A stretch of 64,000 nucleotides of DNA from a virus, in IMG/VR virus record IMGVR_UViG_3300045684_000013, positions 2,407 through 66,406 of that record; one strand, 5' to 3'. Positions 1 to 64,000 of the stretch are shown here, piece after piece. The notes below the pieces were generated by a model. That model did not search any database. It was not told where the DNA came from and worked only from the letters and a program-made list of their open reading frames with translations. The stretch's first letter is position 1. Each line of letters opens with the position of its first letter. The translations under genes and the position numbers were made by a program.

Positions 1-336
1 GAATGGGCCAAATATGTGCCATCAAACTTTGCGGGTGACAGATGGGTTTACACCAATGAAATCACATCAACTGGTGGTGGAGGCTTGGAACCAACTGTAA
101 ATTCAGCAGGCAGCAATTATTTGCCTGACACTGGCCTGATACCAAAGGCGCATTCAAGGGTGAAGCTGTATGAAATGGAAGACTGCCACACGCTTCTGAA
201 TTATGTTTTTCGTGGGCTTGAAAAGGCAGCACAATTTTCCAACTGTGGAAATGGCACAGTGGTTGGAATAATCCGTAAAATGTCAAAGCAGATTGATGGC
301 CAAGGCCTGACAACATTCATAATTGAAGCAGAATGA
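1..336 (+). CDS. hypothetical protein, 5' partial
   Basis: Frame is open from base 1 to the stop at 336 and overlaps the next ATG (ATGA). Confidence 0.6.
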   Translation, partial: EWAKYVPSNFAGDRWVYTNEITSTGGGGLEPTVNSAGSNYLPDTGLIPKAHSRVKLYEMEDCHTLLNYVFRGLEKAAQFSNCGNGTVVGIIRKMSKQIDGQGLTTFIIEAE

Positions 337-656
337 AGATGACAGAATCATACATTTGCCAGATACACTGCACAGAATGCATGCAGATGCTGAAGCAAAG
401 CAACGTGCTTTCAGAGCATGAACTAAAACAGAAATGGCAGCACGTTTATCAGACAGCGCACAATGCAGGTGCCATGGTGCAGCGTGACAAGCAATGCAAA
501 TGCTTTGATTCCGCTGTTGGTCGTGGTGCAGCTGTAAAAATTGCTGTATGGGCCTGCATTGGGCGTGTGTGGTGCGATGTGATCATGAAAGCACCAGGAA
601 TAAAAGACTACACAGTCAGCAAAATTGTAAAAGGAATCCAGTTAATCAGAAAGTAA
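333..656 (+). CDS. hypothetical Cys-containing protein
   Basis: ORF coupled to both neighbours (ATGA, TAATG). Confidence 0.55.
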   Translation: MKMTESYICQIHCTECMQMLKQSNVLSEHELKQKWQHVYQTAHNAGAMVQRDKQCKCFDSAVGRGAAVKIAVWACIGRVWCDVIMKAPGIKDYTVSKIVKGIQLIRK

Positions 657-1474
657 TGGCAACATTCACCACCAAAATAAACCCTTTGCATTTTCCCACA
701 TTGGTCACGGACTTTGGGACAAAGACAAATGCACAGGTTGCACACGAGTGCTTTCGTGACAGCGCACGTTGGATTCAAATGTGGTCTGATTCAGATGTGC
801 TGACAATGTACTTTTCTGATTCAGATGGATTCTTCCCACTTGAAGGCAGGCTGCTTGATGTGGTTTCAGGTGAAACTTTTCTGATTGCACCTGATGCAAA
901 TATTGGTGATGATTATTGGTTTGAAATTGACCTTGCACCATACAATGGCAGGGAGCTTGTTTTCCAGGCAGGCAGATTCATTGCTGCACAGTTTACAGTC
1001 AATCACGAAAGCGAACCATTCAAGGTCTTGCCACACACTGATTCAAGGGTGACTGAATGCTCAACAGTCATGCAATATTGGGGCTGTTCTGATGATTTTG
1101 GCTGGAATTGGAATGTGGAGGAAACCAGCACAGTGCCTGTGTATGTGCCCACATTGCGAATATTTGACAGCATCAGGCAAAGGGCACCAGTGATCAGGAA
1201 AACAGTTCGAGAAACTTACGACAAGTCATATTTCACGTGTGCTGCTGAAGCTGATTTCCTACTTGCTGTCAGGCTTGAATTTTCGCCTTTATGGTGGCAT
1301 GAAAAATTGTCATTGGCAACAGTCCAGCGTGAAGTCAGAATTGATGGTGCCAGATTTGTGCAGGAACTGGAAGTGCAGCCGGGAGAACAGTATCAGAATT
1401 TGCCACTTTTCAAGGGTGAATTATTACTAAAAAAGGCAGATCAAGTGACCCTGATGCGTCACGGTTGTTGTTGA
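656..1474 (+). CDS. putative virion structural protein
   Basis: ATG 656 overlaps the upstream stop; lies before the tail-tube-like and portal genes. Confidence 0.5.
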   Translation: MATFTTKINPLHFPTLVTDFGTKTNAQVAHECFRDSARWIQMWSDSDVLTMYFSDSDGFFPLEGRLLDVVSGETFLIAPDANIGDDYWFEIDLAPYNGRELVFQAGRFIAAQFTVNHESEPFKVLPHTDSRVTECSTVMQYWGCSDDFGWNWNVEETSTVPVYVPTLRIFDSIRQRAPVIRKTVRETYDKSYFTCAAEADFLLAVRLEFSPLWWHEKLSLATVQREVRIDGARFVQELEVQPGEQYQNLPLFKGELLLKKADQVTLMRHGCC

Positions 1475-1601
1475 TTGGTAAAAAAACTATATTTGGAAAA
1501 ATCAGCACTTGTTTGGTGTGTCGAAATCCAGCCAGTGCCAGCAGGCAAGACGTAAAAGCCATTTACTTTATTCATTATTTTCATTTCAAACAAAAAAAAT
1601 C

Positions 1602-2147
1602 ATGGCTGATTTCATTAGCGCAAACTGTCAGGACTGTTCAGATTTGGAATTCAGAAGCTATTCATTTTCCTGTGACGTGGCTGATGCTGACTTGCAGGCA
1701 CTTGGCTTCAGTATTTGTGGCAGTTCTGTTGGCTGCCTGACACAGGAAGCTGACTATACTGCCCTGACTGCCCTGAACAAATTTGTGGCAATCAAGGGTG
1801 TGCAGGGCAGCAAAGCTGACCCAACACCAGTTGAAATTGACCTTTCATCTTATTCCTGCTATCCAAACCGATTGGTGAAGGAATACAATGAAGTTTTGAA
1901 CTGGTCAACACCATTCCTCAAAGAAAACTGGCAGCTGTACAACCAATTCAGAAAGAACCCAACCATTGCCAGTCAGGGAATGTATGTCACCAAGGCAGGC
2001 ATCAACTTTGAAATCCCGTCAACACCATCTGTGTTTGTTTCCATAGGTGCGGAAAATGGCATTCAGGCCATCATTGGCACCACTGAATGGACCACAAACG
2101 CACTTGAAGAACCATTTGACGCACTGGCTTCAATTTGGGCCTGTTGA
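1602..2147 (+). CDS. putative major tail/tube-like virion protein
   Basis: A-rich leader before ATG 1602; size and beta-rich composition; the function is inferred. Confidence 0.4.
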   Translation: MADFISANCQDCSDLEFRSYSFSCDVADADLQALGFSICGSSVGCLTQEADYTALTALNKFVAIKGVQGSKADPTPVEIDLSSYSCYPNRLVKEYNEVLNWSTPFLKENWQLYNQFRKNPTIASQGMYVTKAGINFEIPSTPSVFVSIGAENGIQAIIGTTEWTTNALEEPFDALASIWAC

Positions 2148-2168
2148 TCATTTGACAATTGATTTTTC

Positions 2169-4151
2169 ATGGCTGAATTATTTCAGACAGACGTTGAAGA
2201 AGAAGCCATTGGCCAGCTGGTGTCACAGGCAGAAACCTTTGCAAACGAATTTGCAACAGGTGCCCTTCCTGTGACACCACATTACTTGGCCAATGTCTTT
2301 CACAGGAATGAACTTTCTGTGCATTTTCGTTGGAAATTTCCAGCAGGCCACCTGATTTCAAAGGTCAGGCCACACGAACCTTCTCAGATTCTGGAATACA
2401 GGCTGAACAATTATGAGCAGAACACCTTTCCAATTGGCTTCAGTGTGGTCAATGCGCTGAAGGGAACATTGGCAAATCCACAGGTTTTTTCTGTTCAGTT
2501 CTCTGATTCGCCACCAATTGAAATCAATGCTGATGAAGCAGAAGATTTTGGCACATACATGACAGCATGTGCAGCTGTGCCGGGAGAAAATTTTCTACAT
2601 TATTTTTGGGACTTCATTGCAATTCAGTGCCTGTTGGATTCAAACGGCTATGTTGTAATAATCAACAGCAAGTCAGATTCTGAAGTTGCTGAATTGTCAG
2701 GCAATCCTGACCCTGCAAAGCGTGCAAAGTGGAGGGAACCAAGGCCATTTTTCATACCTTCTTCACATGTGATGGAAGAAGGTCACGGCTGGATGTTTGC
2801 CAAGGCCACAGAAATGAATGAAGTCAATATTGAAGACAATGAATTCATTGTTCCTTCATTTTGGTACTTCACAGAAGACATCACATTCAAGCTGGTGCCA
2901 GTTGGTGGCAGGAAAGTCAAGAATGATGATGGCAGAGAAGAAATCAGATTCACGTGGGATGTTGTAGTGTGGGACCAGCACGGATCAGGCATGGCAGCCA
3001 GAAAGCCACGGGGAATTGTTTCAGATGAAAGGGTTTGGCGCGACAAGGCAGGCAGCCTGAAAAGGCATGTCACTGTCATGGAAATGAATGATGTTGGTTT
3101 TTATCTGTCAATTCTTTCACTTGCTGTTCCAGACTTTAACAGGGCAGTCAAGATTCTTTCTGACCTTGAATCAGGCCTTGTGGCTAGTCTTTTTCCAATC
3201 AAAACCGTTGAATTGCAGCAGTGCCCAAGTTGCACAGGCAACGGGTGGGTGAAAGACACCAGAACAGATGCAGAAGACGGCGACACGCTGACCTGTACTG
3301 AATGCAATGGCCTTGGCAAGACATTCCCATCAGGTCCATTTGCAGGTGTTGCAAAGGCACCAAATGAAGCAGGCCTGATTTCACCTGCTGTTGTCTGGTC
3401 TGCACCATCAACTGAACCATTTGCCTTTGCTTGGAAGATGTACAATGAAGCCATTCTGTCAGGCCTGAAGGCCTTGGCACATGGATCATTGCGGGAACCA
3501 CCAAGTAACACAAACAACACAGCACGTGCAAAGGAAATTGACATGCAGCAACAGCACATAATTGTGCGTGAAGTGGCTGCAATCATTTACCCTGTGCTTC
3601 AGTGGCTGTTGGACAAAGCTAATGTGCTAAGGTATGGCAAACTTTTAAATTCTGAAGGACTAAGGCAGAACAGGGCAACAGTAATGGTGCCAGCTAGTTT
3701 TGACATCAGCCTGATGTCAGACCTTTTTGAACAGCTGAAGCAGATGCAGGAAAATTCAATGCCAGTGCCAATCAAAAAGGCATGGGCAGAACGGGCCATT
3801 GTTCGCGACCTTGGCAGTCATTCACCAATGGGCAAGCTTGCAAAAGCATATCTGAATGTTGATAAATATGCCCTGATGTCTGAAGAAGAAATCATGACAG
3901 CAAATGCCAGATACTTTGAAGCCAGTGAAGGCACGCGGCTTGAAGTGATGGTTGACATGTTTCTGCATGATCACTTGGAAACAATCATCAGCAAACTTGT
4001 CAGGGATAATGCAGCCCTGAATCAGCCTGTTAATTTTCTTTCATTGCCTCCACACTTGCAGCGCACCATGGCCAGAATTGAAGCAAAGAAATTTGTTGAA
4101 TTGCAGCAGTTGCCAGAAGCAGAAGTAAAGCGTGATGACAATGGCCAGTAG
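2169..4151 (+). CDS. portal protein with inserted DnaJ-type zinc finger
   Basis: 660 aa, helical C-half, portal-like size; CPSCTGNG...CTECNGLG motifs. Confidence 0.65.
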   Translation: MAELFQTDVEEEAIGQLVSQAETFANEFATGALPVTPHYLANVFHRNELSVHFRWKFPAGHLISKVRPHEPSQILEYRLNNYEQNTFPIGFSVVNALKGTLANPQVFSVQFSDSPPIEINADEAEDFGTYMTACAAVPGENFLHYFWDFIAIQCLLDSNGYVVIINSKSDSEVAELSGNPDPAKRAKWREPRPFFIPSSHVMEEGHGWMFAKATEMNEVNIEDNEFIVPSFWYFTEDITFKLVPVGGRKVKNDDGREEIRFTWDVVVWDQHGSGMAARKPRGIVSDERVWRDKAGSLKRHVTVMEMNDVGFYLSILSLAVPDFNRAVKILSDLESGLVASLFPIKTVELQQCPSCTGNGWVKDTRTDAEDGDTLTCTECNGLGKTFPSGPFAGVAKAPNEAGLISPAVVWSAPSTEPFAFAWKMYNEAILSGLKALAHGSLREPPSNTNNTARAKEIDMQQQHIIVREVAAIIYPVLQWLLDKANVLRYGKLLNSEGLRQNRATVMVPASFDISLMSDLFEQLKQMQENSMPVPIKKAWAERAIVRDLGSHSPMGKLAKAYLNVDKYALMSEEEIMTANARYFEASEGTRLEVMVDMFLHDHLETIISKLVRDNAALNQPVNFLSLPPHLQRTMARIEAKKFVELQQLPEAEVKRDDNGQ

Positions 4152-4329
4152 GGTGGCACAGAATAAATGCCAGTTGTGCAGCAGGTCAGGCAATGATGGT
4201 GGCCCACGTTGGAAATGGACAGCGTTCGGAAATTGTCGCTTCAAAAGCTGGCAAAAATGCAGGGATTTTGCAGAATACTTGGAAAATAAAGAAAGGCAAG
4301 CAAATGAAAGGAAGAAATTTAAACCGTGA
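4141..4329 (+). CDS. small hypothetical protein (CxxC)
   Basis: Overlaps the portal stop; basic, Cys-containing. Confidence 0.35.
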   Translation: MASRVAQNKCQLCSRSGNDGGPRWKWTAFGNCRFKSWQKCRDFAEYLENKERQANERKKFKP

Positions 4330-4478
4330 CAGGAGAAAAAGAAATGCACACAACAGTGAATGTGTGAAGTGGGCACATGGTAAATGCCAGAAATGGGTGA
4401 TGAGAGATCAGATGAACTTCAAGAAAAGGGCCACTGATTTTGAAGATGGCCAGTCATAAACCATTAACTGAATCAATT

Positions 4479-4550
4479 ATGAAAGGTTGCAACTGTGGAA
4501 AACCAAAGAAACCAAAGGTTAAGGCCAAAAAAATCAGCAATCCATTTTGA
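4479..4550 (+). CDS. 23-aa basic microprotein MKGCNCGKPKKPK...
   Basis: A-rich leader, ATG 4479, TGA 4548-4550; below the ORF-track cutoff. Confidence 0.35.
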   Translation: MKGCNCGKPKKPKVKAKKISNPF

Positions 4551-4583
4551 TGAATTGCTGAAGCCCCTTTTTCGTGGCTGGAA

Positions 4584-4862
4584 TTAATCAGTGTACTTGA
4601 ATCGACCTGACCACATTTTAAACCATTCAAATGCCAGTGTGTCAATGTGGCCTTCCATGTCTGATTGCATTTGTACATTCAGTTCATCATAAAGCCGTTC
4701 TGAAAGGGCTGTGAAGTCAAAGCAGCCAGCTGAATCAGCAAAGCCATTGACTTTTACTGCCTTGGTGCATGCAGCCTGCACGGATTTTTCAAGGGCTGTC
4801 AATCCCTTCTTTGTTTCAGGGATGGCAGAAAGCAGGACGGGTGAAGATGTCTGGTTTTTCAT
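4584..4862 (-). CDS. hypothetical protein
   Basis: Last gene of the leftward island downstream of cassette copy 1. Confidence 0.55.
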   Translation of the reverse strand: MKNQTSSPVLLSAIPETKKGLTALEKSVQAACTKAVKVNGFADSAGCFDFTALSERLYDELNVQMQSDMEGHIDTLAFEWFKMWSGRFKYTD

Positions 4863-5079
4863 GATTGGGATGCTTTGAAAATTTTGTATTCAATGTTTGA
4901 AATCTGCCTGCTTATGCTGGCATGCATTGATACAGTGAAGCTGGTTTGAAGGCTTGTGTGGCACTGCCTTAGAAATCGAAGCGAAGATTTGAAGTGTTCT
5001 GAAGAAATGTTTGGGTCAAGCAGTATGGTCACGAAGAAGTCTTCTGAAAAATTAAAGCCTGAACGAATGGCAAATGATT

Positions 5080-5358
5080 TCAGCTTTTCCAAAAAACGCT
5101 GTCCATTCTTCCTTTTTGGAAGGTGGTGCAATGGGTACGGGCTTGTCGATATAAGGCACCAAAGGAAGAAGCCACACAAATGGCAGTGCCATCAGCTAGG
5201 CCAGCCACAAAATGTGTTTCTGGCAGCTGCCAGAAGGCCACACGAATGGCAGGCCAGTCAATGCCTCCAAAGAAGGTGGCCAGTTCAAAGCCTGAAGGCC
5301 TTGTGAAGCTTTCCATGGGCTGCTGTCTTTGAGCAAAAGAAAAGGTTGAAGCGGTCAT
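5080..5358 (-). CDS. hypothetical protein
   Basis: Preceded on the minus strand by the CAACATCATCATC leader. Confidence 0.5.
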   Translation of the reverse strand: MTASTFSFAQRQQPMESFTRPSGFELATFFGGIDWPAIRVAFWQLPETHFVAGLADGTAICVASSFGALYRQARTHCTTFQKGRMDSVFWKS

Positions 5359-5384
5359 GATGATGATGTTGAAGATGGAACGAA

Positions 5385-5708
5385 TTAACGGGAAAGGACA
5401 CAATTGACAGTTCTGGCAGGGTGGTCATTGCCAAATGGCTTGTAGTCTTCAATGATTTCCATGGTGAAGCCCAATGCTGACACCTTGGCTGCAAATGTTT
5501 TCCACAGTCTTTCACTGTTGTTAAAGCGGATATACACTACATCCTGTGCATTGATTGCAGCATACATTTCAGGTCTTGTCTTCAGCGTCTGTGGCATGAA
5601 GCCAGCCTGAAGAAGATCAGCAGCACGGTGAACGGAAACGGTTGTGCCAATTGCGTGTGCTTTTGCAAGTTGGGTGATGGTGGCTGATGTTCTTTCGGGT
5701 GAAGTCAT
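5385..5708 (-). CDS. hypothetical protein, first gene of cassette copy 1
   Basis: Its ATG is the last codon of the repeated cassette. Confidence 0.7.
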   Translation of the reverse strand: MTSPERTSATITQLAKAHAIGTTVSVHRAADLLQAGFMPQTLKTRPEMYAAINAQDVVYIRFNNSERLWKTFAAKVSALGFTMEIIEDYKPFGNDHPARTVNCVLSR

Positions 5709-5830
5709 TTTGATGTTGTTGTGTCAAGCTTCATTGCCCAACACTTCAAAGATGCAAAAAGGTTTCAGACTTGCAAACATATTTGAAAATAGGTGCAAAA
5801 AAAAATGAAGCACCAGTCAGATGCTTCATT
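5706..5830 (-). promoter_or_regulatory. dispersed terminator-promoter-leader cassette, copy 1
   Basis: Reverse complement of TTTTCAAATATGTTTGCAAGTCTGAAACCTTTTTGCATCTTTGAAGTGTTGGGCAATGAAGCTTGACACAACAACATC; upstream hairpin 5804-5830 plus T-run. Confidence 0.9.
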
Positions 5831-5861
5831 CAGGCCTGATGTTGACCAGTGCTTGCAGGTG

Positions 5862-6194
5862 TCAGAATGATGGAAATGACTCATACTGGTTTTCACTTGA
5901 CCAGCGGTCAAAGGTGACAACCTGTGCTTCATCAAAGGCTTCAATGTATGCCTGAAGCACTTGCAGCAATTCATGGCCATCCTGCACGCGCAATTCTTCA
6001 CGCATAGTTGTCAGCACTGTTCTGGCATCCAAGTGACCACCTGATTGTGGGTGACTGGTCATTTTGTGGAGGCTGCCAAGGGCAGCTGCTGCCTTCTTCT
6101 TTACTGCAAGAATAACAATGGCAGCATCTTTCTTGGATGGCAGTGCCAATGGTTTCTGGCCAGCTGGCTGGCTGTTGTTGGTGTCTTCTTTCAT
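5862..6194 (-). CDS. hypothetical protein
   Basis: ORF coupled to the upstream gene. Confidence 0.6.
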   Translation of the reverse strand: MKEDTNNSQPAGQKPLALPSKKDAAIVILAVKKKAAAALGSLHKMTSHPQSGGHLDARTVLTTMREELRVQDGHELLQVLQAYIEAFDEAQVVTFDRWSSENQYESFPSF

Positions 6195-6751
6195 TTGCTT
6201 TTTGTTGTTGCATATAGCAGCCTTGCGGCTGCAAATACAGGGTGAATTTTGGACTTCATAGTGATATTTTCTGGAACCAAGGTGGCAAAGAATTCACCTT
6301 TGTCAGGACTTGGGCCAGTGATGATGATTTTTTGAAATGAACCTGATTTGTCAGGCGACTTGATGTGTGCCAAATGCAAATGCCAGATGCCTTCTTCAAT
6401 AGGAATCAGGTCATATTGAATTTGATTGAAAATAAGACTTGGCACTGCATCATAAGATGGCCAACCAGATGTGCTGACAATCACAGGCAGCCATTCAGAA
6501 CCAAGATTCATGGTCACTGTGAATACATCTGGCAATGGTTCACCTTCTTCAATGGCCACCTTCACTGTTTCATTTCTGTCGGTATAAGTCCTGCCATTAT
6601 CAAACAGGATTTCAATAGTCTTGCCAATCTTGGAAAGCCTGTCAATCCTTGCCACCTTTGAAATTGGCCAGCCATCGTCTTCTGTCAGATACAGGGCCAT
6701 TTTGTCACCTACCTTCAGCGCGTCTGCTTTCTTGTGGAGGAATAAAGACAT
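6191..6751 (-). CDS. hypothetical protein
   Basis: 186 aa ORF with genome-typical codon use. Confidence 0.65.
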   Translation of the reverse strand: MSLFLHKKADALKVGDKMALYLTEDDGWPISKVARIDRLSKIGKTIEILFDNGRTYTDRNETVKVAIEEGEPLPDVFTVTMNLGSEWLPVIVSTSGWPSYDAVPSLIFNQIQYDLIPIEEGIWHLHLAHIKSPDKSGSFQKIIITGPSPDKGEFFATLVPENITMKSKIHPVFAAARLLYATTKSK

Positions 6752-6810
6752 AATTCATTTTATTGATGTGATACAAGGCCCACAGAAGCCTTCTGTGGGC
6801 ACGAATTTAT

Positions 6811-7065
6811 TTATGATGCTTGGTGCTGCCCTTTGCCATTCGTTACAATGGGCAGCCTGCCACCAGCCTGCTTCAGGGTCAAACGCTTTTCAAGGTCTGC
6901 CAGCTGACTGAACCAGTCACCTTTGACCTTCATTGCAATATTGTGAACCATAAAAGAAAGGATCAGCAACAGCATTGGTGGTGTGTTTGGTGGACATTCT
7001 TCAATCACTCTATTCAGCGTGACTGCAAAGTTCGGATGCTTATCTGTGATCAGGTGCCAATTCAT
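6811..7065 (-). CDS. hypothetical protein
   Basis: Coupled to 7062..7265. Confidence 0.5.
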   Translation of the reverse strand: MNWHLITDKHPNFAVTLNRVIEECPPNTPPMLLLILSFMVHNIAMKVKGDWFSQLADLEKRLTLKQAGGRLPIVTNGKGQHQAS

Positions 7066-7265
7066 GCTGCTTCAGTTTTGTGCTGATGCCTTCCAGCCTT
7101 CAGCAGGTCTTTGATGGTGATGTTGCATGCATACGGCTGGCCAGCTGCTTCAAATGTATTCAGCAGCCTGTTGCTGGCAATGTGTGACAGCTGACACCAG
7201 TTGCAGTGTGCAACTGAATGTGTGCCAGCATCCAATAATTTTCTTCCTTCTTCTGATGGTGTCAT
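7062..7265 (-). CDS. hypothetical protein
   Basis: Small ORF in a tightly packed leftward operon. Confidence 0.5.
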   Translation of the reverse strand: MTPSEEGRKLLDAGTHSVAHCNWCQLSHIASNRLLNTFEAAGQPYACNITIKDLLKAGRHQHKTEAA

Positions 7266-7267
7266 GA

Positions 7268-7423
7268 TTATCTTTCAAGATTGTTCTTTTTCAAAAATCT
7301 GTCTATTGCCTTAATAATTCGCTGCCATTCAGTATCTGAATCACCACAGCCAATCATTGCTTCAAGGTTATTTGCGGCCTCTTTTATCATACGGATTTGA
7401 TATTTTGTGATTTCAACTTTCAT
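7268..7423 (-). CDS. small hypothetical protein
   Basis: Start MKVEITKYQ at 7423. Confidence 0.5.
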   Translation of the reverse strand: MKVEITKYQIRMIKEAANNLEAMIGCGDSDTEWQRIIKAIDRFLKKNNLER

Positions 7424-7469
7424 GATGCAATGTTGTTTCAATTGATATACGTTTTTTTTCTGCCAGATG

Positions 7470-8600
7470 TTAAAGGGCACCACATGCCTGACCTTCTGCA
7501 AAGGCACCAACTGGCAGCTGCCAGACAGATGAAGGCACCAGCACAGGTGTTGTGAATTCTTCTGTGGCCTGTTTCCACCAAAAGGCATCCACATTCATTG
7601 GTGTGCCCTTGGCTGCAAATTCAATGATGTCTGTTTTGCGTTTTAAGGTGAAGCCAAGTTTTTCTTCAGTCATGGCAATGTTCATAATCTTGGATTCATC
7701 ATATTTTGCAATGGTGGCAAATACATCAGGACCATTGAAAATGTAGGTCTGACAGCTGCAACGTGACCAGCCACAGAAATATGCAGGATGCGCCACCACA
7801 CCATGTGCCTTCATTTCATCCCACACCTGCTGTTCCGGCCAGTCAATGACAGCCCTGAACTGAATCACTTCACGGTTGAATTTTGGGCTGTCAGTGGCAT
7901 GTAATTCAGCTTTCAGATATTTTGCACGGTTGGCTGATTCTTCACGTCTTTCACCAGTCAGCACCAGCACCTGTGCATCTTTGGCAAACATCTTTCTGAT
8001 GACCGTTTTGCACACATCAATCTTCACCACACTGCTGCACCATCTTGATGCCAAGTCAGCTGCAATGGCTGGAAATTTGCCACGGGTGCTGCTGCCTGCA
8101 TTGGCAGCCACTTTGATGAATTCGCCACCTTCTTCAGCCTGATAAAAGACATCCTGAAGGCCTTCATTTTTCCGGTTGATTTCACGCTGTATGCCACCAG
8201 CCCTGAAGGAATAAAGCAAGGGCAGGCCAAAGGCCTTGGCAAAGGCTTCACAATAGCTGTCTGTTCCTTTCCAATCCCAAATGTTGCCACCTTTGCCATC
8301 CACCAAATGGTGCATCAGAACAACACGTGACATATCAATGCCACGGTTGATCAAATCAAGCACCATGGCAACAGAATCCTTTCCACCACTGAAACACACC
8401 ACAATGGCAGCATCAGTCTGGTGCAGCAGGTATTCAGCACGATCAATTGTATCTGTGCCAATGGCTGCCTTCAGGTCATGAATTTTCTGAAGCGTTTCAT
8501 TGGTTGCCGCCAAGTTGCCTGCTGTTGATTCTTCCTTTGCCTGCTTTCTTAGTGTGGCAAGCTGCTTGGTGTTGGTTCTGATGGTCTGAATTGATGTCAT
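7470..8600 (-). CDS. PAPS reductase-family (PP-loop) protein
   Basis: VVCFSGGKDS PP-loop, RWCS..VK, GERREES.NRA, HPAY..GWSRCSC motifs. Confidence 0.88.
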   Translation of the reverse strand: MTSIQTIRTNTKQLATLRKQAKEESTAGNLAATNETLQKIHDLKAAIGTDTIDRAEYLLHQTDAAIVVCFSGGKDSVAMVLDLINRGIDMSRVVLMHHLVDGKGGNIWDWKGTDSYCEAFAKAFGLPLLYSFRAGGIQREINRKNEGLQDVFYQAEEGGEFIKVAANAGSSTRGKFPAIAADLASRWCSSVVKIDVCKTVIRKMFAKDAQVLVLTGERREESANRAKYLKAELHATDSPKFNREVIQFRAVIDWPEQQVWDEMKAHGVVAHPAYFCGWSRCSCQTYIFNGPDVFATIAKYDESKIMNIAMTEEKLGFTLKRKTDIIEFAAKGTPMNVDAFWWKQATEEFTTPVLVPSSVWQLPVGAFAEGQACGAL

Positions 8601-8611
8601 GATTTGTTGTT

Positions 8612-8667
8612 ATTGATGTTGATGTTGTGGAGGAATGCAGGCCACCTGAAGGCAGCCTGCTGTGTGT
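8612..8667 (-). repeat. 56-bp intergenic hairpin-leader spacer, copy A
   Basis: 55/56 identical to 47148-47203. Confidence 0.9.
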
Positions 8668-8671
8668 TAGC

Positions 8672-8809
8672 TTATTTGCAAAGCTTAATGAAAGTCCAGC
8701 CCATTTCTTTTGCCAATGCTTTTGCTTCTTCAGTAGAACTGATATAGCTAACTTTGAATGTGCTGGTGAATCCGTTTGCATCTTTTTGTGAAAATTTTGC
8801 CCTTGTCAT
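8672..8809 (-). CDS. 45-aa protein, first gene of cassette copy 2
   Basis: MTRAKFSQKDANGF...KLCK*; its ATG directly follows the cassette leader. Confidence 0.65.
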   Translation of the reverse strand: MTRAKFSQKDANGFTSTFKVSYISSTEEAKALAKEMGWTFIKLCK

Positions 8810-8937
8810 GATGTTGATGTTGTTTTGTCAAGCTTCATTGCCCAACACTTCAAAGATGCAAAAAAGGTTTCACACTTGCAAGCATATTTGAAAATAAATG
8901 CAAAAAAAAGTGGCCAGCACTGTGCTGGCCACTTTTT
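8807..8937 (-). promoter_or_regulatory. dispersed cassette, copy 2
   Basis: Same core sequence; hairpin AAGTGGCCAGCAC..GCTGGCCACTT at 8908-8934. Confidence 0.9.
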
Positions 8938-8952
8938 CCAAGCCGGGATGTG

Positions 8953-9486
8953 TCAGGCAATGGATGGAATAAGCCTGTCTTTTCCGGTGTGGGCTAAAGC
9001 ATCATTGTCACTGCCATCCACAATGCGCATCAGCCAATTGCCATGGAAAAAAGGCAGGGCGGAATTGGTGCTAAATTTGGTATATCCAGACAGGGCAAAC
9101 AGGCTTTCTTTTCTTTCAAAATCAACAGCGTTGAATTGCATTTGATTTGGACTGATGGCCTTGTATATGATCTCAACTGCCCCTGACTGGTGTTGCATCA
9201 GCAGCCAGTTGCTTTCATAAGAAAGTACCTGGAATCTTTCTGAAATGGGCTTACTGTCTGGCTTGCTGGTTTCTGTCTTCCAGTCAAAATGATTGGCATT
9301 GAATGTCACAGTGCTGGTGAAAATGGTGCCATTCTGGTCAATGTGTTCAGATGTCCATTGGCCTTGCAGATATTCTTGCATCTGGCTTCCTGTTGCATTG
9401 GGTGGTGGCATTTCAGGCGGTGTGCATGCCGCTGTGGAAAACAGGGCAAACAGGCTGAAAATGGTGAAAAAAATCAGTTGTTTCAT
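8953..9486 (-). CDS. putative lipoprotein (lipocalin-like GxW)
   Basis: MKQLIFF...LFSTAAC lipobox-like signal; LQGQW motif. Confidence 0.6.
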   Translation of the reverse strand: MKQLIFFTIFSLFALFSTAACTPPEMPPPNATGSQMQEYLQGQWTSEHIDQNGTIFTSTVTFNANHFDWKTETSKPDSKPISERFQVLSYESNWLLMQHQSGAVEIIYKAISPNQMQFNAVDFERKESLFALSGYTKFSTNSALPFFHGNWLMRIVDGSDNDALAHTGKDRLIPSIA

Positions 9487-9536
9487 TGGGTGAAAATTAA
9501 ATTGATTATGTAGAAAAGTGAATTTATTGAAATTAT

Positions 9537-9911
9537 TCAATCTTTGCAAAAAGTGAAGCATTTGCCATTTATGCCAGATGCGGTGAAACTGTCAATGCTG
9601 TGCCATTCAATTTCCATGTCAAGGATGGCTGACCCAAATTCAATGCCAACCATTTTCAGGCTGGTGCCATTCAGTTCAAACAGAAAAAAGTCATCTTGCT
9701 TGGCGTGACCATTGATCCAGATACGAACTTTGCAGGCCTTGTATCTTGAATCAAATTCAATCTGAATCAATTCATCTGGTGTTTCATTTGTGGTGCCTTC
9801 CCAAAAGCCATGAAGTGCATCAGCCTTCATGGCAGATTGGGCAGGCAGACCAACGGGAACTGCAAGAAAAAGAAAAAGCAAGGTGCTGAAAAATAGATTC
9901 CTGTCTTTCAT
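9537..9911 (-). CDS. putative exported protein
   Basis: N-terminal signal peptide; LHGFWEG motif. Confidence 0.55.
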   Translation of the reverse strand: MKDRNLFFSTLLFLFLAVPVGLPAQSAMKADALHGFWEGTTNETPDELIQIEFDSRYKACKVRIWINGHAKQDDFFLFELNGTSLKMVGIEFGSAILDMEIEWHSIDSFTASGINGKCFTFCKD

Positions 9912-9929
9912 TTTGTCTTTGTATTGATG

Positions 9930-10307
9930 TTATTTTTGGATCATGTTGAAGTATTCTGTCAGGCTGAAATTCACACCAACAATTGACGTGAAAACTTCTG
10001 CCATGCTGGTGCATTTTCGCATAAACACGCCAGCTGAACGGGAAGAATTGCAGATCATTTTCATTGTCAGGATTGTCACGCTTTCTGATTCTTCAGGCAT
10101 AACACCAGACATTTGAAAAAGCCTGCTGCTGACTTCATCAACCATGCCTGCCTGTGAATTTGTGCCACCAGAAACATTGATCAGGCTAATTTTCATTTTT
10201 CTTGCAATCCTGTATATTTCCAGTTTCAGTGAAATCAGTTCATCTGGCTGCATGCCTTCCAGCTGAAAGCCAAGCGTCAACACAAAAGCATGTTTGTTTT
10301 TATTCAT
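9930..10307 (-). CDS. hypothetical protein
   Basis: CAACATCAACATC leader before the ATG. Confidence 0.6.
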   Translation of the reverse strand: MNKNKHAFVLTLGFQLEGMQPDELISLKLEIYRIARKMKISLINVSGGTNSQAGMVDEVSSRLFQMSGVMPEESESVTILTMKMICNSSRSAGVFMRKCTSMAEVFTSIVGVNFSLTEYFNMIQK

Positions 10308-10379
10308 GATGTTGATGTTGCTTGAAATAAACGTATCATGCCTGAAATGGTTTTAGCTATGTAAGATTTTGTCTAATTT

Positions 10380-12593
10380 GTGGCCATGGCAAAGCGTGAA
10401 CAAATCACACCTGTTGGCACATCTGAAGCAATCCTGTCAATCATCTTGAATGCATCAGGCCAGCTAAATGATGCCCAACAGGCAGAGCAGCAAAGAATTT
10501 GGGAATGGGTGCAAAAAAAGCTGATGACTGGAAAGCTGGCATTGGACCTGAAAGAAAATGCAGATGGCACGCAAGGCATCAAGCCCACAGCTGCAAATGT
10601 AAAGAAAGTAAATGGCTTAATGAATCAGCTAAACATTGCGGCTGACCCTGACAGAATTAAGGATGCAGTCAAAACATACAATGAAGCAGCACAGCAAGCC
10701 AGCCAGACAAATCAAAAATACTACAAAAGCGAATTTGCAAGCTATGTTTTCAAGCCAGCTTTCAACATTCCAATTCAGAACCTGATTCAAACAACACTGG
10801 ATTCAACAACGCGCGGTCAATACACATCAGCCTTTGTCAATCCAATCAGGCAGACCATTTTCAAGCATGTTCAGACGGGTGCCAATTTTCAGACATTGGT
10901 TGATGGCCTTCAGTATCAGATTACAGGTATTTCACCAAACACGTCAAAAACTTGGGCCATTAGAAATGGCCTGCTTGAAAATTACCACCAGCTGAAAAGG
11001 CTGACACGTGACACCATGTTTCAGACATTGGCCAATGAAACAGATGCAGTGGCCAATGCACTTGGACCTGACACTGCATGGTATCAATACATTGGTGGAC
11101 TTGTGGAAGATAGCCGGAAAGAATGTATCAGAAGGCACAAATTGCGCTACTTCAGCAGGAAGGAAGTTGACAGCTGGAAGAAGCTGACCAAAAAGCAATG
11201 GCCTGAACAAATCCCCAACATTGAACCAATTGTGCAGCGTGGTGGCTGGAATTGCCTGCATGACTTACGGATTATATCGGTCAGGAGGGTGCCAGAAGAA
11301 CGGCTGAAGCAGTCATTGGCACAGGGCTTTATTGATCAGAAGCAATTTGATGAAGCCATGAAGGCCAAAGGATTTGACACCACGGCAAAGCCTGCACCAC
11401 CTGTGGCAAAGCCTGCACCACCTGTGGCAAAGCCTGCACCACCTGTGGCAAAGCCTGCACCACCTGTGGCAAAGCCTGCACCACCTGTAAGTAAAGCCGC
11501 ATCTGTGCCCGAAATTGACAGGGTGATTGACTTGAAATCTGAATTAGGTACAAAATCTAAAAATATACCAAAGGGTAGCAATGCTAAAATGGAAGCTTTA
11601 TTTAAAAAGCATGGAATTGCTTCTGAATTTGGTGAAGTGAGAAAGGGAAGGAGGGTTGAAAAAGACAGCTTTGATGGACTGCCAATATCTTCAATTGAGA
11701 AAATGATCAATACTGCCATATATGTTCAGAAAAAGTATGGCTATGTTGTCAGGATTGATCCAAGCGACATTGACAAAATAAAAAAGGCAGGAAACGGAAC
11801 AGCAAGCATTGCCCAATTTGATGGTTCATCAACTCAAAAACGTTTTACCTTTGGCAGAAGCACACACAGGAATGCAAACATGTCAGCGAATGGTGCAGGT
11901 GTCTTCATTTCTTCAAAATATGCGAAAGGCAGTTTTATTGAACAGATTGGCAGGAATAATTTTGAAGATGCAAGAAAACTGGCAGCAGTGGAGGCAAAGA
12001 AGGCAATGGTTACATGGCAGGAACTTCAGGACGAATTGACAAAAAGAAAAGAAAATGGTGAAAAACTTGCAGTTTGGGAGCGTAAAAATTTATTCAATTC
12101 AAAGGGTGCCATCAGGCAGCTTCAGAAAACCATTGACAACGCGAACAAACCAATAGAAGCGGGTGATTTTCAGCAATGGTCATTGTCAAGGGATTCAAGA
12201 GTGCTTAATGAAGATGCAACAAATGCAATCAGAAACACAACATTGCACGAATTTGGCCACGTGTTACATTATCAAGCGTTCGGAATGAGTGGAAGAAATG
12301 TGAATGAACAGCCATACAGGACAACTGCTGCTGTGCTTTCTGATTCAGATGCTTACAGGATGCGTAGAAGGTGGACAGATTTATATTCAAAATATGGAGA
12401 TAGCGAATGGACACGCACTTATTCAAAGTATGCATCAAAAATGGAAGTCGAATTGTTTGCAGAAACATTTTTGATGTATGACAGAAGGCCTGATTTGTTG
12501 CCAGCTGAAATCAGGGATTTTATGGATGAATTGTTTGAAATTCAGAGAAAAAGCATTCAATATTTCAAAGAAAATGAAATCAAATACAACTAA
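10380..12593 (+). CDS. MuF/gp7-like minor head protein with C-terminal HExxH metallopeptidase-like domain
   Basis: YIGGLVEDSRKEC and RGGWNCLH in the N-domain; LHEFGHVLH and SKYA...ELFAETF at the C-terminus; precedes scaffold and capsid. Confidence 0.8.
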   Translation: MAMAKREQITPVGTSEAILSIILNASGQLNDAQQAEQQRIWEWVQKKLMTGKLALDLKENADGTQGIKPTAANVKKVNGLMNQLNIAADPDRIKDAVKTYNEAAQQASQTNQKYYKSEFASYVFKPAFNIPIQNLIQTTLDSTTRGQYTSAFVNPIRQTIFKHVQTGANFQTLVDGLQYQITGISPNTSKTWAIRNGLLENYHQLKRLTRDTMFQTLANETDAVANALGPDTAWYQYIGGLVEDSRKECIRRHKLRYFSRKEVDSWKKLTKKQWPEQIPNIEPIVQRGGWNCLHDLRIISVRRVPEERLKQSLAQGFIDQKQFDEAMKAKGFDTTAKPAPPVAKPAPPVAKPAPPVAKPAPPVAKPAPPVSKAASVPEIDRVIDLKSELGTKSKNIPKGSNAKMEALFKKHGIASEFGEVRKGRRVEKDSFDGLPISSIEKMINTAIYVQKKYGYVVRIDPSDIDKIKKAGNGTASIAQFDGSSTQKRFTFGRSTHRNANMSANGAGVFISSKYAKGSFIEQIGRNNFEDARKLAAVEAKKAMVTWQELQDELTKRKENGEKLAVWERKNLFNSKGAIRQLQKTIDNANKPIEAGDFQQWSLSRDSRVLNEDATNAIRNTTLHEFGHVLHYQAFGMSGRNVNEQPYRTTAAVLSDSDAYRMRRRWTDLYSKYGDSEWTRTYSKYASKMEVELFAETFLMYDRRPDLLPAEIRDFMDELFEIQRKSIQYFKENEIKYN
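11384..11488 (+). repeat. 21-bp tandem repeat x5 (AKPAPPV linker)
   Basis: GGCAAAGCCTGCACCACCTGT repeated five times. Confidence 0.97.
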
Positions 12594-12882
12594 CAACAAC
12601 ACTGGCTCACAATGTGAAAGTTGCTGGTATTTTCAGGTGACTGATTTCAGTTGTAGGGCTTTCCCTTTAGGCATTCCAGATGACATCCTGTTGAATGCAA
12701 GGCCACATGATGCCATTCAGCAAGATCAGATCAACACTGGTGATGATGTTGAAGCAGAAGGACCAGCTGTTGTGCAGACATCAATTGAAGATGCAGAAAA
12801 AAGAAGACTGAAACTGATTCACAGGTTTGTCACTGAAAATGATATATATATTGCTGAAATACTGAAAAATACAGCATCTTAG
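12574..12882 (+). CDS. small Cys protein downstream of MuF (possible immunity/partner)
   Basis: CESC...CRAFPLGIPDDIL...H motif; overlaps the MuF stop. Confidence 0.6.
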   Translation: MKSNTTNNNTGSQCESCWYFQVTDFSCRAFPLGIPDDILLNARPHDAIQQDQINTGDDVEAEGPAVVQTSIEDAEKRRLKLIHRFVTENDIYIAEILKNTAS

Positions 12883-13181
12883 CCATACGCATTCAATAAG
12901 ACTTCAACAGCCTGATTCACATTGCCTTTGCAACACCTGTCAGCAAAGTGCAGCAGCCTGCCTTTATTGGCTGGTGAATACCGTGGCACATCCACAATGA
13001 ATGCATTCACTGCAACCTGAATCAGGTATTTCACAGAACCATGATTCAGGATGCCATCAGAAAAGAACTGTGCAGCCTGTTCCTTCCAACGGTTTCTTTG
13101 TTCTGGTGGCACCATCAGTTGGACTGGCACCAGCTTTCTGCTTTCTTTTGCAGCTTCTTTCATTTTTGTCATGACATTCAC
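12879..13181 (-). CDS. hypothetical protein, possible DNA-binding regulator
   Basis: Lone antisense ORF divergent from the scaffold gene. Confidence 0.45.
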   Translation of the reverse strand: MNVMTKMKEAAKESRKLVPVQLMVPPEQRNRWKEQAAQFFSDGILNHGSVKYLIQVAVNAFIVDVPRYSPANKGRLLHFADRCCKGNVNQAVEVLLNAYG

Positions 13182-13260
13182 AGCATTTTGAATTCAAATA
13201 TACATTTTTTTGTGAATTTTGATGGTGACGCAAAATAGCCGTTAACAAAAGACGCAAAAA

Positions 13261-14253
13261 ATGGCCAAAATCGAAGAAATCAAAGAACTGGTTGCACCTA
13301 CCTTGGCAAAAGCTGGTGTATCTGAAGAAACCCTGTCAGCAATTTTTGGTGAAGCTGGCATCAGTGATGATGTCAGGCAGGAAGTGAGCCAGAAAACAGC
13401 TGCCCTGACAACTTTGCAGGCTGCTGAAGCTGATGTGAATTTACGAAACAGTGTCATCAGGCAGACCATGGAAGCAATTGAAGCCAAGGTGCTTGAAAAG
13501 GCCAAGGGCTTGAAAAACAAAAAGCTGCCTGAATCCAAGCTTGAAGAAATCTGGAAGCAGAAGCATGCATCAGAAAAAGTCATCAGCCTGCTTGATATGC
13601 TTGATTCTGCTGATGTGCCTGCTGACATGGTTTCAAAGTCAGAATTTGAAGCCACACTGCACAAGCTGAAGGAAGCAGAAGGCAAGGCAAAGGCAGGCAG
13701 TCAGGCATGGCAAGACATCATCAGCCAGAAAGACAATGCATTGACGGAATTGCAAAAGCAGCATCAGAAGACAATTGCAGAGCATCAGGCAAGGGTGCAG
13801 GAAATGGAAAATCAAAGGATCAATGATGACCTTCTTTCTTTTGTCCGTGGAAAGATTGCAGGTGAAGGCTGGTTTATCAAATCCACTGAACAAGAAATTG
13901 TAAACCGTGCCAGACAGACAGCAGCTTTCATCAGGGAAAATGGCCAGCTTCAGGCCAGAAATCCAGACAATGCAGAAGTGCCAATCTTTGGTGAAAACAA
14001 ATCTGTGCCCTTGACACCTGAACAACTGGTGCTGAAGATTGCCAATGAAATGAAGGTGCTTGACAAGCAGGGTGCTGGTGCATCTGGTGCGAATCAACCA
14101 CGGGTGCCAGCTGGTGGCCAGAATGGATCAGCACAGCAGGGCAAGACGTACAGACGTGGACCGGGAACCAGTGGAGGCCAGAAGCTTGATGCCACCACAC
14201 AGAAACGGGTGTCAGCAAATGATGACCAGTTTGCAAAAATGGGCCTGACCTAA
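13261..14253 (+). CDS. capsid scaffolding protein
   Basis: Coiled-coil, Gly-rich C-tail, directly upstream of the capsid gene. Confidence 0.7.
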   Translation: MAKIEEIKELVAPTLAKAGVSEETLSAIFGEAGISDDVRQEVSQKTAALTTLQAAEADVNLRNSVIRQTMEAIEAKVLEKAKGLKNKKLPESKLEEIWKQKHASEKVISLLDMLDSADVPADMVSKSEFEATLHKLKEAEGKAKAGSQAWQDIISQKDNALTELQKQHQKTIAEHQARVQEMENQRINDDLLSFVRGKIAGEGWFIKSTEQEIVNRARQTAAFIRENGQLQARNPDNAEVPIFGENKSVPLTPEQLVLKIANEMKVLDKQGAGASGANQPRVPAGGQNGSAQQGKTYRRGPGTSGGQKLDATTQKRVSANDDQFAKMGLT

Positions 14254-14326
14254 AAAAGTTTTTTTTCAATAGGGGTGACGTTTTCCCTTCAACCATATTT
14301 TTATAACCCTTAATTAACAATTAATC

Positions 14327-15505
14327 ATGGCAGCAGCCGGACAAGACGTGGCAAGAACCCTTGGGCATCAGTGCATGGGATTTCTTGACAGTCTCAAAGA
14401 TTTTTTGTGTGGTGGAGGTGAAACCAAACGCACACAATTGGCAATGTTAGGTGCCTATCCTAACGAAAACGGATTATCAGCCGGATTTTTCCGGTCTGGA
14501 TTCAGTGACCCTTTCGTTGACAAGAATGTTGCCTTGCAGGAAGGCGGAAAAGTACACAGCATTGTGCTTTCTTACCTGCAACGCGCCCTGCCTTCAAGCG
14601 TGACGCAGGCAGCCACAGACCTTGACAGCACGCAGGATTGTACACCATGTACAGCGGGAACAGTTCAGGAATACAATGAAGTATTGATTGATGCCAGTAG
14701 CCTGAACACATTTTGCCGTAAAGTGACCTTTCAAAACAGCCAGTGGATTGAACGCTGTGAAAACCCTGAAGTGGGCATGATGCGCAGATTTCAGGCACAG
14801 ATTGATGCCATCCTGAATACAGCTGATGTTTTCCTGATTGAGCAGGCAATTGCACAGGCAGGTGCCAACAACAACCATGTCACTTTGGCGGCTGGAACGG
14901 TGCCTGATGAAACCTTGATTGCAGAGTATCAGCAGCTTGACATTGTTGATGCAAACAGGCTTCCAATTTGGGCCACAGTTGATCAGCTTTTTGAGGATTT
15001 GGATGTCAATGAATTGAATGATTGCCCTTCTGCAATCCTGTTCAGTCAAAAGGGTGGCTTTGCCACTTATTCACGGGCAGAAGCTTTCAGCTGCTGCAAT
15101 GATGCAGGTGCCAATCTTTCTGCTGTTGCAGATGCGCTTGGTTTTGCACCTTTCAAGTCACGAAATGTTGAAACGGCTTTTTTCAATTCGCTTCAAGTTG
15201 ATGACCAAGGCAGCGCACCTGATGCAGCCTTAATTCTTCATCCCGGCACAGTCCACCTGTTGGAAATCTGGAAGTACGAACACCATCCTTTTGCACACGG
15301 TCAATCAATGGGAATGGTTTACACTGACCCACAATCAGGTGAAAAGTTTGACATGAAGGTCTATTTTGATGATTGTAATGAAATCACAACGTTCACCCTG
15401 TCAAAACATGTTGGCGTGTTTGTCGCACCTACTGACCAGTATGCCACTGGTGATGCACTGGAATCTGTGAATGGTGTCATGCTGTATGAATTCAGCCGTG
15501 CATAA
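14327..15505 (+). CDS. major capsid protein
   Basis: 392 aa after the scaffold; synteny and size. Confidence 0.7.
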   Translation: MAAAGQDVARTLGHQCMGFLDSLKDFLCGGGETKRTQLAMLGAYPNENGLSAGFFRSGFSDPFVDKNVALQEGGKVHSIVLSYLQRALPSSVTQAATDLDSTQDCTPCTAGTVQEYNEVLIDASSLNTFCRKVTFQNSQWIERCENPEVGMMRRFQAQIDAILNTADVFLIEQAIAQAGANNNHVTLAAGTVPDETLIAEYQQLDIVDANRLPIWATVDQLFEDLDVNELNDCPSAILFSQKGGFATYSRAEAFSCCNDAGANLSAVADALGFAPFKSRNVETAFFNSLQVDDQGSAPDAALILHPGTVHLLEIWKYEHHPFAHGQSMGMVYTDPQSGEKFDMKVYFDDCNEITTFTLSKHVGVFVAPTDQYATGDALESVNGVMLYEFSRA

Positions 15506-15550
15506 ATTGCCTGATTTTTTCATCTTTTAATCCTCAAAAAAACAAAAATC

Positions 15551-15859
15551 ATGGCAATTAGAAATCATTTTAGTGAAGGTGACATTGGCTGCATTGTGGT
15601 AGATAATTTTTCACCCACTTCAGCTGATGCAACCGTGCTGGTGCCCTTCAGTTTTGATGTCAACATTGTTGGTGGCACGGCTTCATCAGTGGAAGTTTCA
15701 TGGGGAGATGGATCAAGTGACCCTGCTGTGGCAGGCGTGTCACCTTCCTACTCTGTGAGTCACACTTATGCAACGGCTGGAAGCTACCTGATGAAGGTGG
15801 TGACCGTCCTGACCACTGGTGAAACAGATGAAACGTGGCAAATCATTACTGTTGTTTAA
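15551..15859 (+). CDS. PKD/Ig-like domain virion protein
   Basis: SWGDGS and HTYATAGSY PKD motifs. Confidence 0.75.
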   Translation: MAIRNHFSEGDIGCIVVDNFSPTSADATVLVPFSFDVNIVGGTASSVEVSWGDGSSDPAVAGVSPSYSVSHTYATAGSYLMKVVTVLTTGETDETWQIITVV

Positions 15860-15885
15860 TCAGCAGTCTGAATCATTAACCCAAA

Positions 15886-15920
15886 CAAAAAGGCTGGTCA
15901 ATTTCTGGCCAGCCTTTTTT
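15886..15920 (+). terminator. intrinsic terminator
   Basis: AAAAAGGCTGGTCA-ATTTC-TGGCCAGCCTTTTTT. Confidence 0.75.
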
Positions 15921-15940
15921 AATATTGATAAAAAAAACAA

Positions 15941-16486
15941 ATGCGTAATACAACATGGTCACCCGGACTTTTGCCAGCTGATTCAGGTGCAGAAACCATT
16001 TCAGGATTCAATGAATCTGCACCACTGACAGAATTCCTGAAGAATACTGGCAGCCGCGATGCCAACGGCAATTATGCAGCAGGTGCAGTTGACTTCACCT
16101 ACACTGTGCCAGCTGGAAAAAGGCTGTGGATTTCCAGAATGATTGTGGCTGTGGGTGATGTTGGCAGCTTTGATGCAGATTTGTATGGAAATGGTGTGGC
16201 ATTGACAAATGGCATCAGAATCAGTATCACAAAATCAGCTGTGCAAACATTTTTGGATGCAGGCTTTGCGGTTTTTTCCAATTTTGATTGGGCTGAACTT
16301 TGCTTTGATGCAGATGTCAAAGACTGGGGAACAGGGCCAAACTTTTTGGTTGTGCGTTGGACCTTTTCAAGGTACACAACCATCCTGCTGGAAGCTGGCG
16401 ACACCTTTGATGTGAATCTGAATGATGATTTCACTGGCCTGACTGCACACAGGTTTCTGATTGAAGGCAGCCTGCTGAATCTATAA
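15941..16486 (+). CDS. putative virion protein
   Basis: Beta-rich 181 aa ORF in the head operon. Confidence 0.55.
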   Translation: MRNTTWSPGLLPADSGAETISGFNESAPLTEFLKNTGSRDANGNYAAGAVDFTYTVPAGKRLWISRMIVAVGDVGSFDADLYGNGVALTNGIRISITKSAVQTFLDAGFAVFSNFDWAELCFDADVKDWGTGPNFLVVRWTFSRYTTILLEAGDTFDVNLNDDFTGLTAHRFLIEGSLLNL

Positions 16487-16521
16487 CTTTTTTTTCGTAA
16501 ATTGGCAAAAACAGAAAGAAT

Positions 16522-17181
16522 ATGATACAAGTTAGTAACTCAGAATCAGTCATTGGTAATTTTAGGGACATCAACCACCTGAAAACACATTTAGTGCAAA
16601 ATCCTGCCATTGATATTGATGGACTGGTTTACACTGAAATCCATGCAGTGCCAATTGATTTGGTTGCATCTGTCCATCAAAGCAGACTGGTTGAAAAGGC
16701 ATTTGGAAATGCCAAGAAATCAGGCCAGCGAAATGTGACCGTTGCCAATCAGATCAGCCAAAGACGGTTGAAGATTGAAATGAGAAAGCAGCAGCAGGCT
16801 GGCAAGCTGCCAGCTGGCATGAACATCAATGCTGTGCCTTCGCACATGCTGAATGCAGCGCAAATCAACACAGCTGTTGAAACCCAATCAAAGAAGGCCA
16901 CAGGGAGCCAAAGAAAGAAGGCTGCTGCCCTGAAGGCTTCAGCAAGGATTGGCACCACTGCTGAAGAAGAAGGCCAGCAGGGTGCTTCAGACGCGGTCAC
17001 AGACATCATCAACATTGCAGTGAATGCACCATCTGCTGATGATGAAGCCACCATTGAAGAACTGGTGAAAGCTTTCACAGCCAGTCAGCTGAAGGAAGCG
17101 TTGGGCCTTGATGAAAAAACACGCGCATCAAAGGAAGAATTGGCCACAAAGATCATTGAAAAGCTTCAGCCTGTTTCATAG
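16522..17181 (+). CDS. hypothetical protein with C-terminal HeH/Rho-N-like motif
   Basis: FTASQLKEALGL...SKEELATKI. Confidence 0.5.
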   Translation: MIQVSNSESVIGNFRDINHLKTHLVQNPAIDIDGLVYTEIHAVPIDLVASVHQSRLVEKAFGNAKKSGQRNVTVANQISQRRLKIEMRKQQQAGKLPAGMNINAVPSHMLNAAQINTAVETQSKKATGSQRKKAAALKASARIGTTAEEEGQQGASDAVTDIINIAVNAPSADDEATIEELVKAFTASQLKEALGLDEKTRASKEELATKIIEKLQPVS

Positions 17182-17194
17182 GTAAACAAAAAGA

Positions 17195-18208
17195 ATGATG
17201 GTAAGCAAAATTTGTGAATGCATTGGTGACACCATAGCACTGAAAGGCCTTTGTGAAAGCAGGGCTGATTGCACTGTGTATCTGAATGATGTGCGTGGTG
17301 TCACCAATCAGATGCTTGAATTGCTGGTGTCAGATGACCAGCCAACTGCATCAGATGTGCTGGCCAGCCTGATTGCAGAAGCTGCACCAGCATTTGTGCA
17401 GCTGGTCAAGAACTCAATTGGTGCCAGCAAGAAAGAAAAGACAATCATCAGTACCATCAACACTGCCAGATGGAGAACGCCACACACGCCAATCCCCGTG
17501 GAGGCTGACAAATTGCGTGGCACCATCATCAGGCTTGAAAAAAGTCCCTACCTATACGCAAACATTGCAGATGTTGAATTGTATTCTGATGGCAGCGGTG
17601 CAGCATCTGAAAACCTGTTTGTGTATGACCTTGACACGGGTGAACTTCTTGACACATTCGCCTTTGACAATGCCACAGTTGGCTTCAAATCAATCAGAAT
17701 TGGCACAAAGTATTTTGGCATCAGGAAAATTTTAGTGGCTTATGATGCATCTGTGACAGCCACACTGGAAATTGATCAGCATGGTGCAGGGTACTATGAA
17801 AATTTGTGCAAGTCCTGTGCCTGTACTGCCACCTTTGCCACCTGTGCAGAATTTGACAGCACTGGCCCAATTCTGTATTCAGCCAGAACAGATGCAATAA
17901 ATTGTGGCATGCGCATTCAGTATTCAATTGGATGTAGCATTGAACCATTCATCTGCATCAATCGTGAAGAATTTGGCCATGGCTTCAAGTATGCAGTTGC
18001 CATGGAATTGTTCAGCGAAGTGGAGGCAAGTAGCAGAATAAATGAAGCCACCTTGACAGATTCTGAAGAAAGGTCACGGCTTTTTGAAAGGGCAGGAACA
18101 AAATTGAATATATTCATGGACAACATCAGCAAAAATGTGATGCCAGACTGTTCAATCTGTTTTCCATGCGCTGAAAGCCTGACGCGCGAATTTTACACAA
18201 TCCCCTAA
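17195..18208 (+). CDS. Cys-rich putative head-tail connector protein
   Basis: Position after the capsid genes; 14 Cys in 337 aa. Confidence 0.5.
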   Translation: MMVSKICECIGDTIALKGLCESRADCTVYLNDVRGVTNQMLELLVSDDQPTASDVLASLIAEAAPAFVQLVKNSIGASKKEKTIISTINTARWRTPHTPIPVEADKLRGTIIRLEKSPYLYANIADVELYSDGSGAASENLFVYDLDTGELLDTFAFDNATVGFKSIRIGTKYFGIRKILVAYDASVTATLEIDQHGAGYYENLCKSCACTATFATCAEFDSTGPILYSARTDAINCGMRIQYSIGCSIEPFICINREEFGHGFKYAVAMELFSEVEASSRINEATLTDSEERSRLFERAGTKLNIFMDNISKNVMPDCSICFPCAESLTREFYTIP

Positions 18209-18219
18209 AAAAAATAGTT

Positions 18220-18396
18220 ATGGCCTGTTGCGGAAAAACAAACAAAACAACTGAAAGCAAAATTCTTCAGCAATTCAAGGCTGCACAAACCAGTGGCACC
18301 AAGACCAGAAGCATGCTGCAAACCAGCCAGAACAGGTTTGCAGCATCAACATCAACTGATTTGATGCTTGCAAGGCGCAAAAAGCGTTCATCATGA
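18220..18396 (+). CDS. 58-aa basic protein MACCGK...
   Basis: Fills the gap exactly; its stop overlaps the next ATG (ATGA). Confidence 0.55.
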   Translation: MACCGKTNKTTESKILQQFKAAQTSGTKTRSMLQTSQNRFAASTSTDLMLARRKKRSS

Positions 18397-18941
18397 TTGC
18401 TGGCCTTGATGGTGTCAGGCAATACATTCAAGACACGCTTAATGTATTGGATCAGGCAATAATAATTGCAGGTGAAGGCCTTGCAGGTGATATGGCCAAC
18501 AGGGTGCATGTGCAAGGGCATGACAGCAATGACAGCCCAATTGGAAACGGTTATTCAACAAAGCCCTATTTTGCTTTGATCAGGAATTTTGCAAGTGTTG
18601 GACGCATACCAGCAAACCTGATTTCATCAACTGGTGTGTCAGTGCAGCTGCCTGCTGGCTATTCAGATTTCAGGGCTTTCAGCGGTAGGCAAACCAAAAA
18701 AGTTGACTTGAAATATAGTGGCCACCTTCAAACATCTTACAGATTTGTAAGGAATGACCTTGGTGCATACAGAATTGGGTTTCTTGGAGAACAAACACCA
18801 GACAAGCAAGGTGCATCAGCTGCTGAAAAAGCAGCACACCTTGAATCACTGTATCAGAAAGAAATATTTTCACCAACAAAAAAAGAAACTGACAACTTCT
18901 TTGCTGATGTATCTTTTGAATGGGCGAACAGAAGCAAATAG
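18393..18941 (+). CDS. putative neck/tail completion protein
   Basis: GRQTKKVDLKYSGHL motif typical of virion morphogenesis proteins. Confidence 0.6.
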   Translation: MIAGLDGVRQYIQDTLNVLDQAIIIAGEGLAGDMANRVHVQGHDSNDSPIGNGYSTKPYFALIRNFASVGRIPANLISSTGVSVQLPAGYSDFRAFSGRQTKKVDLKYSGHLQTSYRFVRNDLGAYRIGFLGEQTPDKQGASAAEKAAHLESLYQKEIFSPTKKETDNFFADVSFEWANRSK

Positions 18942-18952
18942 ACTTGCCATTT

Positions 18953-19516
18953 ATGGCCATACTGCTGAAATCTGTGGCAACACAGTTTCAGACAGCCACC
19001 TGCATTGATATTGACAATCATGATTTTGGCACACTTTTTCAGGTTGTTGAAAACGGTGTCACAAAGTCAAGGTATCAGGCTAACGATGGAAGCCAGCTGC
19101 ATTTAAATGATGCCAATTTGATGCAAACATTTGGCATTGTTCATTCATTGAAGACAGTGCAGGGCAGAGTCAGTCACCCTGCATACGGTGTCACGTTCTC
19201 TGCAAAATGTTCATTTGTGGCCATGGGCTTCAGCGGTTTTGATCCTTTGATGTTTTGGCGTGGTATGTCCATTTTTAGACCAGCTGACACCTTTATTGGC
19301 TGTGGGCTTGACACGTCTGGTGTTCAGGTCAATTTGTCTGGAATGATCACAAATTCTGGTGCAAATATTGACATGAATGCCATGGCCATCACAAAAAAAT
19401 ATTTTCCTGAACAGCTTGAAAAAATACAAAAGAATCAATTGAATATATTTGCCATAGAAGCCAGTTTTGAAATGCTGGTTGAGAATGTGTGCAACATGTG
19501 CCTGAAGTTAGAGTAA
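18953..19516 (+). CDS. putative tail terminator/structural protein
   Basis: Synteny after the neck gene. Confidence 0.4.
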   Translation: MAILLKSVATQFQTATCIDIDNHDFGTLFQVVENGVTKSRYQANDGSQLHLNDANLMQTFGIVHSLKTVQGRVSHPAYGVTFSAKCSFVAMGFSGFDPLMFWRGMSIFRPADTFIGCGLDTSGVQVNLSGMITNSGANIDMNAMAITKKYFPEQLEKIQKNQLNIFAIEASFEMLVENVCNMCLKLE

Positions 19517-21573
19517 TGGGAACAAGAAACCATTTTACTGAAATTGATATTGCCTGTCCACCTGAACAGGATTGCAGTATAACAGCGTCATTGATTGCTG
19601 TGAACAATGTATCTGTTGTCACCTTTTATGGCACAGCCATCACCACCTGTGTCACTGGATTTGTTACAGATGGCATCAGCTGGACTTTCTACATTGGAAC
19701 TGAAACATTTGGCCCAATTGTTCAGTCAACCATTGGCAGCCTGCCAACAATGACCATTACACAGGGTGCTGCTGCTGGTTCAATATTAGCCATTGATTGG
19801 ACTAATTTTTTTAGCCCTGTAATTACACAGCAGAATGACTTGGTTGCATCCTTGGTCATTTATGGGACAATGAAGGCTGAAGATGACTGCGGATGCACAA
19901 AGGCAGTTTCTGCATCAGCTGGAATGGCTGATGATGTCTTAATACCTGCACCACTTCTGATTGTGAAGTTTGATGGTGATGTGTCTGCACCAAATGTGGC
20001 AGGTGTGGGCACGGATTCAACCACAGATGTCAATGGTGATGTCACTTTTTCCGGCCAAGTGTATGACTTTGCCACGGGTGCTGTGCCAACAGGGCCAACA
20101 GCTGGCTGTTCATTGGTGTTTTCTTTTGTTGATTCGATTTCAGGCCAGATCATAAACAGATTTACGTTTGATTATTCTGTTGCCATTGACTTCACAACCG
20201 ATTTGCCAACCGCTTCACTTGATCCTGTGTTTGTTCGGACTGATGGCACAAGTGGCATCATTTCTTGGGCAGATTTTCAGCCATATTTTGACGTATTTTC
20301 AGCAGTTGGGCTGACTGGTGCCATTGATATTTTCTTTCTGAAAGCAAACTTTTGTGAAGCAAACAGGCTGACTGGTTGCCTGCCTACCACAGATGAAGGC
20401 AACAGCACACTTCTGGCTGTGGAGGCATACACAACCTGTGCTGCTGTTTCCAATAGCCCAAAATCAACCACAAACAATCCAAGGGCACAGGTTGAAGCAC
20501 GTGTTGTGCAACCAATTCCATTGACAGTTGATTCACAAACGGGTGAAATTCTTTTTTGTGCAGCTGGTGGCAGTTCTGCTGTTCAGGATTTGATGGCAGT
20601 TGACATTGCAACAGGGTGTGTAAAAAAATATCCAGAAGTCAGGGCATTCACAGATGCTTCAGCAACTGGAACCCTTGGCTATACAGGGCTGCTGGCAGAC
20701 ACAACAAGGCAATCAGGAGGCAGGGACATTTTATATCTATCAAATCAGGACAGCACAGGCAGCAATCATTCACTTCTTCAGCTTTCATGGAATACTGGCA
20801 CGGCTGAATGGGATATTGTGGAAATGTTGGTGACCGTGTCGCTGCCACCAGTGATTGTGCTTGACACATTCAGGATATACAATGGCAGACCAACGTTAGG
20901 TGGTGGCTGGTTTGGAAGCTACATGTTTATTTACTACACTGGTGTTGGTGATACATATGCAATGCTCGAAGTGACAGGCGCACAAATGGGCACCACGAAT
21001 GGTGCAGGTGCTGGCTCGCTTGATCCATTCACAGGTGAAATTTATCTTTTTGCCGGTTCTGCTGCTGCTGGCCTTCAGCGAATGTTCAGAATTAAAACAA
21101 CTGGTGACCCAACCATCCTTGCCAATTGGAGTGGCACGCGGCTTGGCATGTTTGATTTTTCCATTGATGCTGATGGACCTTTGCCAACATCTGCGCCAGC
21201 TGTTGGCTTTGTTACATCTGAAAGCATGCACACTGGCTTCCAATTTAATGCAAAAACTGAAATACTTCTGACAGACAGATCGAATAACAAAATAAAAAAA
21301 ATTACATCAATCACAGGTGGTGGTGGTAATGGTGATTGGCGTATTGACACCATTGCTGGTGATGGTGTGGCTGCAACGACTGATGGCAATGGCCTTTCTG
21401 CTCAATTCAACGTACCACGTGGAATAATTGAATGGCCTGCCCTTTCTGATGTATATTACATCACAGAACGGTTTGGCCATGTCATCAGGAAGTATGACAG
21501 AAGCACAGGTGATGTGACAACCGTTTACACAGTTGATTTGGTTTCTGCCAACCGTGGCAGCTTATATTTTTGA
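19516..21573 (+). CDS. virion protein with C-terminal NHL-repeat beta-propeller
   Basis: LTDRSNNKIKKI, TIAGDG..ATTDGNGLSAQFNVPRGI, ITERFGHVIRKY. Confidence 0.7.
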   Translation: MGTRNHFTEIDIACPPEQDCSITASLIAVNNVSVVTFYGTAITTCVTGFVTDGISWTFYIGTETFGPIVQSTIGSLPTMTITQGAAAGSILAIDWTNFFSPVITQQNDLVASLVIYGTMKAEDDCGCTKAVSASAGMADDVLIPAPLLIVKFDGDVSAPNVAGVGTDSTTDVNGDVTFSGQVYDFATGAVPTGPTAGCSLVFSFVDSISGQIINRFTFDYSVAIDFTTDLPTASLDPVFVRTDGTSGIISWADFQPYFDVFSAVGLTGAIDIFFLKANFCEANRLTGCLPTTDEGNSTLLAVEAYTTCAAVSNSPKSTTNNPRAQVEARVVQPIPLTVDSQTGEILFCAAGGSSAVQDLMAVDIATGCVKKYPEVRAFTDASATGTLGYTGLLADTTRQSGGRDILYLSNQDSTGSNHSLLQLSWNTGTAEWDIVEMLVTVSLPPVIVLDTFRIYNGRPTLGGGWFGSYMFIYYTGVGDTYAMLEVTGAQMGTTNGAGAGSLDPFTGEIYLFAGSAAAGLQRMFRIKTTGDPTILANWSGTRLGMFDFSIDADGPLPTSAPAVGFVTSESMHTGFQFNAKTEILLTDRSNNKIKKITSITGGGGNGDWRIDTIAGDGVAATTDGNGLSAQFNVPRGIIEWPALSDVYYITERFGHVIRKYDRSTGDVTTVYTVDLVSANRGSLYF

Positions 21574-21574
21574 T

Positions 21575-22444
21575 ATGTCAATAATAATTGGTAATAATAG
21601 GGCACTGACTGCAACCGTTCTGAAAGATCACATCTTTTGGAAAATTGATGCATCAGGCAGCCTTGAACCATTCACATTGGCAACTTCTGTCATTCATGGG
21701 CTGGAAGAAGAAAGCCAGAATGAAAACCCTGATTTGCCTGTGATTGGAAATAGGCATTTTCAAGGCGAATCAGTACCAGCACCAAGGCTGATACCATACA
21801 TTGGCAGTGACATACCATTACCTGATTCACCTGAATTCAGGGCACTTCTGAAGCTGACACGTTCTAACTTCCCTACTGACTATCCAAGCATACAAGCAGC
21901 AGCAGCAGAAGTTTTTGGCCTATACTCTGCAATTGATTCTGAAATATACCTGACCACCAAAAAAAAGCCAGAATTTTATGCAAGGTCAAAAAATGCAAAA
22001 TACAGGGATGATGGCAAGGCTGTATTCAGTACACGCGGATCAAAAAGGGCTGGACAGTCAATTGCCAATGATAACGGGTACAGATTTTCTATTGAAATTT
22101 ACATAGGCACCAGCCTTGATGTGCCATTTGCTTATGTGGGCAGATATGTCAAAAATGGTGGCAATTCAATTGCAAATGATGACCTGAATTTTGGCAATGG
22201 TATTCTTGATTTTTCAAGCATTGTGAATGGTGCCAGCAACAAAGCTGCCATTGAAACCGCACTGTCACCATCTGGCAGCATGAATTCAAATGGCTTTACT
22301 GTAAATGCAGATTCAATGTTTGACAGGCTGGAAGAATTGGGCATCATTCCAGCAGGAACAGCACGCGCATTGTCAATTGTTTCAATAGCAATGGACAGGA
22401 CAGACAATAAACTTTCAATCTGGACGATAAGGGAAAATATATGA
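21575..22444 (+). CDS. hypothetical structural protein
   Basis: Coupled ORF in the late operon. Confidence 0.5.
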   Translation: MSIIIGNNRALTATVLKDHIFWKIDASGSLEPFTLATSVIHGLEEESQNENPDLPVIGNRHFQGESVPAPRLIPYIGSDIPLPDSPEFRALLKLTRSNFPTDYPSIQAAAAEVFGLYSAIDSEIYLTTKKKPEFYARSKNAKYRDDGKAVFSTRGSKRAGQSIANDNGYRFSIEIYIGTSLDVPFAYVGRYVKNGGNSIANDDLNFGNGILDFSSIVNGASNKAAIETALSPSGSMNSNGFTVNADSMFDRLEELGIIPAGTARALSIVSIAMDRTDNKLSIWTIRENI

Positions 22445-22728
22445 AAGGTACAAAACAGGCTTTTTTATCCATTGTTGACCTAACGAAGCACACAACTGAA
22501 GAAGGGCCAAAAAGAGTGCTGAACAATTTCTATATTGTGCAGAAATACCGTGGAAGAAGGTTTCTTGCACAAAATTGGCAGGAAGATCAGGCAGGGAAAT
22601 TGGAAATGAAAGAAGTTGTTGAAGTACCAATCAGGCATGTCAGGGAATTGGTTCAAAAAAGTACAAACATAAAAAAATGGTATTTGGCATTGAAAGCAAA
22701 AAACATTCATTTACTGATTCAAAAGTGA
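22441..22728 (+). CDS. hypothetical protein
   Basis: ATGA coupling. Confidence 0.5.
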   Translation: MKGTKQAFLSIVDLTKHTTEEGPKRVLNNFYIVQKYRGRRFLAQNWQEDQAGKLEMKEVVEVPIRHVRELVQKSTNIKKWYLALKAKNIHLLIQK

Positions 22729-22736
22729 TAAAAAAA

Positions 22737-23003
22737 ATGCCACAAACCACATCGGGCGACCTTGGCGGATTGTTAGGAACATTCGCCACAATACTTGCTG
22801 CAATTTTCAGTTTCTTAACTGAAAATTGGGTGCAAATTCTTACCCTTGCTTTCTCTGCTGTTGCTCTTACTTATACAATCAAAAATTCACGTGCTGCCTT
22901 TGCTTTGAAACGGCTTGAAATAGAGCATGCAAAAATCAAGATAAATATTGATAAAATGGCTTGGAAAAAAGCATCAAGCCAGACTGAAGAACCAGAACAG
23001 TAA
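22737..23003 (+). CDS. holin-like membrane protein
   Basis: 88 aa, two hydrophobic segments, charged C-tail. Confidence 0.5.
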   Translation: MPQTTSGDLGGLLGTFATILAAIFSFLTENWVQILTLAFSAVALTYTIKNSRAAFALKRLEIEHAKIKINIDKMAWKKASSQTEEPEQ

Positions 23004-23028
23004 AATCAGCAACAATCAAACAAAAATC

Positions 23029-24828
23029 ATGACTGAGCAGCTTATTTTATCAGATGGAATTGGCAAAGGGTGGCAAACAATTGACTTTGGTGGCCTGCTG
23101 GATTGGCAAAGAAATGACATCAGCCCTGTTGTCATTTCGGGTGGTGGCAAATTCAGGTTTCTGAATTTCGATGCATCCACTTTTGGTGGGCCTGCTTTGT
23201 TTGAAATCATGTTGCCACGGAAGCGGTCACGGCTTCCTGCCAATTGGGAACTTGAAATTGAATTTGAAAATATTAATGCAAAGTATGCTGAAGGTGTGGC
23301 ACCAGCTGACTTTGATACCGTGCCAAGATTCTTCCAGTCAAACCACATTGGCCACACCACTGGCTTCAGGGTGAAAAATGTGAAAACATTTGGCCTGTCT
23401 GGTCTGATGATCAAGGGCGGATATGCAGGAAGGGCGCAAGATGGGAAAAAGGCCATTCATATTGATGGCTTGATTGAATACGACCCAAACCCTGACATCT
23501 ATGAAGCAGGTCAAATCATCACCTTTGAACAGGCTGTTGCAGGTGGAGGTGACGCAAATGGGCATGCAATTACACAATATGCTGCACTAAAAAAATGGAA
23601 TGATATTAAGCGAAGCAATGAATTTAGCAGGCATGCACTTGGTGTCAGAAATCTTCAGAACATCATCACGACACAGGAAGACGTGCTGATTGAAAATGTC
23701 ATCATCAACACCATGCAGGGCAAGGCTGGTGATGAATTGCGTCAAAGGATCAGAATTTTTCACGATATGATGAACACTGTCTTGGCATCCATGCCAGAAC
23801 TGGTCAAGCGTGATGCAGATGGCATTGTGCAGTCATCTGGCGCCGTGGTCAGGAATGTGGCTGTTGTTGGGCACGCAACACCTGAAGTGAGGCAAGACGG
23901 ATGCCCTTTCCTGACAGATGCACTGTCATATCAGTGGGATGGTCAATATGTTGAATCAGGAGATGGCCAAGTGCTAAAATACGCGGCCAACACGCTTTTC
24001 AAAAATGTGCTGTCTATCAATGGGATGAATGTGACATTGCAGACTGCATCAAAAAATGCAAATTTTTACACTGATTCAAAGACGGTAGCTGGTGAAGATT
24101 TTTTTGGCACAGGTGTCAGAAGTCCATGGAATGGCACAGGTGCAGCACAGCAGTCAAAGCCAGTCAATGGCAGTGAAGGCTATTTGTCAGAATTCAGTAA
24201 ATGCGAAGCATTTTACTTTAATACGCGGAAATATCCAGGAATTTATAATTTTGTGGATTGGGTGAATGGAAGGCAAACCAGAATAACACCTGAAGAATTT
24301 CCAGATGGCACGGGTGTTTGGCCATACAAGGGCGCAAGGGCCAATGTATGGAGAACTGGCACACCTGAAGACGTGCCAGCAGTCAGGGAAGAATTTGCCA
24401 ACTGGTTTGCTGAAATGCTGCCTGAAAATATGCGGGAATTTATGCCTTTTTCAAAATTCTTTGGAGTGGCAACAGGTGGAGGCACTGACCCTGACCCTGA
24501 CTGTGACTGTGACTGTGACTGTGACAAGCTGGCTGCTGAAGTCAAGGTTGTCACTGGTATGCTTGAAGCAGCAACAGAACATGTGAACACGCTGAAGGCC
24601 ACAAATGCTGAACTGGCTGCTAAGAATGCAACCTTGGTGGCTGAAGTGAATGCAGCAGCAGTTGAAGCCAAGGCACTTCAGGCTAGTATCAATGCGCTAA
24701 AAATTGACAAAAAAGACCTGACATTGAAATTGGAAGCCATGACAGCCACTTATGAAAAACTGAAAGCAGGTGTACTGGCTTCACGTGATGAATTGAAACG
24801 ATTATTGAATAATTTGCCCATTTCTTAG
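23029..24828 (+). CDS. large hypothetical protein with (DC)n linker and C-terminal coiled coil
   Basis: 599 aa; DPDPDCDCDCDCD followed by an Ala/Leu heptad-rich helix. Confidence 0.65.
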   Translation: MTEQLILSDGIGKGWQTIDFGGLLDWQRNDISPVVISGGGKFRFLNFDASTFGGPALFEIMLPRKRSRLPANWELEIEFENINAKYAEGVAPADFDTVPRFFQSNHIGHTTGFRVKNVKTFGLSGLMIKGGYAGRAQDGKKAIHIDGLIEYDPNPDIYEAGQIITFEQAVAGGGDANGHAITQYAALKKWNDIKRSNEFSRHALGVRNLQNIITTQEDVLIENVIINTMQGKAGDELRQRIRIFHDMMNTVLASMPELVKRDADGIVQSSGAVVRNVAVVGHATPEVRQDGCPFLTDALSYQWDGQYVESGDGQVLKYAANTLFKNVLSINGMNVTLQTASKNANFYTDSKTVAGEDFFGTGVRSPWNGTGAAQQSKPVNGSEGYLSEFSKCEAFYFNTRKYPGIYNFVDWVNGRQTRITPEEFPDGTGVWPYKGARANVWRTGTPEDVPAVREEFANWFAEMLPENMREFMPFSKFFGVATGGGTDPDPDCDCDCDCDKLAAEVKVVTGMLEAATEHVNTLKATNAELAAKNATLVAEVNAAAVEAKALQASINALKIDKKDLTLKLEAMTATYEKLKAGVLASRDELKRLLNNLPIS

Positions 24829-24853
24829 GGCAACTGCATCCACGTTCTTTTTT

Positions 24854-24990
24854 GGCTGGTCAGCGATGATCAGCCTTTTTTTTGCATTTATTTTCAAATA
24901 TGTTTGCAAGCCTGAAACCTTTTTTGCATCTTTGAAGTGTTGGGCAATGAAGCTTGGCAGTTCATTCACATCAAATACATCAAAAAAATG
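24854..24990 (+). promoter_or_regulatory. dispersed cassette, copy 3
   Basis: Hairpin GGCTGGTCA-GCGA-TGATCAGCC plus T-run, conserved core, ATG 24988. Confidence 0.9.
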
Positions 24991-25278
24991 GAAATCATTT
25001 TACAAATTATCATCAATGCCCTGCCTTGGATGCAAGCCAATTTTGAAAAAGAAAAAGCATCGTTCATGAAAAAGGAATTGGACGAAATGAAAAAGCTGTT
25101 CATTGATATTTCAGCCCTTGACAGTGAAGAAAAAGCCATCAAGTGGCTGGAATCAGAAGAAGCAAAAGAGATGAAAGCAGGTGGAAACCTTAGCCGGAAA
25201 ATTCAAATCAGCTTCATTCTTGTGAAATACAAGATTGCACAAAAAAAAGTCAGCCAATTGGTTGACTTTTTTTTGTGA
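24988..25278 (+). CDS. hypothetical protein, gene of cassette copy 3
   Basis: ATG at the end of the cassette leader. Confidence 0.65.
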   Translation: MEIILQIIINALPWMQANFEKEKASFMKKELDEMKKLFIDISALDSEEKAIKWLESEEAKEMKAGGNLSRKIQISFILVKYKIAQKKVSQLVDFFL

Positions 25279-25343
25279 ACTGGTTTTTGCAATTTTCGTA
25301 TATTGGAAGAAACTTTTTTCTCGTCAACATCAATATCATTCAA

Positions 25344-26243
25344 ATGAATCAAAAAACACTTCTTTCTGCATTCATTGCTGCCCTGTCAGCGGCTGCAATT
25401 GTGTCTGCCCTTCTTTATGTTGTGCCACTGATTGATGGCCAAGGTGGCCAGCAGACAGCATCAACATCAAAGATTGTGGCTTCATTCTTCTTCATTATGG
25501 TTGTGGAGGCATTGAGGGCCATTTTTGTGATTTCAAACACATATATCAGAAGAATCAGCAAAACATGGGGAATTGCCATGATTTTCATGTCATTACTTGT
25601 CACGGCTGGTTTTGCCGTGGCCATCTGGCACGCTTATGGCAAAAATCCACAAAATGAATTCTTTTTCTGGATTGGCCAGATATACAATGTTTTGATTTTG
25701 GCTTCTGAATGGTCAGTTGGAACTGTTGTGACTGGTCTGGCCATCAAGTGGAAAGACCTTGAAGAAGATTTCAAGAATGTTGATTCATTGAAATATGACA
25801 TTTACGCTGAAACAGGTGGCACGGCTGGCCTGATTGATTGGCAGAAAATGCCTGAAATTCTTTGGCCATTGCAGGATGTCATGAAGGGTGTGCATTCATT
25901 TATAGACGTTTTACAAAAAGGCAGTCAGGGCCATTCAGAACAGGCAGCCAGCTGGCAAAAAAAGTTTGAAAATCTTCAGGTCTCCACGTCTGGCAAGGTC
26001 AAAATATTTGAATTTGCAGCAAACATGTGGGCATTGTCTGGCAACAGTAGGCGTGACTATGTGGTGTTTTGTGGAGGCATAGACAATTCAGGTGATTGCA
26101 AGCCATTTGAAACTTCAAGAAATAACAAACAGGCCACCTGCCCGGGCTGTGGCAAGCATCATGACCGGGAAAGGGCACAGGAAGCCTTTCAGCAGATCAC
26201 TGGTGCCATGTATTCAGATGGTGGTGCAAGTGTGTCAAAATAG
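25344..26243 (+). CDS. multi-pass membrane protein with C-terminal Zn-ribbon-like motif
   Basis: About 4 hydrophobic segments; CPGCGKH. Confidence 0.65.
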   Translation: MNQKTLLSAFIAALSAAAIVSALLYVVPLIDGQGGQQTASTSKIVASFFFIMVVEALRAIFVISNTYIRRISKTWGIAMIFMSLLVTAGFAVAIWHAYGKNPQNEFFFWIGQIYNVLILASEWSVGTVVTGLAIKWKDLEEDFKNVDSLKYDIYAETGGTAGLIDWQKMPEILWPLQDVMKGVHSFIDVLQKGSQGHSEQAASWQKKFENLQVSTSGKVKIFEFAANMWALSGNSRRDYVVFCGGIDNSGDCKPFETSRNNKQATCPGCGKHHDRERAQEAFQQITGAMYSDGGASVSK

Positions 26244-26311
26244 GAAACAATTCAACACGGGCCTTTTGTGGGCCTTATATAGCAAGTCAAACATTTTAAA
26301 ACAGAAGCAAA

Positions 26312-27019
26312 ATGGAAGAATCAAGTTTGTTTAGGCATGAAGCAGATGATTGTGGCAATCATCATTTTTGGTTGAAGGAAGAACATGTCAGTGGTGGCAC
26401 CAACTGGCTTGGTCTGATTAAGGCTTTTTTTGCTGTTGGTGTCATTGCCATGGTGCTTCGTGCCACCAATGGAATATGGGCAAAGCCACCAGCTGCTGAC
26501 ATGGGCTTCAGGGTGGTCAGGCCATCCATCTGGCCACAGGTGTTTGCTGTTGTGGCTGGTGTGGTATTGACTGTCATTGCCCTGATGTTTGTGGGATGGC
26601 AGATATATCTACTGACAAGGGATGGCAAAAAATATTGGGCCTTCAGGGTAGCCAAGTGGTCAGCAAAAAAACTGTCAGTCATACTGGCATTTGGCTGGTC
26701 AGGTGTTAGTCATGTTGGTGCAAAGCTTAGTCAGGGCACTGTCATTGCTGGTCAGGTGTCAGTCAAGGTCAGTCAGGTGTTGGTCATGGTGGTTAGCAAG
26801 GCTGCTTCAAGGCTTGTGGAGGTGATCAAAACCAGCACAGCGCATAAAAGCCAACCAATGCCAAAAAAACCTGCCAGTCATGTTCAGTCATCTGGTGTGG
26901 CATTGATCAATGGTGAAGTCATACCAAAAGAATTGACACAGCTGGCCATGATGCTTCAGGATGTGAAAGCCACGGGGAACAAGGTCAGAATTGATGCAAG
27001 CAGGATCAATGAAAACTGA
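26312..27019 (+). CDS. membrane protein
   Basis: Two hydrophobic segments. Confidence 0.6.
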   Translation: MEESSLFRHEADDCGNHHFWLKEEHVSGGTNWLGLIKAFFAVGVIAMVLRATNGIWAKPPAADMGFRVVRPSIWPQVFAVVAGVVLTVIALMFVGWQIYLLTRDGKKYWAFRVAKWSAKKLSVILAFGWSGVSHVGAKLSQGTVIAGQVSVKVSQVLVMVVSKAASRLVEVIKTSTAHKSQPMPKKPASHVQSSGVALINGEVIPKELTQLAMMLQDVKATGNKVRIDASRINEN

Positions 27020-27137
27020 AACAAAAATCAGCAGCAGGCTGGCCAGATTGGTGGCCATCCTGCTGCTGCCATTGATGGCTGTGTGCCTGATGGTAATTGT
27101 CATCGTTACGAAGTGGGATGAACGCGAAAAGGAATAA
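27009..27137 (+). CDS. 42-aa single-pass membrane peptide
   Basis: MKTETKISSRLARLVAILLLPLMAVCLMVIVIV...; fills the gap. Confidence 0.5.
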   Translation: MKTETKISSRLARLVAILLLPLMAVCLMVIVIVTKWDEREKE

Positions 27138-27142
27138 AAAAA

Positions 27143-27706
27143 ATGCCTTATAAAGTATCAATAACAGAAGCAATTGGCAGGGAAAAGTCACGGGCACTGA
27201 AAAAGGCTGTGGCTTATGTATTGACATTCTGTGGCCTGTATGCATTGGCAGGAACTGTCTTTTTATCATGGGCACTTTTCAAAAATTATTTCTGTCTTGA
27301 ATGTCAGGGCCAGTTTGAAAGCAGGATTTCAATTTGGTATCTGGTTGCAGTTGGCCTTGGTGTCATATTGGCACGAATGGGCTATAAATACATAAAGAGA
27401 ACAGAAGCATACAAGGCGGCCATTGAAGCCTTGAAGCGTGCTGGAAGCCCTGAAGCCTTTGGTGATGAATCAGGGTTTGGCTCTGATGATGAAGTTGAAA
27501 GAATGCTGATGCAAATGGGCATTGACAATGTGAGGCCACCAAGAGCAGAAAAAATTCAAAAAGTTGTTGATGAAGGCAAGCTGTCATCATTTGAAGTTGC
27601 AATGCATGAAACAATGGAAGTGCAGCAGCGTGAAATCAAGATTCTGAAGGAAATGATTAACAGGATGCGCGGCTTGAATGCTGATGGAACTGAAAAAGAA
27701 GATTGA
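27143..27706 (+). CDS. membrane protein
   Basis: Two hydrophobic segments and a cytoplasmic coiled coil. Confidence 0.6.
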   Translation: MPYKVSITEAIGREKSRALKKAVAYVLTFCGLYALAGTVFLSWALFKNYFCLECQGQFESRISIWYLVAVGLGVILARMGYKYIKRTEAYKAAIEALKRAGSPEAFGDESGFGSDDEVERMLMQMGIDNVRPPRAEKIQKVVDEGKLSSFEVAMHETMEVQQREIKILKEMINRMRGLNADGTEKED

Positions 27707-27775
27707 CAGAACACGTGCTATTGTTCGGAGAACATCAACACAGAACATGGTCAGAATGATCAGATTTGCAGTAAA

Positions 27776-28105
27776 ATGCCAGCAGTGAGCAGGCAGCATC
27801 AAAGCCAAGCGAACATGCAGAACAAACAGAACACTGATTTTTTCCTTATTTTTTTACAGAATGACAGAATGTGCAGAATCACAGTGTCACAGATGCCTGA
27901 TGACATGCCTGATGCTGAATTTGTGATTGGGCCAAGGGTGCCATTTTCCAGCAGGGCAGCAGCACAAAGGAAACGTGAAAGGGCATACAAATTGGCACTG
28001 GATGAAGGTGTGACAGGTGGCTGGTTTGAAATGTCAAAACAGGCATTTTCCAGCTTGATTGCATTGACCGTGGAGGACTGCCAGACGGTGACAGAACTGA
28101 ATTAA
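27776..28105 (+). CDS. hypothetical protein (start uncertain)
   Basis: ORF track; the true start is probably downstream. Confidence 0.4.
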   Translation: MPAVSRQHQSQANMQNKQNTDFFLIFLQNDRMCRITVSQMPDDMPDAEFVIGPRVPFSSRAAAQRKRERAYKLALDEGVTGGWFEMSKQAFSSLIALTVEDCQTVTELN

Positions 28106-28125
28106 ATTTTTGCCGTATTTTAGGC

Positions 28126-28755
28126 ATGGCATCAACTAAAAACATAGTTCAGAAAGGTTGGGTATATTTCATGGTTGATGAACCTTGGCTGATGATCATT
28201 GCCCGAACTATTTTTCAGGGTGCCTTCAAGGTCAAAATTGGATATACAACCAGCCTGCTTGACAGACGTGGCCAGCATCAGACTGGCAACAGCAGGCGAA
28301 TTTGGGACATCATCAGGCCACTGAAATTCAGAAGGGCATCAGCAGCCAAGAAATTTGAAACAGTGTGTCACAGGATAGTTGGGCAGGCCAGCAGGGTGCA
28401 TGAAGCTGGCAATGGGCAAGAATGGTATTGGTGCAGCTGGCTGATGCTTTTCAGGCTTCAAGTCATTCACGGTAAAATGCACAGAAGAAGTGGGCCATTG
28501 TTGATTGCGTTCATTGCTGCATTTTTCAGGTTTGTCAGAAGAATTCTGGCCTTTATGATAAACATTCCTTTATGGTTTATCGTTTTTGTACTGTTGGGTA
28601 TAAAAAATGCACTTCATTTTGGGGGAATGCTTTCAGATTTCATTTATAAGCCATTCCAGCCATACAACAGGAAATTCCTGCAATGGGTTGCAGGCGAAAG
28701 TAAAAAAGAAAATTCAGGCCTGTGTGTGCAGGCATCCCGCGTTTGCACTGCCTGA
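28126..28755 (+). CDS. T5orf172/GIY-YIG-like domain protein with hydrophobic C-terminus
   Basis: GWVYFM...VKIGYTT..DRR..HQTGN...E..CH...GQEWY. Confidence 0.7.
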   Translation: MASTKNIVQKGWVYFMVDEPWLMIIARTIFQGAFKVKIGYTTSLLDRRGQHQTGNSRRIWDIIRPLKFRRASAAKKFETVCHRIVGQASRVHEAGNGQEWYWCSWLMLFRLQVIHGKMHRRSGPLLIAFIAAFFRFVRRILAFMINIPLWFIVFVLLGIKNALHFGGMLSDFIYKPFQPYNRKFLQWVAGESKKENSGLCVQASRVCTA

Positions 28756-28776
28756 TTCTGATGTTGATGTTTTTGA

Positions 28777-28806
28777 AAAACAGGTTGCATTTATGCAACC
28801 TGTTTT
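28777..28806. promoter_or_regulatory. inverted repeat (operator or terminator)
   Basis: AAAACAGGTTGCAT-TT-ATGCAACCTGTTTT, upstream of the wHTH gene. Confidence 0.5.
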
Positions 28807-28854
28807 GTTTTTTGCCGTTCAGTTTATTATCATCAATGAAACTAAAAAAAACAA

Positions 28855-29211
28855 ATGGGATTGACTAAGACAGACAAGCAGCCAAGCATTCATGCATTCT
28901 TCAAAGACCTTCAAAAATTCAATGAAGAAATTGGCATCAGTTCACACAAGCAAATGATTTTGCTTTCTTATGTTTATGAAAATGACCTTGAATCATTCAC
29001 ACCTTCTGACCTGATTTATTGGACAGGCATGCCAAAGGTGACCACATACAGATTCTGTCAGAATTTCTGTGACAATGGGCTTTTTACAGACCTTGGCAAA
29101 AAGGTCAGCAAGCCTGTCACCACTGGTATTGACAACAGAAGCAGGCTGCTAAGGGTGGACAAGAAAAGCAAGGTTTGGAAAAGTTTCAAAGCACTTGCAT
29201 TGTCAATGTAG
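28855..29211 (+). CDS. winged-helix DNA-binding protein
   Basis: TPSDLIYWTGMPKVTTYRFCQNFCDNGL...DNRSRLL, MarR-like pattern. Confidence 0.6.
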   Translation: MGLTKTDKQPSIHAFFKDLQKFNEEIGISSHKQMILLSYVYENDLESFTPSDLIYWTGMPKVTTYRFCQNFCDNGLFTDLGKKVSKPVTTGIDNRSRLLRVDKKSKVWKSFKALALSM

Positions 29212-29233
29212 TATCAACATCAGCATCACATCA

Positions 29234-29839
29234 ATGGTTTATTTATTTCACTTTGATTCAAAGCTGTCACATGCACAGCATTACTGTGGATATACAGAAT
29301 CCTTCAGGGCTGATGACAGGCTTGAACAGCACATGAATGGCACTGGTGCAAAGATCATGAAGGCAGTGGCTGAAGCCAGCATCAGTTGGCTGATTGCACG
29401 TATCTGGCCACATGGTGACAGGGATTTTGAAAGACATCTAAAGAACAGTAAAAATCTGAAAAGGGTTTGCCCTGTTTGCAATCCTAATGGATGGCGCACC
29501 AGCCAAGAAAAATCATATCAATCCTGTTTGCAAAGACGTGCAGAACGTCTTCAGATTGGGCTAAAAAGGCAGCCAATTACAAAAAACAGCAGGCTTGCAA
29601 TTGGCTGGTTTGGCATTCCTGCCATGCCCGCCAGTAAATCAACAAAGACACACATTGTTGATTCAAAAGGAAGGCCACTGTGTGGATGCAGAATCAGTGT
29701 TGCCAAGTCCTTCCAGTGGTGCCAAACATTTCTAATGAAGGATGTGGCCAGCAGAACCATTGCAGCTGAATGCAGGAAATGTGAACAATCATTGTCAAAA
29801 CTTAGAAAAATCAACAACATCCGATCATGGGAAGATTAA
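29234..29839 (+). CDS. GIY-YIG family nuclease
   Basis: VYLFHF...HYCGYT...RLEQHMNGTGAK...ERHLK. Confidence 0.75.
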   Translation: MVYLFHFDSKLSHAQHYCGYTESFRADDRLEQHMNGTGAKIMKAVAEASISWLIARIWPHGDRDFERHLKNSKNLKRVCPVCNPNGWRTSQEKSYQSCLQRRAERLQIGLKRQPITKNSRLAIGWFGIPAMPASKSTKTHIVDSKGRPLCGCRISVAKSFQWCQTFLMKDVASRTIAAECRKCEQSLSKLRKINNIRSWED

Positions 29840-30645
29840 AAACTGAAACAATAGTCAGACACAGTGCTGACATGAAGGAATTTATGAAAGTCAGTTTCAC
29901 TGTGAACGTCACCACGGAAGGCCAGTTCAGCACAACGCTGAAGCCAGAAGATGTGGACACCATTGAAGCTGCTGGTGTCAGCCTTGAACACCACAGAAAC
30001 AGAATGAACAACAAAGGATTCTTTGATGCGCCAACACTGTCAGCTTTGAATTTACAGGTGGCTGAAGTGCTGGATGAATGTTTGTCACGTGTGCTGGAAT
30101 CAGAAGTCATCATCATCAGGTATGCCATCAGATCCACATGCAGTTTTGGCCTGACAGTTGATGGTGAAATAATACCCAATTTGAACTGGGAGACTGATGG
30201 TGAAGTTGATCAGCAGAAAGGCTGGCAGGACGGAAGCCACAGCACACATTCTGCCAGTCCTGCTGCAACTGGTGTTCTGTTTTATGCAAAGCCATTTGTA
30301 AAAAGATCATTCAGATATAAGTCTGGTGACGTTCGTGTGGAATATGGCAATATTGAAGAATGGGATCATCACGGAAACACAGAAACACCAACAGATGAAA
30401 CCAATTACAATCTTCGCTATTTGGACACCATTGCAGCCACTGTTCCACCTTCTGGATATAAGGTCAGAACCGTTGAAATGGACTACAACGAAGACCGTGC
30501 AGCCTTCTTTGTCAAGCTTTACAAAGGCCTGTGCAAATTGGCTTTCATGCTTGGAACCTTGCATGATAAAGACAAGATGATACAGATGATTGAATCTGGT
30601 GGCCAGTTATTTTTGACAGCACCTCCAAATCAAATCGAAGAATGA
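29827..30645 (+). CDS. hypothetical protein
   Basis: 272 aa coupled ORF. Confidence 0.65.
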   Translation: MGRLKTETIVRHSADMKEFMKVSFTVNVTTEGQFSTTLKPEDVDTIEAAGVSLEHHRNRMNNKGFFDAPTLSALNLQVAEVLDECLSRVLESEVIIIRYAIRSTCSFGLTVDGEIIPNLNWETDGEVDQQKGWQDGSHSTHSASPAATGVLFYAKPFVKRSFRYKSGDVRVEYGNIEEWDHHGNTETPTDETNYNLRYLDTIAATVPPSGYKVRTVEMDYNEDRAAFFVKLYKGLCKLAFMLGTLHDKDKMIQMIESGGQLFLTAPPNQIEE

Positions 30646-32357
30646 GCAACATACAACCAAGATGGTACCAGATGCCATCAATCAGCAGTCTGCTGGATGG
30701 CTGGAATCTGCAACAGCCTGAAGCATCTGCATACAAAAGGCAGTTGCTTCAGGCACCAACTGGTGCAGGTAAGACATTCATTTTCAATTATATTGCTGAT
30801 TGTCTGATTGAATCAGGTCATGCACCAGTTCTGGTGTTGTGCCATAGGGTGGAACTGGTCAAGCAGGCTGCACAAAAATTCTGGCAATGGTTTGGCGGTC
30901 ACGCTGATATTATAAAAAGTGGTATGGGCAGGTCACGTTCATTCCCTTTCAAGGTGGCCAGCATCCAAACACTGCATGCCAGACTGAAGAAAAAAACGGT
31001 TGAAGAAATATTTGGCATTGTGCCCACTTTGGTCATTGTTGATGAATGCCACCACCTGAAAGCCAAAAGCTGGCTGGAAGTAATAAACGCATTCCCTGAT
31101 TCGCTTTTGCTTGGTGTGTCAGCAACGCCAATCAGAATGGACGGCACAGGTTTCAGTGAATGTTTTGACAGGCTTGTGCCATTCATACAGGTCAGGCAGC
31201 TTGAAGACATCTGGAAGGCTGACAGCAGCAGGCTGACAGGGCTGGTGCCTGACTTGATTCATCAGGTGAAATTGATACCAGATGCCAGAAAGCTGAAGGT
31301 CAAGGCTGGTGAATATGACATGAAACCACTGAATGAAATTCTGAACACAGATGAAACGTGTCAGACCGTTGTTAACTTCTGGAAAGCGCACGGTGGAGGT
31401 GATGAACAAACCATTGCATTTTGCATCAAGGGTGGCAAGGGAATTGAAAAAGGCCATCATCAAAGGTTGGCAGAAACCTTCATCAAAAATGGTGTCACTG
31501 CTGCATATTTGGATGGCAAAACAGATGACATTTTGCGTGACCAGATTTTGAAGGGCTTTGAAAGAAAAGAAATTCAGGTTTTGTGCAACATTGAAATTGC
31601 AACAGAAGGCTTTGATGTGCCCAACATTGGCTGCACCTTGATGTGCAGGCCAACAAAGTCGCTGGCATTGCATATTCAGATGGCAGGACGCGGCAAGAGG
31701 CCATCAGCAGGCAAAAACGTCCACATTATGATGGATTTCGTGGGCAATTGCCTGCTTCATGGCAGGCCAAATGAAGAAAGAAGCTGGACGCTTGAAGGCA
31801 TTAAGAAAAAGAAGAAGAAAAAGACACTTGTTGATGTGGATGGCCAATTGATGGACATTGATGATTTTGAAAACATGGATGTTGACACCACTGGCATTCC
31901 AATGACTTATGAAATAATTGAAATTGAATCTGATGACTTCAGGTTTGCAGGATTCAAAGAAATCCTTTTCAATGTCAGGGAAAATTACAGAAATCCAGAT
32001 GATGCAATAAAGGCTGCATTGGCACAATGGTACGCTGAAGTGAACCACAGCCCTGACATCATTGAACTGACAGCAATTGCACGTCACGTTTTTCCAGATC
32101 AAAACAAAGCAAATTGTGAGCGTTGGGCATGGTCAAGATATGAGAAATTCAAGCTAATTAATCAAATGATTGACACCTGTCAGAATGTCAGGCAGGCAGG
32201 CGACATCATTGATGCCATTGATGCTGTATTTGTTCAGCAGGGAGATGTACAAATAAAGGTGCCATTGGCTGGCCATTTTGGATTGAAGACCAAGGTCACA
32301 AATATGATCAGAAGCAGATGGCTGCCTGATTATGTTCCAAGTGCAGCAACTAGATAA
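30642..32357 (+). CDS. superfamily 2 DExH helicase
   Basis: APTGAGKT, DECHH, SATP, TEGFDVP, QMAGRG. Confidence 0.95.
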   Translation: MSNIQPRWYQMPSISSLLDGWNLQQPEASAYKRQLLQAPTGAGKTFIFNYIADCLIESGHAPVLVLCHRVELVKQAAQKFWQWFGGHADIIKSGMGRSRSFPFKVASIQTLHARLKKKTVEEIFGIVPTLVIVDECHHLKAKSWLEVINAFPDSLLLGVSATPIRMDGTGFSECFDRLVPFIQVRQLEDIWKADSSRLTGLVPDLIHQVKLIPDARKLKVKAGEYDMKPLNEILNTDETCQTVVNFWKAHGGGDEQTIAFCIKGGKGIEKGHHQRLAETFIKNGVTAAYLDGKTDDILRDQILKGFERKEIQVLCNIEIATEGFDVPNIGCTLMCRPTKSLALHIQMAGRGKRPSAGKNVHIMMDFVGNCLLHGRPNEERSWTLEGIKKKKKKKTLVDVDGQLMDIDDFENMDVDTTGIPMTYEIIEIESDDFRFAGFKEILFNVRENYRNPDDAIKAALAQWYAEVNHSPDIIELTAIARHVFPDQNKANCERWAWSRYEKFKLINQMIDTCQNVRQAGDIIDAIDAVFVQQGDVQIKVPLAGHFGLKTKVTNMIRSRWLPDYVPSAATR

Positions 32358-32410
32358 ATAAAAAAACGTATATTAGCTGAAACATTTTTTTCAACATCAA
32401 TATTGAAATC

Positions 32411-34144
32411 ATGACAGAAAAACAAACCAGTGGCCAGCTTTACAATGGCCTAAAACTGGAAGTAGTAACACAGCAGGGCGATTTGCCACAGAAGCCACCA
32501 ATTTTGCTGATATATGGTGCAGCAGGCATTGGCCTGACAACCTTGGCAGTCACTGCCAGCGAAAATGCATTATTGATTGACTTTGATGACAGTGCAAGAC
32601 GTGCTGCCTTTCAGGCCAAAGAAACCATCATTTTTCAGAAGTACGAACACATTGTTGAAGCCATTCACAAAGGCTGGTTTCTGGCAATGCGTTCAAGGTT
32701 TGACACCATCATTCTGAATGGCCTGAATGAACTGGTGTCTGATTCAATTATACCTGCTATTCAGCGGAATTTTCCAATGACACAGCAGCCTGAACACTTT
32801 CTTGAAATGTACAGGCTAGTTGGTGAAGCCTTTCAGGAATTATTTGCCACCATCACTGACGCAGGGTTTGCCGTTGTGATCACAGCAGACAGGGCAGAGC
32901 AGAAGACATTGGCAGGCACTGACCATGCAAGATGGCAGCCTGCTGTGATTGGGAACAAAGTTTTGAATATTGTCATGAATCGTGCTGACATGGTTGGTTT
33001 CCTCCACATGGTCGGTGGTGACATCAGGTATCTTTCATGGAATCCTTCAGCCAGCTATGAAGCCAAAAACAGTGCGGGCCTGCCCACACTGAAAGTTGAA
33101 TCAGGTGGCAATGATGATTTCAGAAGCCTGCTTGCAAATCATGTCATCAAGCCACTGGCAGAAATGCAGAAAAACATGCTGTCTGGCAGCCGTGCCACTT
33201 TGATCAATTCATTTGAATCCAGCCTGCTTCAGGCACCAAATCAGCAAGCTATCAACACGCTGAAGACGCAAATTAACAGCCTTGCAGCTGACCTTCAATT
33301 CGTACTGGCTGGCTCTGTGGAGGCAGCAGAAAAAAGGGTGAAGCCTTTAGGTGCTGTGGATATGGAAGCAATCAAAAGCATTGTCAGAAGTAGCCCAAAA
33401 TTTGCAAACAAGTTTCCAGAAAGCATGCAGGTGGCTGACCCTTCTGACCACAGTGAAATGCTGGCAAAGTTGGCAGGACAAAAGGATTTGTCACTTGACA
33501 ATCCTGCCAATGCTACCTTTCTTGGGTATAATGAAGACGATGTGAACATGGCCATTGATGCAATGCAGCCAACTGGCATCAACCCTGCTGATGTTATGGT
33601 TGCTGGCCAGAAGTTTTCTTTTGTGCAGCAGGAAGCCCACACAGCCACAGAAGAAGAACTGAAGCTGATGGCGCAAACCATATCAGCTGCACAGAAAATT
33701 CAACAGCAGGCTAGTCAGTCAGATGATGTGGTGCCAACTGATTTCATTCACATTCCAGATGCTGAATTGAAAGCCATTGACACACTTTCATCAAACGTGC
33801 AGAAAATTGCCTCCACTTTTGGTGCAATTGTTGACATTCCCACTGCCAGCCAGCACAACAGCAATGAAATGGTTGCACAGGCAGTGTTGGCATTGACTGG
33901 TGTGGCAGAACTGCTGAAAAGAAAGGATGCCATCAATATTGAAACCGTCAAAACATGGGCCTTGGTTCCAAGGCTTCAGAAAATGTACAACTTCACACCC
34001 GAAATGGTTTCTGCCTTCAGCGCAGAACAATGGCAGCACATCATCATGGAAGCAAATAACAGTATAAAGGCCAAAATTGCACTGAATGAATCTGAAATGC
34101 CTGATGGCAGTGATGAATCAGACGACCTTGATTTGCCATTCTGA
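32411..34144 (+). CDS. AAA_24/Sak4-like protein with degenerate Walker motifs and acidic DLPF tail
   Basis: LLIYGAAGIGLTT, LLIDFD, ADMVGFL, YEAKNS; ends DDLDLPF. Confidence 0.7.
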   Translation: MTEKQTSGQLYNGLKLEVVTQQGDLPQKPPILLIYGAAGIGLTTLAVTASENALLIDFDDSARRAAFQAKETIIFQKYEHIVEAIHKGWFLAMRSRFDTIILNGLNELVSDSIIPAIQRNFPMTQQPEHFLEMYRLVGEAFQELFATITDAGFAVVITADRAEQKTLAGTDHARWQPAVIGNKVLNIVMNRADMVGFLHMVGGDIRYLSWNPSASYEAKNSAGLPTLKVESGGNDDFRSLLANHVIKPLAEMQKNMLSGSRATLINSFESSLLQAPNQQAINTLKTQINSLAADLQFVLAGSVEAAEKRVKPLGAVDMEAIKSIVRSSPKFANKFPESMQVADPSDHSEMLAKLAGQKDLSLDNPANATFLGYNEDDVNMAIDAMQPTGINPADVMVAGQKFSFVQQEAHTATEEELKLMAQTISAAQKIQQQASQSDDVVPTDFIHIPDAELKAIDTLSSNVQKIASTFGAIVDIPTASQHNSNEMVAQAVLALTGVAELLKRKDAINIETVKTWALVPRLQKMYNFTPEMVSAFSAEQWQHIIMEANNSIKAKIALNESEMPDGSDESDDLDLPF

Positions 34145-34227
34145 AGCAGACAAAAAAAAATAAACATTGATAATAGGCTGAAGGCCACCAAAGGTGGTTG
34201 GGTGTGATGGTTGATTTCAAAAGAATT

Positions 34228-35097
34228 ATGAGCAATAAAAAAATTCAAATATCAGTCAGCAAGTTGAATCAGTATCAGCAGTATTTATTGAAAACTGAAA
34301 TGCCTGCCAAGAATGAAGATGGCACCACATACCGTGACGAAAATGGCAAAGTGAAAATGACCGTGCTGTTTCCAGACCTTGAAACACTTTTCAGCAGCTG
34401 GCTGGAAAAATCACAGGCTTCACAGGCCATGGCTGTTGGCACAGCTGTTCACCTGTTTATTGAAACGGGTGGTGAATGCAATGTTGGCCAATATGGTGCT
34501 TGGCATGGCTTTCAGGCACCACATGACCAAGGATTTGATATATTCATTCCAGACTATCAATTGACTGAAGTGAAGCAGTTTGTGGAGGCCACAAAGCATG
34601 CAAGGGAAGCTGAAGTGACGGTTGTGCCATGGGAATTTGAAATTGATGGTTTTCAGGTTGTCATCAGTGGCAAGATTGATGGCAAGCTGAATGGTGGCCA
34701 GCTGCTGGAAGATCACAAAGTATCAACATCAAAATGGAATCCAGCTAAAGATTGGGATGGCGGCAAGTCACCAAATGAAAAACTGTTTGCCAAATTTGAT
34801 GAAACCGTGCAGCATGATTTTTACATGTGCATGGCTGGTGCTGAAAAATTTGCTTACAATCAGTTTTGGTTCAGGCCTGCCAACCGTGGTGAATTGTGGT
34901 CACCTACAACTGAAGGTTGTTTTATTTTGGCTGGTCAGGCCATGTTTGAAAGAAAACCTGCCTTGGTGCCAACCATGAAGGAATATTTTGAAGCAGTCAT
35001 GCATGATTTGATTCAGACGGGATTTGCTGACAAGCTGGCTAAAAAGCAGGCATTCTGGATTGAAAAAAGATGGCCTGAAAAAACGTGGAAAGTATGA
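34228..35097 (+). CDS. PD-(D/E)XK exonuclease
   Basis: ISVSKL, GTAVH, ISGKIDG...DHKVS, Q...Y. Confidence 0.8.
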   Translation: MSNKKIQISVSKLNQYQQYLLKTEMPAKNEDGTTYRDENGKVKMTVLFPDLETLFSSWLEKSQASQAMAVGTAVHLFIETGGECNVGQYGAWHGFQAPHDQGFDIFIPDYQLTEVKQFVEATKHAREAEVTVVPWEFEIDGFQVVISGKIDGKLNGGQLLEDHKVSTSKWNPAKDWDGGKSPNEKLFAKFDETVQHDFYMCMAGAEKFAYNQFWFRPANRGELWSPTTEGCFILAGQAMFERKPALVPTMKEYFEAVMHDLIQTGFADKLAKKQAFWIEKRWPEKTWKV

Positions 35098-35190
35098 AAA
35101 TTGAAGTAGGGAAGCCGCATGAAATGAGTTTCGCTAATTTCCATGGCAAGACTCATCCATCATTAAATTACTCATTAAAATGAAAAAATA

Positions 35191-35472
35191 ATGCCAAATT
35201 ATAAAGGAAGCAACAGAACGGCAAAAGGGCTTGAACTGGAAAAGAAGCACCAGCAAAGATATGAAAAATGGTTATTAGGCAAGACCAGCACAAGCACAGA
35301 GCTTGTGAACGGCCTGCCAGTAGCTGGCAAAATCATAAAAGTGGAATACATAGGTAATTCAGTTTATGGAATTGTAAGGCTTGACATTGAAACTGGTGCA
35401 TACACGCTTATCGGTTCGATGGAAGGCCACAGGCCAACAAAGGCAGATTTTCACTTTGTTGAAGACCTTTAA
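35191..35472 (+). CDS. hypothetical protein
   Basis: ORF with A-rich leader. Confidence 0.5.
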   Translation: MPNYKGSNRTAKGLELEKKHQQRYEKWLLGKTSTSTELVNGLPVAGKIIKVEYIGNSVYGIVRLDIETGAYTLIGSMEGHRPTKADFHFVEDL

Positions 35473-35486
35473 AAACAAGAATCAAA

Positions 35487-35882
35487 ATGGAATATAACCC
35501 AACAGAACAAGGCAAGCTGCTGAAGCAGATGGTGGAGGCATGCACACCACTGGAAAAAGTCATCATCAAGGAAGCAGCTGGTGACAAGATTGTTGCACTG
35601 TGGCTTGATGGTGAATCAACAAAGGAATCAAAGCCACATTTTGACATCACTTTTGTTTGGTATTTGGTCAATGACCACACAGCAGAAGCATCAGCCACCA
35701 TCTTTCAGTCCGAAATTGAAGCAAAAGGAATGAACAGGCTGATTGAAGTGGCCATCATGTCAACTTTTGCCTATATTGAAAAAACAATTGAATTGGTTGC
35801 ACAAAACCATCAACAGCAAAGTTTTGCCACAGAAGGCCACCAGAAGCCACAGGTTGATTCAGAATCAATCAAAATCAAATAA
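35487..35882 (+). CDS. hypothetical protein
   Basis: ORF with A-rich leader. Confidence 0.6.
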   Translation: MEYNPTEQGKLLKQMVEACTPLEKVIIKEAAGDKIVALWLDGESTKESKPHFDITFVWYLVNDHTAEASATIFQSEIEAKGMNRLIEVAIMSTFAYIEKTIELVAQNHQQQSFATEGHQKPQVDSESIKIK

Positions 35883-35927
35883 GCATACAAACACACGTCA
35901 AAAATTCAACATCAATACAGGTCAAAT

Positions 35928-36356
35928 ATGAAGCCACAGAAGAAGCAGTCATTGGCAGACTGGAAAATCATTGGCAACCGTGCAAGAATTGCTGCCAGCG
36001 TATGTCAAAAGTATGGCATCAGTTTTCAGCAGCTGGACAATGCCAGCCCACACCCAATTGCACCACCATGCAGGATGGTCAATGCTGGCATGACAGATGC
36101 CCAACAGGCACAATGGGACAGCGAAGGCGCAAACTTGTCAGCAGCCTTCAGTGAATATGTCCAGCGTTGCAAGGATGCGCACTACATAAGCAGCCACCAA
36201 GCCAAACCAAAGACTGAAAAAGCAATTGGGAAAACAGCTGTAAGGGATTGCACAACATGCAATTCATTCATTCATGGCCAGTGTGGCCACGGTGCCAACT
36301 TTGGTGCCAGATGCATTGCAGAAGAAAAATATAAATTTTGGAAAAAGCAGAAATAA
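35928..36356 (+). CDS. hypothetical protein, Cys-rich C-terminus
   Basis: AACATCAA leader; CTTC...C...C. Confidence 0.6.
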   Translation: MKPQKKQSLADWKIIGNRARIAASVCQKYGISFQQLDNASPHPIAPPCRMVNAGMTDAQQAQWDSEGANLSAAFSEYVQRCKDAHYISSHQAKPKTEKAIGKTAVRDCTTCNSFIHGQCGHGANFGARCIAEEKYKFWKKQK

Positions 36357-36793
36357 TGGAAGCAGTAAAAATTGAACATCAGCAATCAGAAGTGGGTGGC
36401 ACTTATACTCCACATGAAGCCACGGTAAATGGCACCAACTACCCTGCACAACTGCCTGACAATGACAGGGCAGTGCTGGCCTTGGTTCGTGGTAAGTTTT
36501 ATACATTGCCACTGGTTGTCAGGCACGCAGACCGTAGCTGGCAATTTCATAGTTATGGACGATGGAAGTGTATAGAAAATGGCACCAACTACCCTGCACA
36601 ACTGCCCGACAATGACAGGGCAGTGCTGGCCTTGGTTCGTGGTAAGTTTTATACATTGCCACTGGTTGTCAGGCACGCAGACCGTAGCTGGCAATTTCAT
36701 AGTTATGGACGATGGAAGTGTATAGAAATTACAGAAAATGTGCTGTCATGGGCTGAATTGCCTAATGAATGGGCTGAAGAAATGAACATCTAA
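36356..36793 (+). CDS. hypothetical protein with internal 50-aa duplication
   Basis: TAATG coupling; ends VLSWAELP (DUF551-like). Confidence 0.6.
   Translation: MEAVKIEHQQSEVGGTYTPHEATVNGTNYPAQLPDNDRAVLALVRGKFYTLPLVVRHADRSWQFHSYGRWKCIENGTNYPAQLPDNDRAVLALVRGKFYTLPLVVRHADRSWQFHSYGRWKCIEITENVLSWAELPNEWAEEMNI
36427..36728 (+). repeat. 150-bp tandem duplication
   Basis: Two copies differing at one synonymous base (CCT/CCC). Confidence 0.95.
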
Positions 36794-36803
36794 TCAGGAT
36801 AAA

Positions 36804-37064
36804 ATGACAGAACCAGTTGACTTGAATGAATTGATTCAGTGCTTGGAAGTGCAGATCAGGGCTGGCAAAAATGAAGACCAGTACAAAGCTAGCTAGCGTG
36901 GCCAGCAGGGTGCAATTATCACACTTTCTGAAGCTGGTTTCTTGCTTGAAATGTTAAAGCATATTTCTGAAGGCAGAAATTTACTTGCAGTAAAGTGTAA
37001 AGCAATTGCACAAGCTGCATTGATAATTGAAAATTTTAACGCAAAAAAACAAATACAGCGAACA
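36804..37064 (+). pseudogene. ORF interrupted by in-frame TAG, in frame with the methyltransferase
   Basis: ATG 36804, TAG 36894-36896, then the frame stays open into the MTase. Confidence 0.45.
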
Positions 37065-37730
37065 ATGAAGGGACCAACAAAACCAAACAAGACCACCAGT
37101 GCCACGGCTGCTGATATGGTCATGACAAATCCAAGCACAGCAAAGTTCATCATGGATTTCTTTTGGCCATCTGGCAGGGTGCTTGATCCATGCAAGGGCA
37201 GTGGTGCATTTTATGATGCCATTCCTGCACATTGTCTGCCTTCATGGTGTGAAATCACAAAGGGTGTTGACTTCTTTGAACATCTGGAAGCTGTTGATTG
37301 GATTGTGACAAATCCACCTTACAGCATTTTTGATCATTTTCTAAAACACAGCCTGAAGTTGGCACAAAATGTTGTCTTTTTTTGCCCACTGGCAAAAGCA
37401 TTCAAGTCAAAGTCAATCATGGACATTGTTGAATCATCTGGCTTTCAGCTGGCAACGGTGATTGATATGGGTGGAGGTGGTCACCATGGCTTCAACTTTG
37501 GCTTTCCAGTTGGTGCCCTGCACTGGATGAAAGTGCCACAAAGCAGGCCACAGCACCTGAAGGCAGCCTGCAATGATATTCAGTTCAGAAGGATTCAACC
37601 AGCCGTTGTGAAGTCTTATGGCAGCCTGTGTGGCCTGTGCAGCCTGTGGAATACTGATGAATTTACATGTCAAGAATCAAGGATGCCAGATAGCAAAGGA
37701 AAATGCAGCAGATTTGGTGAATATATTTGA
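37065..37730 (+). CDS. DNA N6-adenine methyltransferase
   Basis: VLDPCKGSGAF (motif I) and IVTNPPYS (motif IV). Confidence 0.88.
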   Translation: MKGPTKPNKTTSATAADMVMTNPSTAKFIMDFFWPSGRVLDPCKGSGAFYDAIPAHCLPSWCEITKGVDFFEHLEAVDWIVTNPPYSIFDHFLKHSLKLAQNVVFFCPLAKAFKSKSIMDIVESSGFQLATVIDMGGGGHHGFNFGFPVGALHWMKVPQSRPQHLKAACNDIQFRRIQPAVVKSYGSLCGLCSLWNTDEFTCQESRMPDSKGKCSRFGEYI

Positions 37731-37870
37731 AATCAGGTTGCCTTGATTTTGGACATATTTCTGCACACATTTGTGACCCTTGCTTTTTTTTGATTCTGTC
37801 AGCAAGCTGCGCAAAAAAAAAGTGGCCAGCTTGCAACCGTCCACTTTTGTTCACTTTCAACCTTAACCTT

Positions 37871-39292
37871 ATGAATTCGCCAAGTAACAAAAAAAACAAC
37901 GGAAATGCAAACACTTGTGACCATGCAATTTCAGGCAAAATTGAACACCTGCCACAGCTGCCAAGTCAGTTTGACGCCCTGATTTCCTCCACATTTTACG
38001 TTGAAATTCATCTGCCAATTGTGCTGAAGGCACAGTTGAAGTGTGTTGGTGTGTCTGAAAAGGCCATCAGGATGCTTGAACTGATTGTCAAATTAATGGG
38101 CAAAGATGGTTTCATTTGGTATGGTTCGCGCATGGTTGGCAAGTTGGTTGGCATCAGCCACAGCAATGTGCAGCAGGCCTTCAATGAACTGGTTGACCGT
38201 GGGCTGATTATTGAAAAGCCAATGTCTGATGAATGGATTCTGCACCAGATTGAAACCTATGCACTGACAATTGGGATGGAACATCCACGGGTGGTCAGTC
38301 TTCAGGCCTTTTCCGTGATGGAATTCAGCAGAAGGCCTTTTGTGAGAAGATTGAATCAAAAGATTGTCAAAACCGTGCAAAGTGGTGGCAATTCACACGT
38401 GTTTCAGCAGCTGTATGAATTTATGAAATCACTGCCAGCTGACAAGCGAGATGAAAGGCTTTTGTCAATATTGTGCGAAAATTCAGATGTGCCTGAAAAC
38501 AGGCACGTGCCTGAAAACAGGCACGTCAACATGTGCCTGAAATCAGACCTAAACTATATAAGTCTTAAAGACTTATATTCTTATTCTTTGGAGAATGAAG
38601 AAAAGAAGGTTTCTGAAGCAAAAGATGCGGGACATGTGGAGGTGAAAAATGTGAAGCATGTGACAGGCGATCAATGTTTAAACATTGAACCTGATGAACA
38701 GGTATCTTCAACTAAAAACTTAGTTAGTAGTCATATTTACACACAGCTGCTTCACCCTGACCTGATGGCATATCTGCCAAGCCATGTGAAGGATGCGGTT
38801 TTTTGCTCTGATGATTTTCTTGATTCAATTTCATCAAGAAAGGGCATTGAAGGCATGCAGAAAGCACGTGGTGGAAAAATGCAGCCTTGGACGCCAAAGG
38901 AAGCATTCAGGGCATCAATGGTGCTGTCAGGGCTGTCAGGTGATGGCAGACAGCCAAGCATGCAGGCAGCTGTCAGAAATTGGGTGGCAAGTTATGTCAG
39001 GCAGGAAGTCGAAAGAAGCACAAACCCTGCATTTCAAAAATCAATTCAAGCCTGTGGAGGCATCAGGGCAATTTCTTCAGAAGACTTTGCAGGACATCTG
39101 AAATGGCTGGCTAATGTTTATTTCTTTCAGTGCTATTCAAGAATTTATGACATTGAGCAGGAAGGAAATGAAGTTATTGAAGCTGCATGCCTTATGTCAT
39201 TGATTTCAATGCCAGCTTTACAAATTGTCAGAATGTATCAGAACAAGGTGCAGCGAGCAGCAGCAACAAAAATGAATAAACAGCCGTACTAA
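37871..39292 (+). CDS. replication initiator-like HTH protein
   Basis: SRMVGKLVGISHSNVQQAFNELVDRGLI HTH; internal repeats; precedes the primase-helicase. Confidence 0.6.
   Translation: MNSPSNKKNNGNANTCDHAISGKIEHLPQLPSQFDALISSTFYVEIHLPIVLKAQLKCVGVSEKAIRMLELIVKLMGKDGFIWYGSRMVGKLVGISHSNVQQAFNELVDRGLIIEKPMSDEWILHQIETYALTIGMEHPRVVSLQAFSVMEFSRRPFVRRLNQKIVKTVQSGGNSHVFQQLYEFMKSLPADKRDERLLSILCENSDVPENRHVPENRHVNMCLKSDLNYISLKDLYSYSLENEEKKVSEAKDAGHVEVKNVKHVTGDQCLNIEPDEQVSSTKNLVSSHIYTQLLHPDLMAYLPSHVKDAVFCSDDFLDSISSRKGIEGMQKARGGKMQPWTPKEAFRASMVLSGLSGDGRQPSMQAAVRNWVASYVRQEVERSTNPAFQKSIQACGGIRAISSEDFAGHLKWLANVYFFQCYSRIYDIEQEGNEVIEAACLMSLISMPALQIVRMYQNKVQRAAATKMNKQPY
38489..38590. promoter_or_regulatory. candidate replication origin (palindromic iterons + AT-rich inverted repeat)
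   Basis: GTGCCTGAAAACAGGCAC x2 plus a degenerate third copy; ATATAAGTCT-TAA-AGACTTATAT. Confidence 0.55.
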
Positions 39293-39319
39293 TTCAGCAT
39301 CAACATCAACATCAACCAA

Positions 39320-41434
39320 ATGAATGTATCTTTTTTCAACAATTCAATCAGGAACAGTCAAGTCACTGCACAGGTGCCATTGAAGCGGATTTTGGATGGA
39401 ATCAAAGAAGGGCAATGGAAAGCACACGTTGAAGCAGTCAGGCAGGCCAGAACTGAACACGGCAAGAATTCAGCCCAATTCAAGCAAGCAAAAGAAAATT
39501 CACCCAATTTCACCACGTCTGGAACATTTGACAGGGTAAGAAGAAAAGACACCCTTTTGAATCATTCAGGATTTATTGACATTGACATTGATGGCATTGA
39601 TGCCAGCCAGCTTGATGACCTGAAAGCAAAAATAATTACTTTTCCGTTTGTGGCAGCTGTTTACACATCCATCAGTGGTCATGGGCTGTGTGCTGTGTGT
39701 TGCGTGCAGCCAAATGCAGAACTTCATGAAACATTTTGCAACACATTGATTGCATATTTCATTGGCAAGGGTGTCAATGGTGTTGATTATTTGAAAGACT
39801 GGTCAAGGGCGCGTTTTATCAGCTTTGACCCTGACTTGATTTTTGCTGAAAATTACAGGCAGTTGCAGCCAGATGACTTGTCAATTGTGGCACCAGAAAT
39901 TGACAAAATGCCAGTCAAGGGCAATGGTGACAGGGTGGAATATTACACAGCAGATGAATGCATTGACCATGCATGGCAGTCAGTTGGCAAAAAAAAGACA
40001 TGGGAGAAAGGTCACCATTTTGAATATGCTGTTGACTTTATTTTGTACTGCAATGACATGGGTGTGCCAGAAAGTGACGTGCTTTCTCATTTCAAATCAA
40101 TTGCACCTGATTATGAAGACGGGCCAAAACTGGTTAAAAGTTATTACAGAAACGCTTCATCAAAGCATGGCAGCAGAAGGCCAGTGAAGAATGAATACAA
40201 GGGCAATGGTTTCCTGTTCAGTGGGCAGGGTGGTCACACGTCTTTCATCCCCAAAATGTATGATGGCCATGTTGTGGAGGACTTAAAACAATATGATCCT
40301 GTTTTAGATAAACACAGGATCACGCAGGGCACGCGAATCAGGCCTTTTCCAAGGCTTGTGCAGTATGGCAGTGGTGTTGTTGCGCGTGCTGGTGACCATG
40401 TTGTAGTAAGCGCACAATCAAAGGCGGGAAAAGGCTATCTATTCAGGAAGCTTATGGCTGGCTTGCTTATGCCATACACTGTCAACAATGGCCAGCCAAT
40501 TGAACACCTTTTTGGCTTCACTTTTGGCATCAATCCAAACAATTATGCAATTATTGCTGCTGATACTGAACAAAGTGATGATGATGTGCAGGACGTTTTG
40601 GATGAAGTGATTGAAGACAGTGGCAGGACATCTGAACCTGATTTTTTTTACATGCTGGCTATAAAAGAAATCCCAAAAAAGGAAAGGGCAGCCATGATTG
40701 TCAGGGCTGTTCAGCGTGCTGTTGAAAAGCATGGTGGTGTGCATGCACTTTTCATTGATGGCACGGCTGACCTCATTCCTGATGTCAATGATGCAGAAAA
40801 GGTTTCTGAATTATATGATTTACTTTCTGGCATTGCTGGCAGGTATAATTTCCCAATTTTCCATGTCATTCACATGAATCCATCAGCATACGGCAAAGAA
40901 CGTGGTCACCTTGGTTCAGAAATGCGCAGAAAATGCGCCACATTGATACGGCTGGAATATGATGAAGAAAACAGGTGTAGTTGGGTTGTTTTCAAGCTTA
41001 TGCGAAAGGCAGAACGGGGCATGCAGTTTCTAATTCGTTGGGACATAGAGAAGGGCACATTTGTCAGGGATGATCAGAAAATGCAGCAAATCATGTTAGA
41101 AAAGGGTAAATTTTCTTATTTGCCAAGACCAGATGACAGTGGAAAATTCATAGATTTGTACAGGCAGGCACTTAACAGAGTTTTTTTACAGAAGCCATCT
41201 GCTTCAATTGATGAAATTTCAGCAGCCATTCTTGAAGACTTGCAAAAAAGCACATGGATTTCTGGAAGCATTTCTGAAAGGGAAAAAAGGGAACATCTGA
41301 CCAGAATAAGAACAATGAACCTGATTGAGCCAGACAAAGAAAATGATGAAAATTTTGTTTCTGGTTTGCTACTGAATGATGACAGGCAGGATGCAGATGG
41401 TGCAAAATATGTCTGGAATAAACCAACACCATAA
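39320..41434 (+). CDS. primase-helicase (VirE-N/BT4734-like + AAA_25)
   Basis: FTTSGTF, HSGFIDIDID, SISGHGL; AQSKAGK, DTEQS, IDGTADL, VIHMN, RGHLGSE. Confidence 0.88.
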   Translation: MNVSFFNNSIRNSQVTAQVPLKRILDGIKEGQWKAHVEAVRQARTEHGKNSAQFKQAKENSPNFTTSGTFDRVRRKDTLLNHSGFIDIDIDGIDASQLDDLKAKIITFPFVAAVYTSISGHGLCAVCCVQPNAELHETFCNTLIAYFIGKGVNGVDYLKDWSRARFISFDPDLIFAENYRQLQPDDLSIVAPEIDKMPVKGNGDRVEYYTADECIDHAWQSVGKKKTWEKGHHFEYAVDFILYCNDMGVPESDVLSHFKSIAPDYEDGPKLVKSYYRNASSKHGSRRPVKNEYKGNGFLFSGQGGHTSFIPKMYDGHVVEDLKQYDPVLDKHRITQGTRIRPFPRLVQYGSGVVARAGDHVVVSAQSKAGKGYLFRKLMAGLLMPYTVNNGQPIEHLFGFTFGINPNNYAIIAADTEQSDDDVQDVLDEVIEDSGRTSEPDFFYMLAIKEIPKKERAAMIVRAVQRAVEKHGGVHALFIDGTADLIPDVNDAEKVSELYDLLSGIAGRYNFPIFHVIHMNPSAYGKERGHLGSEMRRKCATLIRLEYDEENRCSWVVFKLMRKAERGMQFLIRWDIEKGTFVRDDQKMQQIMLEKGKFSYLPRPDDSGKFIDLYRQALNRVFLQKPSASIDEISAAILEDLQKSTWISGSISEREKREHLTRIRTMNLIEPDKENDENFVSGLLLNDDRQDADGAKYVWNKPTP

Positions 41435-41495
41435 AAAAACCGTATATTTACTGAAATCATTTTTTTCAATATCCAACATCAAATAAAAAAACAGA

Positions 41496-42086
41496 ATGAA
41501 TTGGAATCAGAACCAGCAGCCACCAGCTGCACAGCCACCAGCTGCACAGTCACCACAGGGCCAATGGAACCAGCCACCAGCACCCGTACAGCCACCACAG
41601 GGCCAATGGAACCAGCCACCAGCTGCACAGTCACCACAGGGCCAATGGAACCAGCCACCAGCACCCGTACAGCCACCACAGGGCCAATGGACCGGAAACC
41701 AGCAGGCCAACAACAGTGGCGGCGGTTATGATGGCCAAAATAAAAAAACGCATATCGGCAAGGGAAAGCCAGCCAATAGCCAATGGGTTTTGGCAAACCT
41801 GTTTTTCAACATTGCCCAAATTCCTTTGCAATGGATCAGGATGAAGAACAGCACAAACAATCCAAATGTTGAGGCTGCCTTTCAGGCATTCATGCAGGCA
41901 CTTCAAAACCTTCAGCAGGTGATCAGTCAGCAAGGTGGTCAATGGGATGGCCCACAGGTCAGGGTGTCAGTGAAGAACATGCGCCAAGCTGACAGGGCTG
42001 GCAACACATTGACCATGTATATCAATGAATTCATTCCACAGCCACAGGGTCAACGCAATCAGGCACAGGGCCAGTGGAACCAGTAG
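41496..42086 (+). CDS. putative ssDNA-binding protein with Q/P/W low-complexity repeats
   Basis: THIGKGK...VSVKNMRQADRAGNTLTMYINEF core; replication context. Confidence 0.45.
   Translation: MNWNQNQQPPAAQPPAAQSPQGQWNQPPAPVQPPQGQWNQPPAAQSPQGQWNQPPAPVQPPQGQWTGNQQANNSGGGYDGQNKKTHIGKGKPANSQWVLANLFFNIAQIPLQWIRMKNSTNNPNVEAAFQAFMQALQNLQQVISQQGGQWDGPQVRVSVKNMRQADRAGNTLTMYINEFIPQPQGQRNQAQGQWNQ
41517..41691 (+). repeat. 81-bp tandem repeat x2 with nested sub-repeats
   Basis: QPPAAQSPQGQWNQPPAPVQPPQGQW repeated. Confidence 0.92.
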
Positions 42087-42087
42087 T

Positions 42088-42127
42088 AAAGCTTGGCATC
42101 TGGCATGCATGCCAGATGCCAAGCTTT
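42088..42127. repeat. perfect 40-bp palindrome / terminator
   Basis: AAAGCTTGGCATCTGGCATG|CATGCCAGATGCCAAGCTTT, then a T-run. Confidence 0.9.
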
Positions 42128-42138
42128 TTTAAAAGAAT

Positions 42139-42639
42139 ATGAGCAAAAAAGAAAAAGACATTGATGGCACTGCTGATGGAATGGAAACAGCAATGAAGGG
42201 CTTCCAGATGATGGCCAGCCATGAAGCAGAATTTGAAGCAGTCAGGCATGCCATTTCTGAGGAAGTTGCAGCAGTGGCAAAAATTTGCAAGCCAGATTTA
42301 AATGCTGAAGGGCAGGATGAATTTGTTGAAGATTTTTGGAAGGTCTTGAAAGCTTTTATTGAATCCAAGTCAAGTGAAAGTGAAAGTGTTCAGGAAGCTG
42401 CAAAAAAGGAACTTCAGCACATGTTTAAAAATGTCATCAGAATTGAACCATTTGCACAAACTGTCATGACTGTTTATTCACGTGTCAGGCAAAACAGTAT
42501 GCAGATGGCTAGGGTGTTTGAGATGGCAAGACAGGGTGAAGCCGGGAATGTGCCAATTGAAACTGATGCAGAAAAGAATGCTGTTGACATTTGGGCTGGT
42601 GACGGTATTGATCCAAGGGAAGAAAAAAAGGAATCATGA
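42139..42639 (+). CDS. hypothetical protein
   Basis: 166 aa ORF. Confidence 0.6.
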   Translation: MSKKEKDIDGTADGMETAMKGFQMMASHEAEFEAVRHAISEEVAAVAKICKPDLNAEGQDEFVEDFWKVLKAFIESKSSESESVQEAAKKELQHMFKNVIRIEPFAQTVMTVYSRVRQNSMQMARVFEMARQGEAGNVPIETDAEKNAVDIWAGDGIDPREEKKES

Positions 42640-42890
42640 CAAAGGCGGAATATCAAAAACTAACAAACAGAAAGATCAGAACAGGCATAGTGCTTGGTAC
42701 TGAAAAATTCTTTGTGAAAGCATTGAATCAACTGTCAAATGATTGTGCAACTGTGCCAGCTGGCACAGTTCTGCAATTAACCGGAAAGGGAAAAGGCCTG
42801 ACAGCTGAAGGGCAGGAATGCAAGAACTGTGGCACGCGGCAAATTTTTACAGGCCTGATGGCTGAACATATTGAATTGATCAGTCAGTAA
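42636..42890 (+). CDS. small Zn-ribbon protein
   Basis: CKNCG; ATGA coupling. Confidence 0.55.
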   Translation: MTKAEYQKLTNRKIRTGIVLGTEKFFVKALNQLSNDCATVPAGTVLQLTGKGKGLTAEGQECKNCGTRQIFTGLMAEHIELISQ

Positions 42891-42927
42891 ATTGAATTTT
42901 TCGTAAAATTTCAACTAAATTGTGAAC

Positions 42928-43641
42928 ATGGCATCATTTATTATTGCAACCTTGTTTTATCTGGCACTTGCTGCACTTGGCAAATCTGTTTCAGATGTTA
43001 TTTCATTCAGGTACAGTTCATCAATATTTTCAAATCTGCCTGAACGATGGCAAAAGTGGACAAATCCAGAAATAAGCTGGAAAAACAAACACACTGGCTT
43101 CATTGTTACGGATTGGATTTTTTCAACAGTCTTGGTGGCAGTCACTGACCTGTGGCATTTTTCGCAAATGCTTTACGCTTTCGGATTGATCATGGCTGGC
43201 TGGTTTGGCAATGGGCTTGCAGATCACTTTGAATGGAGTTTGCAGGCAAAATTCTTGCTATTTATTGCAATGTATGCATATAAAGGTGCAATTCATGAAG
43301 CCACCTTTGGCAGCCTTTTTCTGAAGAAAGACAAGTCAAAATCTGGCAGAAGGGTTTCAGGTGAAGCCCTGAAGCCAATTGGCAGTAATTTTTCAAACTG
43401 GATTGGCCTTGGTAATACAATTTTAAAATCAATCGGGTCCATGTCTGCAATTTTTATTGTCTTTCTTGGTCAGCTATGGGTGTTCAGGCTGATTGACGGA
43501 AGGTATGAAAGCATTCACCAAATACCAGACAGGCTGCAATGGCCGGAAATGACAATTGTGATTGAATTCTTTATTTTATTTCTGGCTGCCTTAATTGGGT
43601 GGATTATCAGTATCAGGGTGGAAAACAAAGCAAAGCATTGA
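42928..43641 (+). CDS. multi-pass membrane protein
   Basis: Several hydrophobic segments; SWKNK and TDLWHF motifs. Confidence 0.65.
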   Translation: MASFIIATLFYLALAALGKSVSDVISFRYSSSIFSNLPERWQKWTNPEISWKNKHTGFIVTDWIFSTVLVAVTDLWHFSQMLYAFGLIMAGWFGNGLADHFEWSLQAKFLLFIAMYAYKGAIHEATFGSLFLKKDKSKSGRRVSGEALKPIGSNFSNWIGLGNTILKSIGSMSAIFIVFLGQLWVFRLIDGRYESIHQIPDRLQWPEMTIVIEFFILFLAALIGWIISIRVENKAKH

Positions 43642-44198
43642 TGACCGATTCAGCAGAATGGAAAAAAGCAATTGATGGCCTGTTGAAAAGTGGACGCGCA
43701 AAGATTTCATCTGTGCAGCCAGCTGGCAAAAAAAAGCCATCAGCAGTTAAGCACAAATATGGTGCAAAGCCAATCAGTGCAGATGACGTAAGAAATCCAC
43801 ATGATATAAATTTTCCATCAACAGTTGAATTCAAAATGTATGACAGCCTGAAAAGGCATGGCATTGATTTTGAATATCAGAAAGGGTTTGAAATACTACC
43901 TGCCATTGATGTGGCTGGAAAACATTACAAGCCACTGAACGCAAAGATTGACTTTTGGCTGCCAGCTGCATCAATATTGATGGATACCAAAGGGAAGGTC
44001 ACAGAAGCCTTCAGGTACAGGGCACGGCTGGTCATGCAACATCTTTATGATGTAAGGACAGACCTTGGCAAGACTGAACCACTGCCACCAATATTGTTGG
44101 TCAAATCTGGTCAGGTGGAATCATTTATTCAACTTTTGAAATTATATGGTCACCATTCAATGTGGCCTGAAAATATCTTGAAACGCTTTCAAATGTAA
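43641..44198 (+). CDS. DUF1064-like endonuclease
   Basis: HKYGAK...FPSTVE...YQKGFEI...IDF...DTKG. Confidence 0.7.
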   Translation: MTDSAEWKKAIDGLLKSGRAKISSVQPAGKKKPSAVKHKYGAKPISADDVRNPHDINFPSTVEFKMYDSLKRHGIDFEYQKGFEILPAIDVAGKHYKPLNAKIDFWLPAASILMDTKGKVTEAFRYRARLVMQHLYDVRTDLGKTEPLPPILLVKSGQVESFIQLLKLYGHHSMWPENILKRFQM

Positions 44199-44205
44199 AG
44201 AAATC

Positions 44206-44811
44206 ATGACATCAAGTTTTCCACTGATACAAGAAAAAGAATTCAAAGGCCGTGTCACATCCAATGGCCTTTTTGGAACCAGCCTGAATGCACCAGTTGC
44301 AGCAATTTTTCATGGTGAAAGAATGTCACTTGCCATTGAAGTCATTTTTGTGCCAGCTGGCTGGCTGGCAAAATACAATCTTTCAATTTTCAATGATGGC
44401 AGCAGGCCATCAACCAGTTCTGAGCCATTTTTTTTGATCGCAGACAGCAAGCCAAGCAAAGATGAATCAATGATTGATGCTGCAAAGCGTGCATTGGATT
44501 TTGTTGCTGCTTCATCAAGGCCAGATGCAAATGAAGTTCGTGATGAAATCGGTGAAGCCATCGGCATCATTCTGAAGCCAATGGTGAAGCCAATGGTGAA
44601 GGCTGGTGATGATGAATCATTTGAAGACTTCCTGAAGGCATCTGCAAGCATTCCAGATGATTCAGGAGCCAATCAGGAGAAAAAAAACAAAATGGATGTC
44701 ACCAGTGCATCAACCGTTGGCACACCAGCACTGACCTTTGAGCCAGAAACAAAGCCGGAAAAGAAAACAATCAGGCAGTCAGGCAGGAAGAAGGGCAGCG
44801 AAAAAAAATAG
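44206..44811 (+). CDS. hypothetical protein
   Basis: 201 aa ORF with a basic tail. Confidence 0.6.
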   Translation: MTSSFPLIQEKEFKGRVTSNGLFGTSLNAPVAAIFHGERMSLAIEVIFVPAGWLAKYNLSIFNDGSRPSTSSEPFFLIADSKPSKDESMIDAAKRALDFVAASSRPDANEVRDEIGEAIGIILKPMVKPMVKAGDDESFEDFLKASASIPDDSGANQEKKNKMDVTSASTVGTPALTFEPETKPEKKTIRQSGRKKGSEKK

Positions 44812-44822
44812 ATGATCCTTTT

Positions 44823-44971
44823 TTGATGTGATGTTGTTGGCCACAGGGTGATGCCTGTGGCCTTTTTCATTTTTTTGCATTTATTTTCAAATATGCTTGC
44901 AAGTATGAAACCTTTTTTGCATCTTTGAAGTGTTGGGCAATGAAGCTTGACGCAACAACATCAACATCATG
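44823..44971 (+). promoter_or_regulatory. dispersed cassette, copy 4
   Basis: GGCCACAGG-GTGATG-CCTGTGGCC terminator, core, ATG 44969. Confidence 0.92.
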
Positions 44972-46186
44972 AAATCTTTTAGCCAAACATCAGAAATCAC
45001 TAAGCAGTATTATATCAGCACAGGCATGAAACATTGCTTTTATACGCTGTGGTACTGGATGGTCACACCAGTAAAATCAAGCGAAGTGTATATCAAAAAC
45101 ATTTCGCTTGACCGTGAAAGCACGCTTGAATGGATTATTGAAACATTTGAAGACATCAGCAATAGAGAAGAAGCAGAAGCCATGATTGACATGGATGCAC
45201 CATGCAAGCCAGCTGACAGAATGTACACAATTGAAGGGCATGAAGCCATCTGGTTTGGCAAGCACAAGGGCACAGCTATTGTTGATTTTCCTGAAGATGA
45301 AACCACATACCTTTGCTGGCTGGTCAATGAAGCTGCCAAAGGTGGATATTGGAAGACATTGTCACCTGAAAAAGAATATATAAATTTTCGTGGCCAGCGA
45401 ATCACAGAAGAATATTGCGACATAGCTGACAAGCCATGGAAGAAAAAAATTGTCAGGGCTGCTGAACTGGAAGCCATCAGACGTGGTGCGGTTTATGTTT
45501 CTGGCAATCCTTGGAAGTTGGAAGATGAAAGCACTGTTTTGCTTTATGGCAGCCAGCTTGAAAAGCACATTGAAAAGGTGAACAAAGCACGTGAAATCAG
45601 AATGACCAGCAAGCATGTTGGTACAGTTGGTGAATCAGCTGACCTTGTTCTAACTGTCAACAATATCATCACAGGTGAAGGTGAATTTGGCACATGGAAC
45701 CTGTATGTGATGCAGGATGGCATTGGTAATGTATTCACCAAATTTGGCACCATTGGGTGGAAATTTGTTACCAATTGGGCTGAAAATGACTGGTCATTTG
45801 AAGTGAAAAAAGGCCACGTGCTAAAGCTGAATGCAGACATCAAAAATCATGACATTCGTGAAGGTGTGGCACAGACGCAAATTGGCAGAGTCAGGAAGCA
45901 AAAAGCTGACAAATCTTTTGCAGCACGTGCCAAGGCACATGATGCAGCATTTGAGGCATCAAAAAATGACAGGAAGATTGCAGCTATTGTTGAAAAAATA
46001 AAGGGCACCGGCATCAGCCATGATGAATTGGCTGTTGTGCTTGATGCTGCTGGCAATCCTGAAAAAGTGTATAAATTGGATGCAGTTGAAAAGGCCAATG
46101 AAAACAGGCTTGCTTTTCCTAGGTCAAACAGCCAGCCAATCAACTTTTTACTTGCCAGCAAATGGCTGAAGATAATTGGCAAATGA
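44969..46186 (+). CDS. hypothetical protein with FGKHKG motif and OB-fold-like region
   Basis: IWFGKHKG...YLCWL; SKHVGTVGE...GEFG. Confidence 0.7.
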   Translation: MKSFSQTSEITKQYYISTGMKHCFYTLWYWMVTPVKSSEVYIKNISLDRESTLEWIIETFEDISNREEAEAMIDMDAPCKPADRMYTIEGHEAIWFGKHKGTAIVDFPEDETTYLCWLVNEAAKGGYWKTLSPEKEYINFRGQRITEEYCDIADKPWKKKIVRAAELEAIRRGAVYVSGNPWKLEDESTVLLYGSQLEKHIEKVNKAREIRMTSKHVGTVGESADLVLTVNNIITGEGEFGTWNLYVMQDGIGNVFTKFGTIGWKFVTNWAENDWSFEVKKGHVLKLNADIKNHDIREGVAQTQIGRVRKQKADKSFAARAKAHDAAFEASKNDRKIAAIVEKIKGTGISHDELAVVLDAAGNPEKVYKLDAVEKANENRLAFPRSNSQPINFLLASKWLKIIGK

Positions 46187-46689
46187 TTAATAACAGGGCA
46201 GGCCAGCATTCATCTGGCCTGCCACAACATCAGATAAGAATGGTATCTCAAAAGACGATCACACAAGTCACATTTAATGCCACAAAAGGTGAATTCAGGG
46301 CCACTGATTTTGCTGGAAGGCAAACAGAAAAGCTTTTCATTTTCCACAGAAAAAGATTGCGTTTGTCAGCTGTTGGCCAAATTGAAAGGTTTGGCAAACA
46401 AGGTTTTCTTTGGCAGTCTTTTTGCTGGCCCGAACAAATCGAAACTGTCAGGGCAGGAATGATTGAACTTGCAGCCGCAAACCTTGCCAGCCAAATGCTC
46501 ACTGTTCACAGGCTTTCAGAAGGCCTAAAGAAGCACGCTGTTGACACTTCAGGTGATTTGGTGTCTGACATCATGTTTGCCATTAAGGATTGCGGAGAAT
46601 GCAAGCATGAAGGTGTCAGCTGGAATGATGGTGAATTGTCAGAATTGGTGGCAGACGTGATTGCAGGCAATGTGAAAAAATATCAATAA
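46183..46689 (+). CDS. hypothetical protein
   Basis: ATGA coupling. Confidence 0.55.
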   Translation: MINNRAGQHSSGLPQHQIRMVSQKTITQVTFNATKGEFRATDFAGRQTEKLFIFHRKRLRLSAVGQIERFGKQGFLWQSFCWPEQIETVRAGMIELAAANLASQMLTVHRLSEGLKKHAVDTSGDLVSDIMFAIKDCGECKHEGVSWNDGELSELVADVIAGNVKKYQ

Positions 46690-46696
46690 TATATTT

Positions 46697-46844
46697 TTGA
46701 TGTATGTTGTTGGCCACAGGGTGATGCCTGTGGCCTTTTTCATTTTTTTGCATTTATTTTCAAATATGCTTGCAAGTGTGAAACCTTTTTTGCATCTTTG
46801 AAGTGTTGGGCAATGAAGCTTGACACAACAACATCAACATCATG
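46697..46844 (+). promoter_or_regulatory. dispersed cassette, copy 5
   Basis: Near-identical to copy 4 over about 140 bp. Confidence 0.92.
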
Positions 46845-47141
46845 ACAAAATCAGAATTCAAAGCACTGCAAAAAGACATCAATATCAGCCTGGATGGAAA
46901 GAAAAACATCCAGCCATACAGGAAGGCAAAAACCAGAATTGAAGAAGCGCAGCAGACACACAATGCGCTGAAAATGCAGTATATCAAAGAAGGCAAATTC
47001 ATCAACAGGCTGAATGCCATGCATGATACAGAATATGACTTGGAAAGCCTTTGGCACCATGTTGACAGCAGGGAAGGGCAAAGAAGCTTCACAGGTGCAG
47101 ACTACAACACCCTTGCACTGATGATGCTGAACATTGACTAA
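46842..47141 (+). CDS. hypothetical protein, first gene of copy 5
   Basis: ATG at the cassette end. Confidence 0.7.
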   Translation: MTKSEFKALQKDINISLDGKKNIQPYRKAKTRIEEAQQTHNALKMQYIKEGKFINRLNAMHDTEYDLESLWHHVDSREGQRSFTGADYNTLALMMLNID

Positions 47142-47147
47142 CCATTG

Positions 47148-47203
47148 ACACACAGCAGGCTGCCTTCAGGCGGCCTGCATTCCTCCACAACATCAACATC
47201 AAT
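47148..47203 (+). repeat. 56-bp intergenic hairpin-leader spacer, copy B
   Basis: ACACACAGCAGGCTGCCTTCAGGCGGCCTGCATTCCTCCACAACATCAACATCAAT. Confidence 0.9.
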
Positions 47204-47206
47204 CAA

Positions 47207-47701
47207 ATGAAAGTCAGAATTCAGAAAAGAAACGGGAAGAAGGCCCAAAAGCAGGTGAAGCAAATCTGCATCAACACAGTCATCAATGGCAACCAGTATT
47301 TCAAGGCCACATCAGCCAACCTGACACTTTTGCTGGCCATGGCAGATGCCATTGCAGGTGAATGGCTTCAGCTGCAAATTGATGGCACACTGACAGCCAG
47401 TGGCAAAAAGATTGGCACCACTGTCATTGAAGTCATGGTTGATGGTGTGTGGCATGATGTCAGCCCTGTGCAGCTTGAATTGCATGCACTGGTGGCCAGC
47501 AAGCTGGCCAGCCTGTCTGACACCATCATTGAAGGATTTGTGCAGTCAGGGCCAATTGCAGGCTTCACAATGCCTTCAATGTCTGGTCATGTGCTTGGCC
47601 TTGAATCAGTAAGCTGGTTTGATAGGCAATACAACACCACAGAACACAAGAATTTGATGGAAGCCAATATGCACCTGAATGAAATGTTGGTGCCAGATTA
47701 A
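47207..47701 (+). CDS. hypothetical protein
   Basis: Follows spacer B. Confidence 0.65.
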   Translation: MKVRIQKRNGKKAQKQVKQICINTVINGNQYFKATSANLTLLLAMADAIAGEWLQLQIDGTLTASGKKIGTTVIEVMVDGVWHDVSPVQLELHALVASKLASLSDTIIEGFVQSGPIAGFTMPSMSGHVLGLESVSWFDRQYNTTEHKNLMEANMHLNEMLVPD

Positions 47702-47739
47702 TCAGTCATTTTTTGCAAAAACGCAAAACATTCAAGATC

Positions 47740-48048
47740 ATGACATTTGAAGAATACCAGAAAGAAGAAGAAGCAATTGAGGCTGAAGCATTAAGAGCAA
47801 AAAGAAAGCTGCTTCATTCGTTTGCCATCAAAAACCAGAAGTATAAAGTGGGTGACATACTGATGTGGAAAATGGCAAACATTGTCATCAGGGTAGAAAA
47901 AGTGACGTTTGGTGCTTGGAGGCTAAGGAATGGCATACCTTCAACAGCTTTTTACCATGGTACGCGATTAAGGAAAGACCTGAAAACATACACAAAGAAG
48001 ACAGTAGGCCATATTGCACAGCCAAACGTGTCAGCAAAGTTGAACTAA
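47740..48048 (+). CDS. hypothetical protein
   Basis: Start MTFEEYQ. Confidence 0.6.
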   Translation: MTFEEYQKEEEAIEAEALRAKRKLLHSFAIKNQKYKVGDILMWKMANIVIRVEKVTFGAWRLRNGIPSTAFYHGTRLRKDLKTYTKKTVGHIAQPNVSAKLN

Positions 48049-48056
48049 AATATATC

Positions 48057-48206
48057 TTGATGTATGTTGTTGGCCACAGGGTGATGCCTGTGGCCTTTTT
48101 CATTTTTTTTTTGCATTTATTTTCAAATATGTTTGCAAGTCTGAAACCTTTTTTGCATCTTTGAAGTGTTGGGCAACGATGCCTGACAAACAACATCATC
48201 AAAATG
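48057..48206 (+). promoter_or_regulatory. dispersed cassette, copy 6
   Basis: Same terminator and core; leader variant GGGCAACGATGCCTGACA. Confidence 0.92.
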
Positions 48207-48407
48207 GAATCCATCAGCAATAAAAAACTTGAAGTAGGAATGATTGTCAATACTTTTGACCTGCATGCAGGTGCCTACGTCAACACCACAATCACAAAGA
48301 TTGGATCACAGCGGAAAAGAAATGGTATCTGGTGCGTTGAAATATTTTTTCATGAAATCGGTCAATCAGCTTGGCTGATGACATCAGGAAAGACAATGGC
48401 GCTATAA
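48204..48407 (+). CDS. hypothetical protein, sole gene of copy 6
   Basis: ATG at the cassette end; followed by a terminator. Confidence 0.65.
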   Translation: MESISNKKLEVGMIVNTFDLHAGAYVNTTITKIGSQRKRNGIWCVEIFFHEIGQSAWLMTSGKTMAL

Positions 48408-48430
48408 CAGCCCACCAGAAGACCCCAGGA

Positions 48431-48460
48431 AGCCACTGATTGAACATCAGTGGCTTTTTT
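48431..48460 (+). terminator. intrinsic terminator
   Basis: AGCCACTGAT-TGAAC-ATCAGTGGCT-TTTTT. Confidence 0.75.
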
Positions 48461-48475
48461 GGTATATTGGCACCA

Positions 48476-49153
48476 ATGAAGATTGAATCAAGAAACGGTG
48501 CCACAGTACGTCTGCCATGGAAGGAACTGCAATGGTTGCAACATCCTGACTTGAAAGATTTCACGGTCACTGACTTTGAACGGCTGAAGGCAGCTGTGAA
48601 AAAGTATGGTTTGATTCGCGGCCTGAATGGTTGGAAGGCACCAGATGGCACCTTCTTCATTTTGGATGGCTGCCATTTGCAAGTGGTTTTGCTGGCCTTG
48701 GAAAAAGAAGGCCACCAGCTGCCACAGGAAGTGGATGTGCATTTAAAGCTGTGCAAAGACAGACAGGAAGCAGCAGAATTTGTGCTGTTGTATTCCTCTA
48801 TTTATGCACGCATGACCTACGAAGGCCTTGAAAGCCACATGCATGAATTCACCCTGACACCTGTTGATGTTGATGAAGTAACTGACATTCCCTTCCTTTC
48901 CATGGACTATTGGAAAGACCTGACACCTGAAGACACTGGCCAGACATCTGGCCAGATGGATGCAGAAGCAGCGGTGAAATATGACAAGCCAGAAAGAATC
49001 ACATTCACCTTCAGTGGCGTTGAACGGTCACTGTATTATGATTCTTTGCAGAAGATTAAGACAAAGTATAATTTCACCACCTTGACACAGGTGCTGAAAC
49101 ACCTGATAAAATTGGAAACTGATGCTGACACTGATGCACCAGTTGCTGTGTAA
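48476..49153 (+). CDS. ParB-like N-terminal domain protein
   Basis: RLKAAVKKYGLI...FILDGCHL; directly upstream of TerS. Confidence 0.65.
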   Translation: MKIESRNGATVRLPWKELQWLQHPDLKDFTVTDFERLKAAVKKYGLIRGLNGWKAPDGTFFILDGCHLQVVLLALEKEGHQLPQEVDVHLKLCKDRQEAAEFVLLYSSIYARMTYEGLESHMHEFTLTPVDVDEVTDIPFLSMDYWKDLTPEDTGQTSGQMDAEAAVKYDKPERITFTFSGVERSLYYDSLQKIKTKYNFTTLTQVLKHLIKLETDADTDAPVAV

Positions 49154-49176
49154 TCTCAACTAGTAATCAATTTAAT

Positions 49177-49896
49177 ATGGCTAAGACGAAAGGCCAGCAG
49201 CCAAACCAGAAGCCCACTGGCCCAAAAAAAGTGAGGCTGAAAAGGAACAAAATGCAGATTGACCATGACAGGCTACTGATTTCCAGATACAGGCTGGAAG
49301 GCCTGCCAATGTATGAAATTGCCATCAGGCTGAATGCAAGGCCAGACGTGGAATATCAGTTGAATGTGGCAAATATTGAACGTGACATCAATGCTGTCAG
49401 GCAGGTGTGGAATAAAGAAGTGATGCCAAACATGGGTGCATTCCTGAATGAAAGGATTGCAGTGCAGCAGCATGCCAAATCAGAACTGTTTGCGATGTAC
49501 CACAGATCATTTCAGAAGGGCTTCACCATGACCACGCAACAGCGCGCCATTGTCAACATGGTTGAAGATGCTGACAAGCCGTCAATTGTGACTGCCAGTG
49601 GCATACAGCCAGCAATGAAGCAGGTGGCACAGCCGTATGAAGTAGTCACCAAGAATGACACTGAAGAATTCAGGCTGAAGGTACTGAATGCAATTTCTGT
49701 TGTTGACATGCGAATCATGCAAATCATGGGCAAATCTGTTGATATGTACCATCAGCAAAGGCAACAGGAAGCAGAAATACAGGCACAGGCTGAAAAGGGT
49801 GGCAATCCATACACAGTGAATATTGTTGTGCAGGATTTTGATGCCAGCCAGCTGCAATCAACTGAAATGCAGTTCAGTGATATTGAAGAAGTCTGA
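49177..49896 (+). CDS. terS: terminase small subunit
   Basis: N-terminal HTH (LEGLPMYEIA...IERDI); coupled to TerL. Confidence 0.65.
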   Translation: MAKTKGQQPNQKPTGPKKVRLKRNKMQIDHDRLLISRYRLEGLPMYEIAIRLNARPDVEYQLNVANIERDINAVRQVWNKEVMPNMGAFLNERIAVQQHAKSELFAMYHRSFQKGFTMTTQQRAIVNMVEDADKPSIVTASGIQPAMKQVAQPYEVVTKNDTEEFRLKVLNAISVVDMRIMQIMGKSVDMYHQQRQQEAEIQAQAEKGGNPYTVNIVVQDFDASQLQSTEMQFSDIEEV

Positions 49897-51260
49897 TGCC
49901 TGACATCAACATTCTGCCAGCTTATGCAGAAATGCATACAACTGCAATGAAATATATCAGGTTGCAGGGCAGTGCTGGTTCTGGAAAGTCAGAAGCCTGC
50001 ACCAGATTTGTGATTGCAGCGGCACTTCAGCATGAAAGAAGGAAGGTTCTGGTTATGCGTAAGGTGGCCAGAACATTACGAACATCAGTTTTTGCCACTT
50101 TTCTTGATGTGCTGGAAGAATTGGGCCTGTCAAGTCATTTTTATGTGACCACATCACCAATGGAAATGACAAACAAATTCAATGGCAGCAAAATATTATT
50201 CATGGGTGTTGATGACCCTGAAAAATTGAAGTCTATACGTGGTATCAGTCTTGTTTTTCTGGAAGAATTTACAGAATTCACAAAAAAGGATTTCAGGCAA
50301 ATCAGGCTAAGACTAAGGACGCCAGACAATGCGCCGTTTCATGATCAGGTACTGATGGCCTACAATCCAATCAGCAAAAAAACTTTTGTCTATAAAGATA
50401 TTCATGAAGGTGGCATGCTGGAAGGGCATGAATTATTCATCAAGACCACATATAAAGACAACCCATACCTTCCTGCCACATACAGGCAGGAATTGAATGA
50501 ATTGGCTGAATCAAGTGACCCTGCATACGCCAAAATATATGCTGATGGTGAATTTGCTGACCTGATTGAAGGGCTGATATACAAGCAATACAATGTGACA
50601 CCTGATTTCAAGTTTTTCAGGGCACCAGTTTATGGCCTTGACTTTGGATTCAGCAGTGACCAGACAGCTTTGGTGAAGGTTGGTGAAGTGCCACAGGCTG
50701 GCAGGAAGCCTGACAAGCTGTTTGCAGATGAAGTGTTTTATGAATTGAACCTGACAGCCAATGACATCACAGCCCTGATGCATGAATACAGGGTGCCCAA
50801 AAACGCAAAAATATATGCTGACCACAGGCCTGAAATCATTGAAGAAATTCAGCGTGCTGGCTGGTCAGGCTGCGTGAAGGCGGTAAAAGGTGCAGGCAGT
50901 ATCAATTCAGGCATCATGTTGGTGCAGGGTTATGAATTGAACTTTACAGAAAACAGTGTGAACCTTCAGCGTGAAGCAGAATTATATAAATGGAAGGAAG
51001 ACAGGGATGGCGAACCATTGCCAGAACCAATTGATAAATTCAATCATGGGCTTGATGCCATCAGAATGGCAGTGACATCAATGAAGGGAAAGAAGAACAG
51101 AAAGCCAGCGTCACAGCCAATTCCACAGGCAAGGGCTGGCCAGCCAGCCAGCAGCAGTGCAGCCAGCCAGCAGCAGGCCAGCAGGGCAGCAGGCAGGCAG
51201 CCTGATGTGTCAGGGATTGAAGCAGAAATTGAAGCACTGAAAAAGCGTTTATTGTCATGA
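49896..51260 (+). CDS. terL: terminase large subunit (PBSX family)
   Basis: GSAGSGKS, GVDDPEKLKS, LEE, YNP, GLDFGF, NHGLDAIR. Confidence 0.95.
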   Translation: MPDINILPAYAEMHTTAMKYIRLQGSAGSGKSEACTRFVIAAALQHERRKVLVMRKVARTLRTSVFATFLDVLEELGLSSHFYVTTSPMEMTNKFNGSKILFMGVDDPEKLKSIRGISLVFLEEFTEFTKKDFRQIRLRLRTPDNAPFHDQVLMAYNPISKKTFVYKDIHEGGMLEGHELFIKTTYKDNPYLPATYRQELNELAESSDPAYAKIYADGEFADLIEGLIYKQYNVTPDFKFFRAPVYGLDFGFSSDQTALVKVGEVPQAGRKPDKLFADEVFYELNLTANDITALMHEYRVPKNAKIYADHRPEIIEEIQRAGWSGCVKAVKGAGSINSGIMLVQGYELNFTENSVNLQREAELYKWKEDRDGEPLPEPIDKFNHGLDAIRMAVTSMKGKKNRKPASQPIPQARAGQPASSSAASQQQASRAAGRQPDVSGIEAEIEALKKRLLS

Positions 51261-51514
51261 AGTTTGGCCAAAAATTCCACAGGCACCAGCCATCAAAGTT
51301 TGTTTCTTTGCCTCCACCAAAAGACAGGCACAGGCCAACCAAGTCAGTTGATGAAAACAAGCTGATAAAAAACAGAATCAGGCAGCTTGAAAGGCAGAAA
51401 AGGCAAATTCAAAAGGGTGTCTTTGTGCCAGTGGCAAAAAGAAGCGTGCAGCATGTGCCAACAGGCAGGAAAAATGATGTTATCATCAGCACTTTCAGGA
51501 TGAATGAAAAATGA
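51257..51514 (+). CDS. small basic protein
   Basis: ATGA coupling. Confidence 0.45.
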   Translation: MKFGQKFHRHQPSKFVSLPPPKDRHRPTKSVDENKLIKNRIRQLERQKRQIQKGVFVPVAKRSVQHVPTGRKNDVIISTFRMNEK

Positions 51515-51531
51515 TTTCATAAATTGGCAGC

Positions 51532-51990
51532 ATGAATGCACTGACAATGAAACCATCAGAAGCCTGTTGCCTGAAATTGCAACCACTTCAGGAAGGCTTT
51601 GCAGGCACCATCAGCCTGCCTTTAACAGATCAGGCAACAGTGGCACCAGTGGCAGCCAATCTGTATGTTTACAGGGCAGGTGTGTCAACACCAGCAGCCG
51701 TGACCGGAACCATTGCCGTGCCAGTGCTGCCAGCCACAACAGGTGTGCTGACCTTTACGCCAACAGTCATGCAGCAGAAATATTTCAGCAGGTACAGCAG
51801 GAAACTGGTCATTGAAGCATTCTTGTCAGATGGCACACGTGTTCAGTTTCAAGATGCTGATACAGTGCTGCATCCTTCCCTGTGCTTTGCATGCCAGCCA
51901 TGTGCAGATGGCATCAGTGATTCTGCCAGCAAAGAAATGGCAGAACACATTGACCTTTGCCCTGACTGTGACTGCACTGTGGGCTGCTAA
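51532..51990 (+). CDS. Cys-rich putative virion protein
   Basis: CC at the N-terminus; CFACQPC and CPDCDC..GC at the C-terminus. Confidence 0.55.
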   Translation: MNALTMKPSEACCLKLQPLQEGFAGTISLPLTDQATVAPVAANLYVYRAGVSTPAAVTGTIAVPVLPATTGVLTFTPTVMQQKYFSRYSRKLVIEAFLSDGTRVQFQDADTVLHPSLCFACQPCADGISDSASKEMAEHIDLCPDCDCTVGC

Positions 51991-52148
51991 AAAAAATTCT
52001 TTCCTGTTTGTTTCTTCATTTTGCTTGCTAAGGTGGTCACTGAATGGTGGCCACTTTTTTGCATGTTGCATTGGCTTCATGGCCAGCCTTTCTGCAAAAG
52101 TTGCTGGTTCGCTCATTACTGAACAAACGCAATGGATGGTGAAAGGCT

Positions 52149-52250
52149 TTTTTTACGCTTATTTTCAAATGTGCTTGCAAGTATGAAACTTTTTTTTGCA
52201 TCTTTGAAGTGTTGGGCAATGAAGCTTGACACAACAACATCATCAAAATG
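52149..52250 (+). promoter_or_regulatory. dispersed cassette, copy 7
   Basis: Conserved core and leader, ATG 52248. Confidence 0.9.
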
Positions 52251-52685
52251 AAAAATTCACAGACCAGCAACAGCATTGAAGACATTTTTGGCAGCGTTAT
52301 TCATGAAGATTCTTTCAACACGCGCATTCAGTCAGGTGAATACATGGATGTCATTGATACCATCAGCCTGAACCAGCTGGCCAAAGAAGCAGGCATCAAG
52401 TTTGCAGTTGCTGTTGATGCTGGCATGTTCAGTGCCATCAAAAACTTCAGCCCTGCATTATGCCAGTCAGTTTCAGGGCGCGTTTGGGATTTGTTCACCA
52501 TGTTCACCAATGCAGCCAAAGGCAGGATCAGTGCAAAGGTTGAACAGCTTGAATGTGGTCAGGCAATGACTTTTGATTTTATCATGACACAAGGCAGATC
52601 AAAATGGGTTACAGTTAAGGCTATTGTTGGCCCCAAAGGGCCACATGATGCTGCACCATGCATCAGCTTTCATTTTGTACGCTAA
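52248..52685 (+). CDS. hypothetical protein, first gene of copy 7
   Basis: IFGSVIH...AKEAGIKFAVA...QSVSGRVWDL. Confidence 0.7.
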   Translation: MKNSQTSNSIEDIFGSVIHEDSFNTRIQSGEYMDVIDTISLNQLAKEAGIKFAVAVDAGMFSAIKNFSPALCQSVSGRVWDLFTMFTNAAKGRISAKVEQLECGQAMTFDFIMTQGRSKWVTVKAIVGPKGPHDAAPCISFHFVR

Positions 52686-52758
52686 TCATCAGGCAGGCTG
52701 TTAATCAGGCAGGCTGTTAATCAGGCAGCCTGCCTTTTCATATATTACATCAATCATC

Positions 52759-52926
52759 ATGTCACAGAAGAAAAGAAAAACCAGCAAGGGAATGGCAGCA
52801 CTGATGGAAAATTTCAGGTCTGCCAAAAATAATGGCATGCCTGAAATGGCTGAAGGCTGGCTGACAGTCACTTCATTTATGGAACGTGAAAAAGATTTTC
52901 AGCTTTCCTTTCAGGAAGACTTGTGA
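52759..52926 (+). CDS. 55-aa hypothetical protein
   Basis: ACATCAATCATC leader after a hairpin. Confidence 0.5.
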   Translation: MSQKKRKTSKGMAALMENFRSAKNNGMPEMAEGWLTVTSFMEREKDFQLSFQEDL

Positions 52927-53023
52927 AAAAGAATATTGCAGCACAAGCACCCTGTCAGTCATCTGGCAGGGTGTTTGTCTTTTGTGGAAAAATGCTGATA
53001 TTGCCAGTATAAAAATATGAAAA

Positions 53024-53755
53024 ATGGGAATTGATATAGTTATTCTTGCATTGTCCATGGTTGGCTTCACATTGCTTGTTTCTTTTTCGTTTGAAGATGG
53101 CAACATTTTCAGTTGGGCCATTTCGTCACTGAAGGAATGGCAAGGAAAAGCAGAAAGCAGGTTTGAGGCAATTCTGAAGGTGATCAGTAATGAAAGGAAG
53201 CAGGCTGAATGGCTTGAAGCTGCCATTGTTCCACCGCATCAGCCACCAATTGATGAACTGCAAAGGCTTGATTGGCATGTTGCATTTGCCGTGGCCACAC
53301 ATAGAGAACCAACTATGCAGGAAAGGGCAGAATATAAGACAGTCAATCACAGGAAAATGGCCAGTGACACACAAATTGTTCAATATCATCTTTTCCCATT
53401 TGAAATTGGTGAAGGGCTGGAAGAACTTCAGTCAAAGTTGAAAGACAATCAGCGGCTTCACTGCATCACAAATGATGTGGAGGCATGCAAGGCAAGGGCT
53501 GAAGCCATTAAAATAAACCACAAAATCAGGGCGGTCACTGATGAATTGAAAGCACAAAAAAAGGTTGACTTTATTGAATACATAATTAAGCCAATTTATG
53601 GCTGTCCAATTTGCATGCTTTTTTGGTATGGTACAGCCTTTTTTGCTGCCATGTGGCTGACAGGTGTTGCAGGCTGGCTGTCATGGATGCCAGCAATGGC
53701 CTGTGCCTATGGCATTTTGCTGGCACCTGCTTTCATTAAGTCTTTTTCAGAATAA
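53024..53755 (+). CDS. membrane protein with coiled coil and CPICM motif
   Basis: N- and C-terminal hydrophobic segments; KPIYGCPICM..WYG. Confidence 0.65.
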   Translation: MGIDIVILALSMVGFTLLVSFSFEDGNIFSWAISSLKEWQGKAESRFEAILKVISNERKQAEWLEAAIVPPHQPPIDELQRLDWHVAFAVATHREPTMQERAEYKTVNHRKMASDTQIVQYHLFPFEIGEGLEELQSKLKDNQRLHCITNDVEACKARAEAIKINHKIRAVTDELKAQKKVDFIEYIIKPIYGCPICMLFWYGTAFFAAMWLTGVAGWLSWMPAMACAYGILLAPAFIKSFSE

Positions 53756-53768
53756 AACACAAACTGAC

Positions 53769-53993
53769 ATGAAAAAAATTACTTTACATGGTCCAGAAGG
53801 CCAAGGCACAAAAGATGATCAGTATTTTTTCAGCATTGTTGATGCTGATGGTGAACTGCTGGCACAGTCTGTTCCATTTTCAAGCCTGAATGAATTGCTG
53901 AATGCAGTTCAGGTGAATTTCAGTGGTGTGGCACTTGATTCATCTGACCTTGGCACTGAAGCACCACCAGAAAGAATCATTGGCCATGTATAA
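53769..53993 (+). CDS. small hypothetical protein
   Basis: YFFSIVDADGELLAQS. Confidence 0.55.
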   Translation: MKKITLHGPEGQGTKDDQYFFSIVDADGELLAQSVPFSSLNELLNAVQVNFSGVALDSSDLGTEAPPERIIGHV

Positions 53994-54396
53994 GCCAGCC
54001 ACATTCTTTTGGTTATTTGCAACAATCATGGCAGTTGTGTTCAGTGGCTGGCTTTCAACAGGACTGGCAATTGAATTTGACAACTGGTTTTTTTGGTTTT
54101 GTGTTGTTCAGTCTGCTTCTGTGGCTGCTTTATGGGCTAATGATTATTGCAAGATGATTGTCTGTCAGAAGCCCACAGAAGCCACAGGCTGCAATGCATC
54201 CACTGCTGGTGTGTTTGTGTCATGCAGGCCATCAGAAGTCAGCTGGCACCAGTATGTGGCACCACAGGCCACAGTGCTTGGCGGAATTGATGCAGCAGCT
54301 TTTGCAGTTGCAGTTGATATGCTGGCGCATGCTGCCAGAAAGGCAAATCAGGAATATACAAATCAAACAAAAAGCACACATGAAGGCAATAATTGA
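53986..54396 (+). CDS. membrane protein
   Basis: Two hydrophobic segments. Confidence 0.5.
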   Translation: MYKPATFFWLFATIMAVVFSGWLSTGLAIEFDNWFFWFCVVQSASVAALWANDYCKMIVCQKPTEATGCNASTAGVFVSCRPSEVSWHQYVAPQATVLGGIDAAAFAVAVDMLAHAARKANQEYTNQTKSTHEGNN

Positions 54397-54805
54397 AGGC
54401 AGTGCGCAATATTTCAGCTGGAAGCTTCAGCATGCTAATGGCTTTTCATTGAAGGCAAGTGACATATTTAACACAGAAATGGCAGCTATTGAGCAAGCAG
54501 CTGGCTGGCTGATTGACTTGCATCTGCATGAAGTAATTCCATTGCTGAATGCTTCAGGCATACAAATTGACGTCAGGGTGCCACACAGTCAACCTGAACA
54601 ACCTGAACAGCCTGAACAGCAGACTACACCAGAAGAAAAATGCAATGCACTAAGAACAGCCACACTGCTGGCAGGGCTTGACATTCCTGAAGAAGTGCTG
54701 AAATATATGACAGGCATCATTCAGCTTTACATGAAAAAAGGTGATGACATGAACCTGAAAGAAGTGAAAAAAATATTCAAAGAATCATTTGATGCAGCTG
54801 GCTGA
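54380..54805 (+). CDS. hypothetical protein
   Basis: Coupled ORF; QPE repeats. Confidence 0.55.
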   Translation: MKAIIEGSAQYFSWKLQHANGFSLKASDIFNTEMAAIEQAAGWLIDLHLHEVIPLLNASGIQIDVRVPHSQPEQPEQPEQQTTPEEKCNALRTATLLAGLDIPEEVLKYMTGIIQLYMKKGDDMNLKEVKKIFKESFDAAG

Positions 54806-54980
54806 TTTGATAGTAAATTGCTTGGCAGTTGTTTTGATTGTCAACAGTGCAGAAAAAATGGCACATTGGGATGATGCACAGCAAATTGGTGTCATTCTTC
54901 CTTTTCCGTGGCTGGCATTGCTTGAATTGCTGATTGGTACTGCACTTGTTGTCATTTCTGCAATAAATACAAAATATTGA
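54792..54980 (+). CDS. small membrane protein
   Basis: Two hydrophobic stretches. Confidence 0.45.
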   Translation: MQLADLIVNCLAVVLIVNSAEKMAHWDDAQQIGVILPFPWLALLELLIGTALVVISAINTKY

Positions 54981-54983
54981 ATT

Positions 54984-55826
54984 ATGTTTGATGCACTTGC
55001 AATGATTGTTTCAAAAGTGCCTTTCAGGTCAAAGGAAAGAAAGGCACTTGATGAAGCACTAAAAGAATTTCCATACCATGTGGCATTCATGATTGGCAGA
55101 CAAAAATGGTACTGTTATGATGAACTGTCGCACATGTCTGTTGGCAGGTCTGGCCAAGTCAATGCAATTGCAGCGCAGGCACAGTTGAATATCACACCAG
55201 ATGACCTGAAGTATCTTTCTGGCATCATTCGTGACATGCTGGATTTGCCACACACTGAAATGAAGTCAATGCAGGCAGAAGCTGGCAGAATACTTCAGGC
55301 AGGATTGCAGGCAACGCCACCAGACCAGCTGAAGACACTGTTGAAAAGGATGGCCACGGTTGACATGAAACCTGCAAGGGTGGCTGAAAGTCTGCTGACA
55401 GAACTTTCAAAAAGAATGGAACTGTTGGCACATGAAGAATTTTTGTACAGGCTGGCAGCTGTCATGTTTTGGTGTGACGGGGAAAATCCACGGCTGATGT
55501 TGGAGCCAGAACAGATCAACAAAAAAGTTGAATTTTTAAAAAAAAAGGGGGAAAATATACTCTTACGGCTGCTGATGACACCAGTGGCAAACATACTGTA
55601 TCATCTCAATCAATCAGATCAAGATTCAGTCACATCATTGATGATGGCACTGACCATTCAGAAGCCCTTCCAAAAGTTTTCAGATATGATACTAACACAG
55701 GAAAATCTGAAATCTTCAGTATCTGGCACCACACCCAAAGACACCTTGACAGAAGCAACATGGCCACATTCAGACAAGCAGGAAGAAGTCAGGCAGAATT
55801 TGAAAGGTGGAACATCAGACCTTTGA
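54984..55826 (+). CDS. tail assembly chaperone (G-like), 0-frame product
   Basis: Upstream of the tape measure; contains slippery run TTTTTAAAAAAAAAGGGGG. Confidence 0.65.
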   Translation: MFDALAMIVSKVPFRSKERKALDEALKEFPYHVAFMIGRQKWYCYDELSHMSVGRSGQVNAIAAQAQLNITPDDLKYLSGIIRDMLDLPHTEMKSMQAEAGRILQAGLQATPPDQLKTLLKRMATVDMKPARVAESLLTELSKRMELLAHEEFLYRLAAVMFWCDGENPRLMLEPEQINKKVEFLKKKGENILLRLLMTPVANILYHLNQSDQDSVTSLMMALTIQKPFQKFSDMILTQENLKSSVSGTTPKDTLTEATWPHSDKQEEVRQNLKGGTSDL

Positions 55827-55936
55827 TTTCATTTTATGAATTCTTGGCCAAGCTGAAACAGCTGAATGACAATGACAGTGCCAGAAAGAAAATGGAAAGT
55901 GATTTGAAGCAGCAAAGGAAGCAGGCAAAAGGCTGA
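55541..55936 (+). CDS. -1 frameshift extension (GT-like) of the tail chaperone
   Basis: A AAA AAG at 55541-55547; -1 frame closed at TGA 55529 and open to TGA 55934-55936. Confidence 0.75.
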   Translation, partial: KKGGKYTLTAADDTSGKHTVSSQSIRSRFSHIIDDGTDHSEALPKVFRYDTNTGKSEIFSIWHHTQRHLDRSNMATFRQAGRSQAEFERWNIRPLISFYEFLAKLKQLNDNDSARKKMESDLKQQRKQAKG

Positions 55937-56061
55937 CCAGCAATGGCCAGCTTTTTCATTTATTTTCAACTTTTTTCAAATATGCTTGCAAGTCTGAAAC
56001 CTTTTTTGCATCTTTGGAGTGTTGGGCAATGATGCCTGACAAACAACATCAACATCAAATG
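55929..56061 (+). promoter_or_regulatory. dispersed cassette, copy 8
   Basis: Hairpin plus T-run, core, leader variant GGGCAATGATGCCTGACA, ATG 56059. Confidence 0.9.
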
Positions 56062-56589
56062 AAGGCCATCAACAATTTTTCCAGCGATTTTCTGACAAGC
56101 ATGTTTGACAATGCGCGGCATGACATCAGCCTTGCCATTGAAAATGCACCATTCAATAATGGCATTGGCGGTGTGTTCGTCACTGACACAATTTTTGGAC
56201 TGCTTGACATTGAATTCACTGAAGCAACTGGTGTGTTTGTCTTCAGAATCAACAATGATGGCAAGGATTTTTTTACCACTGGCAGCCATTATGCAGCAAT
56301 TGTTTTCCTGATGGCTGCTTATGACTATACATCAGAAGGTGATTTGACAGAAGAAGAAAAGCAGGATGTGGCCTATTTGGCAGGCATGGCAGCGAATTAC
56401 AAAGGGCAGAAGCTTGTGCCACACCACTGCAAGCAGTTTGGCATGTTGATTGATGGTCAGGTTGGCGGGAACACTGTGAAGCTTGCCACATCGTGGCACA
56501 ATGGCTTTCACAGGGTGAACCATTTGGCAGGTGATGCACTGCTGCGAAAGTGGGCAGAAGAAGACAGCCAGCCACATCAGGCAGGCTGA
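56059..56589 (+). CDS. hypothetical protein, gene of copy 8
   Basis: ATG at the cassette end. Confidence 0.7.
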   Translation: MKAINNFSSDFLTSMFDNARHDISLAIENAPFNNGIGGVFVTDTIFGLLDIEFTEATGVFVFRINNDGKDFFTTGSHYAAIVFLMAAYDYTSEGDLTEEEKQDVAYLAGMAANYKGQKLVPHHCKQFGMLIDGQVGGNTVKLATSWHNGFHRVNHLAGDALLRKWAEEDSQPHQAG

Positions 56590-56695
56590 CTAGCAACGGG
56601 AAACCAGAATTGAAAACAGCTGACATGATTTGTCAGCTGTTTTTTTATATATTGCAATTGGATGTGGTTGCCAGCACCTTCAAAAAAGCTGGACT

Positions 56696-59600
56696 TTGGA
56701 AACAAGGGAACTTTTATTATTGATAAATGTGGTTGATGATCAGCTGAAGGAAGCTGAAGCCACCATTGCAGGCCTTGGCAAAGGTGCTGGTGTTTCTGCT
56801 GACCAGCTGAAGAAGGTTGACAGTGCCCTGAAAAGTTCAGCAAAGTCATTCAGCACGCTTTCAACTGAAGCGCAGGCAGTACAGCAAAGAATCACTGTAC
56901 TTCAGAACAAAAGCCAAGGCCTTCAAAAGGCTTTGAAGGGTGCCACAAATCCAAATGACATCAAAGGCCTTTCAGCAGCATTAAAGCAGGTTGAAAAAGA
57001 CCTTGAAGCTGCCATAAAGGATGCCATCAGGCTTGACAAGGCCACTGATGGTGTTGGAAGCACGGCAAAGAAAACTGGTGGCCTGTTTGGTGGCATTGGC
57101 AAAGGGCTTGACTTGGGTGGCCTGTATTCAAAATTAGGTGGCCTGTCAGGTGGTCTGGCTAACTTGGGACTTGCCACAGGTGGTGCAACTGGTGGCCTGC
57201 TGTCCATGGCTGCCAGTGCAGGGCCAGTTGGCGCGGCAATTGCTGGCACATTGGGTGTTGTGCTGGCATTGGGCAAAGGGCTTTCAGCATCAGTTGACAT
57301 TGCAAAGGAATATGAAAGCAGCCTTGCATCATTGTCAGCCATCACAGGGCTTTCAGGCAACAGCCTTGATGACCTTTCTGACAGGGCACAGAATTTCACA
57401 ATCAGGATCACAGATGCAGGTGGAGGCCTTCAGATGATCACGCTGAACGCTTCACAGGCTGCACAGGCCTTTGAAGTGGTTGGCTCAAAGGCGCCAGAAT
57501 TGTTGAAGGTGCCGTCTGCATTGGATGCAGTAACAAAACAAGCATTGGTGCTGTCTGAAACGTCACGGTCACTTGGCTTTGATGAAGCTGTTGCAGGCCT
57601 GACCACATCAATCAACCAGTTCCTTCCTGTTGCTGATGAGCAGGCCACGGCACAGGAACGGGCAAACCAGATTGTGAAGCAAGGTGCTATCTTGACAAAT
57701 CAACTGGCAGCTGCACAGCAGCTTGGTGCAGTGCCTGTCACTGGCCTTGCACAGTCCCTTGAAAAATTTGGTGCAGTAGCAACAGCCAACAACATCAGCA
57801 GTGCAGAATCAATTGCACTGGCTGAAACATTGGGCCAAAAATTTAGTGATCAGGCCACGGTTGGAACAAACCTAAGGAATATTATCAGCATTCTGGCAGC
57901 TGACACCACCAGCCTTGGTGTGTCATTCAAGGGTGCCGATGGTGAAGCACAGGGCATTCAGGGAAGCATTGAAGCCCTACGGGCAAAGCTGGAAGGCATC
58001 ACCGACCCTGCTGAACGTGCAGCATTTTTGACAAAACAGTTTGGCCGGGAAAATGCAGCAGCTGCACAGATACTGGTGACCAATGTGGAACAAACAGCCA
58101 AGCTGACAGCAGAACTGGAAAAACAGGCTGAAAGAACCCTTGCCAATGGTGCTGCTGCACAGCAGGCTGCCATCAATGCTGACACATACGAAAAATCACA
58201 GGAAAGACTAAGAAACACACTGACACAGGTTGGCAATAAAATTGGTCAATCGCTGCTGCCAATTTTGAAAAGCCTGACAGACTTCATAAACGATGTCATC
58301 AGAAGGGCTGATGAATTGGGTGAAGGGCTGAAGCCACTGAAAGATGCATTTGGCGTGCTGATTGATACCATCAGCAGCCTGATTGGTGAATTGGGGCTTG
58401 CTGGTGGTGAAACTGATTTTTTAGGTATTGCTTTTGCCATATTGCGCGAAGTGCTGGAAGCTGTAACAGCTGGCATGACCATTGCCGTAAAGGCTGTGAC
58501 GGGTTTGGTGAATTGGTACAGGATTTTGGCAACAGTGGTCAGGGCTGGCATTGCTGTCATTGGTGAATTTTCAGATACAGTCAAACGTGCATTTGATGGT
58601 GATTTCACTGCATTTGTTGGCCTTGGTGACAGGTTAAAAGGTGCATTCCTGAAAGAAATGGAAGATGTTGATAAAATATTAGCACCAACTGTGAATGAAG
58701 TCACAAACAAGCTAGAAAACATTATTACAGACAAATTCAACAGCATTCAATTTGGTGGTGATGCCACTGGCCTTGCCAGTCAGATTGAAGGGACAATAAA
58801 AGCTGCCATTGATGGTGTTGACCCTGAAAAAGCAGCTGAAGCAATGGCCAGATTAGGGCCAACAATCCGTGCAAAAATTGATGATGCACTTGACAGGAAA
58901 AACATCAACCTTGAACAGGCTGCACAGTTGCAGGCAGAATTGGAAAAAGTCATTGGTGGCCTTGTTCCTGATGCAGTTGACCCAAACAACACACCTGAAA
59001 AAAGGGCAGCAGCTGAAGCAGAAGCAGCAAAGGCAGCAGCAGAAGCAGCAAGGGCAGCAGCTGATGCCAAGTCAAAAGCAGACAGGGCAGCAGCTGAAAC
59101 ATTGAATGGCTTGCAACAGCAGCTGATTGAATTGAAAAAAGAAAGGCTTGAATTGCCAATTGGTACAGCTGCATTCAACAAAGTTAATGCAGAAATTCAG
59201 GCCATTGAAACAAAGGTGAAAACCCTGAAGGGTGAAGTGAAGGTGCAGTTGACACCAGATGAAAAGAAGCTGAATGAATTATTGGAACAGATTCAAAGCA
59301 CTGAAGCACAGGTGAAGGTGGCTGTTGCTGAAGGTGATGATAAAAAGGTGTCAAAGCTTCAGAGTGACTTGAAGATACTTTCTTCACTGGAAGCTGAAGC
59401 AAGGGTGAAGATTCAGTCAGGGCCATTCACTGATGAGTTGAAGAAGATCACTGATGAATTGAATGACTTCAAGGCACAGGCAGAAGCAAAAATATTGCAG
59501 GTCAGCTTGGGTGTGGCCATTGATGCAGGTGATTCAGCCACAGCCATCAGGATTCAGACGCAATTGATTGAGGCAGAAGCACAGAAGGAAATTGACCAGA

Positions 59601-61522
59601 TTTCAGAAAACACCACACTGAAACGGCTGGCCATTGTTGATCCTGGAGCAGCAGCAGACCTTGAAAAACAGTTGCTTAATGCAATAGAGAAGACAAAAAC
59701 AGACAGGATTGATGAAGCCACAAAGAAAATTGGCCAGCAGGTGTCATCTGACTTTGTTGAAAACATTCTGACAGCTTATTCAGAAAAGATTGCAGGCAGT
59801 TCAAGTGAATTTCAGGCCTTGGCTGATTCATTGCGTGGCCAGATTGTGGCATTAGGTCAGTCACTTGATGTGGTACAATCCACACAAGACGTGGCAGAAG
59901 CCAGAAGCATTCTGGCAGCATTGGGCCTTGATGCCTCCACCATTCCAGCAGATGTTGCAACCGTGGAGGCTGCCACAGAAGCCATACAAAGCCAAATCAA
60001 AGCCATACAAGGCCAACTGCTGTCAGAAAATCAGACCTTTGCCAGCAGCTTTATTGGCCAAACACAGGCCACCATTGCTGAAATTGGGCAAGAAATTGCA
60101 AAGCTGGAAGCCTTGCAGGCAGATGGCAGCTTGTCAGATGAAGATGCACAAAAGCTGGAAGGGCTGAGAACGCTATACCAAAGGCTTTCAGCAGACGTTG
60201 GCAGCGCACGTGAAGAAGTTGTGCAGCTGGCTGAAGAAGTCAACAGCCTGAATTTGTCTGCCTTTGAAGAAGCTTTCAAGGGTGCTTCAAGTGAAGTCAA
60301 AAATTTGGGTGAAGAAATCATTGCAGCTGGTGCAGCACTTGGCAAAGAAATTGATCCTGAACTGGCAAGAAAGTTGGGTCAGGGCTTTTTGAATACAGCA
60401 AAAATCATCAATGGCGTTCAGGAAACATCAGCTGCATTTTTTGAATTCAGGCTGCAAAAGGCAGAGCAAACCAATGCTGAAGAATTGAAAGGCATTGATG
60501 AACAGATTGCAGAAGCAGAAACAAGGCAAAGGAAGGGTGCAGCTGGTCAGGAAAAAATATTAGAAAGCCTGAAAAACAAAAGGATTGAACTTGAAGAAGA
60601 GCAGGAACGGGAAATAAGAAAGGTGAAAGAAAAACAGTTCAAGGTTGACAAGGCATTCAATTTGGTCACTGCTGTCATGAATGGTGCATTGGCCTTCACA
60701 AAAGCCCTGTCATCCGCTGCACCACCAGTCAACTTCATTCTTGCTGGCCTGTCAGCAGCCGCAACAGCAGCCCAAATTGCAACAATTGTCAGTGCAAAGC
60801 CTTCATTTTTTGAAGGAACACCATTTGTGTCAGCTGCTGTTGGCAAGGGCGGAAAAGATTCAGTTGATGCACGGCTGCATCATGGTGAACGGGTGGTCAC
60901 TGCCAGCCAAAACAAAAAGCACTTCAATGACTTCACGGCAATTGATGGTGGTGGACTGGTGCCAGATGCAGCAGCTGCCTTGGCCAACATGCCAGCAAAG
61001 GTGCAAAGGATGCTGATGAAGCAGCCAGATGCATTCATCAGGCTGGCCATGGGTGGTGATGATCAATTTACGCAGGTTTCATCTGGCAATGTGGCAAAGG
61101 CTGGCATCAGAAAGCAACTGATTCAGGCCATTACCAGCCATACAGAATTGACAACCAGATTGAATGTGGAGGCTGAACGGCTACTGACAGGCCACAGGGT
61201 GCCACGTGCTGAAATAAAAGGCAGGCTGAAGGGTATTGGCATCAATGACACACAAAGCCCTGTGGTGCCACGTTTACGGCTGACGCAGCAGGCTGAAGAT
61301 GCAATCAGAAGTCAGCACATGGACATGGCAGGCATGTCATCAATAAATTATGGGAAATTGGCAGGCATGGTGGCAGAAAAGATTTCAGAACGGCTGCCAG
61401 ATGCAATGTATAAAATGCAGCATCGTGACAGTAGTGTTGATAAATACCAGCTTGATACATTGCGTCACGGGCTGTCAGTCATTGCAGAAAAGCTGGAAGA
61501 CCTAAACAAAAAACAGAAATGA
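56696..61522 (+). CDS. tail tape measure protein (probable TTG start)
   Basis: About 1600 aa, Ala/Gly-rich helical; TP901-like core; C-terminal DSVDARLHHGERVV. Confidence 0.92.
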   Translation: METRELLLLINVVDDQLKEAEATIAGLGKGAGVSADQLKKVDSALKSSAKSFSTLSTEAQAVQQRITVLQNKSQGLQKALKGATNPNDIKGLSAALKQVEKDLEAAIKDAIRLDKATDGVGSTAKKTGGLFGGIGKGLDLGGLYSKLGGLSGGLANLGLATGGATGGLLSMAASAGPVGAAIAGTLGVVLALGKGLSASVDIAKEYESSLASLSAITGLSGNSLDDLSDRAQNFTIRITDAGGGLQMITLNASQAAQAFEVVGSKAPELLKVPSALDAVTKQALVLSETSRSLGFDEAVAGLTTSINQFLPVADEQATAQERANQIVKQGAILTNQLAAAQQLGAVPVTGLAQSLEKFGAVATANNISSAESIALAETLGQKFSDQATVGTNLRNIISILAADTTSLGVSFKGADGEAQGIQGSIEALRAKLEGITDPAERAAFLTKQFGRENAAAAQILVTNVEQTAKLTAELEKQAERTLANGAAAQQAAINADTYEKSQERLRNTLTQVGNKIGQSLLPILKSLTDFINDVIRRADELGEGLKPLKDAFGVLIDTISSLIGELGLAGGETDFLGIAFAILREVLEAVTAGMTIAVKAVTGLVNWYRILATVVRAGIAVIGEFSDTVKRAFDGDFTAFVGLGDRLKGAFLKEMEDVDKILAPTVNEVTNKLENIITDKFNSIQFGGDATGLASQIEGTIKAAIDGVDPEKAAEAMARLGPTIRAKIDDALDRKNINLEQAAQLQAELEKVIGGLVPDAVDPNNTPEKRAAAEAEAAKAAAEAARAAADAKSKADRAAAETLNGLQQQLIELKKERLELPIGTAAFNKVNAEIQAIETKVKTLKGEVKVQLTPDEKKLNELLEQIQSTEAQVKVAVAEGDDKKVSKLQSDLKILSSLEAEARVKIQSGPFTDELKKITDELNDFKAQAEAKILQVSLGVAIDAGDSATAIRIQTQLIEAEAQKEIDQISENTTLKRLAIVDPGAAADLEKQLLNAIEKTKTDRIDEATKKIGQQVSSDFVENILTAYSEKIAGSSSEFQALADSLRGQIVALGQSLDVVQSTQDVAEARSILAALGLDASTIPADVATVEAATEAIQSQIKAIQGQLLSENQTFASSFIGQTQATIAEIGQEIAKLEALQADGSLSDEDAQKLEGLRTLYQRLSADVGSAREEVVQLAEEVNSLNLSAFEEAFKGASSEVKNLGEEIIAAGAALGKEIDPELARKLGQGFLNTAKIINGVQETSAAFFEFRLQKAEQTNAEELKGIDEQIAEAETRQRKGAAGQEKILESLKNKRIELEEEQEREIRKVKEKQFKVDKAFNLVTAVMNGALAFTKALSSAAPPVNFILAGLSAAATAAQIATIVSAKPSFFEGTPFVSAAVGKGGKDSVDARLHHGERVVTASQNKKHFNDFTAIDGGGLVPDAAAALANMPAKVQRMLMKQPDAFIRLAMGGDDQFTQVSSGNVAKAGIRKQLIQAITSHTELTTRLNVEAERLLTGHRVPRAEIKGRLKGIGINDTQSPVVPRLRLTQQAEDAIRSQHMDMAGMSSINYGKLAGMVAEKISERLPDAMYKMQHRDSSVDKYQLDTLRHGLSVIAEKLEDLNKKQK

Positions 61523-61523
61523 A

Positions 61524-61820
61524 ATGGCAATTGAACTGACAGAAGCAATTGAAGACAGCGAAGTGCAAAGGTTTCAGAGAAGATTGAAGCGTTTGAAGGC
61601 AACAAAGCAGAAGGCATTGGCAATCAAAAGCCTTGGCACACGTGTCATTCTTCGGAATGGTGACATAAAGATTGAAATTGAAATTGATGTGGCACCTGAA
61701 GAAGACAGCATGACAGCGGTTTTTTATGACTTCATGGACGAAATTGCAGATGAAGTGCAGCTAAAAATCAACAAAGTGAAAGAAAGGATTCAATCAAGAA
61801 TTACAGAATTAACAACATAA
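61524..61820 (+). CDS. hypothetical protein
   Basis: Directly after the tape measure. Confidence 0.6.
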   Translation: MAIELTEAIEDSEVQRFQRRLKRLKATKQKALAIKSLGTRVILRNGDIKIEIEIDVAPEEDSMTAVFYDFMDEIADEVQLKINKVKERIQSRITELTT

Positions 61821-61824
61821 TAAA

Positions 61825-62196
61825 ATGGCACTTATTGCAGATTATCTTTTTGACTTGGCCCTTTCTGAATTGAATACAGCAGGCAATGAACTGCATATAA
61901 CTTCATCAGAGGCCACAACATACACACAGGCAATCACAACCTTCAGCCTTGGCACAAAAACCAGTCTTTCAATTGGGCCACCAGCTGATGGCACAGTATC
62001 AGGCAGAAAGGTTGATGTGGCCACTTTTTCTGATGGTGTTGTTGACACGGGTGGCACGGCTGCATTTTGGGCTGTTGTTGACACTGTTGCAGGTGAATTG
62101 ATGTCAACTGGTGCCCTTGCTGCACCTGTTGTGGTTAGCACGCCGGGAACATTCAGCCTGACAGCGTTTGAAATTGACATCAGGGATGCAACGTAA
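61825..62196 (+). CDS. putative tail structural protein
   Basis: Thr/Gly-rich beta protein ending FSLTAFEIDI. Confidence 0.65.
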   Translation: MALIADYLFDLALSELNTAGNELHITSSEATTYTQAITTFSLGTKTSLSIGPPADGTVSGRKVDVATFSDGVVDTGGTAAFWAVVDTVAGELMSTGALAAPVVVSTPGTFSLTAFEIDIRDAT

Positions 62197-62237
62197 TTTA
62201 ACGACTTGGAGCAGGTGTATTTTTAAATGGTTGTAAC

Positions 62238-62516
62238 ATGGCCTTAAATCCACACAGGCGGCTTCATCTTAATCGGATTAAGGCAGAAGCGCAAAGAAAT
62301 ATAAATTGGGTGAACACTTTTCCCAATAGGGCAAGATTGAGAGCCAAGGCAAAAGGAATCAGGCTAGTGCATTATACTACCTACCTGAATCGACTGATTG
62401 CAAGGATAGATAATATACTATTGTCTGAGGATTGGCCGGCAGGATTAAGGGCGCACCAAATCCACGACAGACTAGAAAAGGAAGACATGGACATACGAAA
62501 TGGCCTACAAGAGTAA
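62238..62516 (+). CDS. hypothetical basic protein
   Basis: TAATG-coupled to the next gene; atypical composition. Confidence 0.55.
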   Translation: MALNPHRRLHLNRIKAEAQRNINWVNTFPNRARLRAKAKGIRLVHYTTYLNRLIARIDNILLSEDWPAGLRAHQIHDRLEKEDMDIRNGLQE

Positions 62517-64000
62517 TGGCTGATAAATTAATAATTGACAGCAGATCAGGAGGCACAGATGTCATTGAAGCCAACTGGGGGCCATACTACACAGGCACAC
62601 AGAACGGTGTACATTTGTCAGTGGATGGTGCTAGCGACTTATGGAAGGCTGTAACAACGGATGGTGGAAGCAATTTTACCACAACCGAAATTGTTGCCGC
62701 AACTATCAGGAATCTAAATGTATTTCCTGATATGGGTGTTCCGGGGGACTCTGGCACCCTATTACATGCTGCGTACTTGGATTTTGTAGAAAGCGACTTA
62801 AAGTACATCAATGTTGCCACTGATGGAACTGTCGGGACATTGCGAGACGTTGACAGCACGTTGACGGTTAATACTAACTCAAACCTAAATAAAATTGCCA
62901 TAACCAAGACCGTCAGTGGCAACATTATCATCATTGGGCAGACACAAACAGAATCATTTGGTTATGTTTCTGCTGATAATTTTGCGACTGCTGGGACTGC
63001 AATTAATGATCCATACGACACTATAGCTGATGAAGACCACTTATATTTATTTCCAGCAAACACGTCTGACAATGATGACTGCTGTGCCCTGTTTTGGGAC
63101 AGGTCAGGAAACGAGTTAAAGCTATTTATGTACGATGCTGGCACAAATACTTGGGATGGAGGGACCAGCATTGCCACATCAATGATTGATGACAATAGGA
63201 GGGGGATGTGTGGTGCTGTTCGGCACTCAGATGGACACCTGATTGTGGTTGCACACACAGATTCGGATTCAGCAGGAGATGACTTGAAATGCTGGGACAT
63301 AAACCCTGGTGATACAATAACGATAACCGCAAAAACCAATATTAAAACAGCCATTGCAGAGTGTGGTGATATTAACATTGCTATCAACCAGCAGACTGAT
63401 GATATATATGTTAATTACTACTACGGCACAACTTGGCAGGCTGATGTGGATATGTATTATAGCAAGTCCACAGATGGTGGTGCCACATGGGGTACTGAAG
63501 TACAATTCAATGAGGATGCTAGTGGTGACTTTCGGTTTTCAGGGGGGCCAATGTCTATTACAGACGCAGGGGGAAGGTATCAGCCAGCGTACTACAATGA
63601 TGATACCCTAGAGATATATACTAATCTCACTGACGTCGAAATACCAGCTGCAAGCGGTGGTGCATCATTGGATGCTGACAGCATCAGCAGCGCATCAACC
63701 GTTGGCACACCAAGCCTGACAAAAGGTTTTGCTGGCACATCTGACAGCATCAGCAGTGCATCAACCGTTGGCACACCAAGTCTGACAAAAGGTTTTGCTG
63801 GCACATCTGACAGCATCAGCAGTGCATCAACCGTTGGCACACCAAGTCTGACAAAAGGTTTTGCTGGCACACCTGACAGCATCAGCAGTGCATCAACAGT
63901 TGGCACACCAAGTCTTCAGGAAAATTACCAGCTGGCAGCAAACAGCATCAGCAGTGCATCAACCGTTGGCAATCCTTCAACAGGTGGTGCATTAGGGCCA
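62516..64000 (+). CDS. tail/receptor-binding protein with BNR/Asp-box propeller and 22-aa stalk repeats, 3' partial
   Basis: Frame open from ATG 62516 to the window end; TTDGGSNF and STDGGATW Asp-boxes. Confidence 0.75.
   Translation, partial: MADKLIIDSRSGGTDVIEANWGPYYTGTQNGVHLSVDGASDLWKAVTTDGGSNFTTTEIVAATIRNLNVFPDMGVPGDSGTLLHAAYLDFVESDLKYINVATDGTVGTLRDVDSTLTVNTNSNLNKIAITKTVSGNIIIIGQTQTESFGYVSADNFATAGTAINDPYDTIADEDHLYLFPANTSDNDDCCALFWDRSGNELKLFMYDAGTNTWDGGTSIATSMIDDNRRGMCGAVRHSDGHLIVVAHTDSDSAGDDLKCWDINPGDTITITAKTNIKTAIAECGDINIAINQQTDDIYVNYYYGTTWQADVDMYYSKSTDGGATWGTEVQFNEDASGDFRFSGGPMSITDAGGRYQPAYYNDDTLEIYTNLTDVEIPAASGGASLDADSISSASTVGTPSLTKGFAGTSDSISSASTVGTPSLTKGFAGTSDSISSASTVGTPSLTKGFAGTPDSISSASTVGTPSLQENYQLAANSISSASTVGNPSTGGALGP
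63675..63971 (+). repeat. 66-bp tandem repeats (DSISSASTVGTPSLTKGFAGTS)
   Basis: Units start at 63675, 63741, 63807 and 63873, plus a partial unit near 63941. Confidence 0.93.

Follow-up and report, generated by a model that had tools for sequence, protein, structure and literature searches.

Eight dispersed repeats of about 100-140 nt in the genome of a novel, uncultivated phage are likely to form one family of composite expression cassettes, whose promoters would be used by the host polymerase, probably early. Within the window (a 64,000-nt stretch of the virus record IMGVR_UViG_3300045684_000013), all eight are intergenic, lie in the orientation of the gene directly downstream, and end exactly at the ATG of that gene, which is a different one, and almost always an ORFan, in each case. 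Each cassette would drive a lone ORFan or a short operon of ORFans. The family most likely lets the host polymerase express accessory genes, probably early and independently of the surrounding replication, packaging, and tail operons.

The repeat family and its terminators

The core GCATCTTTGRAGTGTTGGGCAA is matched without a mismatch at eight sites of the window, two on the - strand and six on the + strand; it was seen 0 times in 100 dinucleotide-preserving shuffles of the window, and the full 66,406-nt record holds the same eight copies and none extra. An alignment of the eight loci with their flanks has 76 invariant columns, 72 of which fall inside positions 98-190 of copy 1 (72 of 93 positions). 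This conserved block runs from a T-run through TTTTCAAAT...TTGCAAG..TGAAAC..GCATCTTTG..AGTGTTGGGCAA into a CAACATC leader. Pairwise identity of the core is 78-98%; copies 4 and 5 agree at 99% over 142 nt, and copies 2 and 5 at 96% over 116 nt. The -33 element varies at its first base, and the other differences map to two spacer positions (-27/-28), the hairpin loop, and wobble-compatible sites of the stem. A preliminary description had placed eight terminator-promoter-leader cassettes at these loci; the alignment bears out both its degenerate consensus and its eight coordinate ranges, 0 copies are expected by chance, and the composite anatomy stands, with the addition of a 5' stem-loop that it had missed.

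A GC-rich hairpin with a T-run, followed by an AT-rich stretch, lies at the 5' side of seven copies (1-6 and 8). On the - strand, this hairpin is at 5803-5831 in copy 1 (cassette 5709-5831; ATG at 5708) and at 8906-8936 in copy 2 (8810-8936; ATG at 8809). On the + strand, it is at 24854-24875 in copy 3 (24854-24987; ATG at 24988), 44839-44862 in copy 4 (44823-44968; ATG at 44969), 46712-46735 in copy 5 (46697-46841; ATG at 46842), 48072-48095 in copy 6 (48057-48203; ATG at 48204), and about 55927-55955 in copy 8 (55927-56058; ATG at 56059). Copies 4, 5, and 6 additionally carry, ahead of this hairpin, an anti-leader, an inverted copy of the leader (about 44824-44838 in copy 4). Such an intrinsic terminator would stop incoming transcription, its T-run merging into the AT-rich upstream stretch. 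Copy 7 (52149-52247, + strand; ATG at 52248) has only a weak hairpin directly upstream, in agreement with the earlier remark that its terminator was less clear. By eye, a better hairpin with a T-run is seen about 130 nt above it (52033-52060), which was not flagged in the terminator scan.

Putative promoter element and probable host type

All eight copies carry a TTG at -33, separated by 19-21 nt from the -7 box CATCTTTG, an arrangement of the form (C/T)TTG-N19-21-CATCTTTG in which transcription is predicted to start about 5 nt past the box. The -33 element is a full TTTG in copies 1, 3, and 6. On the - strand, TTG and -7 box lie at 5776-5774 and 5754-5747 in copy 1 (19-nt spacer; predicted +1 ~5742), and at 8881-8879 and 8858-8851 in copy 2 (20-nt spacer; +1 ~8846). 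On the + strand, the corresponding positions are 24904-24906 and 24927-24934 in copy 3 (20-nt spacer; +1 ~24939), 44897-44899 and 44920-44927 in copy 4 (+1 ~44932), 46770-46772 and 46793-46800 in copy 5 (+1 ~46805), 48133-48135 and 48156-48163 in copy 6 (+1 ~48168), 52175-52177 and 52199-52206 in copy 7 (21-nt spacer; +1 ~52211), and 55986-55988 and 56009-56016 in copy 8 (+1 ~56021). A T6 tract spans -19 to -14. A scan with the sigma-70 consensus flagged 0 of the 5 copies within 44-57.5 kb.

The element resembles the -33 TTG / -7 TAnnTTTG promoters of Bacteroidota, as first proposed from the spacing and the box, and the fit holds up. According to two studies, the -7 box of Flavobacterium psychrophilum occupies -12 to -5 (PMC9723704), while in F. 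johnsoniae T-12, A-11, T-8, T-7, T-6, and G-5 are nearly invariant and G is absent at -10 and -9 (PMC6847099). CATCTTTG agrees with five of these six F. johnsoniae positions; its bases at -10 and -9 are T and C. The cassettes and these primary-sigma promoters have in common the TTTG of the box, A-11, the lack of G at -10/-9, a TTG that precedes the box by 19-21 nt, T-richness near -18, and downstream genes that lack a Shine-Dalgarno (SD) sequence and carry A at -3, -6, and -12. They differ at -12, which is nearly always T in F. johnsoniae and is C in all eight cassettes, and in the flanks and spacer, which in the cassettes are invariant. Across the window, SD cores precede 2 of 76 genes, compared with a background of 5.6%, and A is enriched upstream of starts (-3 in 47/76, -11 in 52/76), which is the pattern described for Bacteroidetes in the same F. 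johnsoniae source (PMC6847099). A host with Bacteroidota-type transcription and translation is most likely. A point on the other side is that the terminase large subunit (TerL) is of the PBSX type, and its nearest cultured relatives, at no more than 39% identity, are on Helicobacter, Bacillus, and Listeria.

Conservation of the spacer (TGAAAC plus T-run) and of about 25 nt past the -7 box far exceeds the needs of a primary sigma factor, which suggests either an additional factor or nothing more than recent copying. In a rival reading, these promoters would be targets of a phage-directed polymerase form (a phage sigma factor or activator, a modified host RNA polymerase, or a phage RNA polymerase), active in the middle or late phase instead of early with host sigma-A, and that factor would recognise the long invariant sequence. 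This reading, which we consider rather unlikely, would account for the uniform C-12, for conservation reaching well past both boxes, and for an invariant TGAAAC-C-T6 spacer whose TGAAAC-N-T-run recurs at four sites after an A/T-run and CGTATAT. Against it, the host-type box is matched at five of six positions with correct spacing, and the genes driven are small ORFans, a kind usually expressed early. A search of 58 window proteins with PHROGs or Pfam identified no sigma factor, RNA polymerase, or transcription regulator, a weak argument given that most of these proteins are ORFans. In the favoured host-polymerase reading, the copies would stay alike because almost all positions are under selection and because copies exchange sequence with one another. 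The A/T-run+CGTATAT sites form a second intergenic motif of the genome, at 7435-7451 (- strand), 25297-25313, 32367-32383, and 41441-41457.

The predicted transcript 5' end

A stem-loop of 8-9 bp is predicted in all eight copies at the putative RNA 5' end, at or within 2 nt of the expected start. It spans about 5744-5721 in copy 1 and 8847-8825 in copy 2, about 24938-24960 in copy 3, 44930-44953 in copy 4, 46803-46826 in copy 5, 52209-52232 in copy 7, and about 56020-56042 in copy 8. Its consensus has 8 pairs, and 0 of 64 cells (pairs by copies) are broken; the stem columns have four substitutions, two of U-A to U-G and two of G-U to G-C, none of which disrupts pairing, and no double compensatory change occurs among the eight copies. 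Because three of the pairs are G-U, the structure can form on the sense strand only. The fold z-scores are modest (-0.6 to -3.2), with 1 to 56 of 200 shuffles folding equally well. The stem-loop would probably serve as an mRNA stabiliser or as a handle for a regulator.

The leader that follows, longer in copy 3, is CA-rich, has no SD sequence, and abuts the ATG; it is predicted to be unstructured, with A at -3, -6, and -12. The ACATC-rich leader had been described as part of the cassette, and it is real but not cassette-specific: ACATCA occurs within 25 nt upstream of the start in 21 of 76 genes, and the CA-rich leader is found at 0 of the 14 genes of the 10.4-24.8 kb block. The ACATC leader is a general feature of the non-structural genes of this phage. 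Two 51-nt units of hairpin and leader, at 8612-8662 (- strand) and 47153-47203, stand without a promoter.

These promoter-less units, the distribution of the leader, and a hairpin present in every copy with pairing-preserving substitutions could also mean that the block is conserved mainly for regulatory binding. One version has a DNA operator for a phage repressor, as in the stoperators of Cluster A mycobacteriophages, and an 8-bp palindrome, CTTGCAAG, does lie in the -33 region of five of the eight copies; the hairpin part, with its three G-U pairs, is less readily explained as a DNA palindrome. The other version has an RNA-level site in the 5' hairpin and leader, read by a translational repressor or RNA-binding protein, as in the targets of T4 RegA or the start-associated sequences (SAS) and extended SAS (ESAS) of Cluster K mycobacteriophages. 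As the main explanation, regulatory binding appears improbable: it is compatible with the promoter reading and so no true alternative to it, and no candidate binding protein was identified. The SAS and ESAS of Cluster K (Pope et al., 2011, PMC3203893) resemble the cassettes in being conserved elements at the start codons of a non-structural gene subset. Both kinds keep to one orientation, frequently follow an imperfect inverted repeat, and stand before genes of different families. They differ in that the SAS is a 13-bp GGGATAGGAGCCC with an SD core, whereas the phage leader is a CA repeat (CAACATCAACATC) without one and is fused in the eight cassettes to a promoter and terminator; the sequences are unrelated.

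Cargo genes, genome context, and possible exchange between copies

On the - strand, the copy 1 unit (4584-5708) comprises ORFans of 107 aa (5385-5708) and 92 aa (5080-5358) and possibly one of 92 aa (4584-4862). The copy 2 unit (5862-8809) begins with a 45-aa ORF (8672-8809), in place of which a longer overlapping ORF was considered and rejected, and continues with the 8612-8662 hairpin and leader, a PAPS-reductase-like gene (7470-8600; phrog_424, E 4.9e-26), and small ORFs to 5862, ending at the terminator of copy 1. On the + strand, the copy 4 unit (44969-46689) encodes a 405-aa protein and a 175-aa ORFan; the former matches only PHROG families of unknown function and has one homologue, 49% identical, on a 71,774-nt metagenome contig. 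The copy 5 unit (46842-48048) consists of a 99-aa ORFan, the 47153-47203 hairpin and leader, a 164-aa ORFan, and a 102-aa ORF.

Copies 3, 6, 7, and 8 head single-gene units with their own terminator, just upstream of larger operons. The 96-aa ORFan of copy 3 (24988-25278) has a hairpin and T-run over its 3' end, followed by the CGTATAT motif, and the 67-aa ORFan of copy 6 (48204-48407) is followed by a hairpin with T-run and TATATTG before the TerL-bearing operon; both of these terminators were read from the sequence. Those of copies 7 and 8 come from the terminator scan. Copy 7 precedes a 145-aa protein (52248-52685; terminator 52707-52735) with one homologue, 66% identical, on a 1,680-nt contig, and with a predicted fold that may resemble DUF6573 (ESM Atlas, TM 0.71-0.76), which is offered as a lead only. 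Copy 8 precedes a 176-aa acidic ORFan (56059-56589; pI 5.1; terminator 56612-56644), for which a search of 1.84 billion representatives returned no homologue but itself. As anticipated, the cassettes are tied to unrelated, mostly unknown genes, with no pair among 13 cargo proteins alike at E below 0.25. The suggestion that the cargo might serve host takeover or anti-defence found no backing: PADLOC gave nothing for nine of ten proteins and one weak match, no protein of ten reached the curated Pfam cut-off, and PHROG and Pfam matches were weak or to families of unknown function.

The stretch from the replication/recombination module to the packaging operon holds copies 4-6. Copy 6 precedes the TerL operon, copy 7 lies about 1 kb past TerL, and copy 8 is just ahead of the tape-measure gene. 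The preliminary view of islands scattered within late operons stands for copies 6, 7, and 8, where TerL and tape measure are confirmed. Its other labels found no backing: PHROGs and Pfam identified no portal, MuF, or tail chaperone, and copy 3, at 24.9 kb, comes after an unannotated 599-aa ORF and not TerL. A T5orf172 (GIY-YIG-like) gene is present at 28126-28755.

Promoter-gene-terminator units inserted among core genes recall the morons of Hendrix and colleagues, which in lambdoid and other temperate phages reportedly each bring an unrelated promoter of their own and are active in the prophage state. Copies 3, 6, 7, and 8 share that layout; unlike morons, all cassette units use one promoter-leader module, and the window holds no sign of lysogeny. 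The best reading of the family is as an analogue, in an unrelated phage with a PBSX-type terminase, of the promoter-early stem-loops (PeSLs) of T4-type phages, a likeness already pointed out and upheld here. In the PeSL literature (Arbiol et al., 2010, PMC2839356; Comeau et al., 2014, PMC4122927), PeSLs are likewise repeated intergenic composites in which a terminator stem-loop and an AT-rich stretch come with a promoter that fits the host primary sigma consensus, with a preference for ORFans, a position between conserved modules, and inter-copy homology that offers sites of cassette exchange. The cassettes differ in that their promoter is of the -33/-7 Bacteroidota type and not sigma-70, the conserved block runs about 45 nt into the transcript (5' stem-loop and CA-rich, SD-less leader), copies number only 8 in 66 kb, and the phage is not T4-like, having a PBSX-family TerL and no PHROG match that names a T4-type gene.

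It is very improbable that the repeats lack a regulatory role and are instead selfish or neutral dispersed elements (MITE-like or homing-associated) or an artefact of assembly. The near-identity of copies 4 and 5 and the T5orf172 gene would suit such a view, but all copies are co-oriented intergenic units ending at an ATG, variation avoids the motif positions, and terminal inverted repeats and target duplications are absent, while independently assembled Logan contigs match the unique inter-copy sequence with 0 differences and break at the repeats, just as genuine repeats would make them do.

For PeSLs, the same literature reports recombination, mini-circles, and cargo turnover as demonstrated (PMC2839356, PMC4122927), and a recombination role of the cassettes is plausible from their sequences. 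Repeats of 100-140 nt are likely substrates for homologous recombination, by which intervening genes could be lost, duplicated, or exchanged, and the phage has genes for a Sak4-like annealase and a Holliday-junction-resolvase-like protein. Contigs of one public run (DNA, contigs only) contained no recombinant junctions. The only relative, the 71,774-nt contig, has a TerL 66% identical, and the presence there of the copy 4 cargo at 49% identity indicates that at least the 405-aa protein is not fast-turning. The copies themselves are mosaic, with four gametes in 13 of 21 informative site pairs, a pattern that recurrent mutation can also yield in eight short sequences. Copies 2 and 5 have both the promoter cassette and the 51-nt hairpin and leader element in common, around unrelated genes (45 and 99 aa), and copy 6 combines the terminator and anti-leader of copies 4 and 5 with the 5' hairpin variant of copy 8 (GATGCCTG).

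Organization and conservation of the cassette

Eight dispersed repeats in the window, each abutting the ATG of one gene, form what is probably a family of host-type, likely early, promoter cassettes that combine insulation, an mRNA 5' structure and a leader independent of Shine-Dalgarno (SD) signals. They lie at 5709-5831(-) (copy 1), 8810-8936(-) (copy 2), 24854-24987 (copy 3), 44823-44968 (copy 4), 46697-46841 (copy 5), 48057-48203 (copy 6), 52149-52247 (copy 7), and 55927-56058 (copy 8). Their 22-nt core, GCATCTTTGRAGTGTTGGGCAA, is found at 5734(-), 8838(-), 24926, 44919, 46792, 48155, 52198, and 56008 without a mismatch in any of the eight, and did not occur in 100 shuffles of the window. 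The window covers bases 2407-66406 of a 66,406-nt virus record. The full record, a single uncultivated genome fragment on which the whole analysis is based and whose completeness CheckV places at about 50%, holds the identical set of eight. The longest record reported for the DNA run is 133,731 nt, close to the ~133 kb that the CheckV value implies for this 66.4-kb record; it may or may not belong to this phage.

In an alignment of the eight copies with their flanks, 76 columns are invariant, 72 of them within positions 98-190 of copy 1, and both the consensus and the coordinates of the preliminary description proved correct. Pairwise core identity ranges from 78 to 98%. Over 142 nt, copies 4 and 5 share 99% of their bases, and over 116 nt copies 2 and 5 share 96%. 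Most variation falls on four places, -27/-28, the initial base of the -33 element, the loop of the hairpin, and stem sites where a wobble pair can form, which argues that selection, beyond recent copying, holds the remaining positions invariant. Among public sequencing runs, the sequence turned up in one DNA run and in no RNA run. The contigs of the DNA run break at the repeats; of the six loose contig ends listed, three could be placed by eye, in the flanks of copies 1 and 3 and in the leader of gene 9930-10307. The eight-copy feature is real, non-random, and well structured.

Each cassette, read on the strand of the gene behind it, consists of five parts in a fixed order: (i) a terminator; (ii) an AT-rich stretch, GCATTTATTTTCAAATAT; (iii) promoter-like motifs; (iv) an inverted repeat; and (v) a leader. 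The terminator is a GC-rich hairpin with a T-run after it. It stands directly upstream and is clear in copies 1-6 and 8, and copies 4, 5, and 6 have an identical hairpin (GGCCACAGGGTGATGCCTGTGGCC). In this place copy 7 has only a weak hairpin; a better hairpin with a T-run, recognized by eye and not flagged by the automated scan, lies ~130 nt further up (52033-52060). This bears out the earlier statement that a hairpin and T-run precede the copies, less clearly so for copy 7.

The promoter-like motif reads (C/T)TTGCAAG-NN-TGAAAC-C-T5-7-G-CATCTTTG, with TTTTTTTGCATTTATTTTCAAATAT standing 5' of the -33 TTG in the consensus. The -33 element is TTTG in copies 1, 3, and 6 and CTTG in the other five, and the spacer from TTG to CATCTTTG measures 19 nt in copy 1, 21 nt in copy 7, and 20 nt in the remaining six. 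In Flavobacterium psychrophilum, a TAnnTTTG box is described at -12 to -5 (PMC9723704); numbered by this box, the cassette TTG occupies -35 to -33 and the T6 tract -19 to -14. Promoters of F. johnsoniae are reported to have near-invariant T-12, A-11, T-8, T-7, T-6, and G-5, to avoid G at -10/-9, and to carry AT-rich motifs near -18 and -28 (PMC6847099). The cassette box agrees with five of these six near-invariant bases, and its -10 and -9 bases are T and C, but C replaces the near-invariant T at -12 in all eight copies. The resemblance to the Bacteroidota -33/-7 promoter that had been proposed for the repeats holds for the TTG spacing (19-21 nt); at the box it is partial, the C-12 being a real deviation. 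A scan with the sigma-70 consensus covered the five copies at 44-57.5 kb and flagged no copy. Transcription is predicted to start at the G of GTTGGGC, ~5 nt past the box and two bases inside the 5' arm of the hairpin. The spacer and the first 25 transcribed bases are more invariant than a primary sigma factor explains.

Two other kinds of promoter-like sequence were seen in the window. The best match to a canonical Bacteroidota-type promoter, TTG-N17-TATATTTG, is intergenic at 1465-1495(+), before gene 1602-2147. A second family, an A/T-run followed by CGTA[AT]A[AT], has 16 members, nine of them in unannotated or intergenic DNA (13% of the window); sites include 7445-7451(-), 16496-16502, 25297-25303, 32367-32373, 41441-41447, and 42902-42908. 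Six sites of this family are just 5' of genes in the same orientation, one of them at the start of the replication module. Four members have TGAAAC and a T-run 4-5 nt further on, the same submotif as in the spacer of the eight cassettes. The family may represent a middle or late promoter class.

The inverted repeat, AAGTGTTGGGCAATGAAGCTTGACAC, adds a 5' hairpin that is new relative to the preliminary description. In each of the eight copies its RNA folds into a stem of 8-9 bp capped by a 6-nt loop, and the RNAalifold consensus has 8 pairs, none of the 64 cells being broken. The four substitutions in stem columns are all compatible with pairing: U-A becomes U-G in copy 3 and, at another column, in copy 4, and G-U becomes G-C in copies 6 and 8, whose remaining differences are in the loop. 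Structural support for the hairpin is moderate: a double compensatory change in the stem was not found among the eight copies, and when the copies are folded singly their z-scores lie between -0.6 and -3.2, from 1 to 56 of 200 shuffles doing equally well. Since the consensus includes three G-U pairs, the hairpin exists on the sense strand only, which favors a role in RNA over a DNA palindrome. A stem-loop at the extreme 5' end of an mRNA acts as a stabilizer in several bacteria, and mRNA stabilization is the most likely role of this putative element; the alternative is that the hairpin is a handle for a regulator.

Leaders, anti-leaders and the type of host

From the hairpin, a CA-rich leader (e.g., AACAACATCAACATC) with A at -3, -6, and -12 runs straight into the ATG. 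The ACATC-rich leader ascribed earlier to the cassettes is indeed present in all eight, but it is not specific to them, as ACATCA lies no more than 25 nt from the start in 21 of 76 genes. Besides the eight cassette genes, these comprise others in the leftward cluster at 4.5-10.3 kb, the genes at 47207 and 52759, and several of the replication module (25344, 29234, 32411, 35928, 39320, and 41496). The leader is found in none of the 14 genes at 10.4-24.8 kb and is absent from the operon of TerL and from the genes after the tape measure; these three groups have A-rich leaders, such as AAAAATCATGGC. Cassette cargo, the genes driven by the cassettes, therefore shares its translation signal with non-structural genes, despite the location of three cassettes among morphogenesis genes.

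SD cores (GGAG, GAGG, or AGGA at -18 to -4) precede two of the 76 genes, compared with a background of 5.6%. Upstream of the 76 starts A is dominant at -3 (47/76) and -11 (52/76), and also at -12, -14, -9, and -6. Such an SD-poor, A-enriched pattern has been described for Bacteroidetes (PMC6847099). TerL is of the PBSX family, and its closest cultured phages (at most 39% identity) grow on Helicobacter, Bacillus, Listeria, and others; judged by its sequence, it gives no host. A preprint on green sulfur bacteria mentions the TAnnTTTG box as well. The host is therefore best called Bacteroidota-type, with no named taxon.

The hairpin and leader also occur as a 51-nt element without promoter, CAGGCTGCC-TTCA-GGYGGCCTG then CATTCCTCCACAACATCAACATCAAT, at 8612-8662(-) and 47153-47203(+). 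Neither occurrence has a mismatch to this pattern, and both times the element separates the first gene of a cassette unit from the second.

Directly 5' of the terminator common to copies 4, 5, and 6 is an inverted copy of the leader, or anti-leader, TTGATGT(G)ATGTTGTTG (44824-44838, 46698-46711, and 48058-48071). In folds of read-through RNA from these three copies, the anti-leader pairs with the leader to within 2-4 nt of the AUG, with z-scores of -5.0 to -6.3 and none of 200 shuffles folding as well. The corresponding folds leave the leader free in copies 1 and 8 and show short local pairing near the AUG only in copies 2, 3, and 7. According to these folds, the anti-leader could silence translation from read-through transcripts. 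A similar GATGTTGATGTT (28760-28771) with a terminator, together 28756-28806, follows the T5orf172 gene.

Genomic positions and cargo of the cassettes

The landmarks of the window are TerL (49896-51260; phrog_3717, E 1.4e-57), the tape measure within ORF 56630-61522 (phrog_28, E 1.8e-25), and a replication/recombination module with a helicase (30642-32357), a Sak4-like annealase (32411-34144), and methyltransferase-like (36951-37730), primase-like (39320-41434), and Holliday-junction-resolvase-like (43641-44198) genes. Copies 1 and 2 are inside a leftward cluster of small genes, copy 3 is between an unannotated block and the replication module, and copies 4-6 occupy 3.4 kb as an array that separates the resolvase-like region from the packaging operon. 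Copy 7 is ~1 kb past TerL and copy 8 immediately 5' of the tape measure. The cassettes had been said to lie scattered through late operons, between portal and MuF, after TerL, and between the tail chaperone and the tape measure. This stands insofar as three are among morphogenesis genes, copy 7 after TerL and copy 8 before the tape measure included; portal, MuF, and tail chaperone are unconfirmed, because 10.4-24.8 kb gave no match to PHROGs or Pfam. The units of copies 3, 6, 7, and 8 each hold one gene, closed by its own terminator and followed by a short TATATT-type motif before the next operon.

No match to Rfam at gathering scores and no tRNA was found in the window. A T5orf172-domain protein (28126-28755(+); PF10544, 26.6 bits vs. 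a cut-off of 20) and a weak GIY-YIG match below cut-off (29234-29839(+); E 0.0092) may be homing-endonuclease-like genes inside the replication module. Coding DNA contains several tandem repeats: 11363-11509 (21-nt units, in a 735-aa ORF), 36427-36726 (a duplication of 150 nt with 99% identity), 41532-41691 (39-42-nt units, in gene 41496-42086), and 63675-63981 (66-nt units, in an ORF open at the window end). A related stretch of 37 nt is found at 44699-44735.

The 13 cargo proteins of the eight units have no similarity to one another (best E 0.25). In PHROGs, where the query for copy 2 was the wrong ORF, the 405-aa protein of copy 4 matched families of unknown function only, and there was one other weak match; in Pfam, none of 10 cargo proteins matched at the curated cut-off, and PADLOC gave one weak match among 10. 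The sole cassette-driven gene with a named family is PAPS-reductase-like (7470-8600(-); phrog_424, E 4.9e-26), the second gene of the copy 2 unit. Among billions of proteins, a single homologue was found for the 405-aa protein (49% identity, on a 71,774-nt contig) and for the 145-aa protein of copy 7 (66% identity, on a 1,680-nt contig); as no more than a lead, the fold of the latter resembles DUF6573 in the ESM Atlas (TM 0.71-0.76). For copy 8, the 176-aa protein retrieved only itself among 1.84 billion representatives, in which relatives above 50% identity are hidden in its own cluster, and had no usable match in the ESM Atlas. That the cargo serves host takeover or anti-defense is a guess from size, position, and orphan status. 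The element marks eight transcription units, and a screen for host takeover or counter-defense would naturally begin with their ORFan products.

Known systems, possible exchange between copies, and relatives

The closest known analogs are the PeSLs of T4-type phages, in which a repeated intergenic stem-loop terminator and an AT-rich stretch precede an early promoter of host consensus. PeSLs are associated with the ORFans of hyperplastic regions, and indels and mini-circles arise through them (PMC2839356; PMC4122927). The cassettes likewise are repeated and intergenic (eight copies, a clear hairpin and T-run in seven) and carry ORFan cargo between core modules, as in copies 4-6 between replication/recombination and packaging. 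PeSL promoters, however, equal or come close to the Escherichia coli sigma-70 early consensus, whereas the cassette motif fits the Bacteroidota -33/-7 type; for this reason the two are regarded as analogous, not the same. The phage lineage is also different, and the cassette reaches as far as the ATG, taking in a 5' hairpin and a translation leader. Moreover, PeSL function is defined by evolutionary and mini-circle evidence, whereas the cassettes are known from the sequence of one genome. The units of copies 3, 6, 7, and 8 also meet the structural definition of a moron, a single gene between core genes with its own promoter and terminator. Morons are expressed from a repressed prophage and benefit the lysogen; neither an integrase nor a repressor was found in the window, which comes from a record about 50% complete. 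The SAS of Cluster K mycobacteriophages is a 13-bp GGGATAGGAGCCC placed 3-7 bp before start codons (PMC3203893). To SAS/ESAS the cassettes are alike only in the layout of hairpin and leader, the leader here being CAACATCAACATC, without an SD core. A limited literature search turned up no description of such cassettes in Bacteroidota or crAss-like phages.

Several signs within the genome fit exchange between copies. In the ~110-column core, 13 of 21 informative site pairs contain all four gametes, and copy 6 joins the terminator and anti-leader of copies 4/5 to a hairpin variant found in copy 8. The cassette and the second hairpin-leader element are both common to copies 2 and 5, whose first genes (45 and 99 aa) are unrelated, the identity ending 7 bases into the ORF. 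Among the proteins encoded by the phage are a Sak4-like annealase and one that resembles a resolvase. These signs do not amount to proof, because recurrent mutation and selection could yield the same patterns. A recombination or plug-in role of the cassettes is plausible, though less likely than not. A contig joint from 47203 to 48104 was given no weight: it was seen at 90% likeness with 30 letters on the shorter side, and may stem from copy 2, whose locus has both elements as well. Contigs of this kind drop rare variants.

In its fullest form, the plug-in view would have a phage of an SD-less, Bacteroidota-type host evolve, independently of T4-type phages, a portable module of 100-140 nt that would provide termination, transcription, mRNA 5' protection, and SD-independent translation for any ORF behind it. 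The Sak4-like annealase would use the repeats, such that accessory genes would be swapped, duplicated, or deleted at module boundaries, and in copies 4-6 pairing of the anti-leader with the leader would add a layer that silences read-through transcripts, so that this cargo would be made solely from its own promoter. Taken jointly, these steps are rather unlikely. If they are true, the PeSL strategy is not peculiar to T4-type phages, and a shared terminator-promoter cassette that both expresses and shuffles accessory ORFans is a solution reached convergently by a phage of another lineage, whose promoter grammar is quite different. The element is also a compact natural part (~130 nt) for hosts without SD translation, uniting insulator, promoter, 5' hairpin, and leader; to our knowledge, few such parts have been characterized for SD-less hosts.

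Exact-pattern scans of viral_contigs and metagenome_contigs did not find the cassette motif. The one match in genome_contigs, in a Bacteroidales MAG, is GC-rich, apparently coding, and without shared flanks, and was attributed to chance (~0.5 expected). A 24.5-kb part of the window, compared with phages by Megablast, gave no match. TerL loci in viral_contigs and metagenome_contigs reach at most 36% identity over the whole length, with two short end fragments at 41-42%, and dispersed repeats in seven of these distant loci include no comparable cassette family. Among 5.8 billion clusters, the TerL protein has one relative at 66% identity, on a 71,774-nt contig, the next best being 43%; the homologue of the copy 4 cargo is presumably on this same contig, the lengths being identical. 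The copy 7 cargo, 1 kb from TerL, had no match there, which is a weak hint of differential cargo, weak because the search hangs on shared 5-residue words and its outcome on how far the contig extends. The contig of another, distant TerL relative (L099) carries a CRISPR-like array at 18754-19908, with ~17 repeats of the unit ATTTCAATTCCTTAAAGGTGCGATTAAAAG spaced at 65-67 nt, which is unrelated to the cassettes.
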